A stretch of DNA of 64,000 nucleotides from Candidatus Omnitrophota bacterium (GTDB taxonomy: Bacteria > Omnitrophota > Gorgyraeia > Gygaellales > Profunditerraquicolaceae): positions 474,509 through 538,508 of the forward strand of contig JALOQK010000002.1 in assembly GCA_025453395.1 (NCBI GenBank), given 5' to 3'. How positions within the stretch are numbered: position 1 is the stretch's first letter; every line of letters starts with the position of its first letter. A program made the position numbers and the translations under genes. The notes under the pieces are model-generated. The model had not been told where the DNA came from. It saw nothing but the letters and a program-made list of their open reading frames with translations, and did not search any database. Positions 1 through 64,000 of this stretch are shown piece by piece.

Positions 1-1
1 A

Positions 2-229
2 CTTACCCCTTATGTGCTTCTGTTAGCTGCAAGTATCGTGGCATCCATGACCCTTCTTATAGTCCTCTACCGCTGTTTGGCCCCTCTTCCGCGCATAGAG
101 AAAATCCTTGATCAAGTGCTGCAGGGAGACTACAGTAAACGTATCATCTTGCGCAAAAAAGACATGCTAGAAGCGATTGCGCTGCGAGTCAACCAGTTAA
201 TTGAAAGGCTGGAAAAGAACAAAAAATAA
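2..229 (+). CDS. C-terminal fragment of a membrane-anchored protein; the gene begins upstream of the window
   Basis: The frame is open from the window edge with no stop before the first ATG at 14. The fragment has a hydrophobic helix (LLLAASIVASMTLLIVL) followed by a charged helical tail. It is the only other plus-strand coding segment and lies convergent with the minus-strand block. Confidence 0.25.
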   Translation, partial: LTPYVLLLAASIVASMTLLIVLYRCLAPLPRIEKILDQVLQGDYSKRIILRKKDMLEAIALRVNQLIERLEKNKK

Positions 230-231
230 CC

Positions 232-1095
232 CTATCCGAATTTAATATCTACCGAAGTGTGCCCGAATTCCTGAAAGCGATTGGTCTTTATTTTCACGTC
301 ACAAGGGTTACAAAAACCGAACATACCGCACTTTCTATATTTATCCTCTAAAACAAACCCCCCGTCATAAAGAGAGCCTATGGGCTTAAAATCTTGATAC
401 ACATCGTGGTGACAACGAAAAATATCCGCCTTAGGATCAATCAAGAACTCTGTGCTTTTGCATAAAACATCCTTCGGATTGTTTAGATCAAAACATCCCG
501 GGTATTTATACTGCCCGTGCATTTTACCACGATACTCTCCTAAAAAGTCTTTAAGCCTAAAATCAATCCCCATCTTTTTTGCCTTCTCTTGAGAACTAAG
601 AATTTGTTTTTTGTATTTGGGATGCAAAACCGACCAGACCCCGATACTGAAGCCTTTGTCCTGTAAAGCTAAAACCTTTGATGCAGTCTTATTAAAATCC
701 ATGGTTTCGGGATGATAACTGACTCTTATAGATGCGTAAGGCGCCTGACGCTTAACCCTGTTAGGATTGACTTTCTTGGCAAAATCATCCGCATCAAATT
801 GCAAATTAGTCAATATATCTATTGTCAATCCTGGCTTCAAATGATTGATAATATAAATAAAATCCGGGTGCAGGCTTGGCTCTCCCCCCTGCAAGCTAAC
901 CGGAAGATCCGCGCGGGATTGGATGCGGTTTAACAACTCAACCCAATCTTTTCCAGAAATCATCTTACGCTTCTTAAGATTCCCCTCAAAATTATTAATG
1001 CAATAGCTGCATTTTAAATTACAGGCAAAGGTAAGAAAAACTCCGATATAATTATAAGAATCGGGTATTTTAATCGGCTTTAAAATCTTCTTCAT
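232..1095 (-). CDS. Small radical SAM enzyme with a Cys-rich C-terminal region
   Basis: CX3CX2C motif FACNLKCSYC near the N-terminus and a GGEP glycine-rich SAM motif. Six additional Cys in the C-terminal third (CFDL, CKS, RCHHD, KCGMFGFCNPC) suggest an auxiliary Fe-S cluster. Confidence 0.65.
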   Translation of the reverse strand: MKKILKPIKIPDSYNYIGVFLTFACNLKCSYCINNFEGNLKKRKMISGKDWVELLNRIQSRADLPVSLQGGEPSLHPDFIYIINHLKPGLTIDILTNLQFDADDFAKKVNPNRVKRQAPYASIRVSYHPETMDFNKTASKVLALQDKGFSIGVWSVLHPKYKKQILSSQEKAKKMGIDFRLKDFLGEYRGKMHGQYKYPGCFDLNNPKDVLCKSTEFLIDPKADIFRCHHDVYQDFKPIGSLYDGGFVLEDKYRKCGMFGFCNPCDVKIKTNRFQEFGHTSVDIKFG

Positions 1096-1817
1096 TTGTA
1101 TTTTGCCTTTAATTTAAAAAGCTCAAGAAAAGACGGGATGATTTCTTTAAATAAAGAAAACTTACTCCCTGCCACATCCTGCCATAGCCTAAGCGGATAC
1201 TCTACAACGCCCGATCCCTGCTTTAGAAGGCGCAGTATTATTTCCAGATCGAATAACCATTTTACAATAAACCTATCCTTAAAACAAATATCAATTACTT
1301 CCTTGCGAAAGATCTTTGCGCCGCACTGCGAATCATAAACTTTTATTTTCAAGACTACCCCCACCATCGTGGCAAAAAATCTTCCACAATAATGCCTAAA
1401 AGCAAAACGCTTTATAACAGATCCCAGGCGCAGCACCCTGCTTCCTAAGACAGCGCTGCAATCAGGATAAAGAGCTTTTTGGTAGCCCATGAAATCATTT
1501 AATTCTTCCAAAGGCGTTGCCAAATCCGCATCCCAGAAACCCGCCCAAGAAACATCTTTCCAGAAAGGCATTGTCTTCAGATGCAGCATGCCCTGACGCA
1601 CCGCCTCTTGTTTGCCATAGTTCTTATCCAACGACAGAATATGGACTCTTTGGCTTAAATGCCTTCTTATAACTTCCGCGGTAGAATCATTTGAACCATC
1701 ATCAACAAACAAGAAAAAAACATTATGGCCGCTTGATAGGAATTTATTCATATCAAGCCGCTTTTCTTCGTTATAACAAGGTATTACTAAGAAGATTATT
1801 TCTTGCAGACCATGCAT
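1092..1817 (-). CDS. Family 2 glycosyltransferase
   Basis: VIPCYNEE...FVDDGSNDST and a DAD (DXD-like) motif typical of the GT-A fold. There is a 4-nt overlap with the downstream gene. Confidence 0.8.
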   Translation of the reverse strand: MHGLQEIIFLVIPCYNEEKRLDMNKFLSSGHNVFFLFVDDGSNDSTAEVIRRHLSQRVHILSLDKNYGKQEAVRQGMLHLKTMPFWKDVSWAGFWDADLATPLEELNDFMGYQKALYPDCSAVLGSRVLRLGSVIKRFAFRHYCGRFFATMVGVVLKIKVYDSQCGAKIFRKEVIDICFKDRFIVKWLFDLEIILRLLKQGSGVVEYPLRLWQDVAGSKFSLFKEIIPSFLELFKLKAKYK

Positions 1818-2515
1818 ATTGACAACCCCGGCAATTTGATCCCTGCCTTGGATAGAATGCGATTCAGATAAAAATCAAAATTCAATAAACCTCTGAATAA
1901 AAAAGTAAGTGCGTGCCCTCGGCCAAATCTCCATCCTGACGCGCCACACTGGCATGAAACCCCAAAGAACTTTTCCTTTAATTTAATTATAGCCCGCGGC
2001 AAAACAAGCGTAGAATAGAAATAAAACCCTTCTTCCACTTTCAACCCTGAAACCTGAATTAATCCGGAAAGCTTCTGATAATTATACCTACGCAGATGCT
2101 TTAAAAATTTATCATGCCCGGTAAATAAAAATTGATAGGCCGGGACAGTTATGATAAATTCTGCACCGGGCTTGATTATCCTGTTCAGAGAATATAGAAA
2201 TCCTGCTTCATCCTCCACGTGCTCCAAAACATCTAAAGCTAAAACTACATCCACGCTTTCTTGAGGAATACTTGAAAGGCTATTAATCTTTTTTATCTTG
2301 CCATTCTTGTCCTCTTGAGCATAAGCTTTATCAAATGCCCAGATTTTATCGGCATAGCCTTCTAAAGATAAACTGAAAAATAAATCTCCGGATCCTATGT
2401 CAGCATACTGCAAACCAAAAGGCTTCTTCTTTAATAACATCAAAAGAGAATCTCGGCGAGATAATTCCCAGGGGTGCCGGTTACCTTTAAACGCGGTTTT
2501 CTCAATTAGATCCAT
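1796..2515 (-). CDS. Class I SAM-dependent methyltransferase
   Basis: Motif I-like YADIGSGDLF and a downstream LALDVLEHVEDE motif characteristic of Methyltransf_11/23-type enzymes. Confidence 0.65.
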   Translation of the reverse strand: MDLIEKTAFKGNRHPWELSRRDSLLMLLKKKPFGLQYADIGSGDLFFSLSLEGYADKIWAFDKAYAQEDKNGKIKKINSLSSIPQESVDVVLALDVLEHVEDEAGFLYSLNRIIKPGAEFIITVPAYQFLFTGHDKFLKHLRRYNYQKLSGLIQVSGLKVEEGFYFYSTLVLPRAIIKLKEKFFGVSCQCGASGWRFGRGHALTFLFRGLLNFDFYLNRILSKAGIKLPGLSICMVCKK

Positions 2516-3637
2516 CTAAATAAAATTAACATGCATTGGCGGCTTGCCTTGAGTTTTTTCAAGGGCGCAATTGCCGTTCTTTAAATCCCATAAGAATTCA
2601 TTTACCTTATGCTGCAAACACAAAGTCCCGCACATGGTCCTGGGGTCAAACTCATTCGAAGCAATCAAATCCATGACTTGCCAATAGCGCTTACTCTGCC
2701 AGATTTTCTTAAAAGAAGTTTGCGCAATATTGCCGATATGAAACTTTTTATATTTGCTGTTAAAAAGCATGCCGCAGGGCGCAACTAACCCTGACCCGGA
2801 GAATTGCATAATAAATGGCGGCCCGAAACAAGCGCTGTACTTTCTTTTGCCGCAACTTAGTATCTTCGACCATTTAGCCTTAACCAGGTACTTAGAATTG
2901 GAGATACTTTCGGCTTTTTTCAAAAGATCGGTCAACCCAAAATATTTATTGTAATCAACTCCCAGGGAGCCTGTTTCATCATCACTACAGTGCTTGACTA
3001 CTAAATAATCCACACCCAATTGTTTTCCTAACTTTGCCAAAGGGATCACCTGGTCGGCATATTGCGGCAAAAGCACCATCTGAAGCCCCAAAGTCACAGG
3101 AAACTTATTTTCTTTTTTTATCTTTACACAAGTTCTTATAATCTTAACGACTCTGTCAAAAGAGTTTTCTTCGCAACCCATAACCTTGGCATATTTGCCA
3201 GCAGTAGCTGCTGAAATATTAAACCGCAAATAGGTCAGATCTTTTAACAGCCCAGGCAGCCTTTGTTCTTTTAATAAAAACCCGTTAGTGCCCAAAGCCA
3301 TATCAAGGCCATTTTTCCTGCCTCTTTCCACAGCATCATAAAGATGCGGTGAGCAGGCGCTTTCTCCGTCGCTGACAAAACTTACCGCCTTTACCCCGAT
3401 ACTTGCGGAATCATCCAAAAAACGAAAAATCACATCGCGGGTCATCTTCTTTTCGTCGTTTGCCTGAAGCTTGCCGTAACAATAGACACAGCGGTAATTG
3501 CATCTTCTGGTCAACGCGCAATCAATAGTAATAGGCGCGATCCTTTCGCCGGCCAGCCATGCCTCTAATCTTTGGCGGTGCCAAAGAAGCTTATGCCCGT
3601 CTAAAACTATATTCTTGCCGGATATCTTATCTTGCAT
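2516..3637 (-). CDS. Radical SAM enzyme with a Cys-rich C-terminal SPASM/twitch-like region
   Basis: LTRRCNYRCVYCYG (CX3CX2C) plus Cys-rich C-terminal segments (CGKRKYSAC...CGTLCLQH). The C-terminus ends in ...HVNFI, the same ending as the rSAM at 6432-7496. Confidence 0.8.
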   Translation of the reverse strand: MQDKISGKNIVLDGHKLLWHRQRLEAWLAGERIAPITIDCALTRRCNYRCVYCYGKLQANDEKKMTRDVIFRFLDDSASIGVKAVSFVSDGESACSPHLYDAVERGRKNGLDMALGTNGFLLKEQRLPGLLKDLTYLRFNISAATAGKYAKVMGCEENSFDRVVKIIRTCVKIKKENKFPVTLGLQMVLLPQYADQVIPLAKLGKQLGVDYLVVKHCSDDETGSLGVDYNKYFGLTDLLKKAESISNSKYLVKAKWSKILSCGKRKYSACFGPPFIMQFSGSGLVAPCGMLFNSKYKKFHIGNIAQTSFKKIWQSKRYWQVMDLIASNEFDPRTMCGTLCLQHKVNEFLWDLKNGNCALEKTQGKPPMHVNFI

Positions 3638-3639
3638 AA

Positions 3640-4398
3640 TTAATCTTTGTTGTATCTTTGGTATGAAATGCTGTCTTTAATCAGGTTCAAGGGTTTTTCT
3701 TTTCTTAATAAATACACTTCAAGAAAAAGCTTGATGTAACCCTTGACTACTGCCCTGAATGAACGCCAGGAAATTGCCTTAGGATTGCCTGCCAAACGAG
3801 TCCGCAGGCGATAGGGAACCTGGGCGTAAAGATACCCTCTTTTTAAAAGGCGCACCAAGATATCTGTCTGAAAGAAAAAACCCTTATTGCGGCAGGATAA
3901 TGACTTTAGCACGCTTGTGCGGTACAACACCGTCCCGTTGGTATAAGTCAAACCGATCTTAAAAGTATAATTAATTATAGATACGTAGGCAGATGAAACC
4001 AGATTCCTAAAAGCCGACCGGGCATTGCGGTTAAAAACAAATGGGATAACCATATCAACATCTGACATAAGCCATAAATAGCGGATAATCTCTTCGGGCT
4101 TATTCTCGTTATCCCCGGGCAGCATACAGACAACCTCATGCCTTGCTTTATCAACCGCATCCCAAAAAGATGCCCCTATCCCGCAAGGCGTAACATGCTC
4201 AATAATGTCAACCTGGCCCGGGAAATCACGCATTAGCTCGCGCACCAATGATCCTGTTGCATCGGTGCTGCCGTCATTTACTACTAAAACCTCTGCCTTT
4301 ATCCCAAAGGCCTTGAAGGCATTCAAGGTATCCGTTACGGCAGCAACGATATTTTTCTCTTCGTTTAAAGCCGGCATGGCTACAGTTAAAGAAATCAT
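3640..4398 (-). CDS. Family 2 glycosyltransferase
   Basis: MPALNEEKNI...VVNDGSTDATG and LPGDNENKPEE; GT-A fold signature. Confidence 0.8.
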   Translation of the reverse strand: MISLTVAMPALNEEKNIVAAVTDTLNAFKAFGIKAEVLVVNDGSTDATGSLVRELMRDFPGQVDIIEHVTPCGIGASFWDAVDKARHEVVCMLPGDNENKPEEIIRYLWLMSDVDMVIPFVFNRNARSAFRNLVSSAYVSIINYTFKIGLTYTNGTVLYRTSVLKSLSCRNKGFFFQTDILVRLLKRGYLYAQVPYRLRTRLAGNPKAISWRSFRAVVKGYIKLFLEVYLLRKEKPLNLIKDSISYQRYNKD

Positions 4399-5451
4399 TT
4401 ATCCGCCTTTAGCTATTTTTCTAATCTTGCAAATAATATTTTCCAAGTTAGGATAAAATTCTTTCTCTAGGACATGGCTGGCCGGAGTCGGGACATCAGC
4501 AAGCGCGATCCTCTCTACGGGCCGTGCCAAGAAAGAAAAACAATTCTCCGTGATCATAGAGCTTATTTCGGCGCTTATCCCGCAAAAAGCATACCCAAAA
4601 TCAAGCACTATGGCTTTTTTTGTCTTCTTGACTGAAGAAAAAATAAGCTCTGCGTCTATGGGTTTAACAGTTCTTAGATCCACTATTTCAATATCTATGC
4701 CTTCATCTTGAAGCTTCTTACCGGCCTCAAGGGCAATCGCGGTCATAAAGGAGCTGGTAATAACGGTTACGTCTTTACCCTGCCTTCTTAACACAGGTTT
4801 GCCTAAAGGCACCAAATACGCCTCTTCCGGGACATAATCTTTATAATCAAAAAGCCATCTATGATCTATAAACATAACCGGATCAGGGCAAGCAATACTT
4901 GATAAAAGCAACCCCTTAGCATCATAAGCCGTTGATGGCATAACCACTCTTAAACCCGGAATATGCGCGAAAATAGCCTGGATCGGCTGTGAATGCTGGG
5001 CAGCTGATCCCCATCCCCCTCCAATGATCGCGCGGATTACTATGGGAAGATTAACTTTTCCGCCAAACATATATTTCCACTTCGCGGCGTGATTGATAAT
5101 CTGGTCCATAGAAACAAGCAAAAAATCCGTGCGCATATGGATTAATACCGGGCGCATACCGGCCAAAGACGCGCCAATAGCGATGCCGGTAAGAGTATTT
5201 TCGCAGATAGGGGTGTCAAACACCCTATCTTTAGAAAATTGCTTATGCAGATTCAAGGTTGTACCAAAAACTCCTGCCGGGTCATCTATGCCTTCCCCAA
5301 AGAGAAATACCTTAGGGTCTTGTTTTAAGGCAATAGCAAAAGCCTCGTGTATCGCCTGGCGATAAGTGATAAGCCTGTTTCCCGCCAGGGTATTATCCTC
5401 TGGCAAAACACGCAAATCCGACAGGTCTACAGGAACTTTATCCCATGACAT
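4399..5451 (-). CDS. ThDP-dependent 2-oxoacid dehydrogenase / transketolase-like E1 component, beta subunit
   Basis: ITYRQAIHEA...DPKVFLFGEGIDDPAGVFGTT...FDTPICEN..GIAIGASLAGMRPV matches the E1-beta pyrimidine-binding and transketolase C-terminal pattern. Confidence 0.8.
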   Translation of the reverse strand: MSWDKVPVDLSDLRVLPEDNTLAGNRLITYRQAIHEAFAIALKQDPKVFLFGEGIDDPAGVFGTTLNLHKQFSKDRVFDTPICENTLTGIAIGASLAGMRPVLIHMRTDFLLVSMDQIINHAAKWKYMFGGKVNLPIVIRAIIGGGWGSAAQHSQPIQAIFAHIPGLRVVMPSTAYDAKGLLLSSIACPDPVMFIDHRWLFDYKDYVPEEAYLVPLGKPVLRRQGKDVTVITSSFMTAIALEAGKKLQDEGIDIEIVDLRTVKPIDAELIFSSVKKTKKAIVLDFGYAFCGISAEISSMITENCFSFLARPVERIALADVPTPASHVLEKEFYPNLENIICKIRKIAKGG

Positions 5452-5469
5452 TTTTATTTCGCCTTTTGC

Positions 5470-6429
5470 TTAATAAATATCTGTGCGTAAATCTTCTTTT
5501 TCCGGATAGGGGCTTTTTACGGCAAATTCCCAAGCCTCTTTTACTTCTTCATCTGCTCTATGTTCTATATCCAAAAGTTCATTTTCTTTTAATAATTTAT
5601 TGGCAAGAATCTGACGATGAAATCTTTTATAAGGGCATTTCTTCATCCACTTTTCCACTTCTTCTCTGGCGCGAAACCCTTTTTCAATATCCGTCTCCGG
5701 TCCCACATGGGTACGAAAACGATAGGTGCGCGCCTCTATAAAACAAGGGCCAGAACCTTTTCTGATGCGCGCAATAAAATCGCCTGATTTCTTATAAACT
5801 TGGATTACATCATTTCCATCAAGAAGCGCTTTGGGCATAGAGAAAAAATCTGCTATTTTATAAATATCTGGATTTGCCTGCCGAACCTTTTGTGAAGAAT
5901 TAGTCGCGTAGAAATTATTTTCGCAAACAAAAAGAATGGGCAGTTTCTTTAATTTGGCGAAATTCATACTCTCAAAGAATGTCCCCTGCTCTATTGCCCC
6001 ATCACCAAGGAAAATTACCACAATCTGCCTTTGCCTCTGTAATCTTACTGCCAATGCCGCTCCTGTCCCAATAGGAATTCCACCTGCCACAATGGCACTT
6101 GTGCCGAAAATAGAATTTTCTAAAGATACCATATGGGTGGAACCGCCCTTGCCCGAAGAACAACCGGTTTTCTTGCCATAAAGCTCGGCAAACATCTCTT
6201 TAATATCCGCGCCCTTGGCAATCAAGTGCCCGTGGTTACGGTGATAGCTAAAAAGATAATCGCTTTTCTTTAGATGCGCGCATACCCCTGTGGCAATTGC
6301 CTCTTGGCCGATATAAAGATGCACTGGGCAACGCATTTGCTGTTCGGGATAGTGCTGAATGATTTTATCCTCAAACTTGCGGATTTTAACCATCCGATAA
6401 TACAAATCTTTGATTATTCTTTTATCCAT
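5470..6429 (-). CDS. ThDP-dependent 2-oxoacid dehydrogenase / transketolase-like E1 component, alpha subunit
   Basis: YRMVKIRKFEDK...HLYIGQEA...YHRNHGH and the ThDP-binding GDGAIEQG...(x)...NNFYA motif. No E2 or E3 gene is adjacent. Confidence 0.85.
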   Translation of the reverse strand: MDKRIIKDLYYRMVKIRKFEDKIIQHYPEQQMRCPVHLYIGQEAIATGVCAHLKKSDYLFSYHRNHGHLIAKGADIKEMFAELYGKKTGCSSGKGGSTHMVSLENSIFGTSAIVAGGIPIGTGAALAVRLQRQRQIVVIFLGDGAIEQGTFFESMNFAKLKKLPILFVCENNFYATNSSQKVRQANPDIYKIADFFSMPKALLDGNDVIQVYKKSGDFIARIRKGSGPCFIEARTYRFRTHVGPETDIEKGFRAREEVEKWMKKCPYKRFHRQILANKLLKENELLDIEHRADEEVKEAWEFAVKSPYPEKEDLRTDIY

Positions 6430-6431
6430 AT

Positions 6432-7496
6432 TTAAATAAAATTAACGTGAATGGGGGGATTTTTAAGTTCCCAAAGATAGTTATTTACTTCATCCATGCG
6501 GCAGCACAAACGGCAATTATGCATATCCCACGAATTTTTCATCAACTTCTCTAATTTCCTTCTTTGAGCAGATTTCCAAATCTGCTCAAAAGAGCCTTTA
6601 TAAATATTCCCGTAACAAAAACGTTTATCGGAAATAAAAGCGCTGCAGGCATAAAGATCGCCATTTGAAACAAGATGCGCCCAGAATGGCAGCGCAAGGC
6701 ACTTTTTATAATTTCTTTCCTGGTTTAACTTTGCCATAGTATTGGCTCGAAAAATAACCTTAAATCGATCATCTGAAAAAGTGTCAAGTTTATCTTCAAG
6801 CTCACGCATTTTATTATAGGAAATAGTCTTGGACAAGCGATTAATGCTCTTGGGATGTTGTGAATACGGCTTAACAACCAGATAATCCGCGCCTAAGCCC
6901 TTTACAAGCTTTGCCATTTTAAGAACTTCTTTATTATTTTCCTTAATAAGTAGAAACTGCACTCCGATGACACAAGAATATTGATGTTTTCTCTTAACAG
7001 ATACCGCGTTTTTAATATTGGCTACTATTTTATAAAAGCTTTCTTTTGTGTTTCCATGGATGCGCGCGTAATTATTAGCTGTCGCAGCGTTAAAACTAAT
7101 CCTCAGCCAGCTTAAATACGGCAAGATAGATGAGGCTATCTTGCCGCTTAAAAGCGTGCCGTTTGTGGTTAAGGCAACATCTAAGAGCTTTTCTCTAGCA
7201 TGCCTGATTATGCTTACCAGGCCAGGATGCAAAAGCGGCTCGCCCTCGCCAGAGAATAAAATACTTTTCAATCCGGACCTGGAAACTTCAGATATAAACT
7301 TCTTTAAAACTTTCTCCGATAGGTACTGCGGCTTATAATTTAAATAATCAAAGGCGCAAAAGATACAGCGGTTATTACAGGCCCCGGTCAAGGAAATCTC
7401 CATATATAAAGGAGAGATGTCTTTTCCTTCAAGCCATTGATTCACCCGTCCGACATGATAAATTAATTTATGCGAATCAATACGGTATTTATCCAT
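6432..7496 (-). CDS. Radical SAM enzyme with a Cys-rich C-terminal SPASM/twitch-like region; paralog of 2516-3637
   Basis: LTGACNNRCIFCAF and C-terminal cysteines (CSAFISDKRFC...CRLCCRMDE). The C-terminus ...YLWELKNPPIHVNFI parallels ...FLWDLKNGN...MHVNFI in 2516-3637. Confidence 0.8.
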   Translation of the reverse strand: MDKYRIDSHKLIYHVGRVNQWLEGKDISPLYMEISLTGACNNRCIFCAFDYLNYKPQYLSEKVLKKFISEVSRSGLKSILFSGEGEPLLHPGLVSIIRHAREKLLDVALTTNGTLLSGKIASSILPYLSWLRISFNAATANNYARIHGNTKESFYKIVANIKNAVSVKRKHQYSCVIGVQFLLIKENNKEVLKMAKLVKGLGADYLVVKPYSQHPKSINRLSKTISYNKMRELEDKLDTFSDDRFKVIFRANTMAKLNQERNYKKCLALPFWAHLVSNGDLYACSAFISDKRFCYGNIYKGSFEQIWKSAQRRKLEKLMKNSWDMHNCRLCCRMDEVNNYLWELKNPPIHVNFI

Positions 7497-7498
7497 TA

Positions 7499-8425
7499 TT
7501 ATTTCTTGAGGATCTTTTTTACTTCCTCGAACGCCTGTTTAGGGGTTATAAAATACATGCAGTTTTTCTTTTGATGGCATTCTCTCTGTAAACAGGGGAC
7601 ACAAGAATAGCCTGTTTCAGGCGTAATAATTTTGCCCAAATCATACAGATAAACCTCAGAAGAAGAGCTGGGGCCAAAGAATGCGATAATCTTTTTCTTT
7701 AAAGCAATCGCCAGATGCATCCCTAAGCTGTCATTTGTAATAATCATCTTACAGGAATTAATCCAATCCATATATTCATAAAGATTATTAAGCCCCTTTT
7801 GCCGGGTAACAGAATATTTCCCCTTAAGCATTTCTTCCAGGCTATCCCAATATTGCGCTGGCCAGCTTTTATTCCTCCACTTATCTCCTACCGCCCAGTT
7901 AAAGCCAATATCGTAAATTACTTTATTAGAAGGCTTATAGCCAAGCACATATTCTTCTTTATTCCATTTTTGGTCAATCATTTCAGCTAATGCTTCCTGC
8001 CAATAACGTATGTTTTTCTTTTTTTTATCATCATCAAGGCACAAGGCAAGCACCTTCTCTGCCCCATCATAGCTCTGGGCTTTGCCCTCATATTCATCAA
8101 AGCGAAAACCAAATCTCCTCCAGGCGCTAATAGAATCTGCCAAAGCGCAAATCCCGGGGACCTTCTCAAGATTAATTACAGTGTCGAACCTCTCCCTTTG
8201 AAGCTGCAAGACATTCTCCAGATTATAAGTCATGATCCTTTTGATGCAAGAATTACCCTCTAAAAGTTGGCGCGCCTTTTCATCAACCAGCCAGCTTATA
8301 TGGTCATTCTTAAAAAAATTAAGTATGACAGTGGTGCGGATAACATCTCCTAAACTTGTGGTAGTGGAAGTCTCTTTATCCAACGTCTCCGAATAGCCCA
8401 GTTTTATAATAAGCACCTTGCCCAT
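7499..8425 (-). CDS. Family 9 glycosyltransferase (heptosyltransferase-like)
   Basis: N-terminal GKVLIIKLGYSETLD...SLGDVIRTT...ISWLVDE and C-terminal NDSLGMHLAIALKKKIIAFFGPS match the GT9 (RfaC/RfaF/RfaQ-type) conserved ends. AAGGAG lies 7 nt upstream of the ATG. Confidence 0.8.
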   Translation of the reverse strand: MGKVLIIKLGYSETLDKETSTTTSLGDVIRTTVILNFFKNDHISWLVDEKARQLLEGNSCIKRIMTYNLENVLQLQRERFDTVINLEKVPGICALADSISAWRRFGFRFDEYEGKAQSYDGAEKVLALCLDDDKKKKNIRYWQEALAEMIDQKWNKEEYVLGYKPSNKVIYDIGFNWAVGDKWRNKSWPAQYWDSLEEMLKGKYSVTRQKGLNNLYEYMDWINSCKMIITNDSLGMHLAIALKKKIIAFFGPSSSSEVYLYDLGKIITPETGYSCVPCLQRECHQKKNCMYFITPKQAFEEVKKILKK

Positions 8426-8456
8426 ATCTTCTCCTTAAGTTAGATATCGAAAGTAT

Positions 8457-8488
8457 ATTATATCAGATATCATACTTTTCTGAATCAA
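8457..8488 (-). promoter_or_regulatory. Candidate internal sigma70-like promoter with extended -10 (TTGATT-17-TGATATAAT) upstream of the GT9 gene
   Basis: Minus-strand reading gives TGATATAAT, overlapping the TGA stop of the upstream gene, with TTGATT 17 nt upstream. AAGGAG Shine-Dalgarno and ATG follow about 25 nt downstream. Confidence 0.3.
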
Positions 8489-8972
8489 AATTCAACACGG
8501 CGCTCCAGAATTTAGAAAAAAGCGCTGCCCAATAAAGTAACCCGCCGTTTAGCTTATACTTGCCATCTTGAAGCCTGACTGCCTTAATTTTAAGCAAACG
8601 CTGAAGCCTTATATCCAGCATCAAATCCGCGGAGTAAATATTTTTTAGTTGATCAAAAGTCAAAGCATCAGGGCTTTCTTTTATTTCATAGAGGATGCGG
8701 ATGCGCCGCGCAGTTTCGCTCATGTTAAAAATATGAAAATACGCGTGCCCCAAAGAAAAATAAACAAGCCCCATATATAGAATATACAAAGCGCTTAATT
8801 CTGCTTTGGCGAAAAATACGCCCAGCAGTAAAACTATCGGAAAGGCAGAAAACACAGCTAAAATAGCCGCCATTTGCGCTGAAGCAATAATTTTACTCAA
8901 GTATCTGGAAAATGCCGCGTGCAGCAGGATAATTAACAAAGGGATGCTCAAAATAATACCTATTAAGCCCAT
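8463..8972 (-). CDS. Small integral membrane protein (about 3 TM plus a soluble C-terminal domain), function unknown
   Basis: Three hydrophobic helices in the first 80 aa, then a charged C-terminal domain. Organisation is similar to the adjacent 8977-9474 product, so the two may be paralogs. Confidence 0.4.
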   Translation of the reverse strand: MGLIGIILSIPLLIILLHAAFSRYLSKIIASAQMAAILAVFSAFPIVLLLGVFFAKAELSALYILYMGLVYFSLGHAYFHIFNMSETARRIRILYEIKESPDALTFDQLKNIYSADLMLDIRLQRLLKIKAVRLQDGKYKLNGGLLYWAALFSKFWSAVLNFDSEKYDI

Positions 8973-8976
8973 TTTC

Positions 8977-9474
8977 TTAACCCTTTCCCTGTTCTAAACC
9001 TAAAATAACTCGCAAGGCAACAAAAAAGCTCAAAAAGACCCTGCCCCGCAAAGTAATATTTATTTTACCATGGCAAGTTCTTAAAAAACCTTCTTGCACT
9101 AAATCGTCAAAGCGTTCTTGCAATAAATCTTTGGTGTTAAAGTATTTTTTTAGCTCTTGCGCCGAACATCCAGAATAAGAAAATTTACTGATTATCAAGA
9201 TCAATTTAAGCGTCGGAGATACAGCTTGAGCTGCCGGGTAGAAAAGCACGTAGGAAAAAGAAAACGAATATGCCAGAGCTAAAGATAACCAGAAATCCCG
9301 TAAAGGGAAAAACTGCATAAGACAGGTAAGCCCCAAAAGCGGAAAGACTAAAAACAAAGATACAAGCGCCTGAATCTGGGCTTTGGGCCGTTTTATCCTC
9401 CACCAGATTACATGCGCAAGCAAGCTAATCAAGAAACAAAATACGCCCGAAATTAAAACATCCAATGTGATCAT
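8977..9474 (-). CDS. Small integral membrane protein (about 3-4 TM plus a soluble C-terminal domain), function unknown
   Basis: Start re-assigned to the internal ATG at 9474, which forms an ATGA overlap with the stop of the upstream gene (9471-9473). The track ORF extends to 9531 inside the upstream CDS. Confidence 0.4.
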   Translation of the reverse strand: MITLDVLISGVFCFLISLLAHVIWWRIKRPKAQIQALVSLFLVFPLLGLTCLMQFFPLRDFWLSLALAYSFSFSYVLFYPAAQAVSPTLKLILIISKFSYSGCSAQELKKYFNTKDLLQERFDDLVQEGFLRTCHGKINITLRGRVFLSFFVALRVILGLEQGKG

Positions 9475-10796
9475 GGCCTTTTGAATATAAGAAAAACTAC
9501 ACAGGCTAACACGGTAATATAATAAATCCACAACGAAAACCTGTAGAATAACGGGTTATAAATAAATTCCACCTTATGTTTTCCGGCTTGCACCTTAAGC
9601 GCCTTAAAGCAAGCGTTGGCCCTTAAAACTTTAGTTTCTTTGCCGTCTATCTTAGCCTGCCAATACTGGTCATAGCCATCACTAAAATAAATATACCCGT
9701 TCTTCGGGGCAGAACAATTAAATTTAAGGTAATTTGGACCATAAGCTTCTATCTGGTAGGAAAAACCCGAAAGATCGCTATCGGGCCCTATTATCCCTTG
9801 GGATAGGCCTTTTAAATACTCCTCGGCATCTTTTAAATCCAAACTCTCAAAAAACCTTATAACCGCAGCAGTAATCCCGGCATCTTGTCTTATTTTATCA
9901 TAAGTGGCATTTAAATCTGATCTGGCCAAAGAAACCATGTAAATATCTGCCATGCGGCTAAAATATTTTAAACGCACAAAAGTGCTTACATTATCAAGCC
10001 GATACCGCTGCCAAAGATTTAGAAAATAATCTTTGGCGCTTAAATTCAAATACAGGTATTTATAAATCTCCTTCTGCTGGGCGCTTTTCAGGATAAGTTC
10101 TTGCGTAACAGACACAGCGCTTAAAAGCTCCTGCGGGACAAAAGCCTGATCTATTTGCTTGTAGGCCTTCTCTATACCTTGGCGTATTTTCTGTATATCC
10201 GCCTCAGGAACCAGATGCACTACATAGTAATTACTTTGAAGAAGTATATCCGCCAATAATATACTATAAAAATCAAGATATGCCTTTTTATCAAAGGCCG
10301 CCCATTTAGGATAATCCGTATTAGCTAAAATTAAGAATGAAAGGATGTTCCCGGATTTTAAATAATTGGAAAGCGGGTAAGCCCCTCTTCTTATCTTATC
10401 AAGCATCTCTGCAGGATTAGAACGGATAAACCCCTGAGGCAGCAAAATATCAAAGGTGTTAGCATCAAAGGCGGCAAGAGTGTTATAAACAGCTGCCGCG
10501 AAATAACGAAACCTGGCCTCTCCATTAACCTTTTCTAAACGAAACTCAGGCAACGATACTTTATATGCGCGATCAACGAACGGGATAAGTGTCTTGTTTT
10601 CTAAAGTAACCTGCGGGATAATCTGACCGGCAAAGAAAAATAAATCTAAAGCCGCTGACACAATTAATACCCATACAGAAGCTGCCCTTTTGTTTTTCTT
10701 TATGAAATAAAAGACCAAAGCTATGGATACAGCTGTAAAAATGAAAATACAAACCGCATAGATAAAATTATAAAAATATAGGTTTTCGTCAGGCAT
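9471..10796 (-). CDS. YfhO-like GT-C glycosyltransferase, C-terminal half (TM - periplasmic domain - terminal TM)
   Basis: N-terminal TM, about 380 aa of soluble domain, then a terminal TM. The C-terminal motif YIYFSDGYDQYWQAKIDGKETKVLRANACFKALKVQAGKHKVEFIYNP resembles the conserved C-terminal periplasmic block of YfhO-type membrane glycosyltransferases (recalled from memory). It overlaps by 8 nt the polytopic ORF upstream. Confidence 0.45.
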   Translation of the reverse strand: MPDENLYFYNFIYAVCIFIFTAVSIALVFYFIKKNKRAASVWVLIVSAALDLFFFAGQIIPQVTLENKTLIPFVDRAYKVSLPEFRLEKVNGEARFRYFAAAVYNTLAAFDANTFDILLPQGFIRSNPAEMLDKIRRGAYPLSNYLKSGNILSFLILANTDYPKWAAFDKKAYLDFYSILLADILLQSNYYVVHLVPEADIQKIRQGIEKAYKQIDQAFVPQELLSAVSVTQELILKSAQQKEIYKYLYLNLSAKDYFLNLWQRYRLDNVSTFVRLKYFSRMADIYMVSLARSDLNATYDKIRQDAGITAAVIRFFESLDLKDAEEYLKGLSQGIIGPDSDLSGFSYQIEAYGPNYLKFNCSAPKNGYIYFSDGYDQYWQAKIDGKETKVLRANACFKALKVQAGKHKVEFIYNPLFYRFSLWIYYITVLACVVFLIFKRP

Positions 10797-12000
10797 CTTT
10801 ATTTTGGTTCAGCCTCTGGATTAAATCATCCGCCCCCTGCGAACAAAAATAAACAAGGACAAAGATTACAAATGGCTGGAAGATTTCCATATTACGGGCG
10901 TAAATAAGAAATGGCAGCAATAGATACTTTACCCACCCTAAATACTGCTGCAAATTAATCGACACAAGCACCAAGGCCATGAGCACAAAAATGAAATTAA
11001 ATCTAAATTTATGCCTTGAAGAAACCATCCCCCATACCGACAACAACAATGGAATAATACCGATATAAAAAGCGCACTCGGAGAAATATTGCTTGCAGTT
11101 TAGGCTGTTCCAGAATTTAGCGGCTACCCCCGGGAAAAATAGCCCCAGATAATCCGCCGGCATAATTGGAACAGAAGTCCCCTGGTACATCTGGCGCATG
11201 ATTGCGATATTTTTATCTTTCTCAATAAAAACAGCAAGAGTATGCAAAAATAGGCCTGAAATCACCAAGACGCCAATAAGAAATATTCTTCTATTCTTTC
11301 TATCCTTTATTAGGCTAAGCAAGTAGGCTTTTCTATTAAACAAAAGGCTTAAAAAGAAAAATTGCATAAAAGTTAACACATAGGCGCCCTGATAGCTGTT
11401 AAGCGATAGCCCTAAGAAAAAACAAAAACCAACCATATTATATATGTTAAATTTATCCTCCAATAAACGCATAAGAAACCACATGCCCCAAGCTGTCCAG
11501 GCAAAAGTAACAAAAACGCCCGACTGCCTAAAGCTTACAAAGGTAAAAGTAGAGAAAATAAAAACAAAAAAAGCAAAAAGCCCAGACAGCGTATACTTAC
11601 TTACTTTGCGCATAGCAAAATAAACCCCAAGGGCATAGAGAAATATCTTTGTAAGAAAATCAAGATGATACAGGGAAAAAAGCGAAAGATTAAAAAACTT
11701 GAAAATAAAAACAAGCGGGAAAGTAGTTATTTCCAAAAGGCGCAAGATCCCGATATTATAATAAAATGGCCCTCCGCAGTAATTATAAATATCCCAATAA
11801 GGAAAAACCCCGTTCATTAGGCAATTATAGAAATAATGCGCGCCTCCAAATTGCCACATTGTGTCATGCGAAAAGGTGCGCTTGAAACAGACAAAAACAA
11901 TCAATACAAAAATAAAATACAGAAAGCAAATGCAGCCCAAAAGCAACAATTCCTGTCTGTTTATCTTGGCCTTATTGAGAGAAAAAACATCCATCACCAA
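10789..12000 (-). CDS. Polytopic membrane protein, probable N-terminal half of a YfhO-like GT-C glycosyltransferase
   Basis: About 11 predicted TM helices. The conserved-looking N-terminal loop FSHDTMWQFGGAHYF...GVFPYWD resembles the D..FH / P.W region of YfhO (recalled from memory). Taken with 9471-10796 it reconstitutes a full-length (~840 aa) YfhO-like architecture. Confidence 0.45.
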   Translation of the reverse strand: MVMDVFSLNKAKINRQELLLLGCICFLYFIFVLIVFVCFKRTFSHDTMWQFGGAHYFYNCLMNGVFPYWDIYNYCGGPFYYNIGILRLLEITTFPLVFIFKFFNLSLFSLYHLDFLTKIFLYALGVYFAMRKVSKYTLSGLFAFFVFIFSTFTFVSFRQSGVFVTFAWTAWGMWFLMRLLEDKFNIYNMVGFCFFLGLSLNSYQGAYVLTFMQFFFLSLLFNRKAYLLSLIKDRKNRRIFLIGVLVISGLFLHTLAVFIEKDKNIAIMRQMYQGTSVPIMPADYLGLFFPGVAAKFWNSLNCKQYFSECAFYIGIIPLLLSVWGMVSSRHKFRFNFIFVLMALVLVSINLQQYLGWVKYLLLPFLIYARNMEIFQPFVIFVLVYFCSQGADDLIQRLNQNKDA

Positions 12001-12006
12001 AACCTC

Positions 12007-13779
12007 TTATCCTCTGGTTATGCGCCTGAAGATATAAAAATCTCCAAAATTCTTTTCCAAAATAAAATATTTTCCTATTAAATTGAAGATTTCCTCATCT
12101 GCGATTATCTTAGAAGAAATCTTGTCAGCCACAAAATATTCTACTGGCGATTGCGACAAGAAAACGAGAAGCAACATTCTGTCTGAAGCCTGAAAGATCT
12201 TTTCGGGAGGAATATTTTGGGCGATTTTAATGCCTTTACGGTAAACAAGATAATATTCTATATCCTGGCGTAATACTGTAACTGAACCATCTTGAATTCT
12301 TGAAGAAAGATATTCCACGGTCTTGCCAAGGCCTTTCTCGCCATAATTAAGCCATATCTCAAAAGTAAGGTAATCCGCCTTAGCCTGATTCAAAGAAAGA
12401 GCAATGTTTATTGGAAAAATCAATAAAACAGATGTTAAGGCAAAACCAGGCATCCAATCTTTGATTTTTAAGAAAAGGCTTATTAGGATAAAGGCAAACC
12501 CTAGAGGCAGATAGTAATACCATAAAAAGTGCCCGTTAAGGTATTTATAAAGCGGCCCCCAAAGCCCGAGAAGATAATCTCCCAGCGTATAGTAATGAGC
12601 AGTAAAAATTATGAGAACCAAACTTAAAACACAAGCCTGCAAAGCCGAAACAGTAAAAGCCTTTCCGGTTGCTTCTTCTTTTTTCTCTATCGCCCATATT
12701 GCTGTCCAGGCAACAAGGATAAGCAAGAGGTTATACGCCGGATAATGGTATTTGAGCATATCAATCGTGGGCCGAAAAAGCTGGAATGGAACCCACATGG
12801 ATAAAGCGCAAACAAAAATAAAATCCACTGTTTCAGCCTTTCGCGTTAAGAAAAAGTTTTTCACGCGGGTATAAACAAAAATTGCTCCGGCTGTAAAAAA
12901 CGCAGCTGAAACCCAATAGATATGCCAACGCAGACCATAAAAGAATCTCTCCCATAATTGAGAAAAATAATTTGGCGTAAATGCCTGCTTGCTTTTGTTA
13001 ATAAGCGTAAATTTTATAAACCCTAAAACATCTGTTCCAGTAAAGAAACAGTATAGCCACCACCCAAGCCAGAAAATAATAAAACCCGTTATGCCCACTA
13101 ACAATAAATCCAATAACATCTTCTTAAATTCGCAGGATAAAATACGGTAAACAATGATCCCGCATAAAAGAAAGCTGGGAGCCAATTCTTTTGACCACAG
13201 GCACAAAGAAAATAAAACCGCCAGCTTCAAACGGCTTTTTATGCCGCTTTTCTTATCCAAATCCCCCTTCATTTCAAAATCTATGAAAAAATACAGAAAA
13301 AGAAGAATCGTAGAAGCTAGTATGTTGTTATCGGCATTGATAACCACAGAATGCTGGACTAATAAGGGATTAACAAGGTATAGGCCCGTTAAGATTGCCA
13401 AGCCTGTTCTTTGCAGGTATTTTTTCTTGTCAGAAAGAAGCTTAAATAGTATTAGCGCTGATAAAAATAGCGACAGGAGAAAATGGAAAACTCCATACAG
13501 GCGCAAAGGCAGCTCTGCGGGGCCAAAGACCTTTTGGACAAGGGCATGGGTAAAAGTGTATAGAAGCGGATGCGTCACCGGCATGTTGCCTTCGGCCACA
13601 GGAAGGAATGTTTTAGGGCCAATGCGGCTGAATTTAAGGCCCATAGTGGCTTCTTCAGCTTCATCCAGATGAAAAGGCTGGCGCACAGCGTTACGGAAGG
13701 CTAAGTACGAGGAAACAATAATAATCCCTGCCGCTAAAACAAAACACGCTCGTTTAATGAAAAGATTAATCGCGGGCAT
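12007..13779 (-). CDS. GT-C fold glycosyltransferase, ArnT/PMT-like (GT83/GT39-type)
   Basis: 590 aa, more than 10 TM helices. The first extracytoplasmic loop after TM1 carries PFHLDEAEEATMG, a DE-containing motif like the catalytic loop-1 DE(xRYAE) of ArnT/PMT family enzymes. Confidence 0.6.
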   Translation of the reverse strand: MPAINLFIKRACFVLAAGIIIVSSYLAFRNAVRQPFHLDEAEEATMGLKFSRIGPKTFLPVAEGNMPVTHPLLYTFTHALVQKVFGPAELPLRLYGVFHFLLSLFLSALILFKLLSDKKKYLQRTGLAILTGLYLVNPLLVQHSVVINADNNILASTILLFLYFFIDFEMKGDLDKKSGIKSRLKLAVLFSLCLWSKELAPSFLLCGIIVYRILSCEFKKMLLDLLLVGITGFIIFWLGWWLYCFFTGTDVLGFIKFTLINKSKQAFTPNYFSQLWERFFYGLRWHIYWVSAAFFTAGAIFVYTRVKNFFLTRKAETVDFIFVCALSMWVPFQLFRPTIDMLKYHYPAYNLLLILVAWTAIWAIEKKEEATGKAFTVSALQACVLSLVLIIFTAHYYTLGDYLLGLWGPLYKYLNGHFLWYYYLPLGFAFILISLFLKIKDWMPGFALTSVLLIFPINIALSLNQAKADYLTFEIWLNYGEKGLGKTVEYLSSRIQDGSVTVLRQDIEYYLVYRKGIKIAQNIPPEKIFQASDRMLLLVFLSQSPVEYFVADKISSKIIADEEIFNLIGKYFILEKNFGDFYIFRRITRG

Positions 13780-13791
13780 AAGCTTTAAGGC

Positions 13792-14247
13792 CTACTTTAT
13801 CAAACGATATGCCTTAAGCCTGTCTAAAACCGCCAGGCGATATGTTTCTATGGCAGCGTTGTCTGTTTGCTTCTTAGCCATATCCACAATACGTAAAGCA
13901 AAATAAATCGGGATAGGCATATTTTCCGCAATCTGATAGAATCTATTCACGTAAACCGAATACTCGCTAAAAGAAGCATTATTCCCCAATATCGGCGAAC
14001 CTGTTAAAGCGCTGGCCTCTGCGACTTCTTTCAAGAGAATCTCTCTAATAATTTCCCTGCGCGAATCATCTATTTTATAATTATCGATTGCTCGCCAATC
14101 AAAACCATCAGAAAACTTAAATTCCGGAGTGTATGCGATGTTCTGTGATTTCTTACCCAAAGAAGCAAGAATAATGGCTATAAATATAATTAACACTATC
14201 CCCACGGAAGAAATAATAACCGTCTTCTTATCAAGCGCCTTATCCAT
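13792..14247 (-). CDS. Small membrane-anchored protein, paralog of 14266-14706
   Basis: N-terminal TM anchor (VIISSVGIVLIIFIAIILASL) then a soluble domain. The block ...GSPILGNNASFSEYSVYVNRFYQIAENMPIPIYFALRIVDMAKK...DNAAIETYRLAVLDRL aligns with ...GAPVLALNPNATDFLMAYNTFIYNFPEIVDIYYS...PLFYALHVAEIVKNGG.DTDIQGYYKMITDKL of the neighbouring gene. Confidence 0.45.
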   Translation of the reverse strand: MDKALDKKTVIISSVGIVLIIFIAIILASLGKKSQNIAYTPEFKFSDGFDWRAIDNYKIDDSRREIIREILLKEVAEASALTGSPILGNNASFSEYSVYVNRFYQIAENMPIPIYFALRIVDMAKKQTDNAAIETYRLAVLDRLKAYRLIK

Positions 14248-14265
14248 AGAATTATCCCTTTCTAT

Positions 14266-14706
14266 TTATTCCCCCTGGCCGATTATGCCTACACTTTTTA
14301 ATTTATCAGTGATCATTTTATAATACCCCTGTATATCCGTGTCTGTCCCGCCGTTTTTAACTATCTCGGCCACATGTAAAGCATAAAACAATGGCAAATC
14401 CCTGTTAGAAGGCTTGCTATAATAGATATCAACTATTTCAGGAAAATTGTAAATAAAAGTATTGTAGGCCATTAAAAAATCTGTGGCATTGGGATTTAAG
14501 GCTAAAACCGGAGCCCCATTAAAAAGACTTGTCTCGTAGGCAGATTTTAAAAAGACCATCTTTAGCTTCTTCTCCTCTGTCTTAGACAGCCCCAGCGCCC
14601 CTAAAGCATTCCAGTCATTTCCATCAAAGAAACGATACTGGCAAAATGCTGGCTTAATTACCAATAAAGATGCCATTAACAATAAGGCTAGCGTTATTTT
14701 CTTCAT
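14266..14706 (-). CDS. Small secreted protein (signal peptide), paralog of 13792-14247
   Basis: Cleavable-looking signal peptide MKKITLALLLMASLLVIKPAFC, then a domain homologous to 13792-14247. AAGGAG lies 8 nt upstream of the ATG and a TATAAT-like hexamer sits in the 39-nt upstream gap. Confidence 0.45.
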   Translation of the reverse strand: MKKITLALLLMASLLVIKPAFCQYRFFDGNDWNALGALGLSKTEEKKLKMVFLKSAYETSLFNGAPVLALNPNATDFLMAYNTFIYNFPEIVDIYYSKPSNRDLPLFYALHVAEIVKNGGTDTDIQGYYKMITDKLKSVGIIGQGE

Positions 14707-14745
14707 ACTCGCGGCTCCTTTTCTATTAATAATTATATAATTATT

Positions 14746-15738
14746 TTATCGCTTATTAATCCGATAGTCCACTACTATTCTGCTTAAAAGCGCCGAAGCT
14801 AACCCCAAGCCCCTAGCAAAAGACCTAAACAAAGACAGGATTATAAATAGCAGATACTTAAGATTACGGCACCTAATTGCCATAATAACCCCAACCTGAA
14901 GATGCAAAAATATCTGCGCAGCAAACAAGGCAAACCAAATATTGCGCAGATCATGAAAAAATAAGAATGGAAAAGTAATAATCAGCGCCAAAGCCAAAAC
15001 CGGCTGGGCATAATCTAAGAGGCCGCTATAGTCATCACCCATGGACATCTGGGGATGCTCCAAATACAATTTTACCCTCCAAAACCCATGCCAGAATTGA
15101 GTGCGCAAGTATTTAATGGGATTCTCCGGATGATAATGGCAGACTTTAACATTCTTATCAAAGATAAGCGCATAACCTTTTTTAATGATTTTATAAGATA
15201 AATCATTGTCTTCGCCGCTTGCCATGGGATACTGCTGGTTAAATCCTCCTGTTTCTTCTAAAATTATTTTTCTGGCAGAAAAGTTATACGACCCCAAGGC
15301 CTTAACCCTTAAAGGCATCTTGGCATGACGCAGCATTATCTCTTCATGAATTAGGCTGGCTAAAAGGTTTTGTGGATTGGCGATATCGTAAGAACCTCCT
15401 GCGCAGGCAACTTGCGCATCTTCATAGTATTTCACAAGATTTTTTACCCAAGCTAAGCTAGGCAGGCAATCAGAATCGGTAAAGAAAACTATTTCTCCTT
15501 TGGCGCTTTTCCATCCGGTGTTACGCGCCGCTGCCGGTCCGGCGTTATCCTGATAGATATACTTAATGCCTGTTTTATCAAGAAACTCGCCAGTCTTATC
15601 AGTTGACCCATCATCAACCACGATTATCTCTATTGCCTCACTGGGATAATCCTGAGAAAGGCAGGCCTTAATAGACTGTTTTAGGGTCTTAAAAGAATTA
15701 AAAGAAGGAATAACTATAGAAATTAATTTTTCTTTCAT
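14746..15738 (-). CDS. Family 2 glycosyltransferase with C-terminal transmembrane helices (membrane-integrated GT2)
   Basis: ISIVIPSFNS...VVDDGSTDKT, a TDSDC DXD motif, a GEDNDL acid motif and three C-terminal TM helices. Confidence 0.75.
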   Translation of the reverse strand: MKEKLISIVIPSFNSFKTLKQSIKACLSQDYPSEAIEIIVVDDGSTDKTGEFLDKTGIKYIYQDNAGPAAARNTGWKSAKGEIVFFTDSDCLPSLAWVKNLVKYYEDAQVACAGGSYDIANPQNLLASLIHEEIMLRHAKMPLRVKALGSYNFSARKIILEETGGFNQQYPMASGEDNDLSYKIIKKGYALIFDKNVKVCHYHPENPIKYLRTQFWHGFWRVKLYLEHPQMSMGDDYSGLLDYAQPVLALALIITFPFLFFHDLRNIWFALFAAQIFLHLQVGVIMAIRCRNLKYLLFIILSLFRSFARGLGLASALLSRIVVDYRINKR

Positions 15739-15744
15739 TGATCA

Positions 15745-16848
15745 TTACGTATGAGCAAGCTGCTCTTGGCCCATAAAATGCCAAGGCTGAAGAATAAGTT
15801 CCCCGGAAGATTCTTTGATGCCGCGGTCACCATAATAAGAAGCGTAATTCTTCCAGATCCCCCCGCAAATAAAACCATACCGGCATCTCTTACACTGCGG
15901 GAACTTATGTTTATGCAGAAAACTATGCGCCTGCAGTATCGCAGCAGATTTAAAATGTTCCATGCCCCAGGAAAGCCATTTTTCTTTCTCTGGCAGCAAC
16001 ATCATGCCTAGGCCTACTGCCCCAACCCATTTTAGCCGGTTTTCCCTGATAAAGGAACGCAAATAATAATTCCATTCATCGTGATCATAATGCACCTGAT
16101 GCACATTCTGCACGTGTTTTTCATAACCGGCCATCTGACAAAAAGGGATATAGCGAAAGGTAAGTTTATTAAAAAACGGCCCAAAATCATCCGCGATTCT
16201 TTTAAGCTTATCGGAAACATCCGCATAGCAGATAAAATTCTTCTTATCTGAAAACTTAGCCTGTTCAATAGGGTTAAAAAGTATAAAATTAACTATTTTT
16301 ACCCCCAAGTCCTTAAATAGCTTTGCCCGCTGATATACATCAGAAAAATTCTCTCCGTTAACCACAGAATTACAGCGCACTTTTACCGATAAACCTAAAA
16401 GATTTTCTATGGCTTTGTTTAAAAGTTTATAGCTTCCGGGCATACCGGTGACCTTATCATGAACATCGCTGGTAGAGCCATGCAGAGAAAAAAGAAAATC
16501 CTCCACCTTATTCTCAACTAAGCGTCGAGCAAAAGACCTATCTGACAGCAATATCCCGTTTGTTATCAAAGATATTTTCTTAAAACCTTTATCTCTTGCG
16601 AAAGATACAAGCTCTAGAAAATCCTTGCGGATAGTAGGCTCTCCTCCGGTAAACTCTAAAACCTGCATCTTCTTGGCGGCATAGTAAGAAATAAGATTTT
16701 TGCATCGCAGGGTAGACAAATCTTTATTTTTATTCTTAGACTTCACATCATTAAGATAATAACAAAATGAGCACTTAAGATTGCAAGAATAACCGGTGTT
16801 TATATCTATCCTTTTGGTAAGCTTAGGCGGCGGCAGTTGATTTTTCAT
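15745..16848 (-). CDS. Radical SAM enzyme with a Cys-rich C-terminal SPASM/twitch-like region
   Basis: TGYSCNLKCSFCYY (CX3CX2C), TGGEP and C-terminal CQMAGYEK...CKRCRYGFICGG. Confidence 0.75.
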   Translation of the reverse strand: MKNQLPPPKLTKRIDINTGYSCNLKCSFCYYLNDVKSKNKNKDLSTLRCKNLISYYAAKKMQVLEFTGGEPTIRKDFLELVSFARDKGFKKISLITNGILLSDRSFARRLVENKVEDFLFSLHGSTSDVHDKVTGMPGSYKLLNKAIENLLGLSVKVRCNSVVNGENFSDVYQRAKLFKDLGVKIVNFILFNPIEQAKFSDKKNFICYADVSDKLKRIADDFGPFFNKLTFRYIPFCQMAGYEKHVQNVHQVHYDHDEWNYYLRSFIRENRLKWVGAVGLGMMLLPEKEKWLSWGMEHFKSAAILQAHSFLHKHKFPQCKRCRYGFICGGIWKNYASYYGDRGIKESSGELILQPWHFMGQEQLAHT

Positions 16849-16858
16849 ATTATAAAAA

Positions 16859-17203
16859 TTATTTCTTCTTCAGCCTAGAAAGCTCTTCTTTTAAAATGCC
16901 TATTTCCTGAGCAAGTTTTTCCGTGCGGCTATTCTGCTGGCAGATATAACCAGTTAAGAACAAACTCAACAAAACTACAAATATTCCGATCACAAAAAAT
17001 ATAAAATTACTGGGAAGCTTGAAACCCAGCTTTTCCGCCAAAGAAAACAAGAAATTCTCATAGGCAGCTAAAACAATCGCTGTTGATGACAATACAAGCC
17101 ACATAAGCGCGTATTTAAAAGTTATTTTCTCCCTGCGGATAAGCTCAATAACTAACAATAAGAATACAACCGATACGCTTATGGCGAATATCTTTATTTG
17201 CAT
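16859..17203 (-). CDS. Small 3-4 TM membrane protein, DUF2304-like partner of the adjacent GT2
   Basis: 114 aa with hydrophobic helices and a charged C-terminal tail (EIGILKEELSRLKKK). It overlaps the upstream GT2 by 10 nt; the GT2 + ~115-aa membrane protein pairing is a recurrent arrangement. Confidence 0.45.
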   Translation of the reverse strand: MQIKIFAISVSVVFLLLVIELIRREKITFKYALMWLVLSSTAIVLAAYENFLFSLAEKLGFKLPSNFIFFVIGIFVVLLSLFLTGYICQQNSRTEKLAQEIGILKEELSRLKKK

Positions 17204-17928
17204 ACCTTATAGCTCCTTTTCTTAAGAAGACATAGAATAACCGCTAATGTTACCTTAAACATGTAATAACCGGATTTCAAAAACCTTATTGAAGAAACGC
17301 CTGACTGACGCGGATGCATTCTAACTGGAACTTCTTTTATCTTGGCATTATAGCAACGGGCGATAACTATTCCTTCGGGCTCCGGAAAATCAATCGGGTA
17401 ACAGCAAGAAAACAAGGCGATCAACTTTTTTCCTGTGGCGCGAAAACCCGATGTCGGATCAGTGGTTTTCTGTCCGGTCAACAAGCTTATCAAGCAAGAA
17501 AAAAACTTAATGCCCACTCGCCTTAAGAAAGAAGACTTATAATAGGCGTCTTTTGCCAGAAATCTGCTGCCTACGCAAAGATCTACATTTTCTTTCAGAA
17601 CCGGATCAAGTATGTCCTTTATAAAACTGGCATCGTGCTGGCCATCGGCATCAAATTGCACAACAGCATCATATCCATTAAGATGGGCATACTTAAAGCC
17701 GGTTTGCACTGCCCCGCCTATACCCAAATTAAAAGGAAGCCTTATAACTGAAGCTGCTGTATCTTCAGCTAATTGCGCAGTATTATCAAATGAGCCGTCA
17801 TCTACCACTAAAATATCCACATCAAGCATCGCACTTTTAATGCCGGAAACAACTTTCAGGATGTTTCCTGACTCATTCAAAGCCGGAATAATAACCAAGG
17901 TCTTAACGGCCGCCGCCCCAGGCTGCAT
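17194..17928 (-). CDS. Family 2 glycosyltransferase (polyprenyl-phosphate sugar synthase-like, soluble)
   Basis: LVIIPALNESGNI...VVDDGSFDNTAQLA...QFDADGQHD; GT-A signature like DPM/ArnC-type enzymes but without TM helices. Confidence 0.8.
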   Translation of the reverse strand: MQPGAAAVKTLVIIPALNESGNILKVVSGIKSAMLDVDILVVDDGSFDNTAQLAEDTAASVIRLPFNLGIGGAVQTGFKYAHLNGYDAVVQFDADGQHDASFIKDILDPVLKENVDLCVGSRFLAKDAYYKSSFLRRVGIKFFSCLISLLTGQKTTDPTSGFRATGKKLIALFSCCYPIDFPEPEGIVIARCYNAKIKEVPVRMHPRQSGVSSIRFLKSGYYMFKVTLAVILCLLKKRSYKVCK

Positions 17929-19148
17929 TATGCGCCTCCAACCAGAGCCTGTGTTGCCTGCTCTATAAGGCCTGTATCCGGTGCAGCCATATCGGGTTTT
18001 AAGCCATCAAAATCAATGGGGTTACCGTTGAAAAGATACCCCTTGCCTACGGTTAACTCAATAACCGCGCCATCGGGAAGGTCAAACAAACTCTTTAAGA
18101 AAACCTGTCCCGCGGTATTATCCCCCAATACCTTTGCCTTATTATAAGCCTGCATAAAACCCGCGAAGATCTCGGCGGCGCTTCCGGTGCCCTTATTAGT
18201 TAAAATTATAACCTGTCCGTTAAATTTTACTTTTGACTCTGGCGTGATCAATCCTGACGGCGCCTGGTTTCTTCTTAAATAATAAAAAAGCTTATCCTGC
18301 GCATTAAGGAAAATACCGGATATATCCCAGGCCGCCAAAGGCGGGCCTCCGCCATTATTACGCAAGTCAATAATAAGCTTATTTACAGACTGGCTGTTTA
18401 AAGACTGCACCGCCTCGCGCATCTCATTGCCGGTTTGCTCATTGAAAAATCTAATCTGCAGACAAACAACCTGCGGATTTGAGGTTGGAACAAAAAATAC
18501 CGACTGCTTAAAATACTGGGTACTAACCAATATTACCGTATAGGTACTTGCCTTAATAGGCGAAAAAATCTCCAAATTTAACTCTTTGCCTAAAGCAAGA
18601 GAAAATAACTTGCTTACATCCTGTTCAGGGATCTCAGAAACCGGTTTACCGTCTATCTTTACAACTTCATCGTTTACCTGAACGCCTTTTACCTTGGCAT
18701 CAGAACGCGGCTCTACCTGGGTTATAACAAAACGGCCATCCTTAACATGCCCTTCAAGGCCGACATCACCGGCTGAACCTAATAGCGAATCCTTAAATTG
18801 TTTGGCAATATTAGGCGGGACAAAAGTAGTAAAACTATCCTTGGGATCTTTTAGGCGTGAAATCAATATTCCGGTTGCCACATGCTTAATGGCATCATCA
18901 ACTTTGGTTTTATCTTTTACCTGCGGAATAAAAATTCTTTCTTTGAATTCTTTTACATACTGTTCGAAATTTGCTGGGTTTACTTCAAGATAGTAATTCT
19001 GCTGCATAATATCATAGGCGGCTTTCAAGTATTTTATATACTGATTGTATGTGTCTTCCACTTTTCTTTTTTGGATCATCTTATTAATCGTATAGCCTGC
19101 GATTGCTAAAGACATTAACAAGACCCCTAAAGCTATTAATTTATTCAT
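17928..19148 (-). CDS. S41 family C-terminal processing peptidase (Ctp-like) with a PDZ domain
   Basis: N-terminal signal/anchor, a PDZ-like segment (GVQVNDEVVKIDGKPV), then IIDLRNNGGGPP and GTGSAAEIFAGFMQ matching S41 catalytic-region motifs. Confidence 0.8.
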   Translation of the reverse strand: MNKLIALGVLLMSLAIAGYTINKMIQKRKVEDTYNQYIKYLKAAYDIMQQNYYLEVNPANFEQYVKEFKERIFIPQVKDKTKVDDAIKHVATGILISRLKDPKDSFTTFVPPNIAKQFKDSLLGSAGDVGLEGHVKDGRFVITQVEPRSDAKVKGVQVNDEVVKIDGKPVSEIPEQDVSKLFSLALGKELNLEIFSPIKASTYTVILVSTQYFKQSVFFVPTSNPQVVCLQIRFFNEQTGNEMREAVQSLNSQSVNKLIIDLRNNGGGPPLAAWDISGIFLNAQDKLFYYLRRNQAPSGLITPESKVKFNGQVIILTNKGTGSAAEIFAGFMQAYNKAKVLGDNTAGQVFLKSLFDLPDGAVIELTVGKGYLFNGNPIDFDGLKPDMAAPDTGLIEQATQALVGGA

Positions 19149-20476
19149 TCTCTCCCCTTGGTTTGTGCAATGAAATCAATAAAACAGCGCTTAATATAAT
19201 CCAGCATTTTCTCATTTATCCCGGGATACACGCCTATCCAAAACAAATTATTCATTGCTATATCCGTATTCTCAAGATTCCCCGCCAGTCTATGTTTAAT
19301 ATTCTGGTAAGCTGGTTGGCGCAGGATATTCCCGCAAAAAAGCATCCGCGTAGAAATAAGCCTGTCTTCCAAGAACTTTACCATTGCATCACGATTAAAA
19401 CCTGCCTCTTGCCTTACTAACAGAGGAAAACCAAACCAACTCGGCAAAGAACAGGCCTGTGCCTTAGGCAAAATAAAACAATCTTCGTATTTCTTAAAAA
19501 ACGCGAACAACCGATTAAAATTATTCCTGCGCCTAATAATAAAATCATTCAACTTCTCAAGCTGCGCCAAGCCCACAGCCGCCTGCATGTCAGTAATTTT
19601 CATATTGTACCCGATATGTGAATATATATACTTGTGATCATAGCCAAAAGGCAGCCTGCCCATCTTAAGAGAAAACCTTTTTTTACAAGTGCCATCTTTA
19701 CCGGTATCGCACCAACAGTCCCTTCCCCAATCGCGCAAAGATAATAATGCCTTTTTTAATACAGGGTTGTTTGTAATAACAGCCCCTCCTTCTCCGGTAG
19801 TAATCTGATGAGAAGGATAAAAACTAAAAGTAGCTATATCAGAAAACGATCCGGTCATTTTATTATTATACTTTGAACCTAAAGCATCGCAAGAATCTTC
19901 GACAAACCATAAGTTATATTTATTCGCTATCCTTTTGACTTCTTTAATATTAAAAGGATTGCCCAAGGTATGCGCTAAAAAGATCGCCTTGGTCTTAGGG
20001 GAAATTGCCCTTTCAATTTTGGCCCAATCAATATTATATGTGCCTAATTCTATATCCACAAAAACCGGGACAAGATTATTTTGTATAATAGCGTTTACAG
20101 TTGTGGGAAAACAGCAGGCAGTTGTTATAACTTCATCGCCTCTATTAAGCCTGCGCTTACCCAACAGAAAAGATGTTAACGCGCTAATTGCCAAAAGATT
20201 TGCTGAAGAACCGGAATTTACCAGCATACAATTATCCGCCCCGATGAACCGAGAAAATTTGCGCTCAAATGCTTCGGCGTATCTGCCTGCAGTAAGCCAG
20301 AAATCCAAAGAGGAATCAACTAAATTGATAAGCTCTTTTTCATCATAAACCCTTTTCCCGTAAGGGACCCTGGTTTTCCCAGGGACAAATTCTTCACTCT
20401 TTAGATTTCTAAAGTAGAAATCTTTTACCGCGGATAAGACATTCTTTCTTGATTTGCTATTATTCCCGCGCATCAT
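19145..20476 (-). CDS. rfbH: CDP-6-deoxy-D-xylo-4-hexulose-3-dehydrase (E1; DdhC/RfbH), PMP-dependent DegT-family enzyme
   Basis: Start re-assigned to ATG at 20476 (MMRGNN...; GGAAGGGAA Shine-Dalgarno 8 nt upstream). The track's TTG-initiated 48-aa extension overlaps the upstream CDS. Long collinear matches to my recollection of Yersinia RfbH (recalled from memory, unverified): VPYGKRVYDEKELINLVDSSLDFWLTAGRY..SGSSANLLAISALTS and FRDWGRDCWCDTGKDGTCKKRF..LPFGYDHKYIYSHIGYNMKITDMQAAVGLAQLEKL. The CxC...C [2Fe-2S]-type motif is consistent with E1. Confidence 0.85.
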   Translation of the reverse strand: MMRGNNSKSRKNVLSAVKDFYFRNLKSEEFVPGKTRVPYGKRVYDEKELINLVDSSLDFWLTAGRYAEAFERKFSRFIGADNCMLVNSGSSANLLAISALTSFLLGKRRLNRGDEVITTACCFPTTVNAIIQNNLVPVFVDIELGTYNIDWAKIERAISPKTKAIFLAHTLGNPFNIKEVKRIANKYNLWFVEDSCDALGSKYNNKMTGSFSDIATFSFYPSHQITTGEGGAVITNNPVLKKALLSLRDWGRDCWCDTGKDGTCKKRFSLKMGRLPFGYDHKYIYSHIGYNMKITDMQAAVGLAQLEKLNDFIIRRRNNFNRLFAFFKKYEDCFILPKAQACSLPSWFGFPLLVRQEAGFNRDAMVKFLEDRLISTRMLFCGNILRQPAYQNIKHRLAGNLENTDIAMNNLFWIGVYPGINEKMLDYIKRCFIDFIAQTKGRE

Positions 20477-22262
20477 AGATATTCCCTTCCAGCTCTTTTT
20501 TTGATAAAAATGGCGCCATGTTTTCCAAAGAAGAGGAAACGATGCTTCCGTCGCTGTTCTTGACGGAAGAAACCTTTGGGGCAAAAGGCTGTTTGTCTGA
20601 AACCGCCACTTCGCACACAAACGCTTTCTTAGAGGATAAAATATCCTTTATCTTGCGCGCCATATCCTTATGGCTATTAATACGCTCAGTAGCTAAGCCA
20701 TACGCCTTGGCCACCTTTAGAATATCAGGACAAGATACCCCGCTTTCCTTGCTTGAACCTACATAACGGCTGTTAAAAAAATTATCTTGCGTCTGGCGTA
20801 TGGAAATATAGCCATTGTTATTTAAAACAAAAACCTTGACTGGCAATTTATAATGGACTAAAGTTTGCAATTCTTGGATGTTCATCTGCAGGCTTCCGTC
20901 TCCCGCTAAACATACAACCGGAGTTTTCCCTAAGGAAATACTCGCCCCAATACTGGCTGGTAAATCATAGCCCATAGAAGCGCATCCGGAATTCGAAACA
21001 AACCTTTGTTTGCCGCTTACTATTCCGGCCTGATAGCAAACAACCGAAGCAGTGCCGTTACCCGTAACCAGAACATCATTGTTGCCTAGATTCGCCGTCA
21101 AATCCTGAATAAAGCAATATGGGTTTACCGGTTTATCTTTACAGCGATAGTCCTTCATAACTACAGGATACATCTTCCGCCTGTCTTTAGCCCAAGACAG
21201 CCAAGATGACCAATCCGGCAATAAAACTTTGGAAATCTGCTTTTTTAATTCCACCAGAAAACATCCCGCGTCGGCGCAAATTGTTAAATCCGCTTTAACT
21301 GTGGGCTTTTTTAATTCTGCGCTATCTATATCGACAAAGATTTTCTTTGACCTCTTGGCAAAACATCCCCAGTTATAGCCTGTCTGACGAATATTATTGC
21401 GCGTTCCGACAGAAATCAAAAGATCCGCATTTTGCAAAACAAAATTACCGAATCTGGTCCCGATAGTGCCGGGCCTGCCGGCATAAAAGGCATTTTTTTC
21501 TGGCAACAGATCAACTGCGCAAAGGCTTGTTAAAACTGGAATTCTTAATTTGTTAATGACACTGTTAAAAATTCCCCGAGAACCGCTTATTTTAATCCCT
21601 TGTCCGGCCAATATAACAGGGGATTTTGCAGCCATTAGCATCTCTACAAGCTTAGCTACCTGTTTTTTTAACAAAGAACCGGAAGTTTTCTTGGGCGGCT
21701 TAAAACTTTTTAACTTATCTGTATCGATTAATGCGGACTGCACATCAAGAGGTATATCCAGCCACACCGGTCCCGGACGTGCTTCTTGCGCTAAATACAA
21801 TGCCTTTTGCAAATGATAACGTATGCTATGGGGGTCTTTTATTAAAAACGCGTATTTAGTTATCGGCTTTACTATATCGATAATATTTATTTCCTGATCT
21901 CCCAGCTGACGCAACTTCAATTCGGGGCAAGAGGCTATTGTGGTAGAAAACTTGACCTGCCCGGATATATAAACACAACTTACAGAGTCTAACCACTGCC
22001 CAATTACCCCGGTAATAGTATTTGTCCCACCTGGTCCGCTAGTCACCAATACTAAAGGCATTTTACCGGAAGCTCGCTTATATCCTTCAGCGGCCATGCT
22101 AGCTGCCTGCTCATGGTGGAAACAATAATATTTAAGCTTATGATTTCTTCCCACAGAATCCACAAGATGCATTGCCCCGCCGCCGGAAACCATAAAAACA
22201 TCTTTTATCCGTTTACTGGATAAATAATCAAAAATATAGTCGCTTAATTTTACTTTGGGCAT
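20460..22262 (-). CDS. Acetolactate-synthase-like ThDP-dependent enzyme (YerE-type candidate for attaching a two-carbon branch to a keto-sugar)
   Basis: 600 aa. N-terminal pyrimidine domain VFMVSGGGAMHLVDS and C-terminal ThDP motif GDGSLQMNIQELQTLVHYKLPVKVFVLNNNGY. It lies immediately upstream of rfbH. Confidence 0.75.
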   Translation of the reverse strand: MPKVKLSDYIFDYLSSKRIKDVFMVSGGGAMHLVDSVGRNHKLKYYCFHHEQAASMAAEGYKRASGKMPLVLVTSGPGGTNTITGVIGQWLDSVSCVYISGQVKFSTTIASCPELKLRQLGDQEINIIDIVKPITKYAFLIKDPHSIRYHLQKALYLAQEARPGPVWLDIPLDVQSALIDTDKLKSFKPPKKTSGSLLKKQVAKLVEMLMAAKSPVILAGQGIKISGSRGIFNSVINKLRIPVLTSLCAVDLLPEKNAFYAGRPGTIGTRFGNFVLQNADLLISVGTRNNIRQTGYNWGCFAKRSKKIFVDIDSAELKKPTVKADLTICADAGCFLVELKKQISKVLLPDWSSWLSWAKDRRKMYPVVMKDYRCKDKPVNPYCFIQDLTANLGNNDVLVTGNGTASVVCYQAGIVSGKQRFVSNSGCASMGYDLPASIGASISLGKTPVVCLAGDGSLQMNIQELQTLVHYKLPVKVFVLNNNGYISIRQTQDNFFNSRYVGSSKESGVSCPDILKVAKAYGLATERINSHKDMARKIKDILSSKKAFVCEVAVSDKQPFAPKVSSVKNSDGSIVSSSLENMAPFLSKKELEGNIYDARE

Positions 22263-22265
22263 AAA

Positions 22266-23198
22266 TTAAAAGTTTATTTTTTCCCTTATGATCACAAAAG
22301 GCTTCTTACGCACCTGCGAATGAATCGCCCCCACATATTCCCCAATAACCCCTAGGAAAAATAACTGTACCCCAGAGACAATAAGCACAAATAACAATAG
22401 CCCCGCCACCGCCGGTATCTGTACCGGCCAAAAGAAAACTTTTAGGACAAGGTATACTATCGCGAAAAGAAAACTAAACACTGCCATAAGAAAACCTATG
22501 TAAGTGCAAAACCTAATCGGCAGGATAGAGTAACTAACCAGTCCATTAATAGCAAAATCGATCAGATAAAATAAATTACTCTTGGATTTTCCTTTTAATC
22601 TGGCTTTTCGTTTATAACTTATGCCTTTTTGCTTAAATCCTATAGAAGCAATAAGCCCCCTGATATAAGGCTTATAATCGTCCAGCTTAACTAATTCATT
22701 AACCACCTTGCGGTCAATAAGCCGGTAGGTTCCGACATTAACCTGTAATTTCTCCTCAGAAATGGCATTAATTCCGATATAAAAAATCTTACGCAACAAC
22801 CCCATAATCAAATTATCGCTTGTCTTGTTGCGCACGCCGTAAACAACCTGATACCCCTGTTCCCACTGGCGTATAAACTCCGGAATTAGTTCTGCCGGGT
22901 CCTTTAAACTTCCCTCAAAGGTAATAACCGCATCCCCTGTTGCGTGGCGGTAACCGGTCATCTCTGATTTAATCGAACCAAAATTCTTAGAGTAGCTTAA
23001 AACCTTTACATTTTTGTCGTTTGCGGCAATGCCCTTCAAGATTTCAAGCGTCCTGTCTGTGCTAGCGTTATCCAGAAAAATATGCTCATATTCATAATCG
23101 CTGGCCAAATCCTTAAAAATATTCTTTATTTGTTCGTATACATCTCGGACAATCTCTTCTTCATTTAAAACCCCGGTTATAACGCTTATCTTTTTCAT
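22266..23198 (-). CDS. Family 2 glycosyltransferase, GtrB/ArnC/DPM1-like polyprenyl-phosphate glycosyltransferase with 2 C-terminal TM helices
   Basis: ISVITGVLNEEE...FLDNASTDRT...VVYGVRNK and two C-terminal hydrophobic helices. Confidence 0.75.
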   Translation of the reverse strand: MKKISVITGVLNEEEIVRDVYEQIKNIFKDLASDYEYEHIFLDNASTDRTLEILKGIAANDKNVKVLSYSKNFGSIKSEMTGYRHATGDAVITFEGSLKDPAELIPEFIRQWEQGYQVVYGVRNKTSDNLIMGLLRKIFYIGINAISEEKLQVNVGTYRLIDRKVVNELVKLDDYKPYIRGLIASIGFKQKGISYKRKARLKGKSKSNLFYLIDFAINGLVSYSILPIRFCTYIGFLMAVFSFLFAIVYLVLKVFFWPVQIPAVAGLLLFVLIVSGVQLFFLGVIGEYVGAIHSQVRKKPFVIIREKINF

Positions 23199-24403
23199 GC
23201 TATTCTCCCCTTCAGGCGATTTTTAGGCACAGCATAGAGAACAGTTTGGAAACATTCCTGTTCATGGCGCCTTAAGAAAAATAAATAATCACTATTTAAA
23301 GATTTAACCAAAAGCGGAATCTTATATATATCCTCTTGGTTATGGTCCAAGCATACAGCTAAAACAGGGCAAAATCTAGAAATAATGCCCTTAATAGACA
23401 GCAACTGGTTCTTCTCCTGGCCCTCAATATCCATTTTAACATAAGAAGCAGCTACGCCCTCTATTTTTAATAGATCTCTTAAAGACAGACACTTGACTTT
23501 ATTCTTAGATCCTCCCAAAGCTGAAGAAGTTGTCCCAGTGCAATTAAAAGAAAATCTTCCTCTATGTTCACCTAATGCGCAATTATAAAGCGCAATTTTT
23601 TGCTTTAAATCCCCGGATAAAGAACACACATAGGCTTTTAATTTACCAAAACTTATTCTATCCGGCTCTATAGCAATAATCTTATTAAAGCTTTTCCTTC
23701 GCTGCTGCAGAAAATCCCTTATCGTATCCCCATCAAAAGCCCCGCAATCAGCAAATATTTCATTTCCCAAGAAAGATACAATGCTTTTAGAGAAATAAGA
23801 ACTGCCCCTGGGGCTTGTTAATCCTTCAAGCCTAAGATGCAAATGATAATATATCTGCTTTAAGAATTCCCGGCGTGATTGCTCATCAGCCAAAAGATCA
23901 AAACAAGCAAGCACCTCATCTCTATCCTTAATAATCTTTTCCGGCAAATCTACATAATAATACGGTAAAAAGTATTCCGGATGCCTCCAGAATAAACCTA
24001 CCGAATGAACAACGCACTTACACCCTAAAGAAAACAACAACTTTCTTGTGTCAGCAAACTTATGTGAGCCATTAAAAATGGTTACAATAAAAACAGCGTC
24101 TTTACCGTATTTGTCTGCGCACTGCCGCGGTGAAAATACATCTAGGCCGTTTATACGCTTCCCCCAAAGATTAGGGTCTGAATCCGAAAAACAAATAGGT
24201 TTTTCTTTGAGAGTGCGCAAAACACGCGAAACTTTCTTTCCTAAATTACCAGCGCCAAAAAGGACAATCCCCTTTTTGCCTTTGGATAACAAGCTAAATG
24301 CATTCTTTCTGCGCGAAATAACACTTGTTACATCCTCGCCCAATATATCCAAAAGCTCTTTTCTTGGCTGCATTAAGAATCTTTTACCGCGCTTAAATTC
24401 CAC
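23195..24403 (-). CDS. FkbM-family SAM-dependent methyltransferase with an N-terminal Rossmann-like domain
   Basis: C-terminal FADCGAFDGDTIRDF...IIAIEPD...ALGEHRGRFSF matches the Methyltransf_21 (FkbM) pattern. The N-terminal GIVLFGAGNLGKKV...CFSDSDP resembles the NeuD/PglD-type N-terminal domain. Confidence 0.6.
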   Translation of the reverse strand: MEFKRGKRFLMQPRKELLDILGEDVTSVISRRKNAFSLLSKGKKGIVLFGAGNLGKKVSRVLRTLKEKPICFSDSDPNLWGKRINGLDVFSPRQCADKYGKDAVFIVTIFNGSHKFADTRKLLFSLGCKCVVHSVGLFWRHPEYFLPYYYVDLPEKIIKDRDEVLACFDLLADEQSRREFLKQIYYHLHLRLEGLTSPRGSSYFSKSIVSFLGNEIFADCGAFDGDTIRDFLQQRRKSFNKIIAIEPDRISFGKLKAYVCSLSGDLKQKIALYNCALGEHRGRFSFNCTGTTSSALGGSKNKVKCLSLRDLLKIEGVAASYVKMDIEGQEKNQLLSIKGIISRFCPVLAVCLDHNQEDIYKIPLLVKSLNSDYLFFLRRHEQECFQTVLYAVPKNRLKGRIA

Positions 24404-25472
24404 GATTGTAAATAACCTGCTTTAATTCTTCATTATTAGCATAGGGAGAATCAATCATATCAATAGTAATAGGCTGATCTTTCTTGCAAGATTTAAGTAA
24501 AACTTCTCCTGACATAAGCTCGCGGCAAGAGATCTGCGCTTTCTGCAGAGGAATTGCCAGATATATATCCTCTTCGGACAGGGCATGCCCTTCTTTTAAA
24601 TCATGTTTGGCATATACTCCCCGCACCAAGGCATCCAGATACTTAATTTCTTTCTCAGAATGCACCCTGCTTGAGGCCCCACTTCCGCCACAGAGTTCTT
24701 TTGCAGCATGAAAACTCTTAAACCAGGCATCGACATGTTCTGGTAAAGAACAATATTCCGAAACTTCTCTGCCATCATCAATGTCGATATGGCGCTCAAA
24801 AGTACGCGCGCCTTTAGCATAGGCAATTAACATTGAGGCCTCTAAAGTTTTATTGGCTTCATGGGTAGAAAACCCGATTATATGCTTAGGATACCTATTC
24901 TTTAAGAAATCTATCTGATTTAATTCCATTTCTCTGGCCATAGTAGGATAAATAGATACACAATGATTAATTGCCAAAGGAATATTCCTATTCTCAAAGA
25001 AAATTACAAGATCATCCAGGTCCTTAAGGGTAGTCCCGCCAGTTGAAACAAATACGGGTTTGCGTGTTTTTGCAATCTTTTCAATCAAAACCCAATCATT
25101 GATATCTGAGCTGGCTAGCTTTATTATCTGAATGCCTAATTCTATACATAAATCAACTGACGCCTCATCAAAGGGAGTAGCCATAGTAATACAACTTTGT
25201 TTACGTATGGCCTTAACAAGCTCTTCAAAATTTTCTTTGGACATTTGCGTGTCTATGGTCTTTTTAATATAACGGATATCTGTTCTTTTCAGAAAATCTT
25301 TATGGATAAATGAATTAACATTCCTAAACTGCAATTTTATCGCAGCCCTTACGTTATTAAAACGCACTAACCTGCCATAATCAGTAATTATTTTTAAACC
25401 CCGCTCTAAACTACCCCAATGGTTATTGGCGATCTCTAAAACAAATAAATCTTCAAATATGTCCCTATTCAT
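24393..25472 (-). CDS. neuB: N-acetylneuraminate / nonulosonic acid synthase family (NeuB/PseI/LegI-like) with a C-terminal SAF domain
   Basis: FVLEIANNHWGSLERGLKII aligns with the IAEIGCNHNGS motif. TPFDEASVDLCIELGIQIIKLASSDINDWVLIEKIAKTRKPVFVSTGGTTLKDLD aligns with NeuB TPFDEDSIDFL...KIPSGELLNLPYLEKIAKL...IISTGMATIDEI (recalled from memory, unverified). IGFSTHE aligns with IGFSDHS. A C-terminal SAF-like tail is present. Confidence 0.8.
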   Translation of the reverse strand: MNRDIFEDLFVLEIANNHWGSLERGLKIITDYGRLVRFNNVRAAIKLQFRNVNSFIHKDFLKRTDIRYIKKTIDTQMSKENFEELVKAIRKQSCITMATPFDEASVDLCIELGIQIIKLASSDINDWVLIEKIAKTRKPVFVSTGGTTLKDLDDLVIFFENRNIPLAINHCVSIYPTMAREMELNQIDFLKNRYPKHIIGFSTHEANKTLEASMLIAYAKGARTFERHIDIDDGREVSEYCSLPEHVDAWFKSFHAAKELCGGSGASSRVHSEKEIKYLDALVRGVYAKHDLKEGHALSEEDIYLAIPLQKAQISCRELMSGEVLLKSCKKDQPITIDMIDSPYANNEELKQVIYNRGI

Positions 25473-25483
25473 CTAAAACCTCC

Positions 25484-26368
25484 CTATTTATCAAAACATA
25501 AAGCCTTGTTGTTTATATTACAGCAATGGCTCAAATACCAATCATACAACATCGAAATAGCTTTATCTATAGAAGTAAAGCTTATATCTTTTATTTCTTC
25601 AGTGATGCGTTTATTATCCCCGCTATATTCTTTGTCTATTCCAGGCTTTGCTATTTTTATAGGCAGCTTTTTGCCAGACACCCTAATAACTTTCTTAGCC
25701 AGTTCACGCAGCTCTATAGACTTATAAGGCGTAATATTATAGGCCTTATACTTGGCTTTATGATTAATAAAATAATCTAATATCGGCATAAAGTCATCCA
25801 CAAAAATATAGTCAAATTTACGATTTTGCTTAATGGTAACAGCCTTTACGCATACAGCCTTACAAATAGCATTAGAAATAAAGCGTATAGCGTAATCTTC
25901 ATATTTGCCAAATATGCCAAATACGCGCAGCTCCACAGCATTCGTCATCTTCTCGACATATTTAGCAATAATGTATTTGGATAAGCCGCCTTCATCTGTT
26001 GGGATATGCGCGCCAAAATAGTCTTCCTTCATTTTAGGCAAATAATACCTCTGGTCATAAACCAGCCCAGAGCTTAAAACAATTATTTTGCCGTAAGAAT
26101 CCTTGTGGCGCACCAAATTGAAAAACATCCTTGTATTATGATAAAGCTCTCCAGAAGGGTCTTTGGCGTTTCTATGCCCAGGCCTGACCGCGGCATGGAT
26201 TACAGCATCAAAATATTTATGCCTTCTAAAAAACGCGTCAACACTATCCTGGTCCAAAAGGTCTAATTGCGCATGCGTGGGGCAAACAAGCTTATATTTA
26301 GAAGCTAAAAATGATTCTTTTATATTCCTACCGATAAAACCGCTTGCTCCGGTTAAAAAAATCTTCAT
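25484..26368 (-). CDS. NAD-dependent sugar epimerase/dehydratase/reductase (SDR family)
   Basis: N-terminal MKIFLTGASGFIGRNI Rossmann motif; 294 aa. Confidence 0.7.
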   Translation of the reverse strand: MKIFLTGASGFIGRNIKESFLASKYKLVCPTHAQLDLLDQDSVDAFFRRHKYFDAVIHAAVRPGHRNAKDPSGELYHNTRMFFNLVRHKDSYGKIIVLSSGLVYDQRYYLPKMKEDYFGAHIPTDEGGLSKYIIAKYVEKMTNAVELRVFGIFGKYEDYAIRFISNAICKAVCVKAVTIKQNRKFDYIFVDDFMPILDYFINHKAKYKAYNITPYKSIELRELAKKVIRVSGKKLPIKIAKPGIDKEYSGDNKRITEEIKDISFTSIDKAISMLYDWYLSHCCNINNKALCFDK

Positions 26369-27561
26369 GCTTCGGCCGCCTCTTTTTGTTTCTTAACTGA
26401 AGAAACTATGCTTAAAATTAAGAGCGAAACAATAATTATTGGGTTAACAAGCACCGAAAGGCTTAATTCCGGCTCTAAAGCATAACGCCAGTAATTTTTG
26501 GGTATCAATAATAAAGCAAAAAGAATTATAAATGCCCTGTCAAAAAGCTTATTGCCCGGGGCGTTAATAAAGAACAAAAGTGGAATATAGAAATACATAA
26601 GCCGGTAATCCCCGGAAACATACGGGAACAACTCCATACAGCAAACTAACAGTAATATCTTCTTCCAAAATGTTTTCTCAACAATCAAAACATACAAAGC
26701 AATAAACCCAGCGCAGACCAGAGAAAACGCCATATAAGGGCTTACAAAATACGGAAGCTGAAAACGCTTTTGCGCGATAACTAAGATCGTCTTTAAAAAA
26801 CCAAATAAGCTATGCCCAAAATACAAGCCTTCATTACCAATAACATAGGCCTGTTTATAAAGACCAAGATTAAACACGAAACGCTCCCAATTAGCCCCTA
26901 TGGCCCCCTTAAAAGAAGCCAAAGCAACAAAATTAAGCACAAAAACCATCCCTAAAATCAACAAAACCTGCCTGTATTTCTTATCCGAGAGAAAAAGAAG
27001 TATGAATACTGCCGGAAACGGCTTCATGCTTATAGCCAAACCTAACAACACTGCGCTAAACCAAAACTTATTATTAGCATAGGAAGAGATACTAAAGTAA
27101 AGAGCAAATAGGCAAAGTACCTCTATATTAAGTCTATCTACGGACAAAAGAAAAGGATATGATAAAAAACAGATTACAAACATGTTCATAAAATCACTTG
27201 CCTTCTCCCCCATTTTAATGTTCTTGTGCACAATATAAGCAAAAATGGCCAAGAAAGAAAACAAAAATATAAGAAATGAGAAGAACGGCTTTAAGATTAT
27301 AAATATATACTCTATGGCAAAAAGGAACGGTAGCATGGTTTGAGTGCTCGTGGGCGGCATTCCAAGATATGGATTATAATCCGCCATGGAAAAAAACATG
27401 CTGGTGAAATCACTAAAGCAATCCCGGGGACGGAAAAGAAAAGTATTCACCGGATATCCATTGCCCAGATAGGTGCCAAAGAAATAATGATAGAAAACAG
27501 CGATAGAAAAACCCAACAATACTATTAAAGAAAGTAAACTTATCTTCTCTTTTTTGTTCAT
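26365..27561 (-). CDS. Polytopic membrane protein (about 10 TM), putative membrane glycosyltransferase / glycan polymerase
   Basis: 398 aa, highly hydrophobic with aromatic-rich loops. Its placement among GT and sugar genes suggests a Wzy-like or GT-C-like role; no diagnostic motif recognised. Confidence 0.35.
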   Translation of the reverse strand: MNKKEKISLLSLIVLLGFSIAVFYHYFFGTYLGNGYPVNTFLFRPRDCFSDFTSMFFSMADYNPYLGMPPTSTQTMLPFLFAIEYIFIILKPFFSFLIFLFSFLAIFAYIVHKNIKMGEKASDFMNMFVICFLSYPFLLSVDRLNIEVLCLFALYFSISSYANNKFWFSAVLLGLAISMKPFPAVFILLFLSDKKYRQVLLILGMVFVLNFVALASFKGAIGANWERFVFNLGLYKQAYVIGNEGLYFGHSLFGFLKTILVIAQKRFQLPYFVSPYMAFSLVCAGFIALYVLIVEKTFWKKILLLVCCMELFPYVSGDYRLMYFYIPLLFFINAPGNKLFDRAFIILFALLLIPKNYWRYALEPELSLSVLVNPIIIVSLLILSIVSSVKKQKEAAEA

Positions 27562-28838
27562 AACTTTCTCAAATTCATCTTTGAAGCTAATGATCTGCTT
27601 CGCGCAACAACCTGGTCCATATTAATATATTCAAATTCCGCAAACCTGCCCAGCAATTTTATTCCTAAAGAATCAAAAAAACTTCTTATGATTTTCATAT
27701 TCTTCTGGCGATCGCGATCATGTATAACATACCCGTAAGGCAGGTTCTTAATGTCCGTGGTTACAATATCCTTCTTGTCTATTATACCTATACAGGATAG
27801 ATTTTTAACTATTTTCTCTATTAGCAGGCTATTTGAAACCTTTGCCAGGCCGCTTCCCGGCTTTGCGGTAACTTCAGCCACAAGAGAGGAATTACCCAAC
27901 GGAACATTATTCTGGCTAAAATACCCCATAAAACATACCCGATGCGCTAAAATATCTTTATCCGGAATATAAATAGCGCTTTTATCTAATAAAGATCTGT
28001 TCTTTATGCCGATTAATACAACGCGCAAACAGTTATAACGCAAATCCTTTGCCGCCTGCATAACGCGCAAAGGCACATTTTCCATCATCCTCAAAGCTTC
28101 AGCAACCGCAAAAGTAATAACAATCTTGTTATATGGCCTTATATTTTTACCATCAGAAACAAGCCACTCTTTTCTTCTCCTAGAGATTTTCTTAATATTA
28201 AAACCACAAATGCAATCTTGCTTGCCGCCTGCAAAGGCGCTGATCAAAGACTGTATTCCCCCATGCCTGGGATAAAAGAAATTAAGCTGATGCAGATACC
28301 CTTCTGTTTCTATGCCAAGCGCGGATTTTACTATATCATCTATCGGGGGACGCGGCAGGCGGCCTACCCAATCTAAAGACATCTTATCAAGCGCAAACTT
28401 CCAGATTTTGTTATTATAAGGCAAAAGATACTTTTCGGTTATACCATCTCCGAAGTTATAATACATCCAACTGAAGAAATCTTTTGGCTTGGGATAATTA
28501 TTCCTTAAGACTCCCATCAAACAATCATAGACATCTTCCTTATCTAAAATACCAAGGCCATTCTCAAAGGGATATTTTACAAAACGCCCCTTATAGAATA
28601 TTTTGTTATTACGCCTTTGCGCATGAATATTATTGCCCAATATGCGTTTAATTAAGCCAAGAACAGCCTTGTCTTTTGAAAACAAGATATGCCCGCCTAA
28701 ATCATAGCTAAATCCGTCTTTTTTAAAACTTCGGCAAAGCCCTCCTAAGGCATTATCTTTTTCAAGAATCTGACTCTTAGGGAATAGAAAATGCTGCAGG
28801 CTAACCGCGCTCAAACCTCCGCCCAATATACCAATCAT
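27558..28838 (-). CDS. FAD-dependent oxidoreductase, UDP-galactopyranose mutase-like flavoenzyme
   Basis: N-terminal dinucleotide-binding IGILGGGLSAVSL...ILEKDNALGGLCRS...YDLGGHILF and the C-terminal motif LLGRFAEFEYINMDQVV, which parallels Glf GRLAEYKYYDMHQVI. Confidence 0.55.
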   Translation of the reverse strand: MIGILGGGLSAVSLQHFLFPKSQILEKDNALGGLCRSFKKDGFSYDLGGHILFSKDKAVLGLIKRILGNNIHAQRRNNKIFYKGRFVKYPFENGLGILDKEDVYDCLMGVLRNNYPKPKDFFSWMYYNFGDGITEKYLLPYNNKIWKFALDKMSLDWVGRLPRPPIDDIVKSALGIETEGYLHQLNFFYPRHGGIQSLISAFAGGKQDCICGFNIKKISRRRKEWLVSDGKNIRPYNKIVITFAVAEALRMMENVPLRVMQAAKDLRYNCLRVVLIGIKNRSLLDKSAIYIPDKDILAHRVCFMGYFSQNNVPLGNSSLVAEVTAKPGSGLAKVSNSLLIEKIVKNLSCIGIIDKKDIVTTDIKNLPYGYVIHDRDRQKNMKIIRSFFDSLGIKLLGRFAEFEYINMDQVVARSRSLASKMNLRKL

Positions 28839-29569
28839 CTCTTTTCCTTCCTAAAACTGGACAAAATAAATTCTATTTTTAATTTCATGAAATCCGATAA
28901 AAGTTTGGCTATAATCCCCGGAAGCTTATTTGTAGAAAGCCAACGCGAATCTCCATATGGCCTTTTGTAGTGTTTCACCGGAACCTCAACCACGCGGTAT
29001 CCTTTATGATGTGCGCGCACTAAAAACTCCGTAGAAATAAAATCTGAAATTATTCTCCCCTCCAAAACGCTATCCAAGACTTTTTTACGCATAACCCTAA
29101 AACCACAATTTATATCATGCATTCTTATGCCAAACAACAACCCCACAATGGTATTCATGCCGTTTGAGATACGGCAACGCATATGCCCATCCAGGCGCGG
29201 GAATTTATATCCGGTAATTAGATCAAAATCATCAATAAAGGGGATCATTTTCCAGAAATCAGCCGGGCTATGTTGCCCATCGGAATCACTGAAGAAAATT
29301 ATATCATTCTTAGGCAGCTTAAAAGCATCCCAAACTGCTTTAGCGTAGCCCTTGCGGTCATTGCTTGTCACCAGCTTAATGGGCAGCTGCTTAGCAAGCC
29401 GCGCAAGAACCTCTTTTGTCCCATCAGTGCTGCCATCTTCAGCTACAATAAACTCTGATCCGGGTATTTTACTTATTACCTGATCATAGTAATTACGCAC
29501 TACCTGCTCAATGATATCTACTTCATTATGCACCGGAATTATCAAAGAAATCTTATCTTTATTCACCAA
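28835..29569 (-). CDS. Family 2 glycosyltransferase
   Basis: ISLIIPVHNEVDII...VAEDGSTDGT...FFSDSDGQH. Confidence 0.8.
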   Translation of the reverse strand: MVNKDKISLIIPVHNEVDIIEQVVRNYYDQVISKIPGSEFIVAEDGSTDGTKEVLARLAKQLPIKLVTSNDRKGYAKAVWDAFKLPKNDIIFFSDSDGQHSPADFWKMIPFIDDFDLITGYKFPRLDGHMRCRISNGMNTIVGLLFGIRMHDINCGFRVMRKKVLDSVLEGRIISDFISTEFLVRAHHKGYRVVEVPVKHYKRPYGDSRWLSTNKLPGIIAKLLSDFMKLKIEFILSSFRKEKR

Positions 29570-29575
29570 GGCCCC

Positions 29576-30676
29576 CTATCTTATTATTTTCTGCAGTAAA
29601 CCTAAAATCCCTCCGATACTAATAGCCTGTACAGGGCATACCTCTTTGCAACAAAAACAAGCAATACATTTACGCGCATTGATCCTTGGGTATTTATCAA
29701 AATCTATTGCCTTAACTGGACAAATCTCATAACATTGTTTACAGGATATGCACTTCTTTGAAGACACCTTAAGTTTAACTTTGCGCACCATATTTAATAT
29801 TAGTTTAGCCGGCAAAGATTCGCCTTGCGCTTCTTTGTTGTAGGTAGAAGGCAGCTTAAAATTACTTAACCTTTCCAAATTCCCGATAATTTGCATTTTC
29901 TTTATATCCGCTTGCCCTAAATTTTCTTCTCTGGCAAGACGCATAGTATCTACCTTTGCCGGATCAGCGCCCATCATATAACAGATGATTGCGTCTACGG
30001 CCACGGTATCATTTGAAGCAATAACTTTATTAATATTGCGAAGATCTGAACTATTTGGCCCATCGCCCTGCATGCCGACAATTGCATCCATAATCACTAA
30101 ATCAGGGGGCCGGATTTTAAAAACCTCAACCACTGCTTTTGCGAACTTCTTATATTCCGGGAACATGCTGTGAAGCTTAGTTTTTTCCGAGCCTACTAAA
30201 AGGCCATAGCTATTCTTTATGCCTGCGGTAATAATAGTATTAAGATGCGTCTTAAATTTAGGCAAAGAAATAAAATAATCGCATTCTAAAACAGCCCTTG
30301 CTACAGCAGCTTCTGGGTAACCGGGGATCCCGGTCTTAACCTGTGCCGCACTCTTGCCGATATTTATATAATGACCTTTTGAGGCCTCATAGATACCAGT
30401 GACCTTAGCCACAGATTCATTATCCCCATAAGCCCTGGGCATGCCGCAATTGTCACCCACAACAACGCTTGCGCCATGGCTTATAAGGTAATCTACAACA
30501 CTTGATACAACCGCAGGATGAGTAGTTACCCCCTTATCCGGAGCAAAACTACCTAAAAGATTGGGTTTAACAAATACTTTTTTGCCTTTAAAATCATATT
30601 TAAACTCCTGAAAGACTTTTTCGATATCATGCTTTATTCTATTATAATCAGTATCCAAGATAAGGACCTTGCTCAT
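29576..30676 (-). CDS. DUF362-domain protein fused to a 2x[4Fe-4S] ferredoxin domain
   Basis: N-terminal VFVKPNLLGSFAPDKGVTTHPAVVSSVVDY..VVVGDN is DUF362-like. The C-terminal CISCKQCYEICP and CIACFCCKEVCP are two CxxCxxCxxxCP ferredoxin motifs. Confidence 0.65.
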   Translation of the reverse strand: MSKVLILDTDYNRIKHDIEKVFQEFKYDFKGKKVFVKPNLLGSFAPDKGVTTHPAVVSSVVDYLISHGASVVVGDNCGMPRAYGDNESVAKVTGIYEASKGHYINIGKSAAQVKTGIPGYPEAAVARAVLECDYFISLPKFKTHLNTIITAGIKNSYGLLVGSEKTKLHSMFPEYKKFAKAVVEVFKIRPPDLVIMDAIVGMQGDGPNSSDLRNINKVIASNDTVAVDAIICYMMGADPAKVDTMRLAREENLGQADIKKMQIIGNLERLSNFKLPSTYNKEAQGESLPAKLILNMVRKVKLKVSSKKCISCKQCYEICPVKAIDFDKYPRINARKCIACFCCKEVCPVQAISIGGILGLLQKIIR

Positions 30677-31728
30677 TTTTTGCCCCTCTTATTTAAATAC
30701 ATATTTACCAAAGCCCCTTTCATTGTGGCCGGGTCAAAACTTATAAACTTGCTCAATTCAATATACCCAAGATGCATGCAGGTAACACACTTTGTATTTT
30801 TTCCAATATAATCCCAAGCCTTCTTAAAACCAAGATCAAAACAATTTAAACCCTCTCCCCATCTTCCGGTACAAGAGCTTACCGTTCCATCGGTATCAAT
30901 AATACAAGAGGTCAACGTCTGCTGACAACGAGTATATCGTACTTTTTTGCCGCGAAGATCTTCTGGAAAGATAACTCGCTTTTCCCCAAAAGGCCAATTT
31001 AAAACCTCTTCCATGGCCAACACAGAATTCATAATCGGCCAACCATCTTTTTTATACTGAATAAACTTATGATAAAACTTTCTTCTTTCATCTTCGCTAA
31101 GCACTAAATTAGTATCTGCCATATCCGGCCTGGCGGCTTCTGATAAATTAAACGAAACATTGTATTTCTTGCTTAAATTCAAAAGATGCTCTAAAGAATC
31201 CATGGTATAACGCATCAAAACCCCATGGAGCCTGACTACCATGTTATTGGCTAAAGCTACCTCGATAGCCTCAATAACTTTATTATAACATCCCTTGCCC
31301 CTGACGCGATCATTCTGCACTGGATCTCCGTCAATACTTATACAGATACTGCTCAAGTTCTTCAACTGTTTAACCTTTTGAGGCAGAAAATAACCATTTG
31401 TGTTTAGGTCGCAAACTATGCCTTTCTTGTGCGCATAGTCAATCAGCTCCCCGATATCCGGACGCATCAATGGCTCCCCTCCTAAAAAACGCAGCCATCG
31501 CGTGCCGCAAGAATGCAGCTGATCAAAAAGCTTCTTCCATATCTGGGTACTTGGCTCTGGGACTTGCTTAAGTTTCTCGAAATCAGCATAACAATGGATA
31601 CAGCGCAAATTACACATTTTGGTAATATGCACCTCTACCCTTAACGGAATCCTTTTGCCGGTTATCTTGGCATAAAGCATTTTTGTTAAGGGACTAACCC
31701 AGGGCTTTATCTTGCGAATTAAACCCAA
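30673..31728 (-). CDS. Radical SAM enzyme with a Cys-rich C-terminal SPASM/twitch-like region; paralog of 38519-39562
   Basis: HITKMCNLRCIHCYA, GGEP and C-terminal CQQTLTSC...CTGRWGEGLNC...CVTCMHLGY. It shares the DLNTNGY / MNTNGH core with 38519-39562. Confidence 0.8.
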   Translation of the reverse strand: MGLIRKIKPWVSPLTKMLYAKITGKRIPLRVEVHITKMCNLRCIHCYADFEKLKQVPEPSTQIWKKLFDQLHSCGTRWLRFLGGEPLMRPDIGELIDYAHKKGIVCDLNTNGYFLPQKVKQLKNLSSICISIDGDPVQNDRVRGKGCYNKVIEAIEVALANNMVVRLHGVLMRYTMDSLEHLLNLSKKYNVSFNLSEAARPDMADTNLVLSEDERRKFYHKFIQYKKDGWPIMNSVLAMEEVLNWPFGEKRVIFPEDLRGKKVRYTRCQQTLTSCIIDTDGTVSSCTGRWGEGLNCFDLGFKKAWDYIGKNTKCVTCMHLGYIELSKFISFDPATMKGALVNMYLNKRGKK

Positions 31729-31729
31729 T

Positions 31730-33196
31730 TTAACCCTCTCCTGTTATGCGGTACTTCCTGAACAAATTAATAAAATCCTTGCTTCTACAGGTTAAGCAGA
31801 GCGTAATAAATTGCCAAATTAATATTGGATGCTTTAAAACAATACCAAATAAATCAAGAATAAACTTCGGCTGTTTTAAATAATCCAATACCGTCTTATA
31901 AAATGAGCCCTGAACCATGGAATCATATATCTGATAAAGCTCCTTCTCATTAAAATTGATAAACATGACAGGCCGCGCGTTATGCCCTTGAGTATCCCAG
32001 AAAATTTCTTCTGGCTTTATCCATCCTTGAGCGCTGGCCTGTTGGTACAATTCGCTTCCCGGATAAGGCGTACAAAAACCAATCCCCAAATAATCGGGCT
32101 TTATTTCCTTAAGTAGTTTACGCGTCATCTCCAGATCTTCCCTTGTTTCTTGAGGGCTGCCAATCATAATCGTAGCCAAGGCGCGAAGTTTATTCTTATG
32201 CGCGGCGGCAAAAGCTTTTTTGGTAAGATCTATAGTTATGCCTTTTTTAATGGCATTGAGCACTTTCTGTGAACCTGACTCAACCCCCAAGTCTACCTGG
32301 ACACAACCGCTTTCTTTAAGCTTCTTGGCGACACTATCTGTAAGATAATTCACCCTGGCCTGGCAGGCCCAGGTAAGATTTAATTTCCGCTTTTTTATCT
32401 GTTCACAAAATTCAAAAACCCTTTCCGGCCTGATGACAAAAGTATCATCTAATATCCAAAAGGCTTCGATCTTATAATTACGCTTTAGAAACTCCAGCTC
32501 ATCAACTACATCTTTTATTGAACGCTCTCTGATTTCATACCCATGGGTAATAGCGCTTGCGCAAAAAGTGCATCTGCCGGGACAACCGCGAGCGGTAAAC
32601 ACCCAGCCGCACCTTAACCATAAACCACGGATTGCATAGTTATTGGCAATATAATGCTCTGCGTTTATCAAATGATACGCCGGCATAGGAAGCTTGGAAA
32701 CATCCTCAAAGCCAACCCTGTCTTTTGTCTTGATATATTTTCCAGCGGAATCTTTAAAAACAATAGAAGCTACATCATTTAATGCAACATTCTGCTCTAA
32801 ATGCTCAACTGTCTTTAAAAGAATACTTTCTCCCTCGCCTAAAACAGCAACATCCGCACCTAAATTTAGAAAAAACTCTGGCAAGGCTGTGGCATGCGTT
32901 CCCCCCACAATTACTTTTACAGCCGGATAATTTTTCTTAATAAGGGGGATAAGTTTCTTTAAAACTTCCGTGTGCGAAGAAAGGCAAACAAATCCTACAA
33001 GATCGATATTTTCTTGCGCTATTTTGTTTAATAATTGATCAAAGGAAAATTCTTTTTTACCATAGGTATTAAGTTCCTCTATTTGCACAAAACGCCCAGA
33101 CTTTTCCAGGACTGCCGCTAAATAAAGCAAGCTAAAAGGCGGAGAAAAGCCAATAACTGGGTTTACAAGAAGATTTTTAAACTTCTCCATAAGCAT
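31730..33196 (-). CDS. Cobalamin-binding (class B) radical SAM enzyme
   Basis: N-terminal B12-binding Rossmann-like domain (VIGFSPPFSLLYLAAVLEKSG...DLVGFVCLSSH) followed by the radical SAM core with ARGCPGRCTFCAS. 488 aa. Confidence 0.8.
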   Translation of the reverse strand: MLMEKFKNLLVNPVIGFSPPFSLLYLAAVLEKSGRFVQIEELNTYGKKEFSFDQLLNKIAQENIDLVGFVCLSSHTEVLKKLIPLIKKNYPAVKVIVGGTHATALPEFFLNLGADVAVLGEGESILLKTVEHLEQNVALNDVASIVFKDSAGKYIKTKDRVGFEDVSKLPMPAYHLINAEHYIANNYAIRGLWLRCGWVFTARGCPGRCTFCASAITHGYEIRERSIKDVVDELEFLKRNYKIEAFWILDDTFVIRPERVFEFCEQIKKRKLNLTWACQARVNYLTDSVAKKLKESGCVQVDLGVESGSQKVLNAIKKGITIDLTKKAFAAAHKNKLRALATIMIGSPQETREDLEMTRKLLKEIKPDYLGIGFCTPYPGSELYQQASAQGWIKPEEIFWDTQGHNARPVMFINFNEKELYQIYDSMVQGSFYKTVLDYLKQPKFILDLFGIVLKHPILIWQFITLCLTCRSKDFINLFRKYRITGEG

Positions 33197-34682
33197 CCTT
33201 CTTTTTTGTCCTCCAGAAATAGCTTGTAATCGTGCTTATTACAAACACCGGATGATTCAGCATAAGCGCGCCCCAGCGAAATATAAAAGCGCGAAAATTC
33301 CTCAAGACTAATCCAGCATTTAATTTAAAGGCCTCGCTGAAATATATTTCCTCAAGCTGTTTGCGGGTAAAATTCTCAGTGTCGTAACTAGCGGTGCTAA
33401 ATTCTGAGCGCAAAAAATCATGCCCTTCTGGGATGTAGCCCTTTTCTTTGCAAATACGCATAAGGTCTGTCCCGGGAAGAGGCGTGGCAATTGACAAAAA
33501 GACCGAATCCGGTTTTATTTCCCGGATAAAGGAAAATGTCTTTTTGATCTCCTCCATCGTCTCTCCAGGATACCCCATAGAGAAAAATGTGCTAATCACA
33601 AGTCCTAACTTCTTGGCGATTTTCATGTTAGTTCTTACAATATCTAAGCTTACCGGCTTGTGGATAATATCTTTTAATACCCTATCGCTTCCGCTTTCAA
33701 CCGCAAAACGAAGCTCATACGCCCCGCAATCTTTCATCGCGCGCATCATTGGCTCATCTAACGATGCTACTACCAGGCCGTTTGGTGTCGACCAACGCAG
33801 ATTAAACTTACCTTGTTTGATTTGACTAAAAATCTTCATTGCCCTGTTATAATCAGAAGTCAAGCTATCATCAGTAAACTGTAATTCTTTGATCTTGTAG
33901 GTCTTAACCAAATGCTCTATCTCGGTCAAAACATTTTGCGGACTGCGGCAACGGTATTGGCGCAGCCAATAGTTTTTGCCAAAGCAAAAAATACAATTAT
34001 AAGGGCAGCCTCGTGAAGTTATAATGGTCAGGCTTCTTTTAATAAAAGAGAGATTCTGGTTTAGGTTTATTTTGAAATATTTTTCTATAGGCACCAAATG
34101 CCGCGCGGGAAAAGGCAGCTCATCAAGATTTTGAATCAATTTTGTTTTAGGATTCACTATAATTTTATTGCCTTTGCGATAAGCTATGCCATCAATAGCG
34201 CTAAAATCACTCCCGCCAGAATTCAATACTCCCACCAAGTCCCTAAATGGATACTCCGCCTCATGCATCAAAACAAAATCCACATGAGAATGATATTCTA
34301 AGGTTTTATCGGGAAAAAGCGTGGGATGCGGGCCGCCTAACACCGTAACGATATCCGGCGAAACCTCTTTTACGGCAGCACAGGCATCTAATGAATTGGT
34401 AAACTCTAATGATGACTGACAGGCAACGCCGACTACACCGGGCGAAAAATCACGAATAACCTTTTTTATGCTATCATAACTTAAACCATAGCGGATATGG
34501 CGGGAATCAATATTCTGCTGATTCTTAAAACCCTCTAAGGCAGCGTCTAAAACCTTAACCTGATAGCCGCTTTTTTCCATAACCGCGGCAATATAAAGTA
34601 CCCCTAAAGAAGGAGTGGTGATCTTTAACCTGCCCACAGGCAATGTGCAAGGAGGAATTAACAGGAGTATTCTTTTATTCAT
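33177..34682 (-). CDS. Cobalamin-binding (class B) radical SAM enzyme
   Basis: N-terminal LLLIPPCTLPVGR...LGVLYIAAVMEKSGYQVKVLDA B12-binding-like domain and TSRGCPYNCIFCFG CX3CX2C. 501 aa; 20-nt overlap with the upstream paralog. Confidence 0.8.
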   Translation of the reverse strand: MNKRILLLIPPCTLPVGRLKITTPSLGVLYIAAVMEKSGYQVKVLDAALEGFKNQQNIDSRHIRYGLSYDSIKKVIRDFSPGVVGVACQSSLEFTNSLDACAAVKEVSPDIVTVLGGPHPTLFPDKTLEYHSHVDFVLMHEAEYPFRDLVGVLNSGGSDFSAIDGIAYRKGNKIIVNPKTKLIQNLDELPFPARHLVPIEKYFKINLNQNLSFIKRSLTIITSRGCPYNCIFCFGKNYWLRQYRCRSPQNVLTEIEHLVKTYKIKELQFTDDSLTSDYNRAMKIFSQIKQGKFNLRWSTPNGLVVASLDEPMMRAMKDCGAYELRFAVESGSDRVLKDIIHKPVSLDIVRTNMKIAKKLGLVISTFFSMGYPGETMEEIKKTFSFIREIKPDSVFLSIATPLPGTDLMRICKEKGYIPEGHDFLRSEFSTASYDTENFTRKQLEEIYFSEAFKLNAGLVLRNFRAFIFRWGALMLNHPVFVISTITSYFWRTKKKDAYGEV

Positions 34683-36167
34683 TTATACGCTTAAATCCTG
34701 GTTAAACTTTTGATAAATACTTTCCAAGAAATCCATCGCCTTGCCCTTTCTTAAAGCAAGCCATAATGCCTTTATTACAAAAACCGGATGCCCCAAAATC
34801 GTCATAATCGCTCTTAGCAGGTACTTCGGACTATTTAAAAAAGCGATCATAGTTTGCATGTTATTACGCCAGAAAAAAGCATTCTCTAAAGAAGCGCGTA
34901 TTTTCACCAATTGATCAGCTTTGAAGCTTGCCTGCATTACCGGCACATTAGACTGCTTATTAGTCCATCTTTGATCAAAAATAATCTTTTCATCAACAAA
35001 CCATTTATTCTCTATAGCCATCTTATACAATGGCGACCCCGGATAAGGAACTAATATCAGAAATCCCACTCCTGCGGGAGCCAGTTTAGCTATTTTTCTT
35101 GTTTGCTCTATATCCTCTATTGTCTCTTCGGGATTGCCGATAATAAAAGTGGCAAAAGATTCCATCTTTACTTTCTTAAGATTACTAAAAGACCGCGCGA
35201 TCATTTCTTGAGTAATGCCTTTTTTTAAAATCTTTAATATCCGGTCAGACCCAGATTCACATCCAATGTCAACTTGCACACAGCCCGCTCTCTTTAGCAT
35301 TTCTAAAACAGATAGCTCGCCTGCTATGTCCGCGCGGGTCTGGCAACCCCAAAACATATTGACCTTCTTATCAACTATAGAACGGCAAAAATCATCAAGC
35401 CAATTTCTATCCGAGGCAAAGGTATCATCATTAAAATATATCCCTTTAACCGCGTGATTATCCCGCAGATAAACCATCTCTTCTAAAACATTTTCTACGG
35501 AGCGCCTGCGGATCTTTGCCCCATGCACAATCTTACTTGCGCAAAAAATACACTGATAAGGACACCCCCGGGAGGCATACATGGTAGTAACCCCTTGATA
35601 AAACTTGCCTCTTAATATCCCCGGAGGAGATAAATACCATTTAAAAGAAGGCGCTACCAACAAACTCCTGTCAGGTATAGGCAAAATATCCAGATCCTGG
35701 ATGAAATCCCCTCTGCCGTTATCAACGATCTTCTTGTTTCTATCTCGGTATACAACGCCTCTTATGCCAGATAAATCCATGTCCTGGGAAAGCCGATCGC
35801 AGACATCCAGCATAACAAACTCTGCTTCGCCAACAACCACAAAATCAATATTGGAATCCTCTAAAACTTCTTCCGGCAAAGCTGTGGCGTGCACCCCTCC
35901 CCAGCAAATTTTGCTGTTCTTATTCTCCTGGCGCAAATAAACGGTATATTCATGGGCCACTTGAAAGCCGGTTGTAAGCACACTTACTCCTATTAGATCC
36001 GGATTGAAATCCCTGATCGTATCTAGATTTTTCCTATGCGATGAAGGAAATGAATCAATAATCCTAACATCGCACCCGGCATTTCTTAGCATTGTCCCAA
36101 TATACAAAATCCCCATCGGAACAACGGGAGTATAATTCTCGCGAAAGAATATTAAGACAACGCGCAT
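34683..36167 (-). CDS. Cobalamin-binding (class B) radical SAM enzyme
   Basis: MRVVLIFFRENYTPVVPMGILYIGTMLRNAGCDVRIID B12-binding-like N-terminus and ASRGCPYQCIFCAS. 494 aa. Confidence 0.8.
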   Translation of the reverse strand: MRVVLIFFRENYTPVVPMGILYIGTMLRNAGCDVRIIDSFPSSHRKNLDTIRDFNPDLIGVSVLTTGFQVAHEYTVYLRQENKNSKICWGGVHATALPEEVLEDSNIDFVVVGEAEFVMLDVCDRLSQDMDLSGIRGVVYRDRNKKIVDNGRGDFIQDLDILPIPDRSLLVAPSFKWYLSPPGILRGKFYQGVTTMYASRGCPYQCIFCASKIVHGAKIRRRSVENVLEEMVYLRDNHAVKGIYFNDDTFASDRNWLDDFCRSIVDKKVNMFWGCQTRADIAGELSVLEMLKRAGCVQVDIGCESGSDRILKILKKGITQEMIARSFSNLKKVKMESFATFIIGNPEETIEDIEQTRKIAKLAPAGVGFLILVPYPGSPLYKMAIENKWFVDEKIIFDQRWTNKQSNVPVMQASFKADQLVKIRASLENAFFWRNNMQTMIAFLNSPKYLLRAIMTILGHPVFVIKALWLALRKGKAMDFLESIYQKFNQDLSV

Positions 36168-36170
36168 AAA

Positions 36171-37673
36171 TTAAATTCTTTTTCTTTTTAAGCCTAACTT
36201 CTTCTTGATATGCCAAAAATAATAACTTACGTATTGGAACCCGGATAAATCTCTTTTTGCAAACATAACAATAAAATCCACAACAAATAAAGTTAACCCT
36301 TTAGGCAAATACTTAAAATACTTTTGCAGATTATATTTGAGTATAAACTCTACTAGAGGCTTGGGCAAAAGAGGCATCGCCCTAAAAAGTATTTCATAAT
36401 TCTTGAACACTTTAAGCAAATTCCTGTTTTTTAAATATCCGTGCGAGCCGGCAATATAACAGGGAGATTCTCCTTTATTGATTGCCTCTATATCGCTTGA
36501 GGTGAGCATATCCAAACTCTTGGCAATATCTACCAAATCGGTATTGGGAAAATAGGTAGTCCAGAAACAGGTGATCCTTACCCTATTCCTAAAACCCGCG
36601 TAAGAACGCGCAGCCAATATCTGGTCCTCTTCTTTCTCGCCCGGTAGCCCAAACATATGATCGCAGGAATATTTTAACCCCACCTTGTCGCATATCTCAA
36701 AAGTCTGAATGATCTTGCTATTTTTCTCGTTCCTGAAAAGATAGTTCTTTTTAGTATCCTCGTTAAAAGTCTGCACGCCAAACTGCACCCGATGACAGCC
36801 TGCCTCCTTTAGAGAGCGCGCTGTATCCTCGTCTATGCATAGAGGATGAGAAATAGCCCTGAAGGGGACATTGATTTCTTTCTTGTAACGATGCATCAAT
36901 TCTTGGGTCCATTTCTTATCAACAGTCAAAACGCTATCGTAAAACCCCACTTCGCGGTAATTATAGCGCTTTTTCATTATGATCAATTCCTGCATTACAT
37001 TATCCACGCTCCTGCGGCGCTTATCCCTTGTATTATTGAATTTAGACATAAAATTCTGCGAGCAGTATGAGCAGGCATACGGACAACCCTTGGCAGTCAT
37101 TGTCATATACATGCGGCTTATATTAACCTCGTCCTCGAAAAGCTTTTTATCCAAAAAAGGCAGCTTTTCTAAATCAACAAGCGCTCTTACGGAATTACGG
37201 ATAATCCCTTTTTTGGTTTTAAACCAAATATTTTTGATGCCGTAATCAATATTCTTTTTTTCCATGCTGTTCAATAATTCCAACATCGCCTCTTCGCCTT
37301 CGCCAGTACAAACCATATCTACGCAAGGAAGCGAAATAATATAGTCTGGCTTGGCAGTCGGAAAGACCCCGCCAAAAATGACCGGAATATTCTTTATTTT
37401 CTTTACATCCTGGGCAACTGAAACTGCCCATCTGAAATTATCTGTAAAAACCGAAAAACCCAAGACATCAGGCTTAGAATCTATGATTTTCTTAACTAGG
37501 GCTTTTCTATCATCAAGTATCCTGTGCAGCCAAGGGATCTTAAAATAATTAACATCATCGAACAGCGCCGGATCAAAAACGAGGTTAACCGTATGACCAT
37601 GCCTTTTCACAAAGGCTGAAATTGCCTCTAAACTCAAACTCTCTGCCCCCATGAAAACAACCGTTAATCGCAT
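36171..37673 (-). CDS. Cobalamin-binding (class B) radical SAM enzyme
   Basis: MRLTVVFMGAESLSLEAISAFVKRHGHTVNLVFDP B12-binding-like N-terminus and TAKGCPYACSYCSQ. 500 aa. Confidence 0.75.
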   Translation of the reverse strand: MRLTVVFMGAESLSLEAISAFVKRHGHTVNLVFDPALFDDVNYFKIPWLHRILDDRKALVKKIIDSKPDVLGFSVFTDNFRWAVSVAQDVKKIKNIPVIFGGVFPTAKPDYIISLPCVDMVCTGEGEEAMLELLNSMEKKNIDYGIKNIWFKTKKGIIRNSVRALVDLEKLPFLDKKLFEDEVNISRMYMTMTAKGCPYACSYCSQNFMSKFNNTRDKRRRSVDNVMQELIIMKKRYNYREVGFYDSVLTVDKKWTQELMHRYKKEINVPFRAISHPLCIDEDTARSLKEAGCHRVQFGVQTFNEDTKKNYLFRNEKNSKIIQTFEICDKVGLKYSCDHMFGLPGEKEEDQILAARSYAGFRNRVRITCFWTTYFPNTDLVDIAKSLDMLTSSDIEAINKGESPCYIAGSHGYLKNRNLLKVFKNYEILFRAMPLLPKPLVEFILKYNLQKYFKYLPKGLTLFVVDFIVMFAKRDLSGFQYVSYYFWHIKKKLGLKRKRI

Positions 37674-37681
37674 TTAATAAA

Positions 37682-38518
37682 TTAACCTTTCGTTTTGTTC
37701 TGAACAAAATGTAACAATGATGCTGTAGGCGGGCAAAATACGCGGAAAGGCGTCATGCCGCTTGTGCCCAACCCGGAATTAACATGCAAATAAGTATCCC
37801 CAAATTTAAATAAACCTCTGTTGTATTTTCTTTGAAAGGAAGAAATGGTAACAAGCGGACCGATAAATGGAAGCCGGATCTGGCCTCCGTGCGTATGGCC
37901 AGAAAGCATAAGCTGCATATCAAGCCCTTTTAAATTTTCCATAATATCCGGCAGATGGGAAATAACTATCTTATATGAATCTTTATCCATCCTGGATACA
38001 AATTCCCTTAAAGAACTGATCTCTTTATCAAAGTTGCGCCAGATCTTCAGGCGGTCATACCCAAAAGGCCCCTCAATGCCGGTAATATCCAATCTTACTC
38101 CATTAACACAGAATTTCTGGTATACATTATCTAATACATTGATGCCCTTGTTCTCTAATTCTCTTCTTAGAAGCGAAATGTTGTTTTCCTTAAGCCTGCG
38201 CAAAAAAGGAAAAAACAAAAACTCTTTTAAACCCAAACTATGACGATCATGGTTTCCGTATCCGGCCAAAACCCCATAGCGCGGCTTTAACAAGCCCAAA
38301 TAATGCGCACACGCACCTATGCCCCGATTATCATCAATCATGTCCCCGCTTATAATCGTAAAATCAGAATCAATATCCTGAATTTGCGCGAATATACGGT
38401 CAAACCGTTTACTGCGGTTTATAAAATGAAAATCTGAAATATGAAGTATTTTCAAACCCTCTAAAGCTTGGAATTTACTGGGCAGATTAATACTTATGTC
38501 TTCTTTTACAAAATCCAA
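37682..38518 (-). CDS. Calcineurin-like metallophosphoesterase
   Basis: ILHISDFHF (DxH), ISGDMIDD (GDxxD), GYGNHDRH (GNHD/E) and a later GHTHGG; canonical MPP motif set. Confidence 0.75.
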   Translation of the reverse strand: MDFVKEDISINLPSKFQALEGLKILHISDFHFINRSKRFDRIFAQIQDIDSDFTIISGDMIDDNRGIGACAHYLGLLKPRYGVLAGYGNHDRHSLGLKEFLFFPFLRRLKENNISLLRRELENKGINVLDNVYQKFCVNGVRLDITGIEGPFGYDRLKIWRNFDKEISSLREFVSRMDKDSYKIVISHLPDIMENLKGLDMQLMLSGHTHGGQIRLPFIGPLVTISSFQRKYNRGLFKFGDTYLHVNSGLGTSGMTPFRVFCPPTASLLHFVQNKTKG

Positions 38519-39562
38519 TTATTTTCTCCAACCGGCCTCTATGAAACTATTCTTAATGTGATTTAGGATAACATGCGGCGAAAGCCCCAAAAGCATATTG
38601 TAATCATTAAAGCAAATAAAGGCATAGCAGGTCTTGCAACTATGGTCCTTAATATTCTCCCAAGCCCTGATAAACCCATGTTCTACAAAACTTAAAGCGG
38701 GGATCATCTGAATCATCTGCGAACAAGGATACACCTTGCCATCTGAATCTATAATGCACATATTCTTGCCCGCATGGCACTTAATGTGCCTGCCGAAATC
38801 TTTAATCGCGCCAGCCTCTATTGATTTCTTATTGTAATCTGGCCAATCCAAAGTATATTGATGAGCCTGTTTAGAAAAGAAAACCGGATAGCCCTTTTTC
38901 TTATAATCAATAATCTTTCTTAAGGCGTTTTTGTAATCTTCTCTAGAAGCCAAGAAATCCTGATTGCTTTGAAAAAATGGCAGCAAAAACTGCACGAAAA
39001 ACTTTTTTTCTTTAGCCAGATCTAAAATATGCTCTATGGCATGCACATTATATTTGCTGATCATAGTACTTGTATGCACATTGATATTATTCTTCTTGGC
39101 TAAATCAATTGCCTCTATCACTTTACGGTAAGAGCCTTTCCCCTTATACAGATCATGCGATTGTTCATCACCGTCTAAACTAATGCATAAGGTATTAAGT
39201 TTTTTAACCGCGCTTAACCTCTGAGGCACAAGGTGTCCATTTGTATTCATGTGGCATTCGATACCATTTTTACGTATATAATCAATGACCTGCTCAATAT
39301 CCTTGCGCATCAATGGCTCACCTGCCCCCAAATTTATTATCTTTGTGCCTAAAGATTTTAATTCATCGATAAGCGCCAAGAGCTGTTCAGTGGTAAAATC
39401 TTTTGTGTCGCGCTTATCATAAGTGCCATAACAATAACTGCACTTTAAATTACAGGTATTGGTCACATTAATATGCACTGTAAGCGGAATGGATTTCTTG
39501 GTAAAGGCTATGTTCAAAATAGAAGAAAAAATCCCAACCTTAGAAAAAATATTACTGGCCAT
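38519..39562 (-). CDS. Radical SAM enzyme with a Cys-rich C-terminal SPASM/twitch-like region; paralog of 30673-31728
   Basis: INVTNTCNLKCSYCYG, AGEP and C-terminal CHAGKNMC...CSQMIQ...CKTCYAFICFNDYN. Confidence 0.8.
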   Translation of the reverse strand: MASNIFSKVGIFSSILNIAFTKKSIPLTVHINVTNTCNLKCSYCYGTYDKRDTKDFTTEQLLALIDELKSLGTKIINLGAGEPLMRKDIEQVIDYIRKNGIECHMNTNGHLVPQRLSAVKKLNTLCISLDGDEQSHDLYKGKGSYRKVIEAIDLAKKNNINVHTSTMISKYNVHAIEHILDLAKEKKFFVQFLLPFFQSNQDFLASREDYKNALRKIIDYKKKGYPVFFSKQAHQYTLDWPDYNKKSIEAGAIKDFGRHIKCHAGKNMCIIDSDGKVYPCSQMIQMIPALSFVEHGFIRAWENIKDHSCKTCYAFICFNDYNMLLGLSPHVILNHIKNSFIEAGWRK

Positions 39563-40310
39563 TATTCCTCCCTACGATGACAATCTTAAAAGCAAAAAGT
39601 GATTTAAATAAATACCCGAATACGTATTCTACCGGCTGGATAAAGCTTAAATAGAACTTATAGCATGGCAATTGCATAAGATACTTACCCCCTAAAGACT
39701 CTTGATCTTTTTTTCTTAACATGATTTTCTTCAAGAACGGCTGAAGCGCCCGGACAAAATAAGGGATATAATCTATTTTCTCTATCGTGAAGCCCTCCCT
39801 TAAAAGCATATTCTTGGCGCTAGCTAAGGTAAAAAAGCGGATATGCCCTCTATCCATTATCCCGGTATCTGTATAATCAAAGTTACCGAATAAGAAATTA
39901 ATCCTGTTTAACCACGAAACCGTATTTGGAAAGGAAAAAATAATCTTGGCTCCGGGCTTAAGAAATCCCTTATAAAATTTAACCGCCTCTCTAGGCTCTA
40001 AGATATGCTCCAAAACATCGGCAAAAATAATATAATCGAAGAGAATTTCTCCTAAATATCCTTTTACTGCAACAAAATCTGTCAAATCCGCCTGGATAAC
40101 CCTGGTGATGCGTTTGACTGATTCTGCAGAAGCTTGCGGGTGCATTTCTATGCCCCAGCAAACACAGTTCTTTTTTTCTATTTCCTCGCCCAATACACCC
40201 CGGCCGCACCCGACATCCAACACCAAAGGCACAAGCTTGGAATCAGCAATAACAACCTGTCTTAAAACCGCATCATTTATTTCATCAAAATATTTATAAT
40301 CTTGTGTCAT
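39552..40310 (-). CDS. Class I SAM-dependent methyltransferase
   Basis: VLDVGCGRGVLGEE (motif I), FADVLEHILEP and KPGAKIIFSFPN (Methyltransf_11/12/23-like). Confidence 0.75.
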   Translation of the reverse strand: MTQDYKYFDEINDAVLRQVVIADSKLVPLVLDVGCGRGVLGEEIEKKNCVCWGIEMHPQASAESVKRITRVIQADLTDFVAVKGYLGEILFDYIIFADVLEHILEPREAVKFYKGFLKPGAKIIFSFPNTVSWLNRINFLFGNFDYTDTGIMDRGHIRFFTLASAKNMLLREGFTIEKIDYIPYFVRALQPFLKKIMLRKKDQESLGGKYLMQLPCYKFYLSFIQPVEYVFGYLFKSLFAFKIVIVGRNNGQ

Positions 40311-40319
40311 TCTGATAGG

Positions 40320-41303
40320 TTAGCTATGAAATACAATCTTTGCTCCTTCATGCTCAAAAGAAAACCAAAAAGGCACCAGCCCCATCTTGGCCATTGCCTC
40401 GACCAAAACAGATTTATTCTTTGGGCAATAGAAAAGAATAAATCCTCCTCCTCCGGCACCCGCAACTTTGCCGCCCAAAGCTCCGGACTTGCGCCCAGCC
40501 TCATACACTTCGTCTATGAAGCTGTCGGATACCTTGCCAGACAAACCTTTTTTTATCAACCAATGCTGATGCATTAGTTCACCAAAATCATCAAGCTTGC
40601 CCTTCTCAAAGGCAGCTCTGGTAGCAAGTCCGATTTCTTTTATCTTATGCAATCTCTGGATAGTTTTCTTATCATCCTGCTTAGTTTTTTGGTCTTGCTC
40701 AATTAAAACATCGCTTGCTGATCTTTCTTTATTCAAGAAAAAAAGCAGAAGATTATTCTGCAATTGAGCCAAATCTTCTTCCTTGATATCTACGGGATCA
40801 ACAACCACTGTGCCATCCGTATTAAAAGTATAGGCATTAAACCCGCCAAAACTAGCCACATACTGGTCTTGCTTACCAATCGGCTGCTTTAGAATATCAA
40901 GTTCTAAATGGCAAGCCGCCTCTGCCAGATCTTCAAGATTTAAATATTGCTTTTTATACGCATAAAGGCCGTTAAGCAATGAAACGGTAAAACTAGAAGA
41001 AGTGCCTAATCCGCAATGCGCCGGGACATCGGCTATAGAAACAATCTCTATCTGCCGGTTAATTTGCAACAGCTTTAATACCTCGCGGAATATTTTATGC
41101 TCTATGTCCTTAACCTGGCCCACTATTTCGGTCTTGGAATAAGAAAGGCGGATGGACTGATTAAAACGTTTATTGATATTAATATAAACGTATTTATTTA
41201 TTGCCGCGGCCATTAAGAATCCGCCATACTTTTTGTAATATGACGGTAAATCGGTTCCACCCCCGCCCATAGATAATCTAACCGGAGCGCGCGATATAAT
41301 CAT
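40320..41303 (-). CDS. GHMP-family sugar kinase, D-glycero-alpha-D-manno-heptose-7-phosphate kinase (HddA)-like
   Basis: MIISRAPVRLSMGGGGTD N-terminus typical of heptose/fucose GHMP kinases and the ATP-binding motif VPAHCGLGTSSS (PxGxGLGSS). It sits beside gmhA and the hddC-gmhB fusion. Confidence 0.7.
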   Translation of the reverse strand: MIISRAPVRLSMGGGGTDLPSYYKKYGGFLMAAAINKYVYININKRFNQSIRLSYSKTEIVGQVKDIEHKIFREVLKLLQINRQIEIVSIADVPAHCGLGTSSSFTVSLLNGLYAYKKQYLNLEDLAEAACHLELDILKQPIGKQDQYVASFGGFNAYTFNTDGTVVVDPVDIKEEDLAQLQNNLLLFFLNKERSASDVLIEQDQKTKQDDKKTIQRLHKIKEIGLATRAAFEKGKLDDFGELMHQHWLIKKGLSGKVSDSFIDEVYEAGRKSGALGGKVAGAGGGGFILFYCPKNKSVLVEAMAKMGLVPFWFSFEHEGAKIVFHS

Positions 41304-41309
41304 ATAATC

Positions 41310-42275
41310 TTAGATTGGTTTTTTGCAACTTTTATATATGGCCTCTGCTGATTTAGTTATTGCCTGAAGACTTGAGTAGGAATTATTCCAACCCAGCTTG
41401 CGGATCTTGCTTGAATCAAGCCTTACTACAGGGACATCACCCTGCCAACCCCTAGACCCGCCTGTGTATTCGTATTTAACTTTACTTAAACCCATTACCC
41501 TGGTTACAACATCCGCGATCTGCTTGACGCTTATTGAATCCAGTGTTGATACATTATAAAAATTAAATCCCTTATTCTTTCGTTGCGTCAATAAGATGGC
41601 TTTTATGACATCGCTTACATAAATATAAGACTTACTCTGTTTGCCGTTGCCTAATATCTTAAGGCGCTTTTTATCCTTTAACAATCTTCTGACAAAATCA
41701 TACCCCACCCCATGCGTCTGGTTTGGCCCCACGACATTGGCAAATCTTAAAACTGTCGCGTTAATCCCGAACATATGGCAATAAGCGCAGATAAGCGCTT
41801 CTGCGGCAAGTTTACTTGCGCCATAAGTGGAAACCGGTAAAAGCGGAGCATATTGCTCACTTAATCTATTTAAGCCAACATCGCCATAAATTCCGCTTCC
41901 AGATGAAAAAATTAGATTTTTTACACCGTTTACGCGCATTGCCTCAAGTATATTGTTCACCAGATATGTCCCTTCCCAGAAATCTATTTCTGGAAATTTA
42001 ACTGCGCGGGCGATATCAGCATTAGAAGCAAAATGATACACCAGCGAAACATCTTTAGTCAAACAACGCGATAACTTCTTTATGTCTTTAATATCAGCGT
42101 TTATTATCTGCAGACGAGAAGAACGCAAGTCTGATAAAAATGAAATATCCCCTGAAGAGAAATTATCATAAACGACAACCTTATCATTTGGACAGTTTGA
42201 TAAAAGATGCCGGCACATATGGCTTCCGATAAACCCTGCGCCTCCAGAAATAAAATATTTCTTCATATTATTCAA
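41310..42275 (-). CDS. NAD-dependent sugar epimerase/dehydratase (SDR family)
   Basis: YFISGGAGFIGSHMCRHLL Rossmann motif; a YxxxK region is present. 321 aa. Confidence 0.75.
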   Translation of the reverse strand: MNNMKKYFISGGAGFIGSHMCRHLLSNCPNDKVVVYDNFSSGDISFLSDLRSSRLQIINADIKDIKKLSRCLTKDVSLVYHFASNADIARAVKFPEIDFWEGTYLVNNILEAMRVNGVKNLIFSSGSGIYGDVGLNRLSEQYAPLLPVSTYGASKLAAEALICAYCHMFGINATVLRFANVVGPNQTHGVGYDFVRRLLKDKKRLKILGNGKQSKSYIYVSDVIKAILLTQRKNKGFNFYNVSTLDSISVKQIADVVTRVMGLSKVKYEYTGGSRGWQGDVPVVRLDSSKIRKLGWNNSYSSLQAITKSAEAIYKSCKKPI

Positions 42276-42835
42276 GTAGATATATTATTAACTATTAAAT
42301 GTAGCAGGACCGCCTGAAAACCTTCAGCATGAGGCGTAACTCTTTTTTGGTCTATAACAGGAATAAGAATGCAGGCATCGGAAATCTTGCGCGCCTCTCC
42401 TCCATCGCGGCTTACAATAGAGACAACTCTAGCGTTTTTTTCTTTAGCATAACGCATCGCTAAAACCAAATTCTGCGATACGGTCTTCGTTCCGCCTCCG
42501 ACAGAAAGAACAAGCAATACATCATTCTCAGTTAATTTAGAAACCTTCAACCATTCAATAAAAATATATTCAAAACCGGAATCATTAGTCCAGGCTGTTA
42601 ATTCAGAAACGTTATCCGAAGCAGCGTAAGCTTCAATGCGGGCTATCTTTCTAAAATCATTAACCGCGTGAGAGGCATTGGCCGCTGAGCCTCCTATCCC
42701 TAAGATAAAAAGCCTGCCGGCAGTATTTCGTAAATCTGAAATAACCGCGCTTACCTTTAAAATATCTTCGCGATTAATGCTATCAATTATATTTTTTGTC
42801 TCTGCAAAATAAATATCTATATAATCTTTGCTCAT
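42272..42835 (-). CDS. gmhA: Sedoheptulose-7-phosphate isomerase (phosphoheptose isomerase, SIS domain)
   Basis: 187 aa. LFILGIGGSAANASHAVNDF and DVLLVLSVGGGTKTVSQN..VSIVSRDGG follow the GmhA SIS pattern (GNGGS...HF / DVLLGISTSGNS...LTGKDGG; recalled from memory). Confidence 0.8.
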   Translation of the reverse strand: MSKDYIDIYFAETKNIIDSINREDILKVSAVISDLRNTAGRLFILGIGGSAANASHAVNDFRKIARIEAYAASDNVSELTAWTNDSGFEYIFIEWLKVSKLTENDVLLVLSVGGGTKTVSQNLVLAMRYAKEKNARVVSIVSRDGGEARKISDACILIPVIDQKRVTPHAEGFQAVLLHLIVNNIST

Positions 42836-43548
42836 AGTTTCAACCCCGAGTCTTGCGCATCTTTATAAAACATCTTTATCGTATCCAAGGAAAACTCGTG
42901 CAGATCATAATCAATAAGATGCATTTTCTTAATAAAATCAGGCAAAAGGGTAATTATATCAGATCCTGCCTGTTCGGCCTGAAAAATATTAAGCAGCTCT
43001 CTGGGGCTGGCCCATAAAATCTTAATGTTAGGCTTGTTTTTAATGAGAATCTTTGCCTTTTTAATAAATTCCACGGGGTCAACTCCTGTATCGGCAATCC
43101 TGCCGGAAAAGATAGAAAAAATAATATCCGCATCAGAATCGAGTTTATTGGCGACCTTCTTGATCTGCTCCAAAGTCATTATTGCGGTAACATTGACCTT
43201 TATCTTATCCTTGGAAAGCTCTGCAATAAGCTCAGAAGAGTCATCGCCCCTTGTATTCATAACCGGGATCTTCACATATATATTGGATCCAAAACCAGAA
43301 AGCCTTTTAGCCTGCTGTTTCATTTCTCTAAAATCATCGCTTATAACTTCAAAAGAAATAGGTTTGCCAGCTACAATCGGCAGAATCTGTTTTATAAATC
43401 CACAATAATCTTTTACCTGGGCCTTCCGCATAAGCGTGGGGTTGGTAGTAAATCCGTGTATATAGTCAAGCCCCGCCATAGAACGTAAATCATCAAGGCT
43501 TGCCCCATCACAGTATATTTTGACTTTAAGCGACCTAATTTTATTCAT
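42832..43548 (-). CDS. Transaldolase-family enzyme (TalC/Fsa-type, ~24 kDa)
   Basis: YCDGASLDD...GFTTNPTLM (matching DTSD...GVTTNPSII) and the active-site-Lys context VKIPV; 238 aa. A transaldolase can supply sedoheptulose-7-P to GmhA. Confidence 0.7.
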   Translation of the reverse strand: MNKIRSLKVKIYCDGASLDDLRSMAGLDYIHGFTTNPTLMRKAQVKDYCGFIKQILPIVAGKPISFEVISDDFREMKQQAKRLSGFGSNIYVKIPVMNTRGDDSSELIAELSKDKIKVNVTAIMTLEQIKKVANKLDSDADIIFSIFSGRIADTGVDPVEFIKKAKILIKNKPNIKILWASPRELLNIFQAEQAGSDIITLLPDFIKKMHLIDYDLHEFSLDTIKMFYKDAQDSGLKL

Positions 43549-43549
43549 A

Positions 43550-44875
43550 TTACTCTTTCGTATCTCTTAAATACCCAGCAAAATCAAGAATATTCTCAAA
43601 AACCAAATCCGGCTTACACTCCTGCAATCCCCCTGAATCATCCTTTTTATATTTACCGATAAAAACAGAACGCACGGACTTTTTCTTAGCCGCCAATATA
43701 TCTGCGGATGAATCTCCGACCATGTATGAATTGCCTATATCGATATTATATTTATCAATCGCCGTTTCTAAGAGCCCTGCTTGCGGCTTACGGCATTGGC
43801 ACTTCTTAACAAGAAACTGTTCTGCCGCTAGGTCAGAACCCTCCTGATGATGCGGACAAACCATAACATCATCTATTTCTACGCCATTTTCTCTGAATAG
43901 ATCCAGCATCCTATTATTGATTGCGTATATATCTTTAAGGGTGGTTTTCCCTTTTGCTGCCGCAGGCTGATTTGTGACCACGATCAAAAGAAACCCGTGT
44001 TTTTTCATCTGCTTTAACGCATCAAAAACTCCATCAATAAGACAAAATTCGTCCGGCTTTAATGGAGAATCAAACTGCTTGATATTATCATTAAAAACAA
44101 ACTTGTTTAATGTGCCGTCGCGATCAAGAAATATTGCTTTATTCTTCTGTGATAAGCGCTGTTTTATGAAATTCCTAAATTCTTCTAATGAACCCGAATT
44201 GCCTATTTCGCGGAATCTCTTTCTAGTTACAAAACCCGCAAGCAAACCATCCCTGACAAGCATAGAGTAAAAATCTGATAAATCGCCCACCGATGCGGGG
44301 ATTTTATCCACCAAAGCTTTATTTAAAAAGCTTGTGCCATAATCAATATAATCCATTTCTGCCTGACTGGACTTTTTATCGTATTTAACGATTCGGTTAT
44401 TCTCAAAAACTATGTTACTTTTATCATAAAGATTATTATTCTTAAGAATGCACATCATGCCTGAACCAGAGGAACTTTTCTTTAACAGCCAATAATTATA
44501 CAAGGCTTGCTGATAATCCATGTCCATAAAAGAGTCTCCATAAGAAAGCATAAAATCATCTTCCAAAAGCAACATGGCATTTTTAAGAGCACTCGCTGTG
44601 CCTTCAGCACCCGGCGGGTCAGGTGAATATTCTATTTTTACGCCAAATTCAACGCCATCGCCAAAAAAATCATATATATATTCTTTCCCAAAGCCAACAC
44701 AGAAAATAAACTTCTTAAAACCAGCTAAACGCAATAGGTCAAACTGATAAGAGAAAAACGGCTTGCCTTCTACTTCAGCCATGGCTTTAGGCAGATTGCC
44801 AATGACACCGCCTAAACGCGTACCCTTACCCCCCATCAAAACAACGACCTGTAATTCTCTTGCATCTGGAATCAT
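43550..44875 (-). CDS. Bifunctional sugar-1-phosphate nucleotidyltransferase (HddC-like) / D,D-heptose-1,7-bisphosphate phosphatase (GmhB, HAD) fusion
   Basis: N-terminal VVLMGGKGTRLGGVIGNLPKAMAEVEGKPF nucleotidyltransferase signature. C-terminal AIFLDRDGTLNKF...LLIVVTNQ...KG HAD motifs typical of GmhB. Confidence 0.7.
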   Translation of the reverse strand: MIPDARELQVVVLMGGKGTRLGGVIGNLPKAMAEVEGKPFFSYQFDLLRLAGFKKFIFCVGFGKEYIYDFFGDGVEFGVKIEYSPDPPGAEGTASALKNAMLLLEDDFMLSYGDSFMDMDYQQALYNYWLLKKSSSGSGMMCILKNNNLYDKSNIVFENNRIVKYDKKSSQAEMDYIDYGTSFLNKALVDKIPASVGDLSDFYSMLVRDGLLAGFVTRKRFREIGNSGSLEEFRNFIKQRLSQKNKAIFLDRDGTLNKFVFNDNIKQFDSPLKPDEFCLIDGVFDALKQMKKHGFLLIVVTNQPAAAKGKTTLKDIYAINNRMLDLFRENGVEIDDVMVCPHHQEGSDLAAEQFLVKKCQCRKPQAGLLETAIDKYNIDIGNSYMVGDSSADILAAKKKSVRSVFIGKYKKDDSGGLQECKPDLVFENILDFAGYLRDTKE

Positions 44876-45615
44876 GCCAGTTTAACAACCTTGTTATCCT
44901 GATAAATAAAAGTTTTGGGAAAAACATTACGCGCAATTCTTAAAGCCAGCCTTCTCTGCTTGATGCTGGTATATATACTGGAATCAAAGTGCACCAAAAC
45001 TAACTTCTTCACGCCGCACTGTTTGGCAAAAGAAGCTGCTATTTTTGGATTTAAATGCGGCCACGAGGGGTCATCTTGGCCTAATTTATACGAAGATTCA
45101 AGAAATAATACATCCGCGTTATTGGCAAGAGAATACAGATTATCGCAAATACCGGTATCAGTAGCAAAACTAATAATCTTATTCTCCAGTAAAAATCTAT
45201 AACCATAGCAAACCGAAGAATGCCTTAAGGGATAGAACTTTAAACCAAAGGGAAATTTTACTTTCTGTGTCAATTCTTCAACCTCTACCTGCATCTTGAG
45301 ATCTTTTATAGGGACCGAATACGGCTGGGCAATGATAGAATTAAGATTCCTTTTTATCCCCGGTGGCCCAAAAATCTTTAGGCCTTTTTTAAATCTGAAT
45401 TTTGCTAAAGCATGTAGCCCTATAATATGGTCCAAATGAAAGTGACTCAAGAAGAGATATGACTTTTTATCAGCCTTAATATACTTATCCAGCTTATATA
45501 ATCCGCTTCCCGCATCAAGAATAATGCATTCCCTCTTTGTTTCTATTAAAATACATAGAGTATTACCCATTGGGCTGTCGTACCAACCGTTAGTACCTAA
45601 GAAAAACGCCTTCAT
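44872..45615 (-). CDS. MBL-fold metallo-hydrolase
   Basis: HFHLDH (HxHxDH) zinc motif; 247 aa; 4-nt ATGA overlap with the upstream gene. Confidence 0.75.
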   Translation of the reverse strand: MKAFFLGTNGWYDSPMGNTLCILIETKRECIILDAGSGLYKLDKYIKADKKSYLFLSHFHLDHIIGLHALAKFRFKKGLKIFGPPGIKRNLNSIIAQPYSVPIKDLKMQVEVEELTQKVKFPFGLKFYPLRHSSVCYGYRFLLENKIISFATDTGICDNLYSLANNADVLFLESSYKLGQDDPSWPHLNPKIAASFAKQCGVKKLVLVHFDSSIYTSIKQRRLALRIARNVFPKTFIYQDNKVVKLA

Positions 45616-46595
45616 ATTTTGCGCCTTTTTAAAATACTACTATACCAGCCATAAGTGCTGGATAGCCCATCTTTAAGCAAAACCTTGGGCCTCCAATGCA
45701 AAATCTTCATCGCCTTAGACGAGTTAAGATACTGTTTCTTAATCTCATATTTGGCCTTGTTTAGAATATTAATCTGTAGTTTTTTCCCGGTAACACGATA
45801 AACAAGGTTTAATAATTCGAAAACTGACAGGGGTTTTTGGTTGCTGAAATTGAAGGCTTCGCCTTTTAACTTCTTGCCCCTCATGCATTGCGCAATCATA
45901 ATGTATCCGCCAACCACATCGTCAACATGAATATAATCTCTTATAAATTTGCCATCGCTTCTAATAACAAGATTTCTGCCCAAAACCAAACACCTGAAAG
46001 CGTCTGGAATAAGACGAGAAAAATTAAGGTCTCCCGGGCCGTAAATATTTCCTGAACGGGTTATGGCTACCGGAAGATTGAAAGTAGCTGCGTAGGACTT
46101 GGCAATCATATCCGCGCAGGCCTTGGATACATCATAAGGATGCTCTGCTAAAAGCGCGGCATCCTCTTGATAAGGTAGTTTATTATGGCTTCCGTAAGCC
46201 TTATCGCTTGAGGCAACTACAATTGCCTCTATACCCGTTTTTCTTCTGGCGGATTCTAACAGCTTCCAGGTGCCCTCTACATTAGAAGAAAAGGTCTGCG
46301 TTGGATTCTTAAGGCCACAAGATACAATCGCTTCAGCAGCAAGATGAAAAATAATCCTGATTCGGCGCTCTCTTATTATCTTATCTATTAATTTACTGTC
46401 CCTAACGTCACCGCTATAGGTAACAATCTTTTTATACTGCTGCTGATCAAGCAAGCGCACAGAACGATTTGTGTCAATATCTAAACCTATAACCTTGGCA
46501 TCTAATTCTAAAAGGCGTTTACATAAATTCGCCCCTAAAAACCCCTCATGCCCGGTAACTAATACCGGCTTATTCCTCCAAAAAGATTTAGGCAT
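45612..46595 (-). CDS. rfbG: CDP-glucose 4,6-dehydratase-like SDR (RfbG/DdhB candidate)
   Basis: FWRNKPVLVTGHEGFLGANLCKRLL N-terminus parallels RfbG FWQGKRVFVTGHTGFKG (recalled from memory). It lies immediately downstream of rfbF (2-nt gap). Confidence 0.7.
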   Translation of the reverse strand: MPKSFWRNKPVLVTGHEGFLGANLCKRLLELDAKVIGLDIDTNRSVRLLDQQQYKKIVTYSGDVRDSKLIDKIIRERRIRIIFHLAAEAIVSCGLKNPTQTFSSNVEGTWKLLESARRKTGIEAIVVASSDKAYGSHNKLPYQEDAALLAEHPYDVSKACADMIAKSYAATFNLPVAITRSGNIYGPGDLNFSRLIPDAFRCLVLGRNLVIRSDGKFIRDYIHVDDVVGGYIMIAQCMRGKKLKGEAFNFSNQKPLSVFELLNLVYRVTGKKLQINILNKAKYEIKKQYLNSSKAMKILHWRPKVLLKDGLSSTYGWYSSILKRRKI

Positions 46596-46597
46596 TT

Positions 46598-47368
46598 TTA
46601 CTTCCAGATTTTCCAGGGAGCGTTTCCTGATTGCCAGAGGCGCTCTAATTCATTACGGTCGCGCAACGTATCCATAGGCCTCCAGAACCCCTGATGCCGA
46701 TAGGCGGATAATTTCCCTGCCCGGGCAAGAGCCTGAACAGGTTCTTTTTCCCAAAGCACATCCCCATGAATGTAATCAAAAATCCCCTGCTCCATAACAA
46801 AAAATCCGGCATTTATCCAAGCGTTATCGCCTTTGGGCTTCTCGGTAAAGGCCTTAACTTTATTATTCCTTTCAATATCTAAACTGCCAAACCTGCCCAA
46901 AGGCTGAACCGCGGTTACTGTAGACAAGGCTTTACTTTTACGATGAGAATCCAAAAGTTTCTTTAGATTAATATTTGCCAAACCATCTCCATATGCCATC
47001 ATAAAAGTATGCTTTCCTAAATATTTGCGTACTGCCAGCAATCTTGCGGCTGTCAATGCCTCCAGGCCTGTATCCACCAAAGTAACTCTCCAAGATTCAG
47101 TTTTATTCTCATGTATAATGGTTTTCCCTTGAGCAAGATCAATAGTAACATCGCTTTTATGCAAAAGGTAATGCGAAAAATACTCTTTAATGATATACCC
47201 TTTATAGCCTAAGCAGACAATAAAATCATTAAACCCAAAGCTTGAATATATCTTCATGATATGCCACAAGATGGGCTGGTTGCCTATTTCTACCATGGGC
47301 TTCGGGACTACAGTGGTAGCTTCACTAAGGCGGGTGCCTTTACCTCCGGCAAGAATCACAACTTTCAT
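46598..47368 (-). CDS. rfbF: Glucose-1-phosphate cytidylyltransferase
   Basis: MKVVILAGGKGTRLSEATTVVPKPMVEIGNQPILWHIMKIYSSFGFNDFIVCLGYKGYIIKEYF is near-identical in pattern to RfbF/DdhA N-termini (recalled from memory). Start set to the ATG at 47368 with AGGAG 6 nt upstream. The track's extra 5 aa start at a TTG. Confidence 0.9.
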   Translation of the reverse strand: MKVVILAGGKGTRLSEATTVVPKPMVEIGNQPILWHIMKIYSSFGFNDFIVCLGYKGYIIKEYFSHYLLHKSDVTIDLAQGKTIIHENKTESWRVTLVDTGLEALTAARLLAVRKYLGKHTFMMAYGDGLANINLKKLLDSHRKSKALSTVTAVQPLGRFGSLDIERNNKVKAFTEKPKGDNAWINAGFFVMEQGIFDYIHGDVLWEKEPVQALARAGKLSAYRHQGFWRPMDTLRDRNELERLWQSGNAPWKIWK

Positions 47369-47423
47369 TTTATTCTCCTTCAATAGGCTCGTAAGTTATA
47401 GATTTGACTACAGATAGACCTTT

Positions 47424-47452
47424 ATTTTATATCGAATCTAACTATCTTTCAA
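47424..47452 (-). promoter_or_regulatory. Candidate sigma70-like promoter (TTGAAA-17-TAAAAT) driving the rfbF-led minus-strand operon
   Basis: Lies in the 131-nt divergent intergenic region. Minus-strand reading gives TTGAAAGATAGTTAGATTCGATATAAAAT. The rfbF Shine-Dalgarno and ATG lie about 50 nt downstream. Confidence 0.35.
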
Positions 47453-47475
47453 GCACAAAATTACCTTTAAACCAA

Positions 47476-47503
47476 TTGACACCGCCTAAAGAAGTAGTAT
47501 AAT
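47476..47503 (+). promoter_or_regulatory. Candidate sigma70 promoter with consensus hexamers (TTGACA-16-TATAAT) for the plus-strand GT-C gene
   Basis: TTGACA at 47476-47481 and TATAAT at 47498-47503. The ATG at 47515 follows only 11 nt later with no Shine-Dalgarno sequence, implying a very short or leaderless 5' UTR, or use of a downstream start such as the ATG at 47578. Confidence 0.45.
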
Positions 47504-47514
47504 TTTCCATAATC

Positions 47515-50028
47515 ATGCTAGAAAAACACCCCCTATTGAAGAAGATACTTTTAACTAGCTTAATTTGCCTTCCGGTTATGGCGCTAGGCGCATATTTCCG
47601 CCTCTATCCTTTAATAAATAAAGGGCCCGCCTATGCCAAGAAAATGGCCACTGAAGTTGTCCATGCGCATTTCAAAGATAAGCTTAGGCTATACATCCAA
47701 AAGACCTACCCAAATCTGGACACTAAAGAAAAGGGCAAACTCTTAAGAATTAAATTTAAAGAATCTTTAATTGATGATGCCGCTGCCATTAGCGCCATGA
47801 TTGAAGAAGGCACAAGAGAGCTTCTTAAATCCGACAATATCCGCGTAAGCCCATTTCTCTTAGAAGCGGATTCCTACAATTTCTACGGCTTAACTGAAAA
47901 TATATACAAAACCGGAAAAATAAGCCCGCAAATAGAAAAGGGAAAATACTTTAATCCGCTGATGCTTGCTCCTTTTGGCAAATGGGAGCCGTTATCATTA
48001 CACCCGTTTCTCGGATACTACCTCTACAGAGTAATTAACCTCTTCGAAACGGGAGTAGAACTCATGGAAGCGATAAAATGGCTAGTAATCCTTATCTCTG
48101 TAATATCAGTTATTCCGTTTTTCCTTGTGTCTTTGCGCCTGAGAATATCTGCGTTAAATACCTTTGTCGGGCTTATTTTCTTTATATTGGGTCCGCTGTT
48201 TGTTCAAAGGACTGTCTGGGGATGGTATGACACAGATGTCTACAACATATTCTTCCCGACGCTGATATTGCTTTCTGTCTTCAGCATGTTTCTTGCGCTG
48301 GATAAGCCTAAGAAGCCGTACCTGATAGCTATGCTGACCTCTTTTCTTACTGCGGCTTATGAACTTTTTTGGCATGGCTGGGGTTTTATTTTTGTAATAA
48401 TGCTGGCGGCGCTTCCTTTTATTCTTCTGGCAGATTACAAATTTAACCACAAACAATATGCCAAAAAAATTATTTTATGCTACGCAACCTATCTTATTTC
48501 TACTTTTTTTTGTATAAGCATACTAATATCCCCGCACACATTCCTGTATACCTTTGAGGAAGGCCTTAAGATGCTCTCCAGTTTCTTAGGCGCAAAATTT
48601 GACCTCTGGCCGAATATTTTCTTGACGGTCGGAGAGACGCAAAGCATGTCTTTGGAAAAAGTTTCGTTTTTAGTAGGGGGAAACTACAACTATATATATT
48701 TCCCGATAGCGGGATGCTTGATGTTTCTTTTTTCTTCCTTTAGGCTAAGAAATATACGCTTGCTGTTTTCAAGTATCCTCTTAACCGTATTCTTACTGGG
48801 AACTCTATATCTGGCTTTAAAAGCAGTAAGGTTTTCCATCCTGCTGAGTGTGCCAGCGGCGCTATGTTTTACCCTTTTCTTAGAATATACATCCAAAGGC
48901 GTAATCTATTTGGTAAAAAACAAATTTAAAAAGCAACATTTTGTAAAACCCGCAAAATCAATTATGGCGGTTATTTTCTTGGCACTAACAATTATCCCGA
49001 TTTCTTCTGCCGATCTAATAGCTGGAAGAATAACGCCTATCTATAACCAAACATGGGATAACGCCATGCAGAAAATAAAAAAGCTCACCCCCGAAAACAG
49101 CATAATTAACACATGGTGGTGCCCGGGGCATTTTATTACGGCTGTTGCCAAAAGGCGCGTAGTGGCCGACGGAGCGTCCCAACAAGAGCCTCAAACCTAC
49201 TGGATCGCTAACGCGCTTCTTTCTAACAGTGAAGAGCTTTCTCTTGGAATATTGCGCATGCTTGATTTGAGCGGCAATAAGGCGTTGGAGTATTTAGAAT
49301 ATGAGCATGGGATGATTGTTTCTGATGCCACAAGCCTCTTAAAGAAGATACTGCCTCTTAACCAACAGGAAGCAGATGCGGTTCTTGCCTCTGAAGGATT
49401 TACACCTGAAGAAAAAACCACGATCTTAAGGATGACGCATCAAACACCTTTTGCGGCATATATAATGGTCTACACGGAAATGGTTGACTCATACGCAGCC
49501 CTTCCCTATATAGGTAATTGGGATTTTAAAAAAGCTGAATATTTAATACTTAACACACAAAGTAATAAAAATATCCGCATACCTTCGCGCGATTCCAAAG
49601 ATTTCTTAGATTTTATTTTCTCTCTATCAGGAGGATTACCTGCCTGCAGCCCCAGATACAATGAAGTTGCGCGAAAAGACAATAAGATAAGGTTTGAAAA
49701 TAACTTCGTACTCAATATTGACACAAAAGAAGGTTTTATAATCTCGCAAAAGGACGGGTCAATAATCCAACCCAAAAGCATATTCTATGCGGAAAATGGC
49801 CAGCTTCAAGAAAAGAAATACGCCTCCAGCACTCTCCCATATTCCGTGCTTTTAGCAGAAAACAATAACTCGTACGCGATATTTCTGCTTGATGAATCGG
49901 TAGCAAAGTCATTCCTTTTCAAGCTTTATTATCTTAAAGGCAAGACTCTAAAACACTTCACGCCTGTCTTTACCGAGGAAAGCCCCACTAAAGATATGGT
50001 AATAATGTTGTATAGAATAAACTGGTAG
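47515..50028 (+). CDS. GT-C fold membrane glycosyltransferase with STT3/AglB/PglB-like architecture (candidate oligosaccharyltransferase-like enzyme)
   Basis: 837 aa with about 13 TM helices and a ~350-aa C-terminal soluble domain. The first extracytoplasmic loop has EADSYNFYGL (D-x-Y-x-[FY]-Y, as in STT3 DPYFNYR, recalled from memory). About 50 aa after the last TM sits NTWWCPGHFI, positionally equivalent to WWDYG but with Cys-Pro replacing Asp-Tyr. Confidence 0.5.
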   Translation: MLEKHPLLKKILLTSLICLPVMALGAYFRLYPLINKGPAYAKKMATEVVHAHFKDKLRLYIQKTYPNLDTKEKGKLLRIKFKESLIDDAAAISAMIEEGTRELLKSDNIRVSPFLLEADSYNFYGLTENIYKTGKISPQIEKGKYFNPLMLAPFGKWEPLSLHPFLGYYLYRVINLFETGVELMEAIKWLVILISVISVIPFFLVSLRLRISALNTFVGLIFFILGPLFVQRTVWGWYDTDVYNIFFPTLILLSVFSMFLALDKPKKPYLIAMLTSFLTAAYELFWHGWGFIFVIMLAALPFILLADYKFNHKQYAKKIILCYATYLISTFFCISILISPHTFLYTFEEGLKMLSSFLGAKFDLWPNIFLTVGETQSMSLEKVSFLVGGNYNYIYFPIAGCLMFLFSSFRLRNIRLLFSSILLTVFLLGTLYLALKAVRFSILLSVPAALCFTLFLEYTSKGVIYLVKNKFKKQHFVKPAKSIMAVIFLALTIIPISSADLIAGRITPIYNQTWDNAMQKIKKLTPENSIINTWWCPGHFITAVAKRRVVADGASQQEPQTYWIANALLSNSEELSLGILRMLDLSGNKALEYLEYEHGMIVSDATSLLKKILPLNQQEADAVLASEGFTPEEKTTILRMTHQTPFAAYIMVYTEMVDSYAALPYIGNWDFKKAEYLILNTQSNKNIRIPSRDSKDFLDFIFSLSGGLPACSPRYNEVARKDNKIRFENNFVLNIDTKEGFIISQKDGSIIQPKSIFYAENGQLQEKKYASSTLPYSVLLAENNNSYAIFLLDESVAKSFLFKLYYLKGKTLKHFTPVFTEESPTKDMVIMLYRINW

Positions 50029-50032
50029 GAAA

Positions 50033-50587
50033 TTACGCGGCAACCACCGTCTTGGTAATAGACATATTGCACTTAACGGTGCCTTTTTCTTTATCCTTAG
50101 ATGCGATATTATAGCTTACAATATTGAAAAGGCTGTTTGAGGTTTCCAGACGGAAAATAAAATCGGCCAATTGCTCCATTGTGGCTTCGCATGACAAGCT
50201 TACAGAATATTTCTTCATCAGCTTCTCTTCTTTCAAATCCACCGGCTTAATCTCCCCTAAACTGACATTAGCCTTATTCGCTAATGTCTCTATTTCTTTT
50301 AATATAGAAGACAGCTCTTCTTCCTGTGATGTGGCATTAGATAAATAAACCGAGAATTCTTGGTCTTGTTTCTGGATTAAATCTTTCTGTGAAAGAATTT
50401 TCAGGTTTTTCTTTATGGAAAGCTCCTGCATGCGTATCTGCTCTTCCTGTGAACCTATTTTAGCTAAAATCGCGCTTAACACCAAACGGTCAAAAATAGC
50501 CATCACTAAAAATGCTACAGCTATATAAGTAATCAACTTTTCCTGTTTAGAAAATTTACTCCAATTAAATTCTAACTTACTGGCCAT
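50033..50587 (-). CDS. GspM/PilO-like bitopic inner-membrane pilus assembly protein
   Basis: 184 aa: short cytoplasmic N-terminus, one TM (LITYIAVAFLVMAIF), then a coiled-coil-rich periplasmic domain. It is the last gene of the gspE..gspL..gspM-like cluster. Confidence 0.45.
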   Translation of the reverse strand: MASKLEFNWSKFSKQEKLITYIAVAFLVMAIFDRLVLSAILAKIGSQEEQIRMQELSIKKNLKILSQKDLIQKQDQEFSVYLSNATSQEEELSSILKEIETLANKANVSLGEIKPVDLKEEKLMKKYSVSLSCEATMEQLADFIFRLETSNSLFNIVSYNIASKDKEKGTVKCNMSITKTVVAA

Positions 50588-50590
50588 ATT

Positions 50591-52021
50591 TTACCTCTGC
50601 TCTAATTTAGCGCTTATTTCAAAATCAGCCACATCTTTACCCGCCTCTTTACGGTTAGCGGTATTTTGGGCGGTAACATCTTTAAAATACTTTGAATTTT
50701 CTAAGGAAGTAACAAGCGCGAACACCTCCGACATGGCCTCAGCTGTCCCTTTAATGAATATAGTTGAATCCTGATCAATGCTTATATTCTTTAAATATAC
50801 GCTTGTGGGAATTAGCTCATAAAGCCATGATATAGAATCTAAAGCGTGATTTTTCTTTTTGAGGGCGTCTTTTATAACAATGATCTTGCTTAATTTACCT
50901 TCAAGATTAGCCACATCCGGAGAGGTGCTTTTAAGCTGTTCTTGAAGCCCGGAAAGATATACCCCGCGGTAATAAATCCTCACCAGAAGCATCGCGCAGA
51001 TGAAGATAACTATAAGCATTACCAAGAACCCGCTCTTGATGATTTCCTTGCTTCTTTCCTGAAAAGCCATCTTTAATTTTAAATCCAGCGGCCTTAAGTC
51101 TATCCTGGCATCCTCTGCCGAAATAACCAAAGCGATTAAAGATGACAAGGCCAGCTTTTTATCCTCCTGTATAACCTCGGCAGGGACAGAAACACTCTTA
51201 TAAAACAAAAGGTCCTTGGACGGCATAGTAAATGCCATTGAGGCGCTTGCCTTAACTAACTCCACCATATCAACGGGGCCTATGAAATTGATTTCATCTG
51301 GCATAACATCTATTTCTTCGGCGCGGTAAGCGTCAAAAGACTTCTTAAGCTCATCAGCAAACCTTAAGATACTTGCATTCTTATCAGCTAAGAAATCATT
51401 ATGCCCAACCGGGATATTTCTGACAAAAACACTCATACCTTTAGATATAATAATAAAATCAGAATTAACCTGAGATATTCTAACAACAACGCTGGGGCTG
51501 GCTTTTTTCTCTATCTTAAGCAGTTTTATGCAAGATAAGCCTATATTTTCCGCGGCGTATTGCACGCGGGCGACTTGGAAACCTGCTAAGTTGATAATTT
51601 CTATCTGCCTCTTAAGCTCTGCCTGCACGACTATCACAACCAAAACTTTAGTATAACTATTATGATATGTGCCGATATTGACATGATCAATGATAATTTC
51701 TTCTCTTGCGTAAGGGGTATATCTTCCGGATTGAAGATCAATTATCTCTTTTATTTCCTTATCGCTTGTGGAGGGCACTTCTATATTCTTAGTGATAACA
51801 GCGTGGGAATCAATGCTTAAAATAACTCTGAAATTGCTTGCCTTAAGCGCCTTGACATTGTCCTTAAGCAACTTCGCAATACCAATGGCATCACAAGATT
51901 TAATATCAAAAACTTTAATCCCTGTTATTTCATATTTAGCGCCTGCGCGCTTGCCGTAACATAAATTTACAGTATCCCCGCGGAAATTTACCGCAAGCAC
52001 ATTTCGTATTTTATCAGCCAT
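50591..52021 (-). CDS. GspL-like / PilM-PilN fusion-type assembly protein
   Basis: 476 aa: an actin-like cytoplasmic domain (about 300 aa), a single TM (IIKSGFLVMLIVIFICAMLLV), and a periplasmic C-terminal domain. The topology matches GspL, which is structurally a PilM+PilN fusion. Confidence 0.55.
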   Translation of the reverse strand: MADKIRNVLAVNFRGDTVNLCYGKRAGAKYEITGIKVFDIKSCDAIGIAKLLKDNVKALKASNFRVILSIDSHAVITKNIEVPSTSDKEIKEIIDLQSGRYTPYAREEIIIDHVNIGTYHNSYTKVLVVIVVQAELKRQIEIINLAGFQVARVQYAAENIGLSCIKLLKIEKKASPSVVVRISQVNSDFIIISKGMSVFVRNIPVGHNDFLADKNASILRFADELKKSFDAYRAEEIDVMPDEINFIGPVDMVELVKASASMAFTMPSKDLLFYKSVSVPAEVIQEDKKLALSSLIALVISAEDARIDLRPLDLKLKMAFQERSKEIIKSGFLVMLIVIFICAMLLVRIYYRGVYLSGLQEQLKSTSPDVANLEGKLSKIIVIKDALKKKNHALDSISWLYELIPTSVYLKNISIDQDSTIFIKGTAEAMSEVFALVTSLENSKYFKDVTAQNTANRKEAGKDVADFEISAKLEQR

Positions 52022-52023
52022 AA

Positions 52024-53052
52024 CTATGCCCCGTTCTTAATACTTTCTCGCCAATACTTTACTGACCCGGACAACACATCATAAACACAATCCACATCTA
52101 TTAATCTTTTGCCTGCCCCATAACCTGCTTTTGCGTGCAAATGAACACAGGAAGATTTATCCGTTAACAGGCCATTTAGGGCCTTTTGCAGCTGTTCAAT
52201 TTCAGACTGCATCAAAACCGAATCTTTATTTAAATCTTCAATATAATTTTTGATTTCTTCTTCTACAACATCATCTTCTGTCCCGCATATTTTATCCGCG
52301 CCCTTACGGAACATGCTGATCTTTTTCACAAGAACACTGTCTAAACCTAAAATCTCAAGGACCTTAAGGGAAGCTGAATTAATATTAACCCTGCCATTAC
52401 CATAAATAGTAACATATGATTTGATTTTATTAAAGTCTTCTTCTTGCATCCCGGGGATATCTTTTAACTCATCGATAAACTCAATATTAGAGTTCTTAAG
52501 CCACGCAGAAGACGCGAACCCATAAAAAACTTCTTCGGCAGCTGCATTACTGGCTAAATCATCATTATCTCTATAATCAATAATACGGTTACTTAAATCT
52601 TCGGCCTTAGCATCGCTTAAAGCGCAAACTTTAACAAAAAGATTCTTAATGGTCTCAAAAGAAGCTGTGTTCAAGTTAATTTTGCTTTCTTCATCAATAA
52701 CCCCGTAACAAACTTCATCCCCGCAAGAACTTCCAAGCTGCCCGTTATAATCCAGAGAAAGATTGATTCCGCCTAATTTTCTTTCCCCGAAGAATTCAGG
52801 GTTATTAGAAAGAACGCTTTTAAGCCCGTAGAACTCTTGCTTTACCCCCTGATTGGCCAGCTGCCATATCCCAAGATCAACCGCTGACATAGCTGCTAAA
52901 CGTAATTTGTCGCTATCCTCTATTCTCTTGACGAATAAAATCTTCTGGTTAACAGCCGCACCGATGAAAACCACAAATACCGTCAAGCATGTTACCACCC
53001 AAAGGCTTAAGAAAAGTATAGAGCCTTCTTTCTTTTTTCTTAATTGACGCAT
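52024..53052 (-). CDS. GspK-like large minor pseudopilin
   Basis: 342 aa. N-terminal MRQLRKKKEGSILFLSLWVVTCLTVFVV hydrophobic pseudopilin-type segment, then a large periplasmic domain; size and position typical of GspK. Confidence 0.55.
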   Translation of the reverse strand: MRQLRKKKEGSILFLSLWVVTCLTVFVVFIGAAVNQKILFVKRIEDSDKLRLAAMSAVDLGIWQLANQGVKQEFYGLKSVLSNNPEFFGERKLGGINLSLDYNGQLGSSCGDEVCYGVIDEESKINLNTASFETIKNLFVKVCALSDAKAEDLSNRIIDYRDNDDLASNAAAEEVFYGFASSAWLKNSNIEFIDELKDIPGMQEEDFNKIKSYVTIYGNGRVNINSASLKVLEILGLDSVLVKKISMFRKGADKICGTEDDVVEEEIKNYIEDLNKDSVLMQSEIEQLQKALNGLLTDKSSCVHLHAKAGYGAGKRLIDVDCVYDVLSGSVKYWRESIKNGA

Positions 53053-53621
53053 AGATTAATTATCCTTGATAAATCTACGGCCCTATTATTCTTTATTATC
53101 CTTATATTAACCCTAACAGCGCTTGGCAAAGGATTGTCGCTTTGCGAATCCCATATTTCTGTAAACTGCTTTTTCTTTGGGTAATAATAACTAAAAGACA
53201 GGCTTTCTACTTTCTCCACGATAGGGCTGGGGCTGACCGCATATTTACTCACTTTGACCGCTTTCCAACTGTTAAATGTGCGTAAAATATCTTTATTATC
53301 TTGGTCAAAATAATACCTAACGCGCCCCAAACCTAAATAGCTTGTTTTATCCTGATGGACATAATCTACCGTGGTAAATGATAATTCTTTTTGGCTGCCA
53401 TAACCTAAAATACGCGAGAAAACGCATAAATTATGCAGGTCATTGGTTATTTTATCAAAAAATACTGCCACCTGCACATCCCCGGAGCCGTCTTTTATTC
53501 TCTGCCAAATTTTTACTCCAGAAGAAAAACTCTGATACACCAGAACCCCTAATACCGCCAACAAAACAACAACTATATTTAATTCAATAAAACTAAACCC
53601 AGGGTGAGTTTTAATCTTCAA
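53040..53621 (-). CDS. Minor pseudopilin (GspJ-like) with a prepilin-type N-terminal cleavage/methylation motif
   Basis: MKIKTHPG|FSFIELNIVVVLLAVLGVL: a G-F-(S/T)-(L/F)-I-E class III signal-peptide motif. Confidence 0.6.
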   Translation of the reverse strand: MKIKTHPGFSFIELNIVVVLLAVLGVLVYQSFSSGVKIWQRIKDGSGDVQVAVFFDKITNDLHNLCVFSRILGYGSQKELSFTTVDYVHQDKTSYLGLGRVRYYFDQDNKDILRTFNSWKAVKVSKYAVSPSPIVEKVESLSFSYYYPKKKQFTEIWDSQSDNPLPSAVRVNIRIIKNNRAVDLSRIINLCVN

Positions 53622-54018
53622 AATAAAAACCTCGCGAGAAATCTATTTTTTTAGCCTCGTTTACTATCGTCAAAACCAACCCTGCATGATACATATTCTT
53701 CTTTGGTGGTTTTTCTTGCGTGACAGGCGAGATATTTGTTTTCCAGGAATAACTGACACCGGATTCTTGGCCTAGAAATGATGCCAACCCGGAGGCAAAA
53801 ATCTTGGCCTTCCCAGGAGAATTCTTCATTTCCCAAACAAGATTATTAGCCACACAGGAAACCGCTATTCTTTTTAGCAAATACTGGTCTATGCTTAAAG
53901 ACCTTAACAAAGACTGGAAAATAACCACTATCGCCAAAGACAAAATAGCGCTTGTAAGCATAATCTCCACCAAGGTAAATCCCGCTATTGTTTTGCTACT
54001 GCCAATTGGAGATATCAT
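53611..54018 (-). CDS. Minor pseudopilin (GspH/GspI-like) with a prepilin-type N-terminal motif
   Basis: Start moved to the internal ATG at 54018 (MISPIGSSKTIAG|FTLVEIMLTSAIL). The track ORF extends to 54078, deep into the gspG-like gene. Confidence 0.55.
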   Translation of the reverse strand: MISPIGSSKTIAGFTLVEIMLTSAILSLAIVVIFQSLLRSLSIDQYLLKRIAVSCVANNLVWEMKNSPGKAKIFASGLASFLGQESGVSYSWKTNISPVTQEKPPKKNMYHAGLVLTIVNEAKKIDFSRGFYFED

Positions 54019-54412
54019 CCTTGCTTTCCTTGCCGTCCTTTCCCAAACTCCAGAGATCATAATCTGGGCGATGCTCACCAGGAGATTTATACAAATATTC
54101 TTTACCCCATGGATCAGCTGGCCTTCTTTCTAAATATGGGCCATTCCAGTTTTCCGGCACAGGGGAAATTGTCGGCTTTATCATCAACGCAATTAAATTC
54201 TGCTCTGTGGTCGGGAAGCTGCCGTTATCTAATTCATAAAGCTTCAAGGCTGTAGCAAGATTAACTGTGATATCGGCCTTACAAGCAGCGGTTTTGGCTT
54301 GTTCGGACCGGCCGACAAGCCGCGGTAAGACCATAGCGGATAATGAACTTATAATTATCACCACCAGCAATATTTCTATTAAAGTAAATCCTTCTTGCTT
54401 TTTTTTATTCAT
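53996..54412 (-). CDS. gspG: Major pseudopilin / type IV pilin, GspG-like
   Basis: MNKKKQEG|FTLIEILLVVIIISSL prepilin motif and a GspG-like body (YELDNGSFPTTEQ...NWNGPYL...PADPWGKEYLYKSPG, matching the DPWGNPY motif). Confidence 0.8.
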   Translation of the reverse strand: MNKKKQEGFTLIEILLVVIIISSLSAMVLPRLVGRSEQAKTAACKADITVNLATALKLYELDNGSFPTTEQNLIALMIKPTISPVPENWNGPYLERRPADPWGKEYLYKSPGEHRPDYDLWSLGKDGKESKDDISNWQ

Positions 54413-54424
54413 AGGGTAATAGGG

Positions 54425-55630
54425 TTAATTTACAAATAAATTAAGCTGCAATATCGGCAAAAGCATGGCAATTATAACATAACTTAACACTATGCCCACG
54501 ATAAGTATCGTAACCGGCTCAAGGTACGAAGTAATGACTTTAAGGGCATCATCGGTATCTTCCTGAAAATAGCGCGCGATTTCCGCGAACATCTCATCAA
54601 GCCTGCCGGATTCCTCTCCGACGCTAACCAAATTCCCAAAGAATTTAGGCAGGATATTTGATTTCTTTAAATCCACCCCCCAAGCGCCACCCGATCTTAT
54701 CCTTTCAGATGCCGAAGAAATTTCTTTCTTTATGGCTTCATTGTCCATAACAGGTATAGCTAAATCTACGGCCTTTAAAATATTAATTCCGCTTTTAAGT
54801 GAAAGTTCCAAAGAGGCGCTAAAACGCGCCAACTCTGATTTCACAATGAAACCATTATATAAAGGAATTGCTAAAAGCACTTTGCTTAATAGGATTTTAT
54901 TGCGCTTGGCTATATTTCTTAGCACGAAAACTATTAAAATACACGCCAACAAGAACCAAATAAAATAAGACTTTAACAACTGGCTTGCCCAAAGGAGACT
55001 ACTGGTTACCCAGGGAAGCTGTTGCTCTAAATTAACATACATAGAGCTTATTTTGGGGACAACAAACACAAGCATAAAAACTACCGTAGCAAGTCCTACC
55101 AGCAACATAAAACAAGGATATATTAAGGCAAATTTCACTTTTTTGCGCAGTTCATGCTCCTTTATAAGGTACCCGCCTACTCTATCCAAAGCTAAAGATA
55201 AATTGCCGGTATTTTCTCCGGATCTTATAATAGCTATGTATAACCCGGGAAAGACCAGAGGATATTTAGCCAAACAAATCGATAAGGCCGCGCCGGATCT
55301 TACGTCAGCAATAATCTCATCTATAATCTGGGACAGGCCGTTACTTGCGGTTTGTTCTTCTATTATGGCAAGGGCCTTTAATATGGGCACACCGGTTTTT
55401 ACCAAACGCGAAAGCTGGCCTGTAAAGATAATAACCTGTTTTAAGGAAACTTTGGAATGAGCCTGGCTATAGCTTGTGCGCTGCAGATCTCCAGAAACAA
55501 GCTCTAACTTAACAGGCACCAGGCCCTGGCGGTTAAGTAAATCCACAGCGGCATCTCTGTTAGAGGCCTCGAGTATCCCTTCTTTTAGCTCTGTGGGGCT
55601 TTTTTTAGCTGTATATTTAAAATTAGGCAT
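54425..55630 (-). CDS. gspF: Type II secretion / type IV pilus platform protein (GspF/PilC family)
   Basis: 401 aa with two repeated cytoplasmic domains separated by TM helices. Characteristic ...GENTGNLS.. and ...GEESGRLDEM.. repeat motifs of GspF/PilC. Confidence 0.85.
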   Translation of the reverse strand: MPNFKYTAKKSPTELKEGILEASNRDAAVDLLNRQGLVPVKLELVSGDLQRTSYSQAHSKVSLKQVIIFTGQLSRLVKTGVPILKALAIIEEQTASNGLSQIIDEIIADVRSGAALSICLAKYPLVFPGLYIAIIRSGENTGNLSLALDRVGGYLIKEHELRKKVKFALIYPCFMLLVGLATVVFMLVFVVPKISSMYVNLEQQLPWVTSSLLWASQLLKSYFIWFLLACILIVFVLRNIAKRNKILLSKVLLAIPLYNGFIVKSELARFSASLELSLKSGINILKAVDLAIPVMDNEAIKKEISSASERIRSGGAWGVDLKKSNILPKFFGNLVSVGEESGRLDEMFAEIARYFQEDTDDALKVITSYLEPVTILIVGIVLSYVIIAMLLPILQLNLFVN

Positions 55631-55631
55631 A

Positions 55632-57791
55632 TTAAGTCCTTATTTTGCTGCGCTCAATTATAAGCCTGTTTAACTTAGCCCTGTCCGCTCCCGATAGATC
55701 CAGAAAACATATCGCGATATGGTAACTTATGCCATCTTCAACTTCTTCTACCCTGACAACCCTGCTTAAGCAATTTATATTTATTTCCGAAGAGATATTA
55801 ATGCTGATGTCTAAGATCGCGCCTAAAACAAGCGGCTCATGATAACTAAAAAGCACGCCCCCGCCACCAACGTTCTTAGTCATCGTGTTTATATACGGCA
55901 TATCCTGGGTAGGAAATTTATGCTCTTTGGAATAAAATTTCCAGGAAAACGGGATATTAATCGGCAAGCGCGGAAAAAGCCGGCGGGTGTGCGAATCATC
56001 GTATTGTAACGAATCCGTTTCTATAGTAGCCAACGGCGCGGGCTGAACAAACGATTCTTCAGGCTCATCAGCATAATCCTGCTCGGTAACTTTAATAATT
56101 TCTTCAGCGGTAGTAACTCCGGTAATAACCTTTTCCCAACCGTCTTTCCTTAAGGTGCGCATCCCTTCTGAAATAGCCAAAGACCTTAACATCTTTGAAG
56201 ACGGTTTATTAAGAATCGCATCTTTCATGGTAGAATCCATAAAAAGTATTTCAAATATGCCTGTGCGGCCGTGGAAACCTGTAAAGTTGCAAGATTCACA
56301 GCCTGACCCCGTGTAAAGCTTGATTTCCTCCGGGCAGACAATGCCTAATTCTTTGGATATTTGAAGTTTTAGCTTTTGTTTATTAGAGGTATCCTCTTTC
56401 TTGCAAAATGGGCAGATAACCCTGACCAAGCGCTGGGCGATAAAAGCGTCAACGCTTGAAGAAATCAGAAATGCTGGCACTCCTATATCTATCAATCTTG
56501 TAATACCGCTTGGCGCGTCATTGGTATGCAGAGTTGAGAACACTAAATGTCCGGTCAAAGCAGAACGCATGGCGATTTCCGCGGTCTCTAAATCCCTTAC
56601 CTCTCCGATCATGATCACGTCCGGATCATGCCTTAAAATAGACCTCAAGCCCTTCGCGAAAGTAAGCCCTATTTCAGAAGAAACTTGGATTTGCACTAAC
56701 CCGGGTATTTCATATTCCACCGGATCCTCTATGGTGACAATCTTCTTTTCTTTTTTATCAATGCGCGATAGACAGGTATAAAGAGTGGTAGTCTTACCGC
56801 TTCCGGTAGGGCCTGTGACAAAAATAATGCCATGCGGCTTGCTTATTAAATTCTCAAATGTCTTTATGTCAGAGGATGAAAGCCCAAGCTTGCCTAAATC
56901 AAAGGTCATTTGGGAAGGCAGTATGCGGATAACCAGGCTTTCGCCATATACGGTAGGGATAAATGATACCCTTAGGTCTAATACCTCATTTTGCACCTTG
57001 ACCACCGCTCTTCCGTCTTGAGGAAGTCGGCGCTCCACAATATTAAGGTTGGCCATAATCTTAATCCTGGAAAGCACTGGTTTCAGGTATGGTTTTATCT
57101 GGCTGGAAAGGCTTGTATCGTACAGAACCCCATCTATGCGATAACGCACGTTAAACTCTCCCCGGCAAGGCTCAATATGAATATCAGTCGCGCGTTTTTT
57201 ATAGGCCTCAAGTATAATTTGATTAACCAGCCTTACTATTGATTTATCATCCGCCAATTTATCTATATCGGAAATCTCTTCCTTGGAAGCTGTATCCAGT
57301 TTAATATTCTCGCTCATGGATTCATCGGAAGTAATCGCTCCCGCAACATCAGCCCCTAAGCCATAAAGCGCGTTAATTTGCTCCAACACATCAGACTCAT
57401 TAGCCATAACCATTTTTATTTCATAACCAAAATGCAGCCTTAATTCATCCTGTGTTTTTATATCAAGCGGATAAATCAATGCTATAGTAAGAAGCCTGCC
57501 CTCTATGCTTACCGGGACAAAACGATAGTGCCACGCGAATTTATAAGGAATGACTTCCGACAAGCGTTTATCTATCTTGATTGAATTAATCTCTAAATAA
57601 GGCAGGCCAAGATCAGATGACAGATTCTTTATGATACTTGTTTCATTGACTAAATTCTCTTTCACCAAAAGGCCAAGAACCGATTTATCAGATGACGCGT
57701 TATTCCTGATAAGCCTTGATAAAACATCCTCTGGAACTATGGCATTCTTGCGCACATAAGATAAGATTATTTCATCAAATTTTGAGTTCAT
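55632..57791 (-). CDS. gspE: GspE/PilB-family assembly ATPase with N-terminal GSPII_E_N domain and an additional C-terminal PilZ-like domain
   Basis: Walker A GPTGSGKTTT, Asp/His boxes and the tetracysteine CPFC...CESC zinc motif. After the ATPase core (to about aa 570) a ~130-aa C-terminal extension carries RRLFPR (RxxxR) and, 34 aa later, TKNVGGGGVLF (a D/NxSxGG-like motif): the two-part PilZ c-di-GMP-binding signature. Confidence 0.85.
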   Translation of the reverse strand: MNSKFDEIILSYVRKNAIVPEDVLSRLIRNNASSDKSVLGLLVKENLVNETSIIKNLSSDLGLPYLEINSIKIDKRLSEVIPYKFAWHYRFVPVSIEGRLLTIALIYPLDIKTQDELRLHFGYEIKMVMANESDVLEQINALYGLGADVAGAITSDESMSENIKLDTASKEEISDIDKLADDKSIVRLVNQIILEAYKKRATDIHIEPCRGEFNVRYRIDGVLYDTSLSSQIKPYLKPVLSRIKIMANLNIVERRLPQDGRAVVKVQNEVLDLRVSFIPTVYGESLVIRILPSQMTFDLGKLGLSSSDIKTFENLISKPHGIIFVTGPTGSGKTTTLYTCLSRIDKKEKKIVTIEDPVEYEIPGLVQIQVSSEIGLTFAKGLRSILRHDPDVIMIGEVRDLETAEIAMRSALTGHLVFSTLHTNDAPSGITRLIDIGVPAFLISSSVDAFIAQRLVRVICPFCKKEDTSNKQKLKLQISKELGIVCPEEIKLYTGSGCESCNFTGFHGRTGIFEILFMDSTMKDAILNKPSSKMLRSLAISEGMRTLRKDGWEKVITGVTTAEEIIKVTEQDYADEPEESFVQPAPLATIETDSLQYDDSHTRRLFPRLPINIPFSWKFYSKEHKFPTQDMPYINTMTKNVGGGGVLFSYHEPLVLGAILDISINISSEININCLSRVVRVEEVEDGISYHIAICFLDLSGADRAKLNRLIIERSKIRT

Positions 57792-57804
57792 AAATTCTAA
57801 AAGG

Positions 57805-60178
<2,374 letters not shown>

Positions 60179-60190
60179 GCGCGCCCTAAG

Positions 60191-60934
60191 TTAAACCCTC
60201 TCCTCGATATGCTGTTTTTCTGCTAAAACTATCTCATTAATTTTAGAGGCAAGGCTGCCATCCAATGTCAAAGTGCCGAACCTCAAGATAGCCCCTGCCA
60301 ATACCGAATTATCTATTGTCTCATTCAACGAGAGACCCTTTTTAAGCTTAACGGATAAAAGCTCGCCTATTTTAGAGCGTTGTTTATCATCCAAGGGCAT
60401 AGCGCAAACAACATCCACGGAATTGACCCCTGAATCAATAGTCCCAAAATTAGCGTTCTCCAGCTCTTTTAAGAATTCATCCCACAGGATATTATTGATT
60501 TGGGTTACCGCGGTTTTGCTTAAGATGCGCGAAATCATCGAGCCGCAACGCTCCACCATTTTAGTTTCTGTCTCTTTGCGAATATCATCATGTATCTTAT
60601 TTATTGTCTTTTGGGCCTTAGTAATGATATCTTCACTTTCAACCTTGGCACGCTTAAAAGCGCTTTCCTTGATCTCATAGGCCTCTTGAGTGGCCTTATC
60701 TTTTATTTCACTGGCTACATTTTCCGCCTCTTGCTTTTTCCTATTATATTCGTCCTCTATTTCTTTAATCCTCTGCGCTATTTCATCCTTCTTCTTTTTG
60801 ACATCTTCATAAGAAGTCTCAAGCCTATTTACGGAACTTTCCGTATCCTTGGTCAAGACTAATTTTAGAAAAAATATAACTACGCCAAAAATAATGGTCT
60901 GAACAACAATAAGTTTAATTAGAAAATCCCCCAT
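60191..60934 (-). CDS. atpF: F-type ATP synthase b subunit carrying a delta (OSCP)-like C-terminal domain
   Basis: N-terminal TM (LIKLIVVQTIIFGVVIFFLKLVL) and a long charged coiled coil typical of b. The last ~110 aa (...IDNSVLAGAILRFGTLTLDGSLASKINEI) match the delta C-terminal IDPSLIGG..V..GD.ViDgSv pattern. No separate delta gene is present. Confidence 0.6.
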   Translation of the reverse strand: MGDFLIKLIVVQTIIFGVVIFFLKLVLTKDTESSVNRLETSYEDVKKKKDEIAQRIKEIEDEYNRKKQEAENVASEIKDKATQEAYEIKESAFKRAKVESEDIITKAQKTINKIHDDIRKETETKMVERCGSMISRILSKTAVTQINNILWDEFLKELENANFGTIDSGVNSVDVVCAMPLDDKQRSKIGELLSVKLKKGLSLNETIDNSVLAGAILRFGTLTLDGSLASKINEIVLAEKQHIEERV

Positions 60935-60943
60935 AAATTCTCC

Positions 60944-61159
60944 TTATTTAGCTCCAAAAAGCTGAAAAATAACTAACAGTCCTAAAATAGCCAACACCTC
61001 TACAAAAACAAGTATGATTATTGTACCCATTAATATTTTTGATGCCGACGATGGATTTCTCCCCAGCGCCTTTATGGTAGAATAACCTATAGCGGCAATA
61101 ACCGCTGAAGGCCCTAAAATTACAACCCCGACTATTAAAAGCACAATAACTGTATTCAT
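60944..61159 (-). CDS. atpE: F-type ATP synthase c subunit (proteolipid)
   Basis: 71 aa, two hydrophobic helices with a loop (GRNPSSASK) and the conserved carboxylate in helix 2 (FVEVLAILGL). Confidence 0.75.
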   Translation of the reverse strand: MNTVIVLLIVGVVILGPSAVIAAIGYSTIKALGRNPSSASKILMGTIIILVFVEVLAILGLLVIFQLFGAK

Positions 61160-61405
61160 CTAATCTCCCACCTCAACTATGGCCACACAATCATTTCTTA
61201 AGAATTTAATTATCCCTCTGTTAATGCTTATCGCCTCTTGCCAATCTATGATAATATCCCCTTTGCCCAAAAGACTCATGATCGGGTAATGGCAAGATAA
61301 AAGCTCAAACTCTCCTTTTTCTCCTGGGACAAAAACAGTAGAAACATCTCCTTTATAGAGAATAGAATCGATATCCAGCACCGTAAAGAAAAATTTACCG
61401 ATCAT
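61160..61405 (-). CDS. atpC: F-type ATP synthase epsilon subunit, beta-sandwich domain only (C-terminal helical hairpin absent)
   Basis: 81 aa. FTVLDIDSILYKGDVSTVFVPGEKGEFELLSCHYPIMSLLGKGDIII parallels the epsilon N-terminal pattern (L.VV..E...F.G.V..V.V.G.EGE.GIL.GH.PL...L..G...I). Confidence 0.6.
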   Translation of the reverse strand: MIGKFFFTVLDIDSILYKGDVSTVFVPGEKGEFELLSCHYPIMSLLGKGDIIIDWQEAISINRGIIKFLRNDCVAIVEVGD

Positions 61406-61406
61406 C

Positions 61407-62924
61407 CTATTTATTCGCTGAAATGGTAATTTCCTGAACAGCAGCTTCTTGTTCCTGCCCTTCAGCAGCTCTTTTTTCCATAAGCACTTTCAGGTAATCA
61501 TTGATCAGAAAAATCAACTCTTGCTCAATGCCTTCATCAAAATCCCTTTTAGCGCGCAGCTTTTGTAAAACTTCAGGATTCCGCTTAAACGCAAAATCAT
61601 ATATTTCTTCTTTAAATATAGCGATCTCTCCCATTTCCAGATCTTCCAATAAGCCTTTATTATGAGCTAAGAACATAAGCACTTCCCCTTCCATGGGTAC
61701 CGGCTTATCGCGGTCTTGTTTTAAAAGCTCATACAAAATCTTGCCCTTACCCAATTCCCTCTCTGTTTCTTCGCTCTGACCGGAAGCCTTAAGCCGTGAC
61801 AAACGCTGCAATTCTTCAAAACGCACATATTCAAGACGCAGGGTCTTACTTACCTTTTTTATCGCCGGCCATTGCACTTTGCTTCCGATACGGGAAACTG
61901 ATAAACCTATACCGACCGCTGGCTTAAAGGCATCATTAAAAAGCTGCGCGCTTAAATAAAGCTGTCCATCGGTCATAGATACTAAATTTGATGGCACATA
62001 ACCTGTTAAATCGCCTTCCAGAAGTTCAACAATAGGCAAAAATGTCATTGAGCCTCCGCCTTTTTCTTTATTTAATTTAGCCGCGCGCTCAATCATTCTG
62101 GAATGCAAATAAAATACATCTCCCGGATAAGATTCTCTTCCGGGGGGCCTGCCTAAAATAAGCGATATTTCTCGATATGCCCAGGCATGCTTGGTAAAAT
62201 CATCAAAGATTACCAGCACATCCCTGCCTTGATTCATAAAAAGCTCGCCTATGGAACTAGCCACGTATGGCGCCAGATACATCTGCCCCGGAGGCTGCCC
62301 CGCCATAGCAGCGACAATGATCCCGTAATCAAACATATCGAATTTCTTAAACAACTCCACAACCCTGCTCATGGCTGCTTTAGATTTACCAATTGAACAG
62401 TATATACAAATAACGTTCTTACCTTTTTGATTAATAATAATGTCAGTACAGAGAGTCGTCTTGCCGGTCATTTTATCTCCTAATATAAGCTCTCTCTGTC
62501 CTTTGCCAATGGGGATTATGGTATCTATTATTTTTATCCCCGTCTCAAGCGTTTCTTTGATAATTTCTCTCTCCAGGATAGACGGAGCTTCAGGAAAAAT
62601 AGGAAGATAAACTTCTGGAGGGATAACTCCCAAGCCATCCAAAGGCTCACCTAAAACATTAACCATGCGCCCCAGATATTTACTGCTTACGGGGACATTG
62701 AACGGCTCCAAGGTCATGGTTGCGGTATCTCCGGTTTTTATCGGCTCCTGCTCTTTAACAATAAGAACTTGCGTTTCATCCTCAGAAAAACCAATAATCA
62801 TGCCCAGCGTACCATAACCAAATCTAATCAACTGCCCATTAATACAATGTTCAAGGCCTTTAATGGTCACAATACAACCGCGGACCGCTTTAACCAAACC
62901 AAACTCTTTATACTGTAGGCTCAT
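61407..62924 (-). CDS. atpA: F-type ATP synthase F1 alpha subunit
   Basis: 505 aa. Walker A GDKMTGKTTLCTDIIINQKGKNVICIYCSIGKSKAAMSRV matches alpha GDRQTGKTA...IINQKG...CIYVAIGQKAS (recalled from memory). Confidence 0.9.
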   Translation of the reverse strand: MSLQYKEFGLVKAVRGCIVTIKGLEHCINGQLIRFGYGTLGMIIGFSEDETQVLIVKEQEPIKTGDTATMTLEPFNVPVSSKYLGRMVNVLGEPLDGLGVIPPEVYLPIFPEAPSILEREIIKETLETGIKIIDTIIPIGKGQRELILGDKMTGKTTLCTDIIINQKGKNVICIYCSIGKSKAAMSRVVELFKKFDMFDYGIIVAAMAGQPPGQMYLAPYVASSIGELFMNQGRDVLVIFDDFTKHAWAYREISLILGRPPGRESYPGDVFYLHSRMIERAAKLNKEKGGGSMTFLPIVELLEGDLTGYVPSNLVSMTDGQLYLSAQLFNDAFKPAVGIGLSVSRIGSKVQWPAIKKVSKTLRLEYVRFEELQRLSRLKASGQSEETERELGKGKILYELLKQDRDKPVPMEGEVLMFLAHNKGLLEDLEMGEIAIFKEEIYDFAFKRNPEVLQKLRAKRDFDEGIEQELIFLINDYLKVLMEKRAAEGQEQEAAVQEITISANK

Positions 62925-62933
62925 ACTTTCAAG

Positions 62934-62962
62934 ATTATATCACAAATTTCCTATATGCTCAA
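62934..62962 (-). promoter_or_regulatory. Candidate sigma70-like promoter with extended -10 (TTGAGC-17-TGATATAAT) upstream of atpA
   Basis: Lies in the 51-nt gap between the coiled-coil gene and atpA. The atpA ATG follows about 9 nt after the -10 hexamer, implying a very short leader and no obvious Shine-Dalgarno sequence. Confidence 0.35.
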
Positions 62963-62975
62963 TACCGCAAAACTT

Positions 62976-64000
62976 CTATTTAACTTCAGACTGCTGCTTA
63001 GGCTTGGTGATTTTATTATACTTAGCAGAACCTGTATCCGCCTTAAGCCTTCTATACCAAAAAAGCCCCACGAAGATGCTAAATATAATCAGGAATATAA
63101 TAACAATTAAAAAAACCTGCCAGACTTCTGCTTTGGGAATATTCTCCTTTTTCTTTATATCGGCAATCTTAAGCTGAGCCTGAGGGTCTTGCTCTTTTAA
63201 GACGCTAAAAAATTCCTGCGCGCGCACAATATCAGCAATTAACCCCTTCATCTTATCCAAGCTCTGCTTGATTTTCTTTTCGCGCTCGAGGTTGTCATTA
63301 TAAAGCGATATCTTATCCCTGATACCAGAAGCTGTTTTCTGAGTTTCTAGTATCTCCTGCGAGCTCTTAGTTATATCAGAAAGAAGCATATCCCCTAATT
63401 TATTATATTTGGTTTCTTTTAATATGCTCTTGAAATCATCCGCCTCGCGCGCATATTTATCCATTAATTCCGGGGAAAAACTCCACATATCCTTTATTTC
63501 CAATTCATATTTCTTGCGTTCTCCGGCTTTCAGCTTTTCTTTTTTACTTAAATAATACTGCCCTACCTTGTTATCATAGCCGATATCAAATCCGGGATTA
63601 GAAACCAGATATTCTGGCTGCACGCCTTTAGGCAGGTAACTTGTTACTGTTGTTTCCGCCTCTTCCTCTGCTGTATTAGTAGCCTCTACAACATAACGCA
63701 CGGTGCGCGCGTTTTCCATTCCAGAAGACTTAATTGCCAAATAATCCAAAGATAAAATATCATTCTCCAGTTGTGACAAGCGTTCCTTATTCGCGCGATA
63801 CAAACCGATCTTGCGCTCAATATCACCAGCGGCTTCGGTTTGCGACTTTGATATATCATCCAGCTTAAGATTAATATTATCGGCCAACATCTTAGCGGTA
63901 TCGTAACTTGATGAATTCTTCATCGTATTTAACTTCTCGCCAAGTTTATTTCTTAGGCTATCCACTTTGTCGCTAGGAATATCCCACTTGTCCTGTATGA
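62976..64000 (-). CDS. Coiled-coil protein with a C-terminal transmembrane anchor; the 5' end lies beyond the window
   Basis: The track start at 63965 is a GTG and the frame stays open to the window edge. The protein is mostly charged/helical (predicted coiled coil) with a single TM near the C-terminus (VWQVFLIVIIFLIIFSIFVGLFWY) and a short basic tail. Confidence 0.4.
   Translation of the reverse strand, partial: IQDKWDIPSDKVDSLRNKLGEKLNTMKNSSSYDTAKMLADNINLKLDDISKSQTEAAGDIERKIGLYRANKERLSQLENDILSLDYLAIKSSGMENARTVRYVVEATNTAEEEAETTVTSYLPKGVQPEYLVSNPGFDIGYDNKVGQYYLSKKEKLKAGERKKYELEIKDMWSFSPELMDKYAREADDFKSILKETKYNKLGDMLLSDITKSSQEILETQKTASGIRDKISLYNDNLEREKKIKQSLDKMKGLIADIVRAQEFFSVLKEQDPQAQLKIADIKKKENIPKAEVWQVFLIVIIFLIIFSIFVGLFWYRRLKADTGSAKYNKITKPKQQSEVK

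What the first reader, a model, noticed from the sequence alone, without database searches (positions are those of the whole stretch)
232..39562. Extreme radical SAM density: ten radical SAM enzymes interleaved with eight GT2 glycosyltransferases in about 40 kb
Besides the four class B enzymes there are six radical SAMs with Cys-rich C-terminal regions (232, 2516, 6432, 15745, 30673, 38519). SPASM/twitch radical SAMs are best known as peptide maturases or as sugar/cofactor dehydrogenases (anSME, BtrN; established knowledge). I found no RiPP-like precursor peptide among the small ORFs, and every neighbouring gene is glycan-related. This argues for carbohydrate substrates of the BtrN or DesII type (radical dehydrogenation, deoxygenation or epimerisation of sugars). 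That usage of SPASM enzymes is largely uncharacterised, and it occurs here at a density that looks lineage-specific.
Basis: inference. Interest (0 to 1): 0.7.

Follow-up and report, generated by a model that had tools for sequence, protein, structure and literature searches.

The report
Radical-SAM-rich surface glycan gene island
A 47-kb, single-strand gene island of an uncultured Omnitrophota bacterium mixes ten radical SAM enzymes with sugar-nucleotide, thiamine-dependent and glycosyltransferase genes. Their conserved neighbours elsewhere point to unusual sugar chemistry for a cell-surface glycan, not to peptide natural products.

Summary
The observation largely holds. All ten ORFs are radical SAM (rSAM) enzymes at the stated coordinates, and four are cobalamin-type. 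Only six genes are GT2; the count reaches eight only if a GT9-like and a GT87-like gene are added.

The window comes from a Candidatus Omnitrophota MAG. No rSAM reaches any curated NCBIfam cut-off.

The six 'Cys-rich' enzymes conserve only 4-5 C-terminal cysteines. That implies one auxiliary cluster (twitch-like), not a full SPASM domain.

The region is 98.6% coding. No conserved small ORF occurs in 82 related loci, and the enzymes lack N-terminal leader-binding domains. RiPP maturation is therefore very unlikely.

Context supports sugar substrates:
- Orthologues of the 6432 enzyme sit next to a thiamine-dependent enzyme in 38 of 39 loci and next to heptose genes in 31 of 39. The structural model matches DesII and BlsE best.
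- The 15745 family lies inside glycan loci in five of five contexts and occurs fused to a GT9.
- The 38519 / B12-rSAM / heptose module recurs in a Nanoarchaeota MAG.

Equal rSAM density occurs in Kuenenia and DPANN glycan loci, so the density is not lineage-specific. The products remain unknown. This is a new variant of a known kind.

The parts
232..1095 (-). rSAM_A, 287 aa, short radical SAM enzyme with conserved C212, C228, C256, C262, C265
   Evidence: PF04055 37 bits. Cys conserved in 6/6 homologues. Homologues at 45-64% identity lie next to GT9/E1/GT2 genes in L016, L022, L024, L036 and L086.
1092..1817 (-). GT2 glycosyltransferase, soluble, 241 aa
   Evidence: PF00535 51 bits. No TM segment.
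1796..2515 (-). Class I SAM methyltransferase
   Evidence: Methyltransf_23/11 hits.
2516..3637 (-). rSAM_B, paralogue of rSAM_C (32% identity), same HVNFI C-terminus, auxiliary Cys C270, C288, C336, C340
   Evidence: PF04055 plus SPASM 31.6 bits. Best PDB sequence hit is DesII. Cys conserved in 21/25 homologues. Paralogy shown. Present in 21/39 rSAM_C loci.
3640..4398 (-). GT2 glycosyltransferase, soluble, of the conserved rSAM_C module
   Evidence: PF00535 59 bits. Orthologues at 44-55% identity in many loci.
4399..6429 (-). ThDP-dependent E1 beta (4399-5451) and E1 alpha (5470-6429) pair, with no E2/E3 partner
   Evidence: Pfam Transket_pyr/Transketolase_C and E1_dh. NCBIfam PDH E1 beta 334 bits (above 321) and E1 alpha 337 bits (below 394). 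A ThDP enzyme neighbours rSAM_C in 38/39 loci.
6432..7496 (-). rSAM_C, 354 aa, twitch-like, DesII/BlsE-like fold; anchor of the conserved heptose-rSAM-ThDP module
7499..8425 (-). GT9-like (heptosyltransferase family) glycosyltransferase
   Evidence: PF01075 47 bits. Heptosyltransferase II 53 bits, below cut-off. Orthologues at 49-68% identity lie upstream of rSAM_C in 7 loci.
8463..14706 (-). Block of membrane proteins: 8463, 8977, YfhO-like 9471, 10789 (6 TM), 12007 (7 TM, PMT_2-like by homology to L093), 13792 and 14266. Probable GT-C type periplasmic glycosyltransferases and accessory proteins.
   Evidence: YfhO hit. TM counts. L093 homologues at 42-47% identity, one carrying a weak PMT_2 hit.
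14746..15738 (-). GT2 with 3 C-terminal TM helices (GtrB/ArnC-like architecture)
   Evidence: PF00535 110 bits. TM segments. Conserved downstream of rSAM_D in L092 (40%) and L093 (53%).
15745..16848 (-). rSAM_D, 367 aa, with C237 plus C319-x2-C322-x5-C328 and a helical C-terminal domain
   Evidence: PF04055. Invariant Cys. AF2 pLDDT 90.6. Inside glycan loci in 5/5 contexts. GT9 fusion in P0318.
16859..17928 (-). DUF2304 small membrane protein (16859-17203) plus soluble GT2 (17194-17928)
   Evidence: DUF2304 called in L001 and L093. PF00535 78 bits. 60% identical GT2 in L093.
17928..19148 (-). S41 C-terminal processing peptidase with PDZ domain; conserved next to the STT3-like gene in L093
   Evidence: L093 homologue at 54% identity.
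19145..22262 (-). RfbH/E1 CDP-4-keto-6-deoxyglucose 3-dehydrase (19145-20620) plus ALS-like ThDP enzyme (20460-22262); candidate YerE-type acyl-branching pair
   Evidence: RfbH 679 bits (above 423). ALS-like 380 bits (below 538). YerE chemistry from PMC9306805.
22266..29569 (-). GT2 with 2 TM (22266), FkbM methyltransferase (23195), NeuB-like synthase (24393), epimerase/reductase (25484), GT87-like GT-C (26365), flavin amine-oxidase-like protein (27558), GT2 (28835)
   Evidence: Amine-oxidase-like protein and GT2 are conserved in L089.
29576..30676 (-). DUF362 fused to a 2x[4Fe-4S] ferredoxin; candidate electron donor
30673..31728 (-). rSAM_E, paralogue of rSAM_F (36% identity), with C268, G281, C286, C314, C317 invariant
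31730..37673 (-). Four tandem B12-binding (class B architecture) radical SAM enzymes, old paralogues at 24-32% identity
   Evidence: for domains; none reaches a cut-off (best Sden_1168 288/575; HpnJ about 200/578). for identities. AprD4 is the best PDB hit for two of them. B12_3 and B12_4 have orthologues at 58% and 53% in Nanoarchaeota L089.
37682..38518 (-). Metallophosphoesterase, weakly LpxG/YaeI-like
   Evidence: Conserved in L089 at 40% identity.
38519..39562 (-). rSAM_F, 347 aa, twitch-like, with C262, G275, C280, C309, C312 invariant
   Evidence: Contexts L089, L090 and L091.
39552..44875 (-). Methyltransferase (39552) plus a heptose-type sugar-nucleotide pathway: GHMP kinase HddA-like (40320), epimerase (41310), GmhA-like SIS isomerase (42272), transaldolase (42832), NTP-transferase/GmhB phosphatase fusion (43550)
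   Evidence: The same set lies next to rSAM_F in L089.
44872..47383 (-). MBL-fold protein, CDP-glucose 4,6-dehydratase-like protein (45612), glucose-1-phosphate cytidylyltransferase (46598)
   Evidence: cytidylyltransferase 386 bits (above 300); dehydratase 214 bits (below 278).
47515..50028 (+). STT3-family GT-C membrane protein with a variant 'WWCPG' motif, divergently placed at the head of the island
   Evidence: PF02516 74 bits. Motif check. Same arrangement in L093.

Best explanation
This is a composite cell-surface glycan biosynthesis island of about 47 kb and 45 genes. All genes except one lie on the same strand. It belongs to an anaerobic Candidatus Omnitrophota bacterium and is anchored beside an STT3-family membrane glycosyltransferase and a type II secretion / type IV pilus-like operon.

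The ten radical SAM enzymes are most likely sugar-tailoring enzymes. They would act on nucleotide-activated or polyprenyl-phosphate-linked sugars before transfer by GT2, GT9 and GT-C enzymes. They form four kinds.

1. rSAM_C and rSAM_B (6432, 2516) are DesII/BlsE-like enzymes with one auxiliary cluster. They work with a ThDP-dependent enzyme (here E1 alpha/beta) on a heptose-derived nucleotide sugar. The inferred chemistry is radical oxidation or dehydration to a keto-sugar, followed by ThDP-mediated C2 (acyl) branching as in YerE, followed by a second radical step.
2. rSAM_F and rSAM_E (38519, 30673) and the four B12-type enzymes modify the product of the adjacent heptose-type pathway. The inferred reactions are C-methylation, dehydration or rearrangement.
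3. rSAM_D (15745) acts between two GT2 steps of a lipid-linked sugar route that feeds periplasmic GT-C enzymes.
4. rSAM_A (232) is a further tailoring enzyme.

Shown: enzyme identities, conserved cysteines and conserved synteny. Inferred: the substrates and every reaction type.
For: - The ten enzymes have intact CxxxCxxC and GGE-type motifs.
- The organism is Omnitrophota.
- rSAM_C orthologues are flanked by a ThDP enzyme of three different types (E1ab, split transketolase, ALS-like) in 38/39 loci, by heptose genes in 31/39, and by rSAM_B in 21/39. The immediate upstream gene is SIS, HldE or GT9 in 29/41.
- The window itself contains a YerE-type pair, RfbH plus an ALS-like ThDP enzyme, together with CDP-glucose genes. 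The YerE reaction is described in PMC9306805.
- Best PDB sequence hits of rSAM_C are AbmM, SpeY, viperin-like enzymes, BlsE and DesII.
- The best PDB sequence hit of rSAM_B is DesII.
- rSAM_D homologues lie in glycan loci in Omnitrophota, a MAG deposited as Patescibacteria, Nanoarchaeota and a Wzz/Wzy/Wzx locus of Nitrospiraceae. A Woesearchaeota protein fuses GT9 to an rSAM_D-like domain.
- The rSAM_F module recurs with the same heptose-type genes in Nanoarchaeota.
- B12_2 and B12_3 are closest to AprD4 among solved structures.
- There are no precursor ORFs and no RRE domain.
Against: - No substrate or product is known. No enzyme reaches a curated family cut-off.
- E/F family profiles hit the RiPP enzymes SkfB and CteB best. 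The D profile hits the lipid enzyme GDGT-MAS as well as BlsE.
- In this window the rSAM_C module is 33 kb away from the heptose genes.
- HpnJ (hopanoid) and P-methyltransferase models are the best, though sub-threshold, hits for the B12 enzymes.
- An S41 protease is conserved in the locus, so a protein substrate for some enzyme cannot be excluded.
Confidence: 0.7

Rival explanations
1. Some or all of the rSAMs modify the lipid part of the system rather than the sugar. Candidates are the polyprenyl-phosphate carrier or membrane lipids, by analogy with hopanoid side-chain, tetraether or ladderane-type chemistry. The glycosyltransferases would then decorate a glycolipid.
For: - Best NCBIfam hits of three B12 enzymes are HpnJ, at about 195-202 bits. 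Lipid-biosynthesis B12 rSAM models score 87-135 bits.
- The rSAM_D profile hits GDGT-MAS at 87 bits.
- Several GT2s have GtrB/ArnC-like TM tails or a DUF2304 partner, so lipid-linked intermediates are expected.
- L004 has LytB, polyprenyl synthase and UbiA genes just downstream.
Against: - All of these hits are far below their cut-offs (HpnJ 578, ladderane-type 360, Tes 450).
- No squalene/hopene cyclase, fatty-acid or ether-lipid genes occur in the window.
- The conserved partners are sugar-nucleotide and ThDP enzymes.
- The isoprenoid genes in L004 are on the other strand.
Confidence: 0.12
2. Some rSAMs act on a protein. The target could be the glycoprotein itself (a pilin or surface protein), or another enzyme matured in the manner of anSME or a glycyl-radical activase.
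For: - STT3-like, S41 protease and pilus/T2SS genes are conserved neighbours.
- E/F profiles are closest to SkfB and CteB.
- The best, sub-threshold, NCBIfam hit for rSAM_B and rSAM_C is a tungsten-enzyme maturase (84 and 108 bits against a 380 cut-off).
Against: - No sulfatase, AOR or glycyl-radical enzyme gene is nearby.
- The enzymes lack the N-terminal peptide-binding domain. Alignments to SkfB and CteB start at their residues 104 and 99.
- rSAM_D and rSAM_F homologues occur in loci without pilus or STT3 genes.
Confidence: 0.08
3. The six non-B12 rSAMs are RiPP maturases acting on a ribosomal precursor peptide. The glycosyltransferases would glycosylate that peptide.
For: SPASM/twitch rSAMs are best known from RiPP pathways. 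Many sub-threshold NCBIfam hits are to RiPP maturases. SuiB and SkfB rank high in the fold searches.
Against: - The region is 98.6% coding with no free small ORF.
- No conserved small-ORF family exists in 82 homologous loci. The only clusters are fragments of truncated large genes.
- No RRE/PqqD domain was found, and the rSAM motif starts at residue 22-46.
- No protease/ABC-exporter pair typical of RiPP clusters was found among the annotated genes.
Confidence: 0.03
4. The rSAMs are housekeeping tRNA/rRNA or cofactor enzymes (MiaB/RimO, MoaA, heme d1/AhbD) that happen to be encoded here.
For: MoaA, NirJ/AhbD and MiaB/RimO models give sub-threshold hits.
Against: - All scores are 3- to 10-fold below the cut-offs. 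For example, MoaA reaches at most 88.6 against 284, and MiaB/RimO at most 52 against 251.
- Orthologues are consistently embedded in glycan loci across phyla.
Confidence: 0.01

Closest known systems
DesII (TDP-4-amino-4,6-dideoxy-D-glucose deaminase/dehydrogenase; PDB 8hzv/8hzy)
   Different: Identity is 15-17%. The NCBIfam DesII model scores 45 bits against a cut-off of 450. rSAM_B and rSAM_C carry four conserved auxiliary Cys. To my knowledge (not tested here) DesII has no auxiliary cluster. The partner here is a ThDP enzyme and heptose genes, not a DesI aminotransferase in a macrolide pathway.
BtrN and SpeY (twitch-domain radical SAM dehydrogenases of aminocyclitols)
   Same: All have a single auxiliary [4Fe-4S] site built from a C...G-x4-C hairpin plus a later Cys pair. 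The substrates are carbohydrate-like. Twitch is defined as a truncated SPASM domain binding one cluster (PMC9012708).
YerE, ErwE, AviB1/B2-type ThDP-dependent acyl branching of keto sugars
   Same: A ThDP enzyme is encoded beside deoxy/keto-sugar-forming enzymes. The window has an RfbH plus ALS-like pair, and rSAM_C always has a ThDP neighbour. YerE couples pyruvate to CDP-4-keto-3,6-dideoxyglucose (PMC9306805).
   Different: Here the keto-sugar-forming partner would be a radical SAM enzyme, and the sugar would be a heptose derivative. Three non-orthologous ThDP families substitute for one another. That AviB1/B2 are E1ab-type is from my own knowledge, not tested.
AprD4, GenK, GenD1, Fom3-type B12-domain radical SAM enzymes of sugar or antibiotic pathways
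   Same: They share the B12-binding-plus-rSAM architecture. AprD4 (a diol dehydratase acting on an aminoglycoside) is the best solved relative of B12_2 and B12_3 (E 7e-20 and 9e-23).
   Different: The AprD4 NCBIfam model scores 97-114 bits against a cut-off of 500 for B12_1 to B12_3, and 26 bits for B12_4. Four divergent paralogues stand in tandem. Whether they methylate, dehydrate or rearrange is unknown.
Three-component periplasmic glycosylation systems (GtrA/B/V; ArnC/ArnD/ArnT)
   Same: A GT2 with TM tail or small membrane partner (14746, 22266, 17194 plus DUF2304) is combined with GT-C type membrane enzymes (YfhO-like, PMT_2-like, GT87-like, STT3-like). rSAM_D sits where ArnD-like tailoring of the lipid-linked sugar would occur.
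   Different: The tailoring enzyme is a radical SAM enzyme. The analogy rests on gene order and my own knowledge of these systems.

Membership tests
Radical SAM superfamily (PF04055) | CxxxCxxC cluster motif and a Radical_SAM domain above Pfam gathering score | tested here: met
   All ten ORFs score 37-105 bits against a cut-off of 29.5.
Class B (cobalamin-dependent) radical SAM | N-terminal B12-binding domain (PF02310) fused to the rSAM domain | tested here: met
   31730, 33177, 34683 and 36171 score 59-85 bits against a cut-off of 32.1. Cobalamin binding itself is not testable here; AprD4, the nearest structure, has such a domain too.
SPASM domain rSAM | Seven-Cys motif binding two auxiliary clusters | tested here: not met
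   Only 4 conserved auxiliary Cys in the C, D, E and F families, 4-5 in B and 5 in A. Pfam SPASM is above cut-off only for 2516 and 6432. Definition from PMC9012708.
Twitch domain rSAM | Truncated SPASM: beta-hairpin with C...G-x4-C plus further Cys, binding one auxiliary cluster | tested here: met
   Met for B, C, E and F by motif (C-x17-C with G-x4-C, then CxxC or CxxxC) and for C by a modelled hairpin at 272-282. Inconclusive for A. Not met for D, whose C-terminal domain is modelled as all helical. Cluster content needs spectroscopy.
RiPP rSAM maturase | Adjacent precursor peptide gene | tested here: not met
   No free small ORF in the window. No conserved small-ORF family in 82 loci covering 860 kb.
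RiPP rSAM maturase | N-terminal RRE/PqqD-like leader-binding domain | tested here: not met
   The rSAM motif begins at residue 22-46. No PF05402 hit. Alignments to SkfB and CteB start at their residues 104 and 99.
DesII (TIGR04426) | Score above curated cut-off of 450 bits | tested here: not met
   2516 scores 44.6 bits. The fold resemblance is nevertheless the best available.
HpnJ (TIGR03471) / P-methyltransferase Sden_1168 (NF038361) | Score above curated cut-off (578 / 575 bits) | tested here: not met
   Best HpnJ score is 202 bits. Sden_1168 scores 288 bits for 33177.
tRNA/rRNA-modifying rSAM (MiaB/RimO/MtaB, RlmN/Cfr) | Best hit to, and score above the cut-off of, those families | tested here: not met
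   At most 52 bits against cut-offs of 251-357, and never the best hit.
CDP-3,6-dideoxyhexose / yersiniose-type branched sugar pathway | G1P cytidylyltransferase, CDP-glucose 4,6-dehydratase, RfbH (E1) and a YerE-like ThDP enzyme | tested here: inconclusive
   RfbF scores 386 (above 300) and RfbH 679 (above 423), so both are met. The dehydratase scores 214 (below 278). The ALS-like enzyme scores 380 (below 538), so it is not an ALS, but no YerE model was available. No E3 reductase or YerF was identified.
GDP-D-glycero-D-manno-heptose pathway (GmhA, HddA, GmhB, HddC) | All four activities present above cut-offs | tested here: inconclusive
   All four domain types are present and adjacent, but each is below its equivalog cut-off: HddA 185/600, GmhA 65/209, GmhB 143/178, HddC 75/300. 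A transaldolase (281.1 against 281.95) is co-clustered.
STT3/PglB/AglB oligosaccharyltransferase | STT3 membrane domain plus catalytic WWDYG motif | tested here: inconclusive
   PF02516 scores 74 bits (met). WWDYG is replaced by WWCPG, and the same variant is conserved in L093.

The most novel reading that the evidence does not exclude
Uncultured anaerobes make surface glycans whose sugars are built by radical chemistry not yet described for cell-surface polysaccharides. This includes the ultra-small, host-associated Omnitrophota and DPANN archaea. Two units are involved. The first is a conserved two-enzyme unit, a DesII-like one-auxiliary-cluster rSAM plus a ThDP enzyme, that converts a nucleotide-heptose into a new acyl-branched or higher-carbon sugar. 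The second is a portable module of twitch rSAMs and cobalamin-type rSAMs that C-methylates or rearranges a heptose- or octose-type sugar. The second module is exchanged between Bacteria and Archaea.
Probability: 0.35. Interest if true: 0.8.

Novelty: new variant of a known kind. Interest (0 to 1): 0.6.

Why it matters
Radical SAM sugar tailoring is known almost only from antibiotic pathways such as DesII, BtrN, AprD4, GenK and BlsE. This locus and its relatives show whole families of uncharacterised rSAMs embedded in primary cell-surface glycan loci. One family has more than 3000 members.

These loci occur in Omnitrophota, anammox Planctomycetota, candidate phyla bacteria (per deposited labels) and DPANN archaea. 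Their cell surfaces probably mediate attachment to hosts.

The near-obligatory pairing of the 6432 family with a ThDP enzyme and heptose genes gives a concrete, testable two-enzyme system. It could reveal a new sugar and a new rSAM reaction.

The finding also cautions against using a SPASM/twitch rSAM hit as a marker for RiPP clusters in metagenome mining.

Tried and rejected
1. The genome-contig scan with a single protein returned only two distant loci, L007 and L008. It was wasted; an alignment query should have been used. The metagenome scan with alignment A1 worked.
2. PDB sequence searches with single proteins and profiles give only generic rSAM-core matches for D, E/F and A. They mix sugar, peptide and lipid enzymes and cannot assign substrates.
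3. The fold search of the rSAM_D model matched only the core (BlsE, TMq 0.48). Its helical C-terminal domain found no match.
4. NCBIfam: no curated cut-off was reached by any rSAM. MoaA, NirJ, HpnJ, P-methyltransferase, tungsten-maturase and RiPP names are therefore rejected as assignments.
5. Clustering of small ORFs for precursor peptides was negative.
6. Literature searches found no description of this cluster type. The term sets were Omnitrophota + radical SAM; heptose + radical SAM + thiamine; SPASM + nucleotide sugar; DPANN + radical SAM + glycosyltransferase; and Kuenenia S-layer. The Kuenenia S-layer paper reports a heavily methylated O-glycan but links no genes to it.
7. A phosphonate pathway was considered because 33177 resembles P-methyltransferases. 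It was rejected because no PEP mutase was found among the annotated genes.
8. Recent tandem duplication of the B12 genes was rejected. They share only 24-32% identity.

Full report
**What is in the sequence**

From 232 to 47383 every sizeable ORF lies on the minus strand. The stretch is 98.6% coding. The only gaps of 30 nt or more are at 8426-8462, 14248-14745 and 16849-17193. The last two hold a 146-aa membrane protein gene and a DUF2304 gene, according to gene calls on identical public contigs.

Ten ORFs carry CxxxCxxC, and all ten hit Pfam Radical_SAM above threshold. Four of them (31730, 33177, 34683, 36171) also have a B12-binding domain.

Only six ORFs are GT2 by Pfam: 1092, 3640, 14746, 17194, 22266 and 28835. 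'Eight' is reached only by adding the GT9-like 7499 and the GT87-like 26365.

Ten rSAMs among 38 genes is far above any plausible background. The binomial P is 3e-9 at an assumed 2% and 1e-5 at 5%. The background rate is my assumption.

**Source and wider anatomy**

The 6432 protein is 100% identical to a protein of a 'Candidatus Omnitrophica bacterium' MAG on a 542-kb contig. Its relatives are overwhelmingly Omnitrophota.

The rSAM region belongs to a larger island with four recognisable parts.

- *A CDP-hexose route.* It includes glucose-1-P cytidylyltransferase (46598, 386 bits, above the 300 cut-off), a CDP-glucose 4,6-dehydratase-like protein (45612) and RfbH/E1 (19145, 679 bits, above 423). 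RfbH is overlapped by an ALS-like ThDP enzyme (20460). This is the gene logic of YerE-type acyl-branched 3,6-dideoxyhexoses (PMC9306805).
- *A heptose-type route.* It includes an HddA-like GHMP kinase, a GmhA-like SIS isomerase, a GmhB-phosphatase/NTP-transferase fusion, an epimerase and a co-clustered transaldolase.
- *Other tailoring genes.* These are a NeuB-like synthase, methyltransferases, and E1 alpha/beta without E2/E3.
- *Membrane transfer machinery.* It includes GT2s with GtrB/ArnC-like TM tails or a DUF2304 partner, and several GT-C type membrane proteins: YfhO-like, GT87-like, and the multi-TM proteins at 10789 and 12007.

Directly upstream, on the other strand, lies an STT3-family protein. 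A T2SS/T4P-like operon follows it.

**Classification of the rSAMs**

No rSAM reaches a curated NCBIfam cut-off. The best ratios are Sden_1168 P-methyltransferase at 288/575 for 33177 and HpnJ at about 200/578 for three B12 enzymes. MoaA, NirJ, AhbD, RiPP-maturase and tungsten-maturase models all score several-fold below their thresholds. MiaB/RimO-type hits are weaker still.

The ten enzymes fall into the following groups:

| Group | Members | Relationship |
|---|---|---|
| B/C | 2516, 6432 | 32% identical, shared HVNFI C-terminus |
| E/F | 30673, 38519 | 36% identical |
| D | 15745 | single |
| A | 232 | single |
| B12 | 31730, 33177, 34683, 36171 | old paralogues, 24-32% identical |

Family alignments show how few auxiliary cysteines are conserved.

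| Family | Conserved auxiliary residues |
|---|---|
| C | C266, G279-x4-C284, C328-x3-C332 |
| B | equivalent four Cys (21/25) plus C217 (23/25) |
| F | C262, G275-x4-C280, C309-x2-C312 |
| E | C268, G281-x4-C286, C314-x2-C317 |
| D | C237 plus C319-x2-C322-x5-C328 |
| A | five Cys, in 6/6 sequences |

A SPASM domain binds two auxiliary clusters. A twitch domain is its truncation and binds one (PMC9012708). These enzymes are therefore twitch-like, not full SPASM.

The D model (pLDDT 90.6) has an all-helical C-terminal domain that matches nothing in the PDB.

**Test of the RiPP alternative**

- The window has no room for a precursor gene.
- In 82 homologous loci (860 kb), all-against-all clustering of 746 intergenic small ORFs found no recurring family. 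The only clusters were fragments of truncated large genes.
- The rSAM motif begins at residue 22-46, and no PqqD/RRE domain is detected.
- Alignments of the E/F profile to SkfB and CteB begin at residues 104 and 99 of those proteins. The leader-binding N-domain is therefore absent.

I rate the RiPP reading at about 3%.

**Comparative genomics of the C/B module**

A metagenome scan with an alignment of 30 orthologues returned 80 loci. Among the 39 loci with at least 5 kb downstream of the rSAM_C orthologue, the neighbours were as follows:

| Neighbour | Loci (of 39) |
|---|---|
| ThDP enzyme (E1 alpha/beta, split transketolase, or ALS-like related to 20460) | 38 |
| Heptose genes (GmhA-like SIS, HldE, HddA-like kinase, NTP-transferase/HAD) | 31 |
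| Epimerase | 29 |
| rSAM_B-like enzyme | 21 |
| GT2 | 15 |
| B12-rSAM | 9 |

The labelled upstream neighbour is SIS, HldE or GT9 in 29 of 41 loci. A ThDP gene is among the next three labelled genes in 40 of 46.

Three non-orthologous ThDP families replace one another beside the same rSAM. This argues for a functional couple.

Its best PDB sequence hits are AbmM, SpeY, viperin-like enzymes, BlsE and DesII. The best hit of rSAM_B is DesII.

*Inference.* rSAM_C makes a keto- or deoxy-keto nucleotide-heptose by radical oxidation or dehydration. The ThDP enzyme adds an acyl (C2) branch, as YerE does. rSAM_B performs a further radical step. The adjacent GT2 or GT9 then transfers the product. None of these steps has been shown.

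**The D, F/E and B12 enzymes**

rSAM_D homologues were inspected in four further contexts. With the window itself, all five contexts are glycan loci.

- In L093, the order is T2SS/pilus genes, STT3-like (44% identity), S41 (54%), GT2 (60%), DUF2304, rSAM_D (60%), B12-rSAM, GT2 (53%), PMT_2-like, YfhO. This is a compact version of the window's backbone. The window carries about 29 kb extra between S41 and the STT3-like gene.
- In L092, rSAM_D lies between GT2s, together with GT4, DegT, a PMT/STT3-like protein, two B12-rSAMs and GT9.
- In L094 (Nanoarchaeota), there are six rSAMs and seven glycosyltransferases in 15 kb.
- In L095 (Nitrospiraceae), the homologue sits inside a Wzz/Wzy/Wzx locus with GT1 genes.

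A Woesearchaeota protein fuses GT9 to an rSAM_D-like domain. Another protein fuses an rSAM_D-like domain to a class I methyltransferase.

The rSAM_F family is small and patchy. It occurs in Omnitrophota, Nanoarchaeota, Kuenenia, Patescibacteria, Lokiarchaeia and others.

In a Nanoarchaeota MAG (L089), rSAM_F (54% identity) lies with orthologues of several window genes:

| Window gene | Identity in L089 |
|---|---|
| B12_3 | 58% |
| B12_4 | 53% |
| Metallophosphoesterase | 40% |
| Amine-oxidase-like protein | 45% |
| Epimerase | 50% |
| GHMP kinase | 45% |
| SIS isomerase | 33% |
| Transaldolase | 34% |

This is a module shared across domains.

Kuenenia sp. (L090) and L091 have at least 7 and 5 rSAMs respectively in 17 kb, together with GT1/GT2, epimerase and methyltransferase genes. 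Among the rSAM_C loci, L016 reaches 6 rSAMs in 21 kb. The density is thus a recurrent trait of such glycan loci in anaerobes. It is not specific to this lineage.

B12_2 and B12_3 are closest to AprD4, a sugar diol-dehydratase, among solved structures.

**Weaknesses**

- All functional statements rest on context.
- Fold and sequence ranks are close between sugar, peptide and lipid enzymes.
- In this window the C/B module is not adjacent to the heptose genes.
- Lipid-linked or protein substrates for some enzymes remain possible. I give the lipid reading 12% and the protein reading 8%.
- Taxonomic labels of metagenomic loci are those of the depositors.
- Literature searches in the held library found no description of this cluster type or of the rSAM-ThDP-heptose module. 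The library is incomplete.

**Verdict**

The carbohydrate interpretation is the best-supported reading, with confidence 0.7. The SPASM label and the lineage-specificity claim are not supported.

The finding is a new variant of a known kind: rSAM sugar tailoring, here in primary surface-glycan islands, with a conserved rSAM-ThDP couple. Interest is 0.6.

Noticed in passing
window 47515-50028 (+); L093 3021-5552: The STT3-family membrane protein (837 aa) has 'TWWCPGHF' in place of the catalytic WWDYG motif. The same variant occurs in the 44%-identical L093 homologue. The STT3-like protein in L010 has a canonical WWDFG. In both the window and L093 the gene lies between the glycan genes and a T2SS/T4P-like operon.
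   Followed up: partly
window 19145-22262, 45612-47383: A CDP-3,6-dideoxyhexose pathway (RfbF above cut-off, RfbG-like, RfbH above cut-off) is present. An ALS-like ThDP enzyme overlaps RfbH, which is the gene logic of yersiniose-type acyl-branched sugars. No E3 reductase or YerF-like reductase was identified.
   Followed up: partly
window 40320-44875; L089 13459-15937: A transaldolase is co-clustered with a SIS isomerase, a GHMP kinase and an NTP-transferase/HAD fusion. It is conserved with the isomerase and kinase in a Nanoarchaeota MAG. The five activities equal those of the lincomycin GDP-octose route LmbR/N/P/K/O (my own knowledge), so the product could be an octose rather than a heptose.
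   Followed up: no
L089 (GCA_043814765.1, Nanoarchaeota) versus window 25484-43548: A module is shared across domains at 33-58% protein identity. It comprises rSAM_F, two B12-rSAMs, a metallophosphoesterase, an amine-oxidase-like protein, an epimerase and a GHMP kinase.
   Followed up: partly
proteins P0318, P0347, P0301, P0324: rSAM_D-like domains occur fused to a GT9 glycosyltransferase, to a class I methyltransferase, or to a second rSAM domain. These proteins come from Woesearchaeota and from unnamed metagenome sequences.
   Followed up: partly
window 29576-30676: A DUF362 domain is fused to a two-[4Fe-4S] ferredoxin, directly upstream of rSAM_E and the four B12-rSAMs. It may be a dedicated reductant for the radical enzymes.
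   Followed up: no
window 17928-19148; L093 5663-6898: An S41 C-terminal processing protease with a PDZ domain is conserved (54% identity) between the STT3-like gene and the GT2-DUF2304-rSAM_D unit. This hints at a protein target that is processed and glycosylated.
   Followed up: no
window 19145-47383 versus L093: Relative to L093, the window carries about 29 kb of extra sugar-pathway genes between the S41 protease and the STT3-like gene. This would be expected of a variable glycan island at a conserved chromosomal site.
   Followed up: partly
window 55632-57791: The T2SS-E/PilB-type ATPase carries an N-terminal MshEN domain and a C-terminal PilZ domain. Both are c-di-GMP-binding modules to my knowledge.
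   Followed up: no
window 57805-63965: The ATP synthase genes include a b/delta (ATP-synt_B plus OSCP) fusion at 60191-60934. One alpha/beta-type subunit hits the V/A-type C-terminal domain model. The 329-aa ORF at 62976-63965 has no Pfam hit.
   Followed up: no
L006 4262-4684, L010, L094 14178-14606: A NUDIX hydrolase gene recurs directly beside rSAM_C-type or SPASM-type rSAM genes in several loci. The window instead has an LpxG/YaeI-like metallophosphoesterase next to rSAM_F. Both are enzyme types that, to my knowledge, can cleave nucleotide-sugar pyrophosphates.
   Followed up: no

Follow-up and report, generated by a model that had tools for sequence, protein, structure and literature searches.

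The window analyzed here, i.e., the whole stretch of 64 kb from an Omnitrophota MAG, carries a pair of genes encoding the alpha and beta subunits of an E1-type thiamine diphosphate (ThDP) enzyme, embedded in a cassette of radical SAM and glycosyltransferase genes. The genes of this cassette and the other features of the window to which we refer below are as follows:

8977-9531, minus strand: hyp184, small 3-TM membrane protein with the same layout as hyp169, beside which it is co-conserved
8463-8972, minus strand: hyp169, small membrane protein with three TM segments (hydropathy scan) and a C-terminal soluble domain
7499-8425, minus strand: GT9-family (heptosyltransferase-like) glycosyltransferase, 308 aa (PF01075, 2.5e-12)
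6432-7496, minus strand: rSAM_A, radical SAM/SPASM protein, 354 aa (PF04055 and PF13186)
5470-6429, minus strand: E1 alpha (ThDP/PP domain), 319 aa, intact, member of an E2-less clade
4399-5451, minus strand: E1 beta (Pyr and C-terminal domains), 350 aa, intact
3640-4398, minus strand: GT2_A, soluble GT2 resembling polyprenyl-phosphate sugar synthases, 252 aa (PF00535)
2516-3637, minus strand: rSAM_B, radical SAM/SPASM protein, paralogue of rSAM_A, 373 aa
1796-2515, minus strand: class I SAM methyltransferase (PF13489 and PF08241), accessory and outside the core
1092-1817, minus strand: second GT2, accessory, 241 aa (PF00535)
232-1095, minus strand: rSAM_C, radical SAM protein without SPASM domain, 287 aa (PF04055)
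20460-22262: YerE-like, i.e., acetolactate synthase (ALS)-like, ThDP enzyme with TPP_enzyme_N, M and C domains
40320-44875, minus strand: possible substrate supply genes encoding a GHMP kinase (HddA-like), an SDR, a GmhA-like SIS isomerase, a transaldolase and a fusion of a nucleotidyltransferase with a GmhB-like phosphatase

The E1 pair lies between a GT2 gene and a radical SAM gene, as an earlier note made from the sequence had reported: the stop codon of rSAM_A is located 2 nt upstream of the start of E1 alpha, and GT2_A follows E1 beta with a gap of 0 nt. The whole run of genes from GT9 to rSAM_C is tightly packed, with intergenic gaps ranging from -22 to 18 nt. No dedicated NCBIfam model exists for any of the cassette proteins; GT2_A has weak NCBIfam matches to AglJ, ArnC and PpgS, and hyp169 matches nothing in Pfam or NCBIfam. 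The start of hyp184 is probably located downstream of the called one (the JGI call corresponds to a protein of 165 aa). Both rSAM_A and rSAM_B end in HVNFI. The heptose genes found at 40320-44875, which correspond to the GDP type instead of the ADP type, are located 34 kb away from the E1 pair; going by the association of the clade with heptose genes, it is possible that they are tied to the step catalyzed by the E1 pair.

The description of the pair as a canonical E1 alpha/beta pair with a GDG...NN motif holds in full, with exact coordinates, full-length domains and conserved catalytic residues. E1 alpha matches the Pfam family E1_dh (PF00676, 4.4e-69) over positions 1-298 of the 300 positions of the profile and E1 beta matches Transket_pyr (PF02779, 3.4e-34) and Transketolase_C (PF02780, 1.7e-34). 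Residues 142-172 of E1 alpha constitute a ThDP motif (GDG-X26-NN) that agrees with the ThDP-Mg pattern GDG-X(25-30)-NN. Alignment with solved E1s places alpha H241 on His263 of human pyruvate dehydrogenase (PDH), beta E84 on the cofactor-activating Glu59 of the Geobacillus stearothermophilus beta subunit and beta H153 on its active-site His128. The pair thus possesses all the features of its superfamily (domains of both subunits, ThDP motif, glutamate and two histidines). Since both histidines involved in lipoyl reduction are kept, a lipoyl acceptor is compatible with the sequence of the pair taken alone. The closest solved relative of E1 beta is that of G. stearothermophilus (4.9e-74), and its N-terminal extension of about 25 aa (MSWDK...) has a motif common to the members of the clade. 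Assignment to a known dehydrogenase is less straightforward: E1 alpha scores below the NCBIfam cutoffs of both TIGR03182, the equivalog of PDH E1 alpha (336.6 for a cutoff of 393.85), and TIGR03181 (195.8 for a cutoff of 411.35), and E1 beta passes only NF006667 ("PDH E1 beta"), a model of subfamily level (334 for a cutoff of 321).

None of the domains expected for E2 or E3 proteins (2-oxoacid_dh, Biotin_lipoyl, E3_binding and Pyr_redox_dim) was detected by Pfam among the approximately 60 larger ORFs of the window, almost all of which have the minus strand as coding strand; the lack of E2 and E3 genes that had been noticed in these 64 kb is thus borne out by a domain search. The ORFs of the window without any Pfam match encode membrane proteins or proteins of less than 200 aa, except the one located at 62976-63965 (329 aa). 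The same holds beyond this window. In neighbor-joining trees, 31 E2-less and 34 E2-linked E1 alpha sequences are separated by a bipartition found in 100/100 bootstraps. The earlier note had considered that a cognate E2 gene in the operons of relatives would indicate an ordinary dehydrogenase; no E2 gene was found within 10 kb on either side at any of the 31 loci of the clade, whereas one is present at the 34 loci of the sister clade. Conversely, sugar-pathway genes are found within 10 kb at 30/30 loci of the clade but at 0/34 E2-linked loci. This bipartition and the lack of E2 at 31 loci indicate that the clade as a whole is E2-less and that no splitting of an operon is involved.

The members of this clade share specific residues in E1 alpha (P35, C90, R183, G243, P244 and D247) and E1 beta (G54, T88, H105, R107, R198 and Y333). 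The pair shares its fold, its ThDP motif, its catalytic glutamate and both active-site histidines with the E1s of PDH, branched-chain 2-oxoacid dehydrogenase (BCKDH) and acetoin dehydrogenase complexes, and is 40-45% identical to E2-linked bacterial E1s. However, besides lacking a neighboring partner, the clade differs from complex E1s in the loops that make up the lipoyl channel of canonical E1s, where it has signature residues of its own. Beta D29, which hardly varies among E2-linked E1s, is replaced by G, and F82 by R. As judged from the alignment, these changes, in beta and in the alpha loop located at the position of human Ser264, are only suggestive of an effect on E2 binding or lipoate acylation.

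The E1 alpha sequences found in cassettes such as that of the window do not form a single subclade (bootstrap 14/100), so that the E1 phylogeny does not cleanly separate the cassette from the other arrangement found in the clade. In this other arrangement, an SDR gene is located upstream of E1 alpha and a DegT gene downstream of E1 beta, which fits the kibdelomycin-type logic of keto formation, branching and transamination (PMC12247030). Cultured carriers of the clade were found among the plasmid matches, including Solidesulfovibrio magneticus RS-1 (pDMC1, 27415-29438) and Azospirillum oryzae KACC 14407 (plasmid, 212576-214625). One of these matches, a Streptomyces plasmid, carries an E2-less pair beside NRPS/ACP genes, an unrelated use.

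The cassette recurs in at least five phyla (Omnitrophota, Deltaproteobacteria/Desulfuromonadaceae, Thermodesulfobacteriota, Planctomycetes and Elusimicrobia). Its loci contain orthologs of the GT9 glycosyltransferase (50-73% identity), of rSAM_C (45-64%) and of rSAM_B (59-73%), the latter being replaced in some of them by a B12-rSAM. GT2_A adjoins the ThDP enzyme in most of these loci, and the methyltransferase found at 1796-2515 is missing from most of the other ones. Homologs of hyp169 were found at L003, L005, L008, L009 and L090 and at several metagenome loci. Pilus or pilin genes are located within 10 kb of five of 11 independent cassette loci, and 44 kb from the cassette in the window; among 76 loci sampled as non-cassette, one has T2SS E/F homologs (L087, which itself bears a cassette) and four have pilin-like motifs.

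A sample of 39 loci, seeded on orthologs of rSAM_A, revealed a ThDP enzyme within 8 kb of the rSAM_A gene at 36 of them. This enzyme is an E1 alpha/beta pair (n = 13), a split transketolase (n = 19-20) or a YerE-like enzyme (n = 3-4). Keto-sugar branching is known or has been proposed for three ThDP superfamilies, and these are the ones to which the occupants of this slot belong. At 29 of 36 loci, ADP-heptose genes (HldE/HldD/GmhA) are located within 8 kb of the rSAM_A gene. At L091, for instance, the place of E1 alpha/beta is taken by a split transketolase, while the genes on both sides are orthologous (73% identity for GT9, 54% for rSAM_A, 53% for GT2_A and 67% for rSAM_B). The role suggested for the pair from the sequence, that of a transketolase-like or acyloin-forming enzyme, is supported by this gene displacement, as split transketolases or YerE-like enzymes occupy the E1 slot of orthologous cassettes.

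Searches of rSAM_A against PDB sequences gave just weak matches to the core motif, and a fold search was more informative. The best PDB match of its AF2 model (pLDDT 89.9) is DesII (1e-16, TM 0.67-0.73), followed by SuiB and BlsE. With 16% identity, the match to DesII is one of fold only, and SuiB and similar SPASM enzymes that modify peptides have scores only slightly lower. DesII is a radical SAM enzyme that acts on a nucleotide sugar and forms a keto sugar. From this modeled fold, we propose that rSAM_A may be the maker of a keto-sugar acceptor. A role of the SPASM enzymes in peptide (RiPP) maturation was rejected, given the constant association of heptose, glycosyltransferase and ThDP genes and the lack of a conserved precursor-like gene.

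We consider it fairly probable that the pair acts as a carboligase independent of any E2, transferring a C2 unit from pyruvate to a keto-heptose made by a radical SAM enzyme. It would be a stand-alone ThDP enzyme of the alpha2beta2 type that does not feed a lipoyl-E2 but acts as a carboligase within a sugar pathway. In the pathway that we infer, including its donor, its acceptor, the attacked position and the order of its steps: (i) a nucleotide-activated heptose would be supplied by the ADP-heptose genes in relatives and by the GDP-heptose-type set in the window, (ii) rSAM_A, with its DesII-like fold, would oxidize or dehydrate this sugar to a keto sugar, (iii) E1 alpha/beta would decarboxylate pyruvate and add the hydroxyethyl-ThDP carbanion to the carbonyl of the keto sugar, giving a nine-carbon sugar that would be acetyl-branched or, if the carbonyl is terminal, C2-extended, (iv) rSAM_B, rSAM_C and the methyltransferase would tailor the product, and (v) the GT9 and GT2 enzymes, the small membrane proteins and GT-C-type enzymes would install the sugar in a surface glycan.

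ThDP-dependent branching of keto sugars is already known. The most similar systems are the actinomycete "alpha-KADH2" pairs, AviB1/AviB2 of avilamycin, Pau11/Pau12 of paulomycin, the aldgamycin pair and KbDH-alpha/beta of kibdelomycin. The reaction proposed for them is the coupling of a C2 unit from pyruvate to a ketone, with a transaminase or reductase often coming next; this coupling was demonstrated in vitro for KbDH-alpha/beta, with ketones including sugar analogs (PMC4425429, PMC4753412, PMC12247030). By analogy with these precedents (PMC4425429, PMC12247030), the pair of the window may well take part in the synthesis of branched or chain-extended sugars, in line with what had been suggested for this locus. 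Like them, it is a two-subunit E1-type ThDP enzyme devoid of E2 and located within a sugar/glycan cluster. However, alpha-KADH2 pairs are known from secondary-metabolite clusters, where they are mainly found according to a review (PMC12247030), whereas the window pair belongs to a cell-surface glycan locus of an uncultivated Omnitrophota. Moreover, its upstream partner is a radical SAM enzyme instead of an NAD-dependent dehydratase or oxidoreductase, and heptose genes take the place of 6-deoxyhexose genes. For miharamycin and amipurimycin, the proposal is that split-gene transketolases attach a C2 (hydroxyacetyl) unit to a keto sugar formed beforehand by an oxidoreductase; the 13 candidate split transketolases listed in the same review all come from Streptomycetes and none is characterized (PMC12247030). 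These are also two-subunit ThDP enzymes and, although they belong to a different ThDP family from the E1 pair, split transketolases are the commonest replacement of E1 alpha/beta in the cassette.

With ThDP as cofactor, YerE, ErwE and JanthE couple an acyl anion originating from a 2-oxoacid to a nucleotide-bound keto sugar, in the synthesis of LPS or other surface glycans (PMC9306805, PMC12247030). The same job is proposed here for the E1 pair, and a YerE-like enzyme fills its slot in some relatives and is encoded elsewhere in the window. However, YerE consists of a single chain and is a member of the ALS/decarboxylase superfamily (TPP_enzyme_N/M/C); the acceptor known for it, CDP-3,6-dideoxy-4-keto-glucose, derives from RfbH-type chemistry. 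The protein encoded at 20460-22262 has JanthE (8RPH) as its top solved relative (390 bits), ahead of 5AHK, labeled acetolactate synthase II (265 bits), and of other acetolactate synthases (at most 235 bits), and it scores below the cutoff of the ALS equivalog (379.6 for a cutoff of 538). Its gene adjoins a gene for RfbH (678.8 for a cutoff of 423), and the window also encodes a glucose-1-phosphate cytidylyltransferase (386 for a cutoff of 300) and a CDP-glucose 4,6-dehydratase-like SDR. Being closer to YerE-like enzymes than to ALS and located beside CDP-3,6-dideoxyhexose genes, it can be classified as YerE-like. Its closeness to JanthE among solved proteins and its position next to RfbH support the view of the earlier note that the window encodes a second, independent ThDP carboligase.

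Among the alternatives to the addition of a pyruvate-derived unit, the best one, although unlikely, is that the pair, like a transketolase, cleaves or transfers a ketol unit on an alpha-hydroxyketone made by rSAM_A in the side chain of the heptose, without any 2-oxoacid donor; the chain would then be shortened, or a C2 unit would pass from one sugar to another. No enzyme type fills the slot more often than the split transketolase (19-20 of 39 loci), and replacement by such an enzyme suits ketol cleavage or transfer as well as branching. The polar clade-specific residues H105 and R107 of E1 beta are located 3 and 5 residues before the Phe aligned with beta F85 of G. stearothermophilus, a residue that stacks on ThDP; they might bind a phosphorylated sugar. 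Acetoin-cleaving E1s of the same superfamily do catalyze such C-C cleavage, but KbDH-alpha/beta, the only characterized E1 pair from a sugar pathway, used only pyruvate as donor in vitro, and pyruvate is also indicated, by experiments based on feeding and knockouts, for the aldgamycin enzyme (PMC12247030). Furthermore, the slot is also occupied by YerE-like enzymes, which are 2-oxoacid decarboxylating carboligases, and the E1 fold is suited to 2-oxoacid decarboxylation.

It is much less probable that the pair is a non-oxidative 2-oxoacid decarboxylase that performs no carboligation; its task would be to provide an aldehyde, or its substrate would be a 2-keto-3-deoxy (ulosonic) sugar acid formed by a NeuB-like enzyme. 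E1 enzymes give off aldehydes as a side reaction, and the window carries a NeuB-family gene (24393-25472). However, NeuB genes are not conserved near members of the clade, whose conserved partners are rSAM_A and heptose genes, and the enzymes that replace the pair are carboligases or ketol transferases. Least credible of all is that the pair serves a conventional pyruvate, acetoin or branched-chain 2-oxoacid dehydrogenase complex as its E1, with E2 and E3 encoded elsewhere in the genome: the catalytic histidines, the subfamily-level score of E1 beta and the fact that the absence of E2/E3 is established for the 64 kb window only are in its favor, but it is opposed by the score of E1 alpha under the PDH equivalog cutoff, the separation of the clade from E2-linked E1s with sugar genes in place of E2, the tight packing with radical SAM and glycosyltransferase genes, the replacement by transketolase or YerE-like enzymes and, in a related Omnitrophota genome, pyruvate:ferredoxin oxidoreductase genes located 10 kb upstream.

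Our search of full-text literature located neither a description of this cassette nor any radical SAM enzyme acting on ADP-heptose alongside a ThDP enzyme. Sugar branchers of the E1 alpha/beta and transketolase types have been described mainly from antibiotic pathways, and a single E1 pair has been assayed in vitro so far according to the review (PMC12247030). Here, an E1-type enzyme belongs to a cell-surface glycan cassette found in at least five phyla, and three ThDP superfamilies take each other's place beside one conserved radical SAM gene and heptose genes. This conserved partnership of a DesII-like radical SAM enzyme with heptose genes lay beyond the view of the earlier note. The cassette offers a testable two-enzyme reaction, that of the radical SAM enzyme and the ThDP enzyme on ADP- or GDP-heptose, and might be a source of ketone-accepting ThDP carboligases from new lineages for biocatalysis. 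It should also be emphasized that thousands of metagenome genes labeled "pyruvate dehydrogenase E1" are probably not genes of central metabolism.

More broadly, and more tentatively than for the pair itself, a widespread, undescribed module could combine heptose-nucleotide genes with a DesII-like radical SAM enzyme and a ThDP carboligase of any of the three interchangeable types. Its products would be a new class of sugars with nine carbons, either branched or extended in their chain, and the keto step would be performed by anaerobic radical chemistry instead of an NAD-dependent enzyme. In Omnitrophota and other uncultivated anaerobes, surface glycans might carry the product, perhaps those of type IV pilins or N-glycans made through the STT3 transferase. 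Overall, the cassette predicts that unknown higher-carbon sugars would be present on the surfaces of these poorly known anaerobes.

The earlier note had read a 2-oxoacid dehydrogenase E1 alpha/beta pair in the window, and both subunits proved to be correctly placed, with full-length domains and the ThDP motif present:

5470-6429, minus strand: E1 alpha, full-length (PF00676, 4.4e-69)
4399-5451, minus strand: E1 beta, full-length (Transket_pyr and Transketolase_C)

Residues 142-172 of E1 alpha form the ThDP motif GDG-X26-NN, and alignment to solved E1s places alpha H241 at human PDH His263, beta E84 at G. stearothermophilus Glu59 and beta H153 at its His128; the catalytic residues of solved E1s are thus kept in both subunits. 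E1 alpha scores 336.6 against the NCBI equivalog for PDH E1 alpha, under the cutoff of 393.85, and E1 beta clears a subfamily-level model only. In line with the earlier note, Pfam scans of ~60 of the larger ORFs of the 64-kb window gave no E2 (2-oxoacid_dh, lipoyl, E3-binding) or E3.

Relatives were sampled in 80 genomic loci and several contigs with closer homologues, in which E2 genes were identified from their DHRxxDG motif and in BLAST searches using a Brevibacillus E2 as query. In 34 of the fetched loci an E2 gene follows the pair; the loci nearest to that of the window have none. In the neighbour-joining tree of E1 alpha, the E2-linked (34 sequences) and E2-less (31, including the window) groups are separated with 100/100 bootstrap support, and 30/30 E2-less loci, compared to 0/34 E2-linked loci, have homologues of the window's sugar genes no more than 10 kb away. 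The E2-less group has its own signatures: (i) in alpha, P35 at the position of human Phe61, R183, and G243/P244 at the regulatory Ser264 loop, and (ii) in beta, I80 replaced by H and two residues nearly invariant in E2-linked E1s replaced (D29 by G, F82 by R). Therefore, the conserved E2/E3 association in relatives that would have indicated an ordinary split complex was not observed, and the pair is a member of a lineage specialised in sugar pathways. In E1 beta of the cassette type, the window's included, the N terminus is extended (MxW[D/T]K...); one subgroup of the E2-less E1 beta proteins (L018, L022, L029, L031, L039, L042, L053, L064, L068, L071; also L016 and L035) instead has ~20-25 conserved residues added at the C terminus, the last of them F(K/R)GPF. 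In L095 (Streptomyces griseofuscus pSGRIFU1, 137096-139142), an E2-less E1 alpha/beta adjoins a condensation-domain protein, an acyl carrier protein and a PPTase, which suggests that this type of enzyme also has another use, linked to carrier proteins.

The window, from a Candidatus Omnitrophota MAG, is a single long gene array on the minus strand. From GT9 (7499-8425) through the radical SAM gene rSAM_C (232-1095), genes are spaced by -22 to 18 nt in the order GT9, rSAM_A (radical SAM/SPASM), E1 alpha, E1 beta, GT2_A, rSAM_B, methyltransferase, GT2, rSAM_C; rSAM_B is a paralogue of rSAM_A, with an HVNFI end common to both. This cassette set recurs at 45-73% identity in Omnitrophota, Deltaproteobacteria/Desulfuromonadaceae, Thermodesulfobacteriota, Planctomycetes and Elusimicrobia. 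Elsewhere in the E2-less clade, the pair sits in a second arrangement (heptose-nucleotide genes, SDR, E1 alpha, E1 beta, DegT aminotransferase, B12-radical SAM), and cultured bacteria have it too, on plasmids of Azospirillum oryzae and Solidesulfovibrio magneticus RS-1. Just upstream of the cassette lies a further conserved pair:

8463-9531: two adjoining genes for small membrane proteins (~165-185 aa; three N-terminal helices, soluble C-terminal domain)

Both proteins share the three-helix layout, match no Pfam family and are co-conserved with the cassette (L003, L005, L008, L009, L090, L101, L111 and others); that they are flippase-like, in the manner of ArnE/ArnF, is pure speculation.

Sampling was then seeded on the neighbour rSAM_A instead of E1. 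In three contigs with rSAM_A orthologues (50-54% identity), the cassette is the same except that a split transketolase takes the place of E1 alpha/beta, and the flanks of locus L091 are clearly orthologous to those in the window (GT9 73%, rSAM_A 54%, GT2_A 53%, rSAM_B 67% identity). A metagenome scan gave 80 further loci, of which the 39 that extend 4 kb or more downstream were used for counts. A ThDP enzyme lies within 8 kb of rSAM_A in 36 of the 39: a split transketolase in 19-20, an E1 alpha/beta pair in 13 and an ALS-type enzyme, 45-48% identical to the window's ALS-like protein, in 3-4; two of the remaining three have weaker E1-like matches. Of the 36 loci having enough upstream sequence, 29 have ADP-heptose genes (HldE, HldD, GmhA-like) no more than 8 kb away. 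According to a 2025 review (PMC12247030), the same three ThDP superfamilies are known or proposed to take keto-sugar acceptors: the YerE-like decarboxylase type in LPS, and the E1 alpha/beta 'alpha-KADH2' type and split-gene transketolases, both mainly in specialised natural-product pathways, the 13 listed split transketolases being all from Streptomycetes. As side observations, L091 carries a 1354-aa pyruvate phosphate dikinase gene with intein-splicing and LAGLIDADG endonuclease domains (3335-7399), and in L090, L093, L094, L097 and L098 the radical SAM/ThDP pair has a NUDIX hydrolase gene next to it (in L090, with rSAM_A on one side and the transketolase on the other), which suggests that the pathway may include removal or exchange of the nucleotide.

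DesII is a radical SAM enzyme that acts on a TDP-sugar and yields a keto sugar. It is the top PDB fold match (E 1e-16, TM 0.67-0.73) of the rSAM_A AlphaFold model (pLDDT 89.9), followed by SuiB, BlsE, SkfB and anSME; in the other arrangement, an SDR takes the place upstream of E1 alpha. Fold and position would thus fit a logic of carbonyl first, by rSAM_A or SDR, and carbon unit second, by E1. In the proposed pathway, rSAM_A would convert a nucleotide heptose to a keto (possibly deoxy-keto) sugar, and E1 alpha/beta would decarboxylate pyruvate and add the C2 carbanion to this carbonyl, giving an acetyl-branched or C2-extended nine-carbon sugar. The remaining radical SAM enzymes would tailor it along with the methyltransferase, and GT9, of a family using ADP-heptose donors, would transfer it together with the GT2 enzymes; the small membrane proteins and the upstream GT-C-type proteins (YfhO and two multi-pass proteins) may bring it outside the membrane. 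That the pair performs E2-independent ThDP carbon-carbon chemistry on a sugar is, in our view, quite probable; that donor, acceptor and step order are jointly as proposed has slightly better than an even chance. The chief alternative is that the pair acts like a transketolase, cleaving or transferring a ketol unit; its slot is occupied elsewhere by split transketolases. It is very unlikely that the pair serves a conventional dehydrogenase complex.

The second ThDP enzyme of the window, the ALS-like protein (20460-22262), scores under the ALS equivalog cutoff; its top solved relative is the YerE-like JanthE (8RPH, 390 bits), compared to at most 265 bits for chains labelled acetolactate synthase. 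Its gene is directly upstream of RfbH:

19145-20620: RfbH, CDP-4-keto-6-deoxyglucose 3-dehydrase (678.8 bits, cutoff 423)
45612-47383: glucose-1-phosphate cytidylyltransferase and CDP-glucose 4,6-dehydratase-like SDR, 23 kb from the RfbH/YerE-like genes

Together, 19145-22262 and 45612-47383 make up a pathway of the known yersiniose type (PMC4753412, PMC9306805); an E3 reductase of the AscD type was not seen. As listed, with a TTG start, the RfbH ORF runs 161 nt into the YerE-like gene, so that RfbH probably begins further downstream. The locus therefore has two independent ThDP carboligase systems, as previously suggested.

Other genes of the window are:

24393-25472: NeuB-family protein (122.9 vs NeuB cutoff 399.65; 111.4 vs PseI cutoff 340.25)
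31730-37673: four tandem B12-binding radical SAM genes, 488-501 aa
40320-44875: HddA-like kinase, GmhA-like isomerase, transaldolase, fused nucleotidyltransferase/GmhB-like phosphatase
47515-50028, plus strand: STT3-family oligosaccharyltransferase, 837 aa, the sole large plus-strand gene
50033-57791, minus strand: type IV pilus/T2SS-like set (PilM/N/O, pseudopilins, T2SS F, T2SS E ATPase with C-terminal PilZ)

Because it falls far under both equivalog cutoffs, the NeuB-family protein is taken to be a divergent ulosonic-acid-synthase-like enzyme. The B12-radical SAM tandem is flanked by two radical SAM genes (30673-31728, 38519-39562), a DUF362/ferredoxin protein and a metallophosphoesterase, and the locus has at least 10 radical SAM genes in all. 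The genes at 40320-44875 are a GDP-heptose-type set, in which the transaldolase lies between the isomerase and the fused protein, with the kinase adjoining; with its transaldolase, we take this set to be also like the LmbR/N/P/K/O octose route of lincosamides. The STT3 gene abuts the pilus set, and pilus or pilin genes also flank the E1 cassette in L004, L008, L087, L088 (with STT3 too) and L089, a hint that the glycan may be attached to pilins.

The E1 alpha/beta enzyme kind and its general role are already known. Three features appear to be new, as far as can be told from the accessible literature: (i) the presence of this E1 type in surface-glycan loci of uncultivated Gram-negative-type phyla, (ii) its conserved partnership with a DesII-like radical SAM and heptose genes, and (iii) the interchange of three ThDP families within one cassette.

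Follow-up and report, generated by a model that had tools for sequence, protein, structure and literature searches.

A predicted route to a carbon-branched 3,6-dideoxyhexose in a glycan operon of an uncultured Omnitrophica bacterium

Introduction

What sugar is made when genes for a 3,6-dideoxyhexose lie beside a gene for a YerE-type thiamine enzyme? We addressed this question in a window of 64,000 nucleotides from a Candidatus Omnitrophica MAG (contig JALOQK010000002.1, positions 474,509 to 538,508), which carries a 47-kb glycan operon. Yersiniose, erwiniose and caryophyllose are rare C-branched higher sugars and immunologically important surface determinants, and the branching ThDP enzymes are wanted as biocatalysts for chiral tertiary alcohols. 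Acyl-branched 3,6-dideoxyhexose systems have been described for yersiniose (YerE/YerF), erwiniose (ErwE/F/I/J), caryophyllose (MMAR_2331-2333) and gastriose (MyGE) (PMC9306805, PMC12247030). Since an intact 3,6-dideoxy-sugar pathway adjoins a YerE-type thiamine enzyme in the operon, a carbon-branched surface sugar is probably made. The reading that we favor, with a probability of roughly 0.55, is that the genes of the window lead to a CDP-activated 3,6-dideoxyhexose with an acyl branch at C4, in which a NeuB-like synthase supplies the donor and the sugar is transferred to undecaprenyl phosphate. While this kind of system is already known, the variant found here is probably undescribed.

Organization of the operon and survey of related loci

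The genes of the operon form one co-directional array with almost no intergenic gaps, and the four pathway genes all lie on the minus strand (Table 1). The initial annotation had placed rfbF and a CDP-glucose 4,6-dehydratase-like gene at the start of the operon, and an E1 homolog about 25 kb downstream in the same direction, directly preceded by a 600-aa ThDP gene. We found both opening genes on the minus strand and the E1 gene (rfbH), immediately behind the ThDP gene, 25.1 kb from the rfbG-like gene in the same array. The stretch between rfbF/rfbG-like and rfbH is occupied by a GDP-heptose pathway and ten radical-SAM genes. Besides the heptose pathway the operon encodes a second ThDP system, and an STT3 homolog adjoins the genes. 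The ORF at 19145-20620 (minus strand) has its first ATG at 20476, which gives a 443-aa RfbH whose start is overlapped by the ThDP ORF by 17 nt, and the rfbF ORF opens with TTG at 47383, the likely ATG being at 47368. Matches of the pathway genes were full-length with E-values down to 1e-204, which is far beyond chance.

Table 1. Genes of the operon considered in the proposed pathway, with their positions in the window.
Feature	Coordinates	Strand	Remarks
rfbF, glucose-1-phosphate cytidylyltransferase	46598..47383	-	first gene of operon; TIGR02623
Short-type CDP-glucose 4,6-dehydratase-like SDR, RfbG position	45612..46595	-	327 aa; TIGR02622, 1rkx
MBL-fold hydrolase, recurrent cassette accessory gene	44872..45615	-	Pfam Lactamase_B_2
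DUF362-4Fe4S protein	29576-30676		Pfam scan
GT87-family GT-C membrane glycosyltransferase	26365..27561	-	Pfam GT87
Extended SDR, 294 aa (SDR294), candidate YerF-like reductase	25484..26368	-	Pfam Epimerase, RmlD_sub_bind
NeuB-like PEP-dependent synthase, 3g8r/SpsE-like subfamily (putative)	24393..25472	-	Pfam NeuB
FkbM-family methyltransferase	23195..24403	-	TIGR01444
GT2, 310 aa (GT2-310), ArnC/PgfS-like polyprenyl-phosphate glycosyltransferase	22266..23198	-	Pfam Glycos_transf_2
YerE-like ThDP-dependent carboligase, 600 aa	20460..22262	-	TPP_enzyme_N, M, C
rfbH/ddhC (E1), PMP- and [2Fe-2S]-dependent CDP-4-keto-6-deoxyglucose 3-dehydrase	19145..20476	-	NF011936, 3bcx

Two sets of related loci were compared with the window. 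The genome survey comprised 80 loci found with the ThDP family, and the 47 that extended for 6 kb or more to either side are referred to as full loci. The metagenome survey comprised 80 loci found with the NeuB-like protein, and the 18 flanked by 5 kb or more on either side are referred to as well flanked. Relatives of the ThDP enzyme occur in at least 542 species genomes, and the usual cassette around them is rfbF-rfbG-rfbH-SDR-ThDP-aldolase-GT2. RfbH and RfbF were each present in 46 of the 80 genome loci, while RfbG, SDR294 and GT2-310 were each present in 50. The coupling of CDP-dideoxyhexose genes to a YerE-like enzyme, which had been proposed for this DNA, is thus seen both in the overlap of the ThDP gene with rfbH and in 46/80 other genomes in which ThDP relatives adjoin rfbF/G/H.

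RfbF, RfbG-like and RfbH proteins

RfbF exceeded the TIGR02623 cutoff of 300 bits with a score of 386 and is 59-62% identical to its counterparts in related loci. The product of the following gene scored 214 bits against TIGR02622, under the cutoff of 278, and we therefore call it RfbG-like only. Its best PDB match was the CDP-glucose 4,6-dehydratase 1rkx (139 bits), and dTDP-glucose dehydratases scored almost equally well. The SSDK and YDVSK segments of this SDR align to TSDK and YSNSK of 1rkx, so that SDK and YxxxK are both kept. A short-type RfbG directly after rfbF was also present in the related loci L006, L008, L015, L023, L033 and L057 (51-57% identity). Orthologs of the MBL-fold hydrolase were detected in 12/80 related loci at 46-54% identity, in L057 after the short RfbG.

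RfbH scored 679 bits against NF011936 (cutoff 423) and 516 bits against its Yersinia pseudotuberculosis ortholog, the E1 of the DdhC/DdhD and AscC/AscD pairs (PDB 3bcx). An active-site His and four Cys residues are the defining features of the E1 family (PMC8987622). The FSFYPSHQ segment of RfbH aligns to VSFYPAHH of 3bcx, which puts a His on His220 and leaves no aminotransferase Lys. All four [2Fe-2S] cysteines (equivalents of Cys193, 251, 253 and 261) are kept, with EDSC aligned on EDCC and DCWCDTGKDGTC on DCYCAPGCDNTC. The choice between an E1 dehydrase and an aminotransferase, which had been made to hang on this active-site residue, therefore falls to the dehydrase, to which the best matches also belong.

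The initial annotation had noted no obvious E3, and our searches bear this out for the window. A Pfam scan of every ORF of at least 150 aa detected no Fer2, FAD_binding_6 or NAD_binding_1 protein, and an E3-like protein of a related locus gave no match when used as a tblastn query against the window. In this the window differs from Yersinia pseudotuberculosis and resembles SpnQ, which runs on general ferredoxin or flavodoxin reductases in place of E3 (PMC8987622). E3 is likewise missing from 35/46 related RfbH loci, so that its absence is the norm for these clusters; we predict that E1-type 3-dehydrases commonly function without a dedicated E3. The DUF362-4Fe4S protein had been suggested as a substitute that would feed electrons to the [2Fe-2S] cluster of E1. 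It is an iron-sulfur protein within the same operon, and E1-type enzymes are able to run on ferredoxin systems that are not dedicated to them, SpnQ being an example (PMC8987622). However, a DUF362-ferredoxin accompanied RfbH or the ThDP enzyme in 0/80 genome and 0/80 metagenome loci (0/160), so co-occurrence lends the suggestion no support. Its gene ends a run of six radical-SAM genes, which need a reductant too, and where related loci have a linked reductase it is an FNR-like NAD_binding_1 protein instead. We consider this role for the DUF362 protein very unlikely.

The ThDP enzyme

The 600-aa protein has all three domains of its family, and the catalytic Glu (E51) and the GDG...N ThDP motif (G454-D455-G456 and N482) were invariant across the family alignment. 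Its closeness to YerE-like proteins was judged against solved structures. The closest was JanthE from Janthinobacterium sp. HH01 (PDB 8rph), with 390 bits over residues 3-592, followed by PpYerE (5ahk) with 265 bits, while AHAS structures reached at most 235 bits. JanthE and PpYerE are YerE-like ketone-accepting carboligases (PMC12247030). JanthE binds FAD as well as ThDP; its ThDP motif is an unusual CDG, in contrast to the canonical GDG of the window protein.

An acetolactate synthase large subunit (IlvB), present in a glycan operon by chance, would offer another explanation of this gene, and the AHAS model TIGR00118 was indeed its top NCBIfam match, as acetolactate synthase is the JGI annotation of its relatives. 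Yet the score of 380 bits is under the TIGR00118 cutoff of 538, the remaining AHAS models score lower still, and the protein is thus under the cutoff of every one of them. Pfam scans found no ilvN or ACT gene in the window, which has no room for ilvN either, and ilvC and ilvD were also not found there. The neighborhood of rfbH and aldolase genes is, moreover, conserved over more than ten phyla. The earlier reservation, that the protein might group with genuine IlvB and have an ilvN nearby, is answered by these results, and we give the IlvB explanation practically no weight. The comparisons support the assignment of the protein as a YerE-like ketone carboligase rather than an AHAS.

The acceptor of this carboligase is less firmly tied to the products of RfbF, RfbG and RfbH. 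Other keto-sugar acceptors are conceivable, since 25 kb with the GDP-heptose pathway and the radical-SAM genes separate rfbF/rfbG from rfbH. RfbF/G/H together with SDR294 as a 4-reductase could make an unbranched 3,6-dideoxyhexose, and the ThDP enzyme could branch another keto sugar, for example one derived from GDP-heptose. Such a division would fit the presence of the heptose pathway and the second ThDP system in the operon, the 13/47 full loci in which no RfbH lies closer than 10 kb to the ThDP gene, and the type of SDR294, which is an extended SDR as large as the CDP-abequose and CDP-paratose synthases. It is opposed by the 17-nt overlap between rfbH and the 3' end of the ThDP coding sequence, by the presence of RfbH in 34/47 full loci, and by the position of SDR294, the commonest immediate upstream neighbor of the ThDP gene in those loci. 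The characterized YerE-like enzymes of surface glycans all use CDP-4-keto-3,6-dideoxyglucose (PMC12247030, PMC9306805). Two separate pathways are therefore distinctly improbable.

The NeuB-like synthase and the branch donor

We found that the ThDP family is always accompanied by one of two C-C bond-forming enzymes. An HpcH/HpaI aldolase alone was present in 38 of the 47 full loci and a NeuB-like protein alone in 9, with none having both and none having neither (Fisher p = 7e-10 for mutual exclusion). The window belongs to the second group, with a NeuB-like gene and no HpcH aldolase. The reciprocal test gave the same picture, since the ThDP enzyme was present in 17/18 well-flanked metagenome loci found by the NeuB-like protein and HpcH in 0/80 of the metagenome loci. 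Of the 80 species genomes examined, at least 14 had the NeuB-like arm, distributed over Bacteroidota, Nitrospirota, Elusimicrobiota, Spirochaetota, Omnitrophota and other phyla, and it was also detected in 515 metagenome stretches. The window lacks a HAD phosphatase, which is found with the NeuB-like gene in 9/14 genome and 11/18 metagenome loci.

The NeuB-like protein has the TIM-barrel NeuB domain and scored 202 bits against 3g8r, whereas true NeuB and PseI gave only ~80 bits; its NCBIfam scores are far under the cutoffs (TIGR03569, 123 bits against 400; TIGR03586, 111 bits against 340). It shares with the NeuB/PseI/LegI synthases and 3g8r the equivalents of E25, K53, K129, H215, E234 and H236 of NmNeuB, which are metal, PEP and catalytic residues, while the equivalent of Arg314, which contacts ManNAc in NmNeuB, is missing. 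The gene is tied to YerE-like enzymes, and further nonulosonic-acid genes (NeuA, PseB/C types) were not found in the window.

These observations bear on the length of the branch. ErwE, MMAR_2332 and MyGE use as donors 4-hydroxy-2-oxo acids made by an aldolase (PMC9306805). The constant company of an aldolase or NeuB-like synthase in the 47 full loci indicates a longer hydroxylated donor, and since NeuB-like-linked and HpcH-linked members are interleaved in the tree of ThDP enzymes, the donor is probably chemically similar when the aldolase type changes. We infer that the NeuB-like synthase makes a 4-hydroxy-2-oxo acid donor and that the sugar has a long-chain branch and is not yersiniose. A pathway of the yersiniose type would instead use pyruvate, giving an acetyl branch that is reduced to hydroxyethyl, and the NeuB-like gene would serve another sugar of the same glycan. 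YpYerE performs exactly this reaction (PMC12247030, PMC9306805), and no HpcH aldolase is present in the window. JanthE, the closest characterized relative, also takes pyruvate among other donors, so that a C2 branch retains some probability. On the other hand, an HpcH aldolase or NeuB-like gene in 47/47 full loci, the NeuB-like subfamily adjoining the ThDP gene in 17/18 well-flanked loci, and the lack of NeuA and PseB/C-type genes in the window all argue against a pyruvate-derived branch. Furthermore, ErwE, the best-studied aldolase-linked enzyme, rejects pyruvate (PMC9306805). We consider the yersiniose-type pathway unlikely, and the branch is probably not a C2 unit. Of the analogy with yersiniose drawn earlier for this locus, the YerE-like branching of a dideoxy sugar is retained, while the C2 branch does not agree with the constant aldolase or NeuB-like partner.

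Proposed pathway and comparison with known systems

In the pathway that we favor, RfbF, by its family assignment, would form CDP-glucose, which the RfbG-like SDR, judging from its position and motifs, would dehydrate to CDP-4-keto-6-deoxyglucose. RfbH, with all its diagnostic residues in place, would remove the 3-OH with PMP and the [2Fe-2S] cluster, and the electrons may be supplied by a reductase whose gene lies outside the window. Given its homology to JanthE and YerE and the conserved linkage, the YerE-like enzyme would attack the C4 ketone with the acyl anion that it obtains by decarboxylating a 2-oxo acid. The donor would most likely be a 4-hydroxy-2-oxo acid formed from PEP and an aldehyde by the NeuB-like synthase, which, given the strictly complementary distribution, may stand in for the HpcH/HpaI pyruvate aldolase. 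SDR294 could then act like YerF and reduce the carbonyl of the branch, with a possible methylation of the sugar by the FkbM enzyme. From what is known of their families, the ArnC-like GT2 is predicted to pass the finished sugar to undecaprenyl phosphate, and a GT-C enzyme, for example the GT87 protein, to use the lipid-linked sugar on the outer side of the membrane.

The window shares several features with the yersiniose, erwiniose, caryophyllose and gastriose systems. It has rfbF, rfbG and rfbH to make the acceptor CDP-4-keto-3,6-dideoxyglucose, and its three-domain ThDP enzyme is AHAS-like but lacks a small subunit. An SDR gene neighbors the ThDP gene, and the cassette includes an enzyme that forms C-C bonds and is able to make a 4-hydroxy-2-oxo acid. 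Unlike those systems, the window has a putative NeuB-like PEP-dependent synthase in the place of the aldolase and no linked E3, and the transfer of its sugar apparently involves a polyprenyl-phosphate GT2 and a GT-C enzyme instead of a soluble Leloir transferase. The host also differs, as an uncultured member of the Omnitrophica with a 47-kb operon adjoining an STT3 homolog.

The cassette is widespread in uncultured phyla in two mutually exclusive forms, with an aldolase or with a NeuB-like synthase. We tentatively propose, at somewhat less than even odds, that a NeuB-like PEP-dependent synthase has repeatedly replaced a class II pyruvate aldolase as the supplier of the donor, and that the sugar made here is passed to undecaprenyl phosphate and on to an STT3-adjoining glycan. 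If true, 3,6-dideoxy 'higher' sugars with a long-chain C-branch would be made by a route not yet described, and in this Omnitrophica bacterium undecaprenyl phosphate would carry the sugar to a glycan, on the surface or linked to protein, that is assembled near the STT3 oligosaccharyltransferase. It would predict a new class of PEP-derived donors for YerE-like enzymes, a function for the 3g8r/SpsE-like branch of the NeuB family and an unusually elaborate glycan in Omnitrophica.

Reductase, methyltransferase and glycosyltransferases

SDR294 orthologs lie immediately upstream of the ThDP gene in 22/47 full loci. A search of the PDB gave no solved relative of SDR294 at an E-value of 1e-10 or below, and it is its position that makes it a candidate for the YerF-like reductase of the branch carbonyl. 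The FkbM methyltransferase (48 bits against TIGR01444, cutoff 37.7) is 42% identical to its ortholog in loci L005/L007. It was present in 5/14 loci with the NeuB-like gene as against 2/66 without, and it probably O-methylates the branched sugar. GT2-310 scored 229 bits against the PgfS model and 131 bits against ArnC, both under the cutoff, and has two C-terminal hydrophobic segments within residues 225-290. The GT87 protein, a candidate user of the lipid-linked branched sugar, has six hydrophobic segments, and orthologs with 31-35% identity were present in 10/80 loci.

Operon layout and identity of the ThDP enzyme

Some 46 co-directional minus-strand genes, from 47383 to 232, dominated the window; the majority overlapped or abutted their neighbours. 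The initial annotation had placed rfbF, an RfbG-like SDR, rfbH and a ThDP enzyme in one operon, and this observation was confirmed since all four genes were present. The local order was SDR294 (an extended SDR and candidate YerF-like reductase), the NeuB-like gene, the FkbM methyltransferase gene, the GT2 gene, the ThDP gene and rfbH. All claims that go past family assignment were drawn from homology and gene neighbourhood.

Features of the window, with linkage counts for the cassette proteins among the 80 best genome loci
Feature	Position	Strand	Remark	Loci (of 80)
STT3-family oligosaccharyltransferase, 837 aa	47515-50028	+	divergent from rfbF, 131 bp apart
Type II secretion / type IV pilus-like genes	50033-57791		after STT3 gene
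rfbF	46598-47383 (likely ATG 47368)	-	386 bits against TIGR02623 (cutoff 300)	46
RfbG-like SDR, 327 aa	45612-46595	-	directly downstream of rfbF	50 (RfbG)
MBL-fold protein (RNase Z / phosphodiesterase-like)	44872-45615
Nucleotide-activated heptose block	40320-44875	-
Radical-SAM genes (ten)	31730-37673, 38519-39562, 30673-31728, 15745-16848, 6432-7496, 2516-3637, 232-1095	-
DUF362-4Fe4S protein	29576-30676
GT87 protein	26365-27561	-
SDR294	25484-26368	-	extended SDR, 294 aa	50
NeuB-like gene	24393-25472	-	between SDR294 and FkbM gene	14
FkbM methyltransferase	23195-24403	-
GT2-310	22266-23198	-	ArnC/PgfS-like, 310 aa	50
ThDP enzyme, 600 aa	20460-22262	-	three-domain
rfbH	19145-20476	-	17-nt overlap with ThDP gene; 679 bits against NF011936 (cutoff 423)	46
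S41 C-terminal processing peptidase with PDZ	17928-19148	-	between rfbH and PpgS-like GT2/DUF2304 pair
ORF run (five)	8463-14247	-	151-590 aa
GT9 heptosyltransferase-like gene	7499-8425
Pyruvate-dehydrogenase E1 alpha/beta pair	4399-6429	-
HpcH aldolase				54

The ThDP enzyme scored below the cutoffs of all NCBIfam AHAS models (e.g. 380 bits against 538 for TIGR00118). Its nearest solved relatives were JanthE (8rph; 390 bits over residues 3-592) and PpYerE (5ahk; 265 bits), while AHAS large subunits reached at most 235 bits; a 2025 review counts JanthE and PpYerE as YerE-like ketone-accepting carboligases (PMC12247030). Both Glu51, the catalytic residue, and the GDG...N motif were invariant across the family of the enzyme. 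No ilvN gene was found in the window, and there was no space for one next to the ThDP gene since it is flanked by the GT2 gene and rfbH. An AHAS was ruled out by the model cutoffs, the ranking of PDB entries, the missing ilvN and the gene context. The earlier proposal of a YerE-like enzyme was therefore upheld, there being no grouping with IlvB. Judged by its sequence, the ThDP enzyme is YerE-like and not an AHAS, and it passed each sequence-level check for YerE-like enzymes that was run.

RfbH and the RfbG-like enzyme

RfbH aligned end to end with the Yersinia pseudotuberculosis 3-dehydrase E1 (3bcx; 516 bits). It had a His (FSFYPSH) at the position of E1 His220, and the equivalents of Cys193, Cys251, Cys253 and Cys261 were all kept. 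Since the His and the four Cys residues set E1 and SpnQ apart from aminotransferases and ColD (PMC8987622), an aminotransferase was ruled out. The prediction that RfbH is an E1 agreed with this active-site check, which found His and not Lys, and aminotransferases were not seen as best matches. On these residues, the window RfbH is assigned as a true E1 dehydrase.

The best model for the 327-aa SDR was CDP-glucose 4,6-dehydratase, with 214 bits. Among solved relatives, the CDP-glucose 4,6-dehydratase 1rkx was best at 139 bits, with dTDP-glucose dehydratases nearly equal at 136-137 bits. In the alignment to 1rkx, SSDK lay opposite TSDK and YDVSK opposite YSNSK. Asp-Lys is typical of CDP dehydratases and Asp-Glu of dTDP dehydratases. 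The short RfbG type followed rfbF in several related loci, such as L057 (rfbF, short SDR, MBL), while most had a canonical RfbG of 360-380 aa instead. The annotation as a CDP-glucose 4,6-dehydratase-like gene thus stood as regards the best model, the best structure and the kept SDK/YxxxK residues, but the score was below the TIGR02622 cutoff of 278; by its sequence, a CDP-glucose 4,6-dehydratase is probable but unproven. We also noted that the MBL-fold gene directly follows the short RfbG type in Omnitrophota loci; the protein occurred in L023, L033, L057 and nine other related loci.

A conserved cassette, probably for acyl-branched sugars

Relatives of the ThDP enzyme at 50-61% identity numbered in the thousands, and a scan with one genome per species identified a relative in at least 542 genomes. 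The carriers were Omnitrophota, Elusimicrobiota, Margulisbacteria, delta-proteobacteria, Nitrospirota, Bacteroidota, Spirochaetota, CPR groups and a Paenibacillus. In the gene calls of six relatives, one order recurred: rfbF, rfbG, rfbH, extended SDR, ThDP enzyme, HpcH/HpaI aldolase, adh_short, DHQS-like and a ~310-aa GT2, in some cases with GtrA; individual genes were missing from some loci. To count linkage, the window proteins were searched against the 80 best genome loci; these samples are the 80 best-scoring loci per scan and not random ones. In the 47 genome loci with full flanks (at least 6 kb on each side of the ThDP gene), SDR294 was the commonest immediate upstream neighbour (22/47) and HpcH the commonest downstream neighbour (29/47). 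SDR294 had no solved relative at E <=1e-10. Of the proteins encoded in related cassettes, the HpcH aldolase, adh_short, DHQS-like, HAD and GtrA had no homologues in the window.

The conserved cassette fits a published scheme for acyl-branched sugars, in which a YerE-like enzyme branches CDP-4-keto-3,6-dideoxyglucose, the product of rfbF/G/H, with pyruvate or an aldolase-made 4-hydroxy-2-oxo acid as donor, and a YerF-like reductase acts next on the branch (PMC9306805).

A NeuB-like gene in place of the aldolase gene

We found that 38 of the full-flank loci had HpcH only and 9 had the NeuB-like gene only, with both or neither in none (Fisher p = 7e-10, which overstates the significance because related genomes are not independent). 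A metagenome scan with the NeuB-like seed gave 80 best-scoring loci at 67-73% identity, and HpcH was found in none of these. The ThDP enzyme was present in 17 of 18 such loci when at least 5 kb was available on each side and in 25 of 28 when the minimum was 3 kb, and the gene order of one metagenome locus (L088) was exactly that of the window. In a neighbour-joining tree, NeuB-linked and HpcH-linked ThDP enzymes were interleaved (e.g. L029_N was sister to L020_H) and the NeuB-linked enzymes did not form a clade of their own; ThDP phylogeny cannot tell the donor type. The interleaving shows that the HpcH/NeuB-like pattern arose many times despite the kinship of the genomes, the two genes being exchanged repeatedly while the ThDP lineage remained unchanged. 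Such exchange argues that the NeuB-like and HpcH enzymes would supply chemically similar donors.

The NeuB-like protein fell in the 3g8r/SpsE-like branch (202 bits). With true NeuB or PseI it reached just ~80 bits, and it came nowhere near either NCBIfam cutoff. Counterparts of NmNeuB E25, K53, K129, H215, E234 and H236 were kept while that of Arg314 was not, and no further nonulosonic-acid genes were found in the window. A HAD phosphatase, absent in the window, accompanied the NeuB-like gene in 9/14 genome loci and 11/18 metagenome loci. The NeuB-like enzyme would convert PEP and an aldehyde, which may carry a phosphate in most relatives, to a 4-hydroxy-2-oxo acid, a product class shared with pyruvate aldolase. 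The ThDP enzyme would use this acid as its donor.

Probable lipid-linked delivery

GT2-310, encoded upstream of the ThDP gene, was PgfS/ArnC-like with scores below both cutoffs and had two C-terminal hydrophobic segments. Where it is conserved in related loci, GtrA often follows, and GT87 or PMT_2 GT-C enzymes are often nearby. By likeness to ArnC/ArnT and GtrB/GtrA, undecaprenyl phosphate is the probable acceptor of the branched sugar, which would then be used outside the cytoplasm.

The system, known here from sequence and gene neighbourhood, would work like the erwiniose and caryophyllose pathways. The NeuB-like synthase for an aldolase, the lipid-linked delivery route and the phylogenetic breadth in uncultured phyla appear to be new. 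Among the papers searched, none mentioned YerE together with NeuB.

Electron supply to E1

No E3, the reductase partner of E1, had been noted in the window, and this was borne out: Pfam scans of all window ORFs of at least 150 aa detected no FNR-like or plant-type ferredoxin domain. Clustering of neighbourhood ORFs identified a 240-aa protein beside rfbH in 11/80 related loci (e.g. L012:8180-8899), whose sole match was NAD_binding_1 (FNR-like) and which lacked Fer2. The classical E3/AscD is longer, at ~330 aa. A tblastn of the L012 protein against the window gave no match. Since this reductase was absent from 35 of the 46 RfbH-containing loci, the cassette as a rule has no linked E3. SpnQ is a precedent, as it uses general ferredoxin or flavodoxin reductases (PMC8987622). 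The suggestion that the DUF362-ferredoxin replaces E3 was unsupported; the protein co-occurred with the cassette in 0/160 loci (0/80 in the genome loci) and its gene lies at the end of the radical-SAM gene run. An amine-oxidase-like flavoprotein was likewise unsupported as a substitute, with co-occurrence in 1/80 loci.

Other genes of the window

The ten radical-SAM genes of the glycan operon included four tandem B12-binding paralogues of ~490-500 aa and two rSAM-SPASM proteins. So dense a set is unusual in a sugar cluster and points to C-methylation or epimerisation of sugars by radical chemistry. The E2 and E3 components of pyruvate dehydrogenase were absent from the window, and the E1 alpha/beta pair without them is similar to enzymes of the alpha-keto acid dehydrogenase-2 class, which put C2 branches on keto sugars in actinomycete antibiotics (PMC12247030). 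By this analogy, the pair could be a second sugar-branching system of the operon; in L003, a related locus, a split transketolase had comparable surroundings.

The heptose block consisted of transaldolase/FSA-like, GmhA-like SIS, SDR, GHMP (HddA-like) kinase and fused nucleotidyltransferase-GmhB phosphatase genes. An S41-PDZ peptidase was found at the position next to rfbH in 0/80 related loci. The STT3 gene and its secretion/pilus-like neighbours hint at a protein-linked glycan in this Omnitrophica bacterium. The run of five ORFs had no Pfam/NCBIfam match or a weak one to the YfhO C-terminus, and hydrophobic segments were predicted in all five, from one (151-aa ORF) to seven (590-aa ORF), making them candidate polymerase, flippase or GT-C components.
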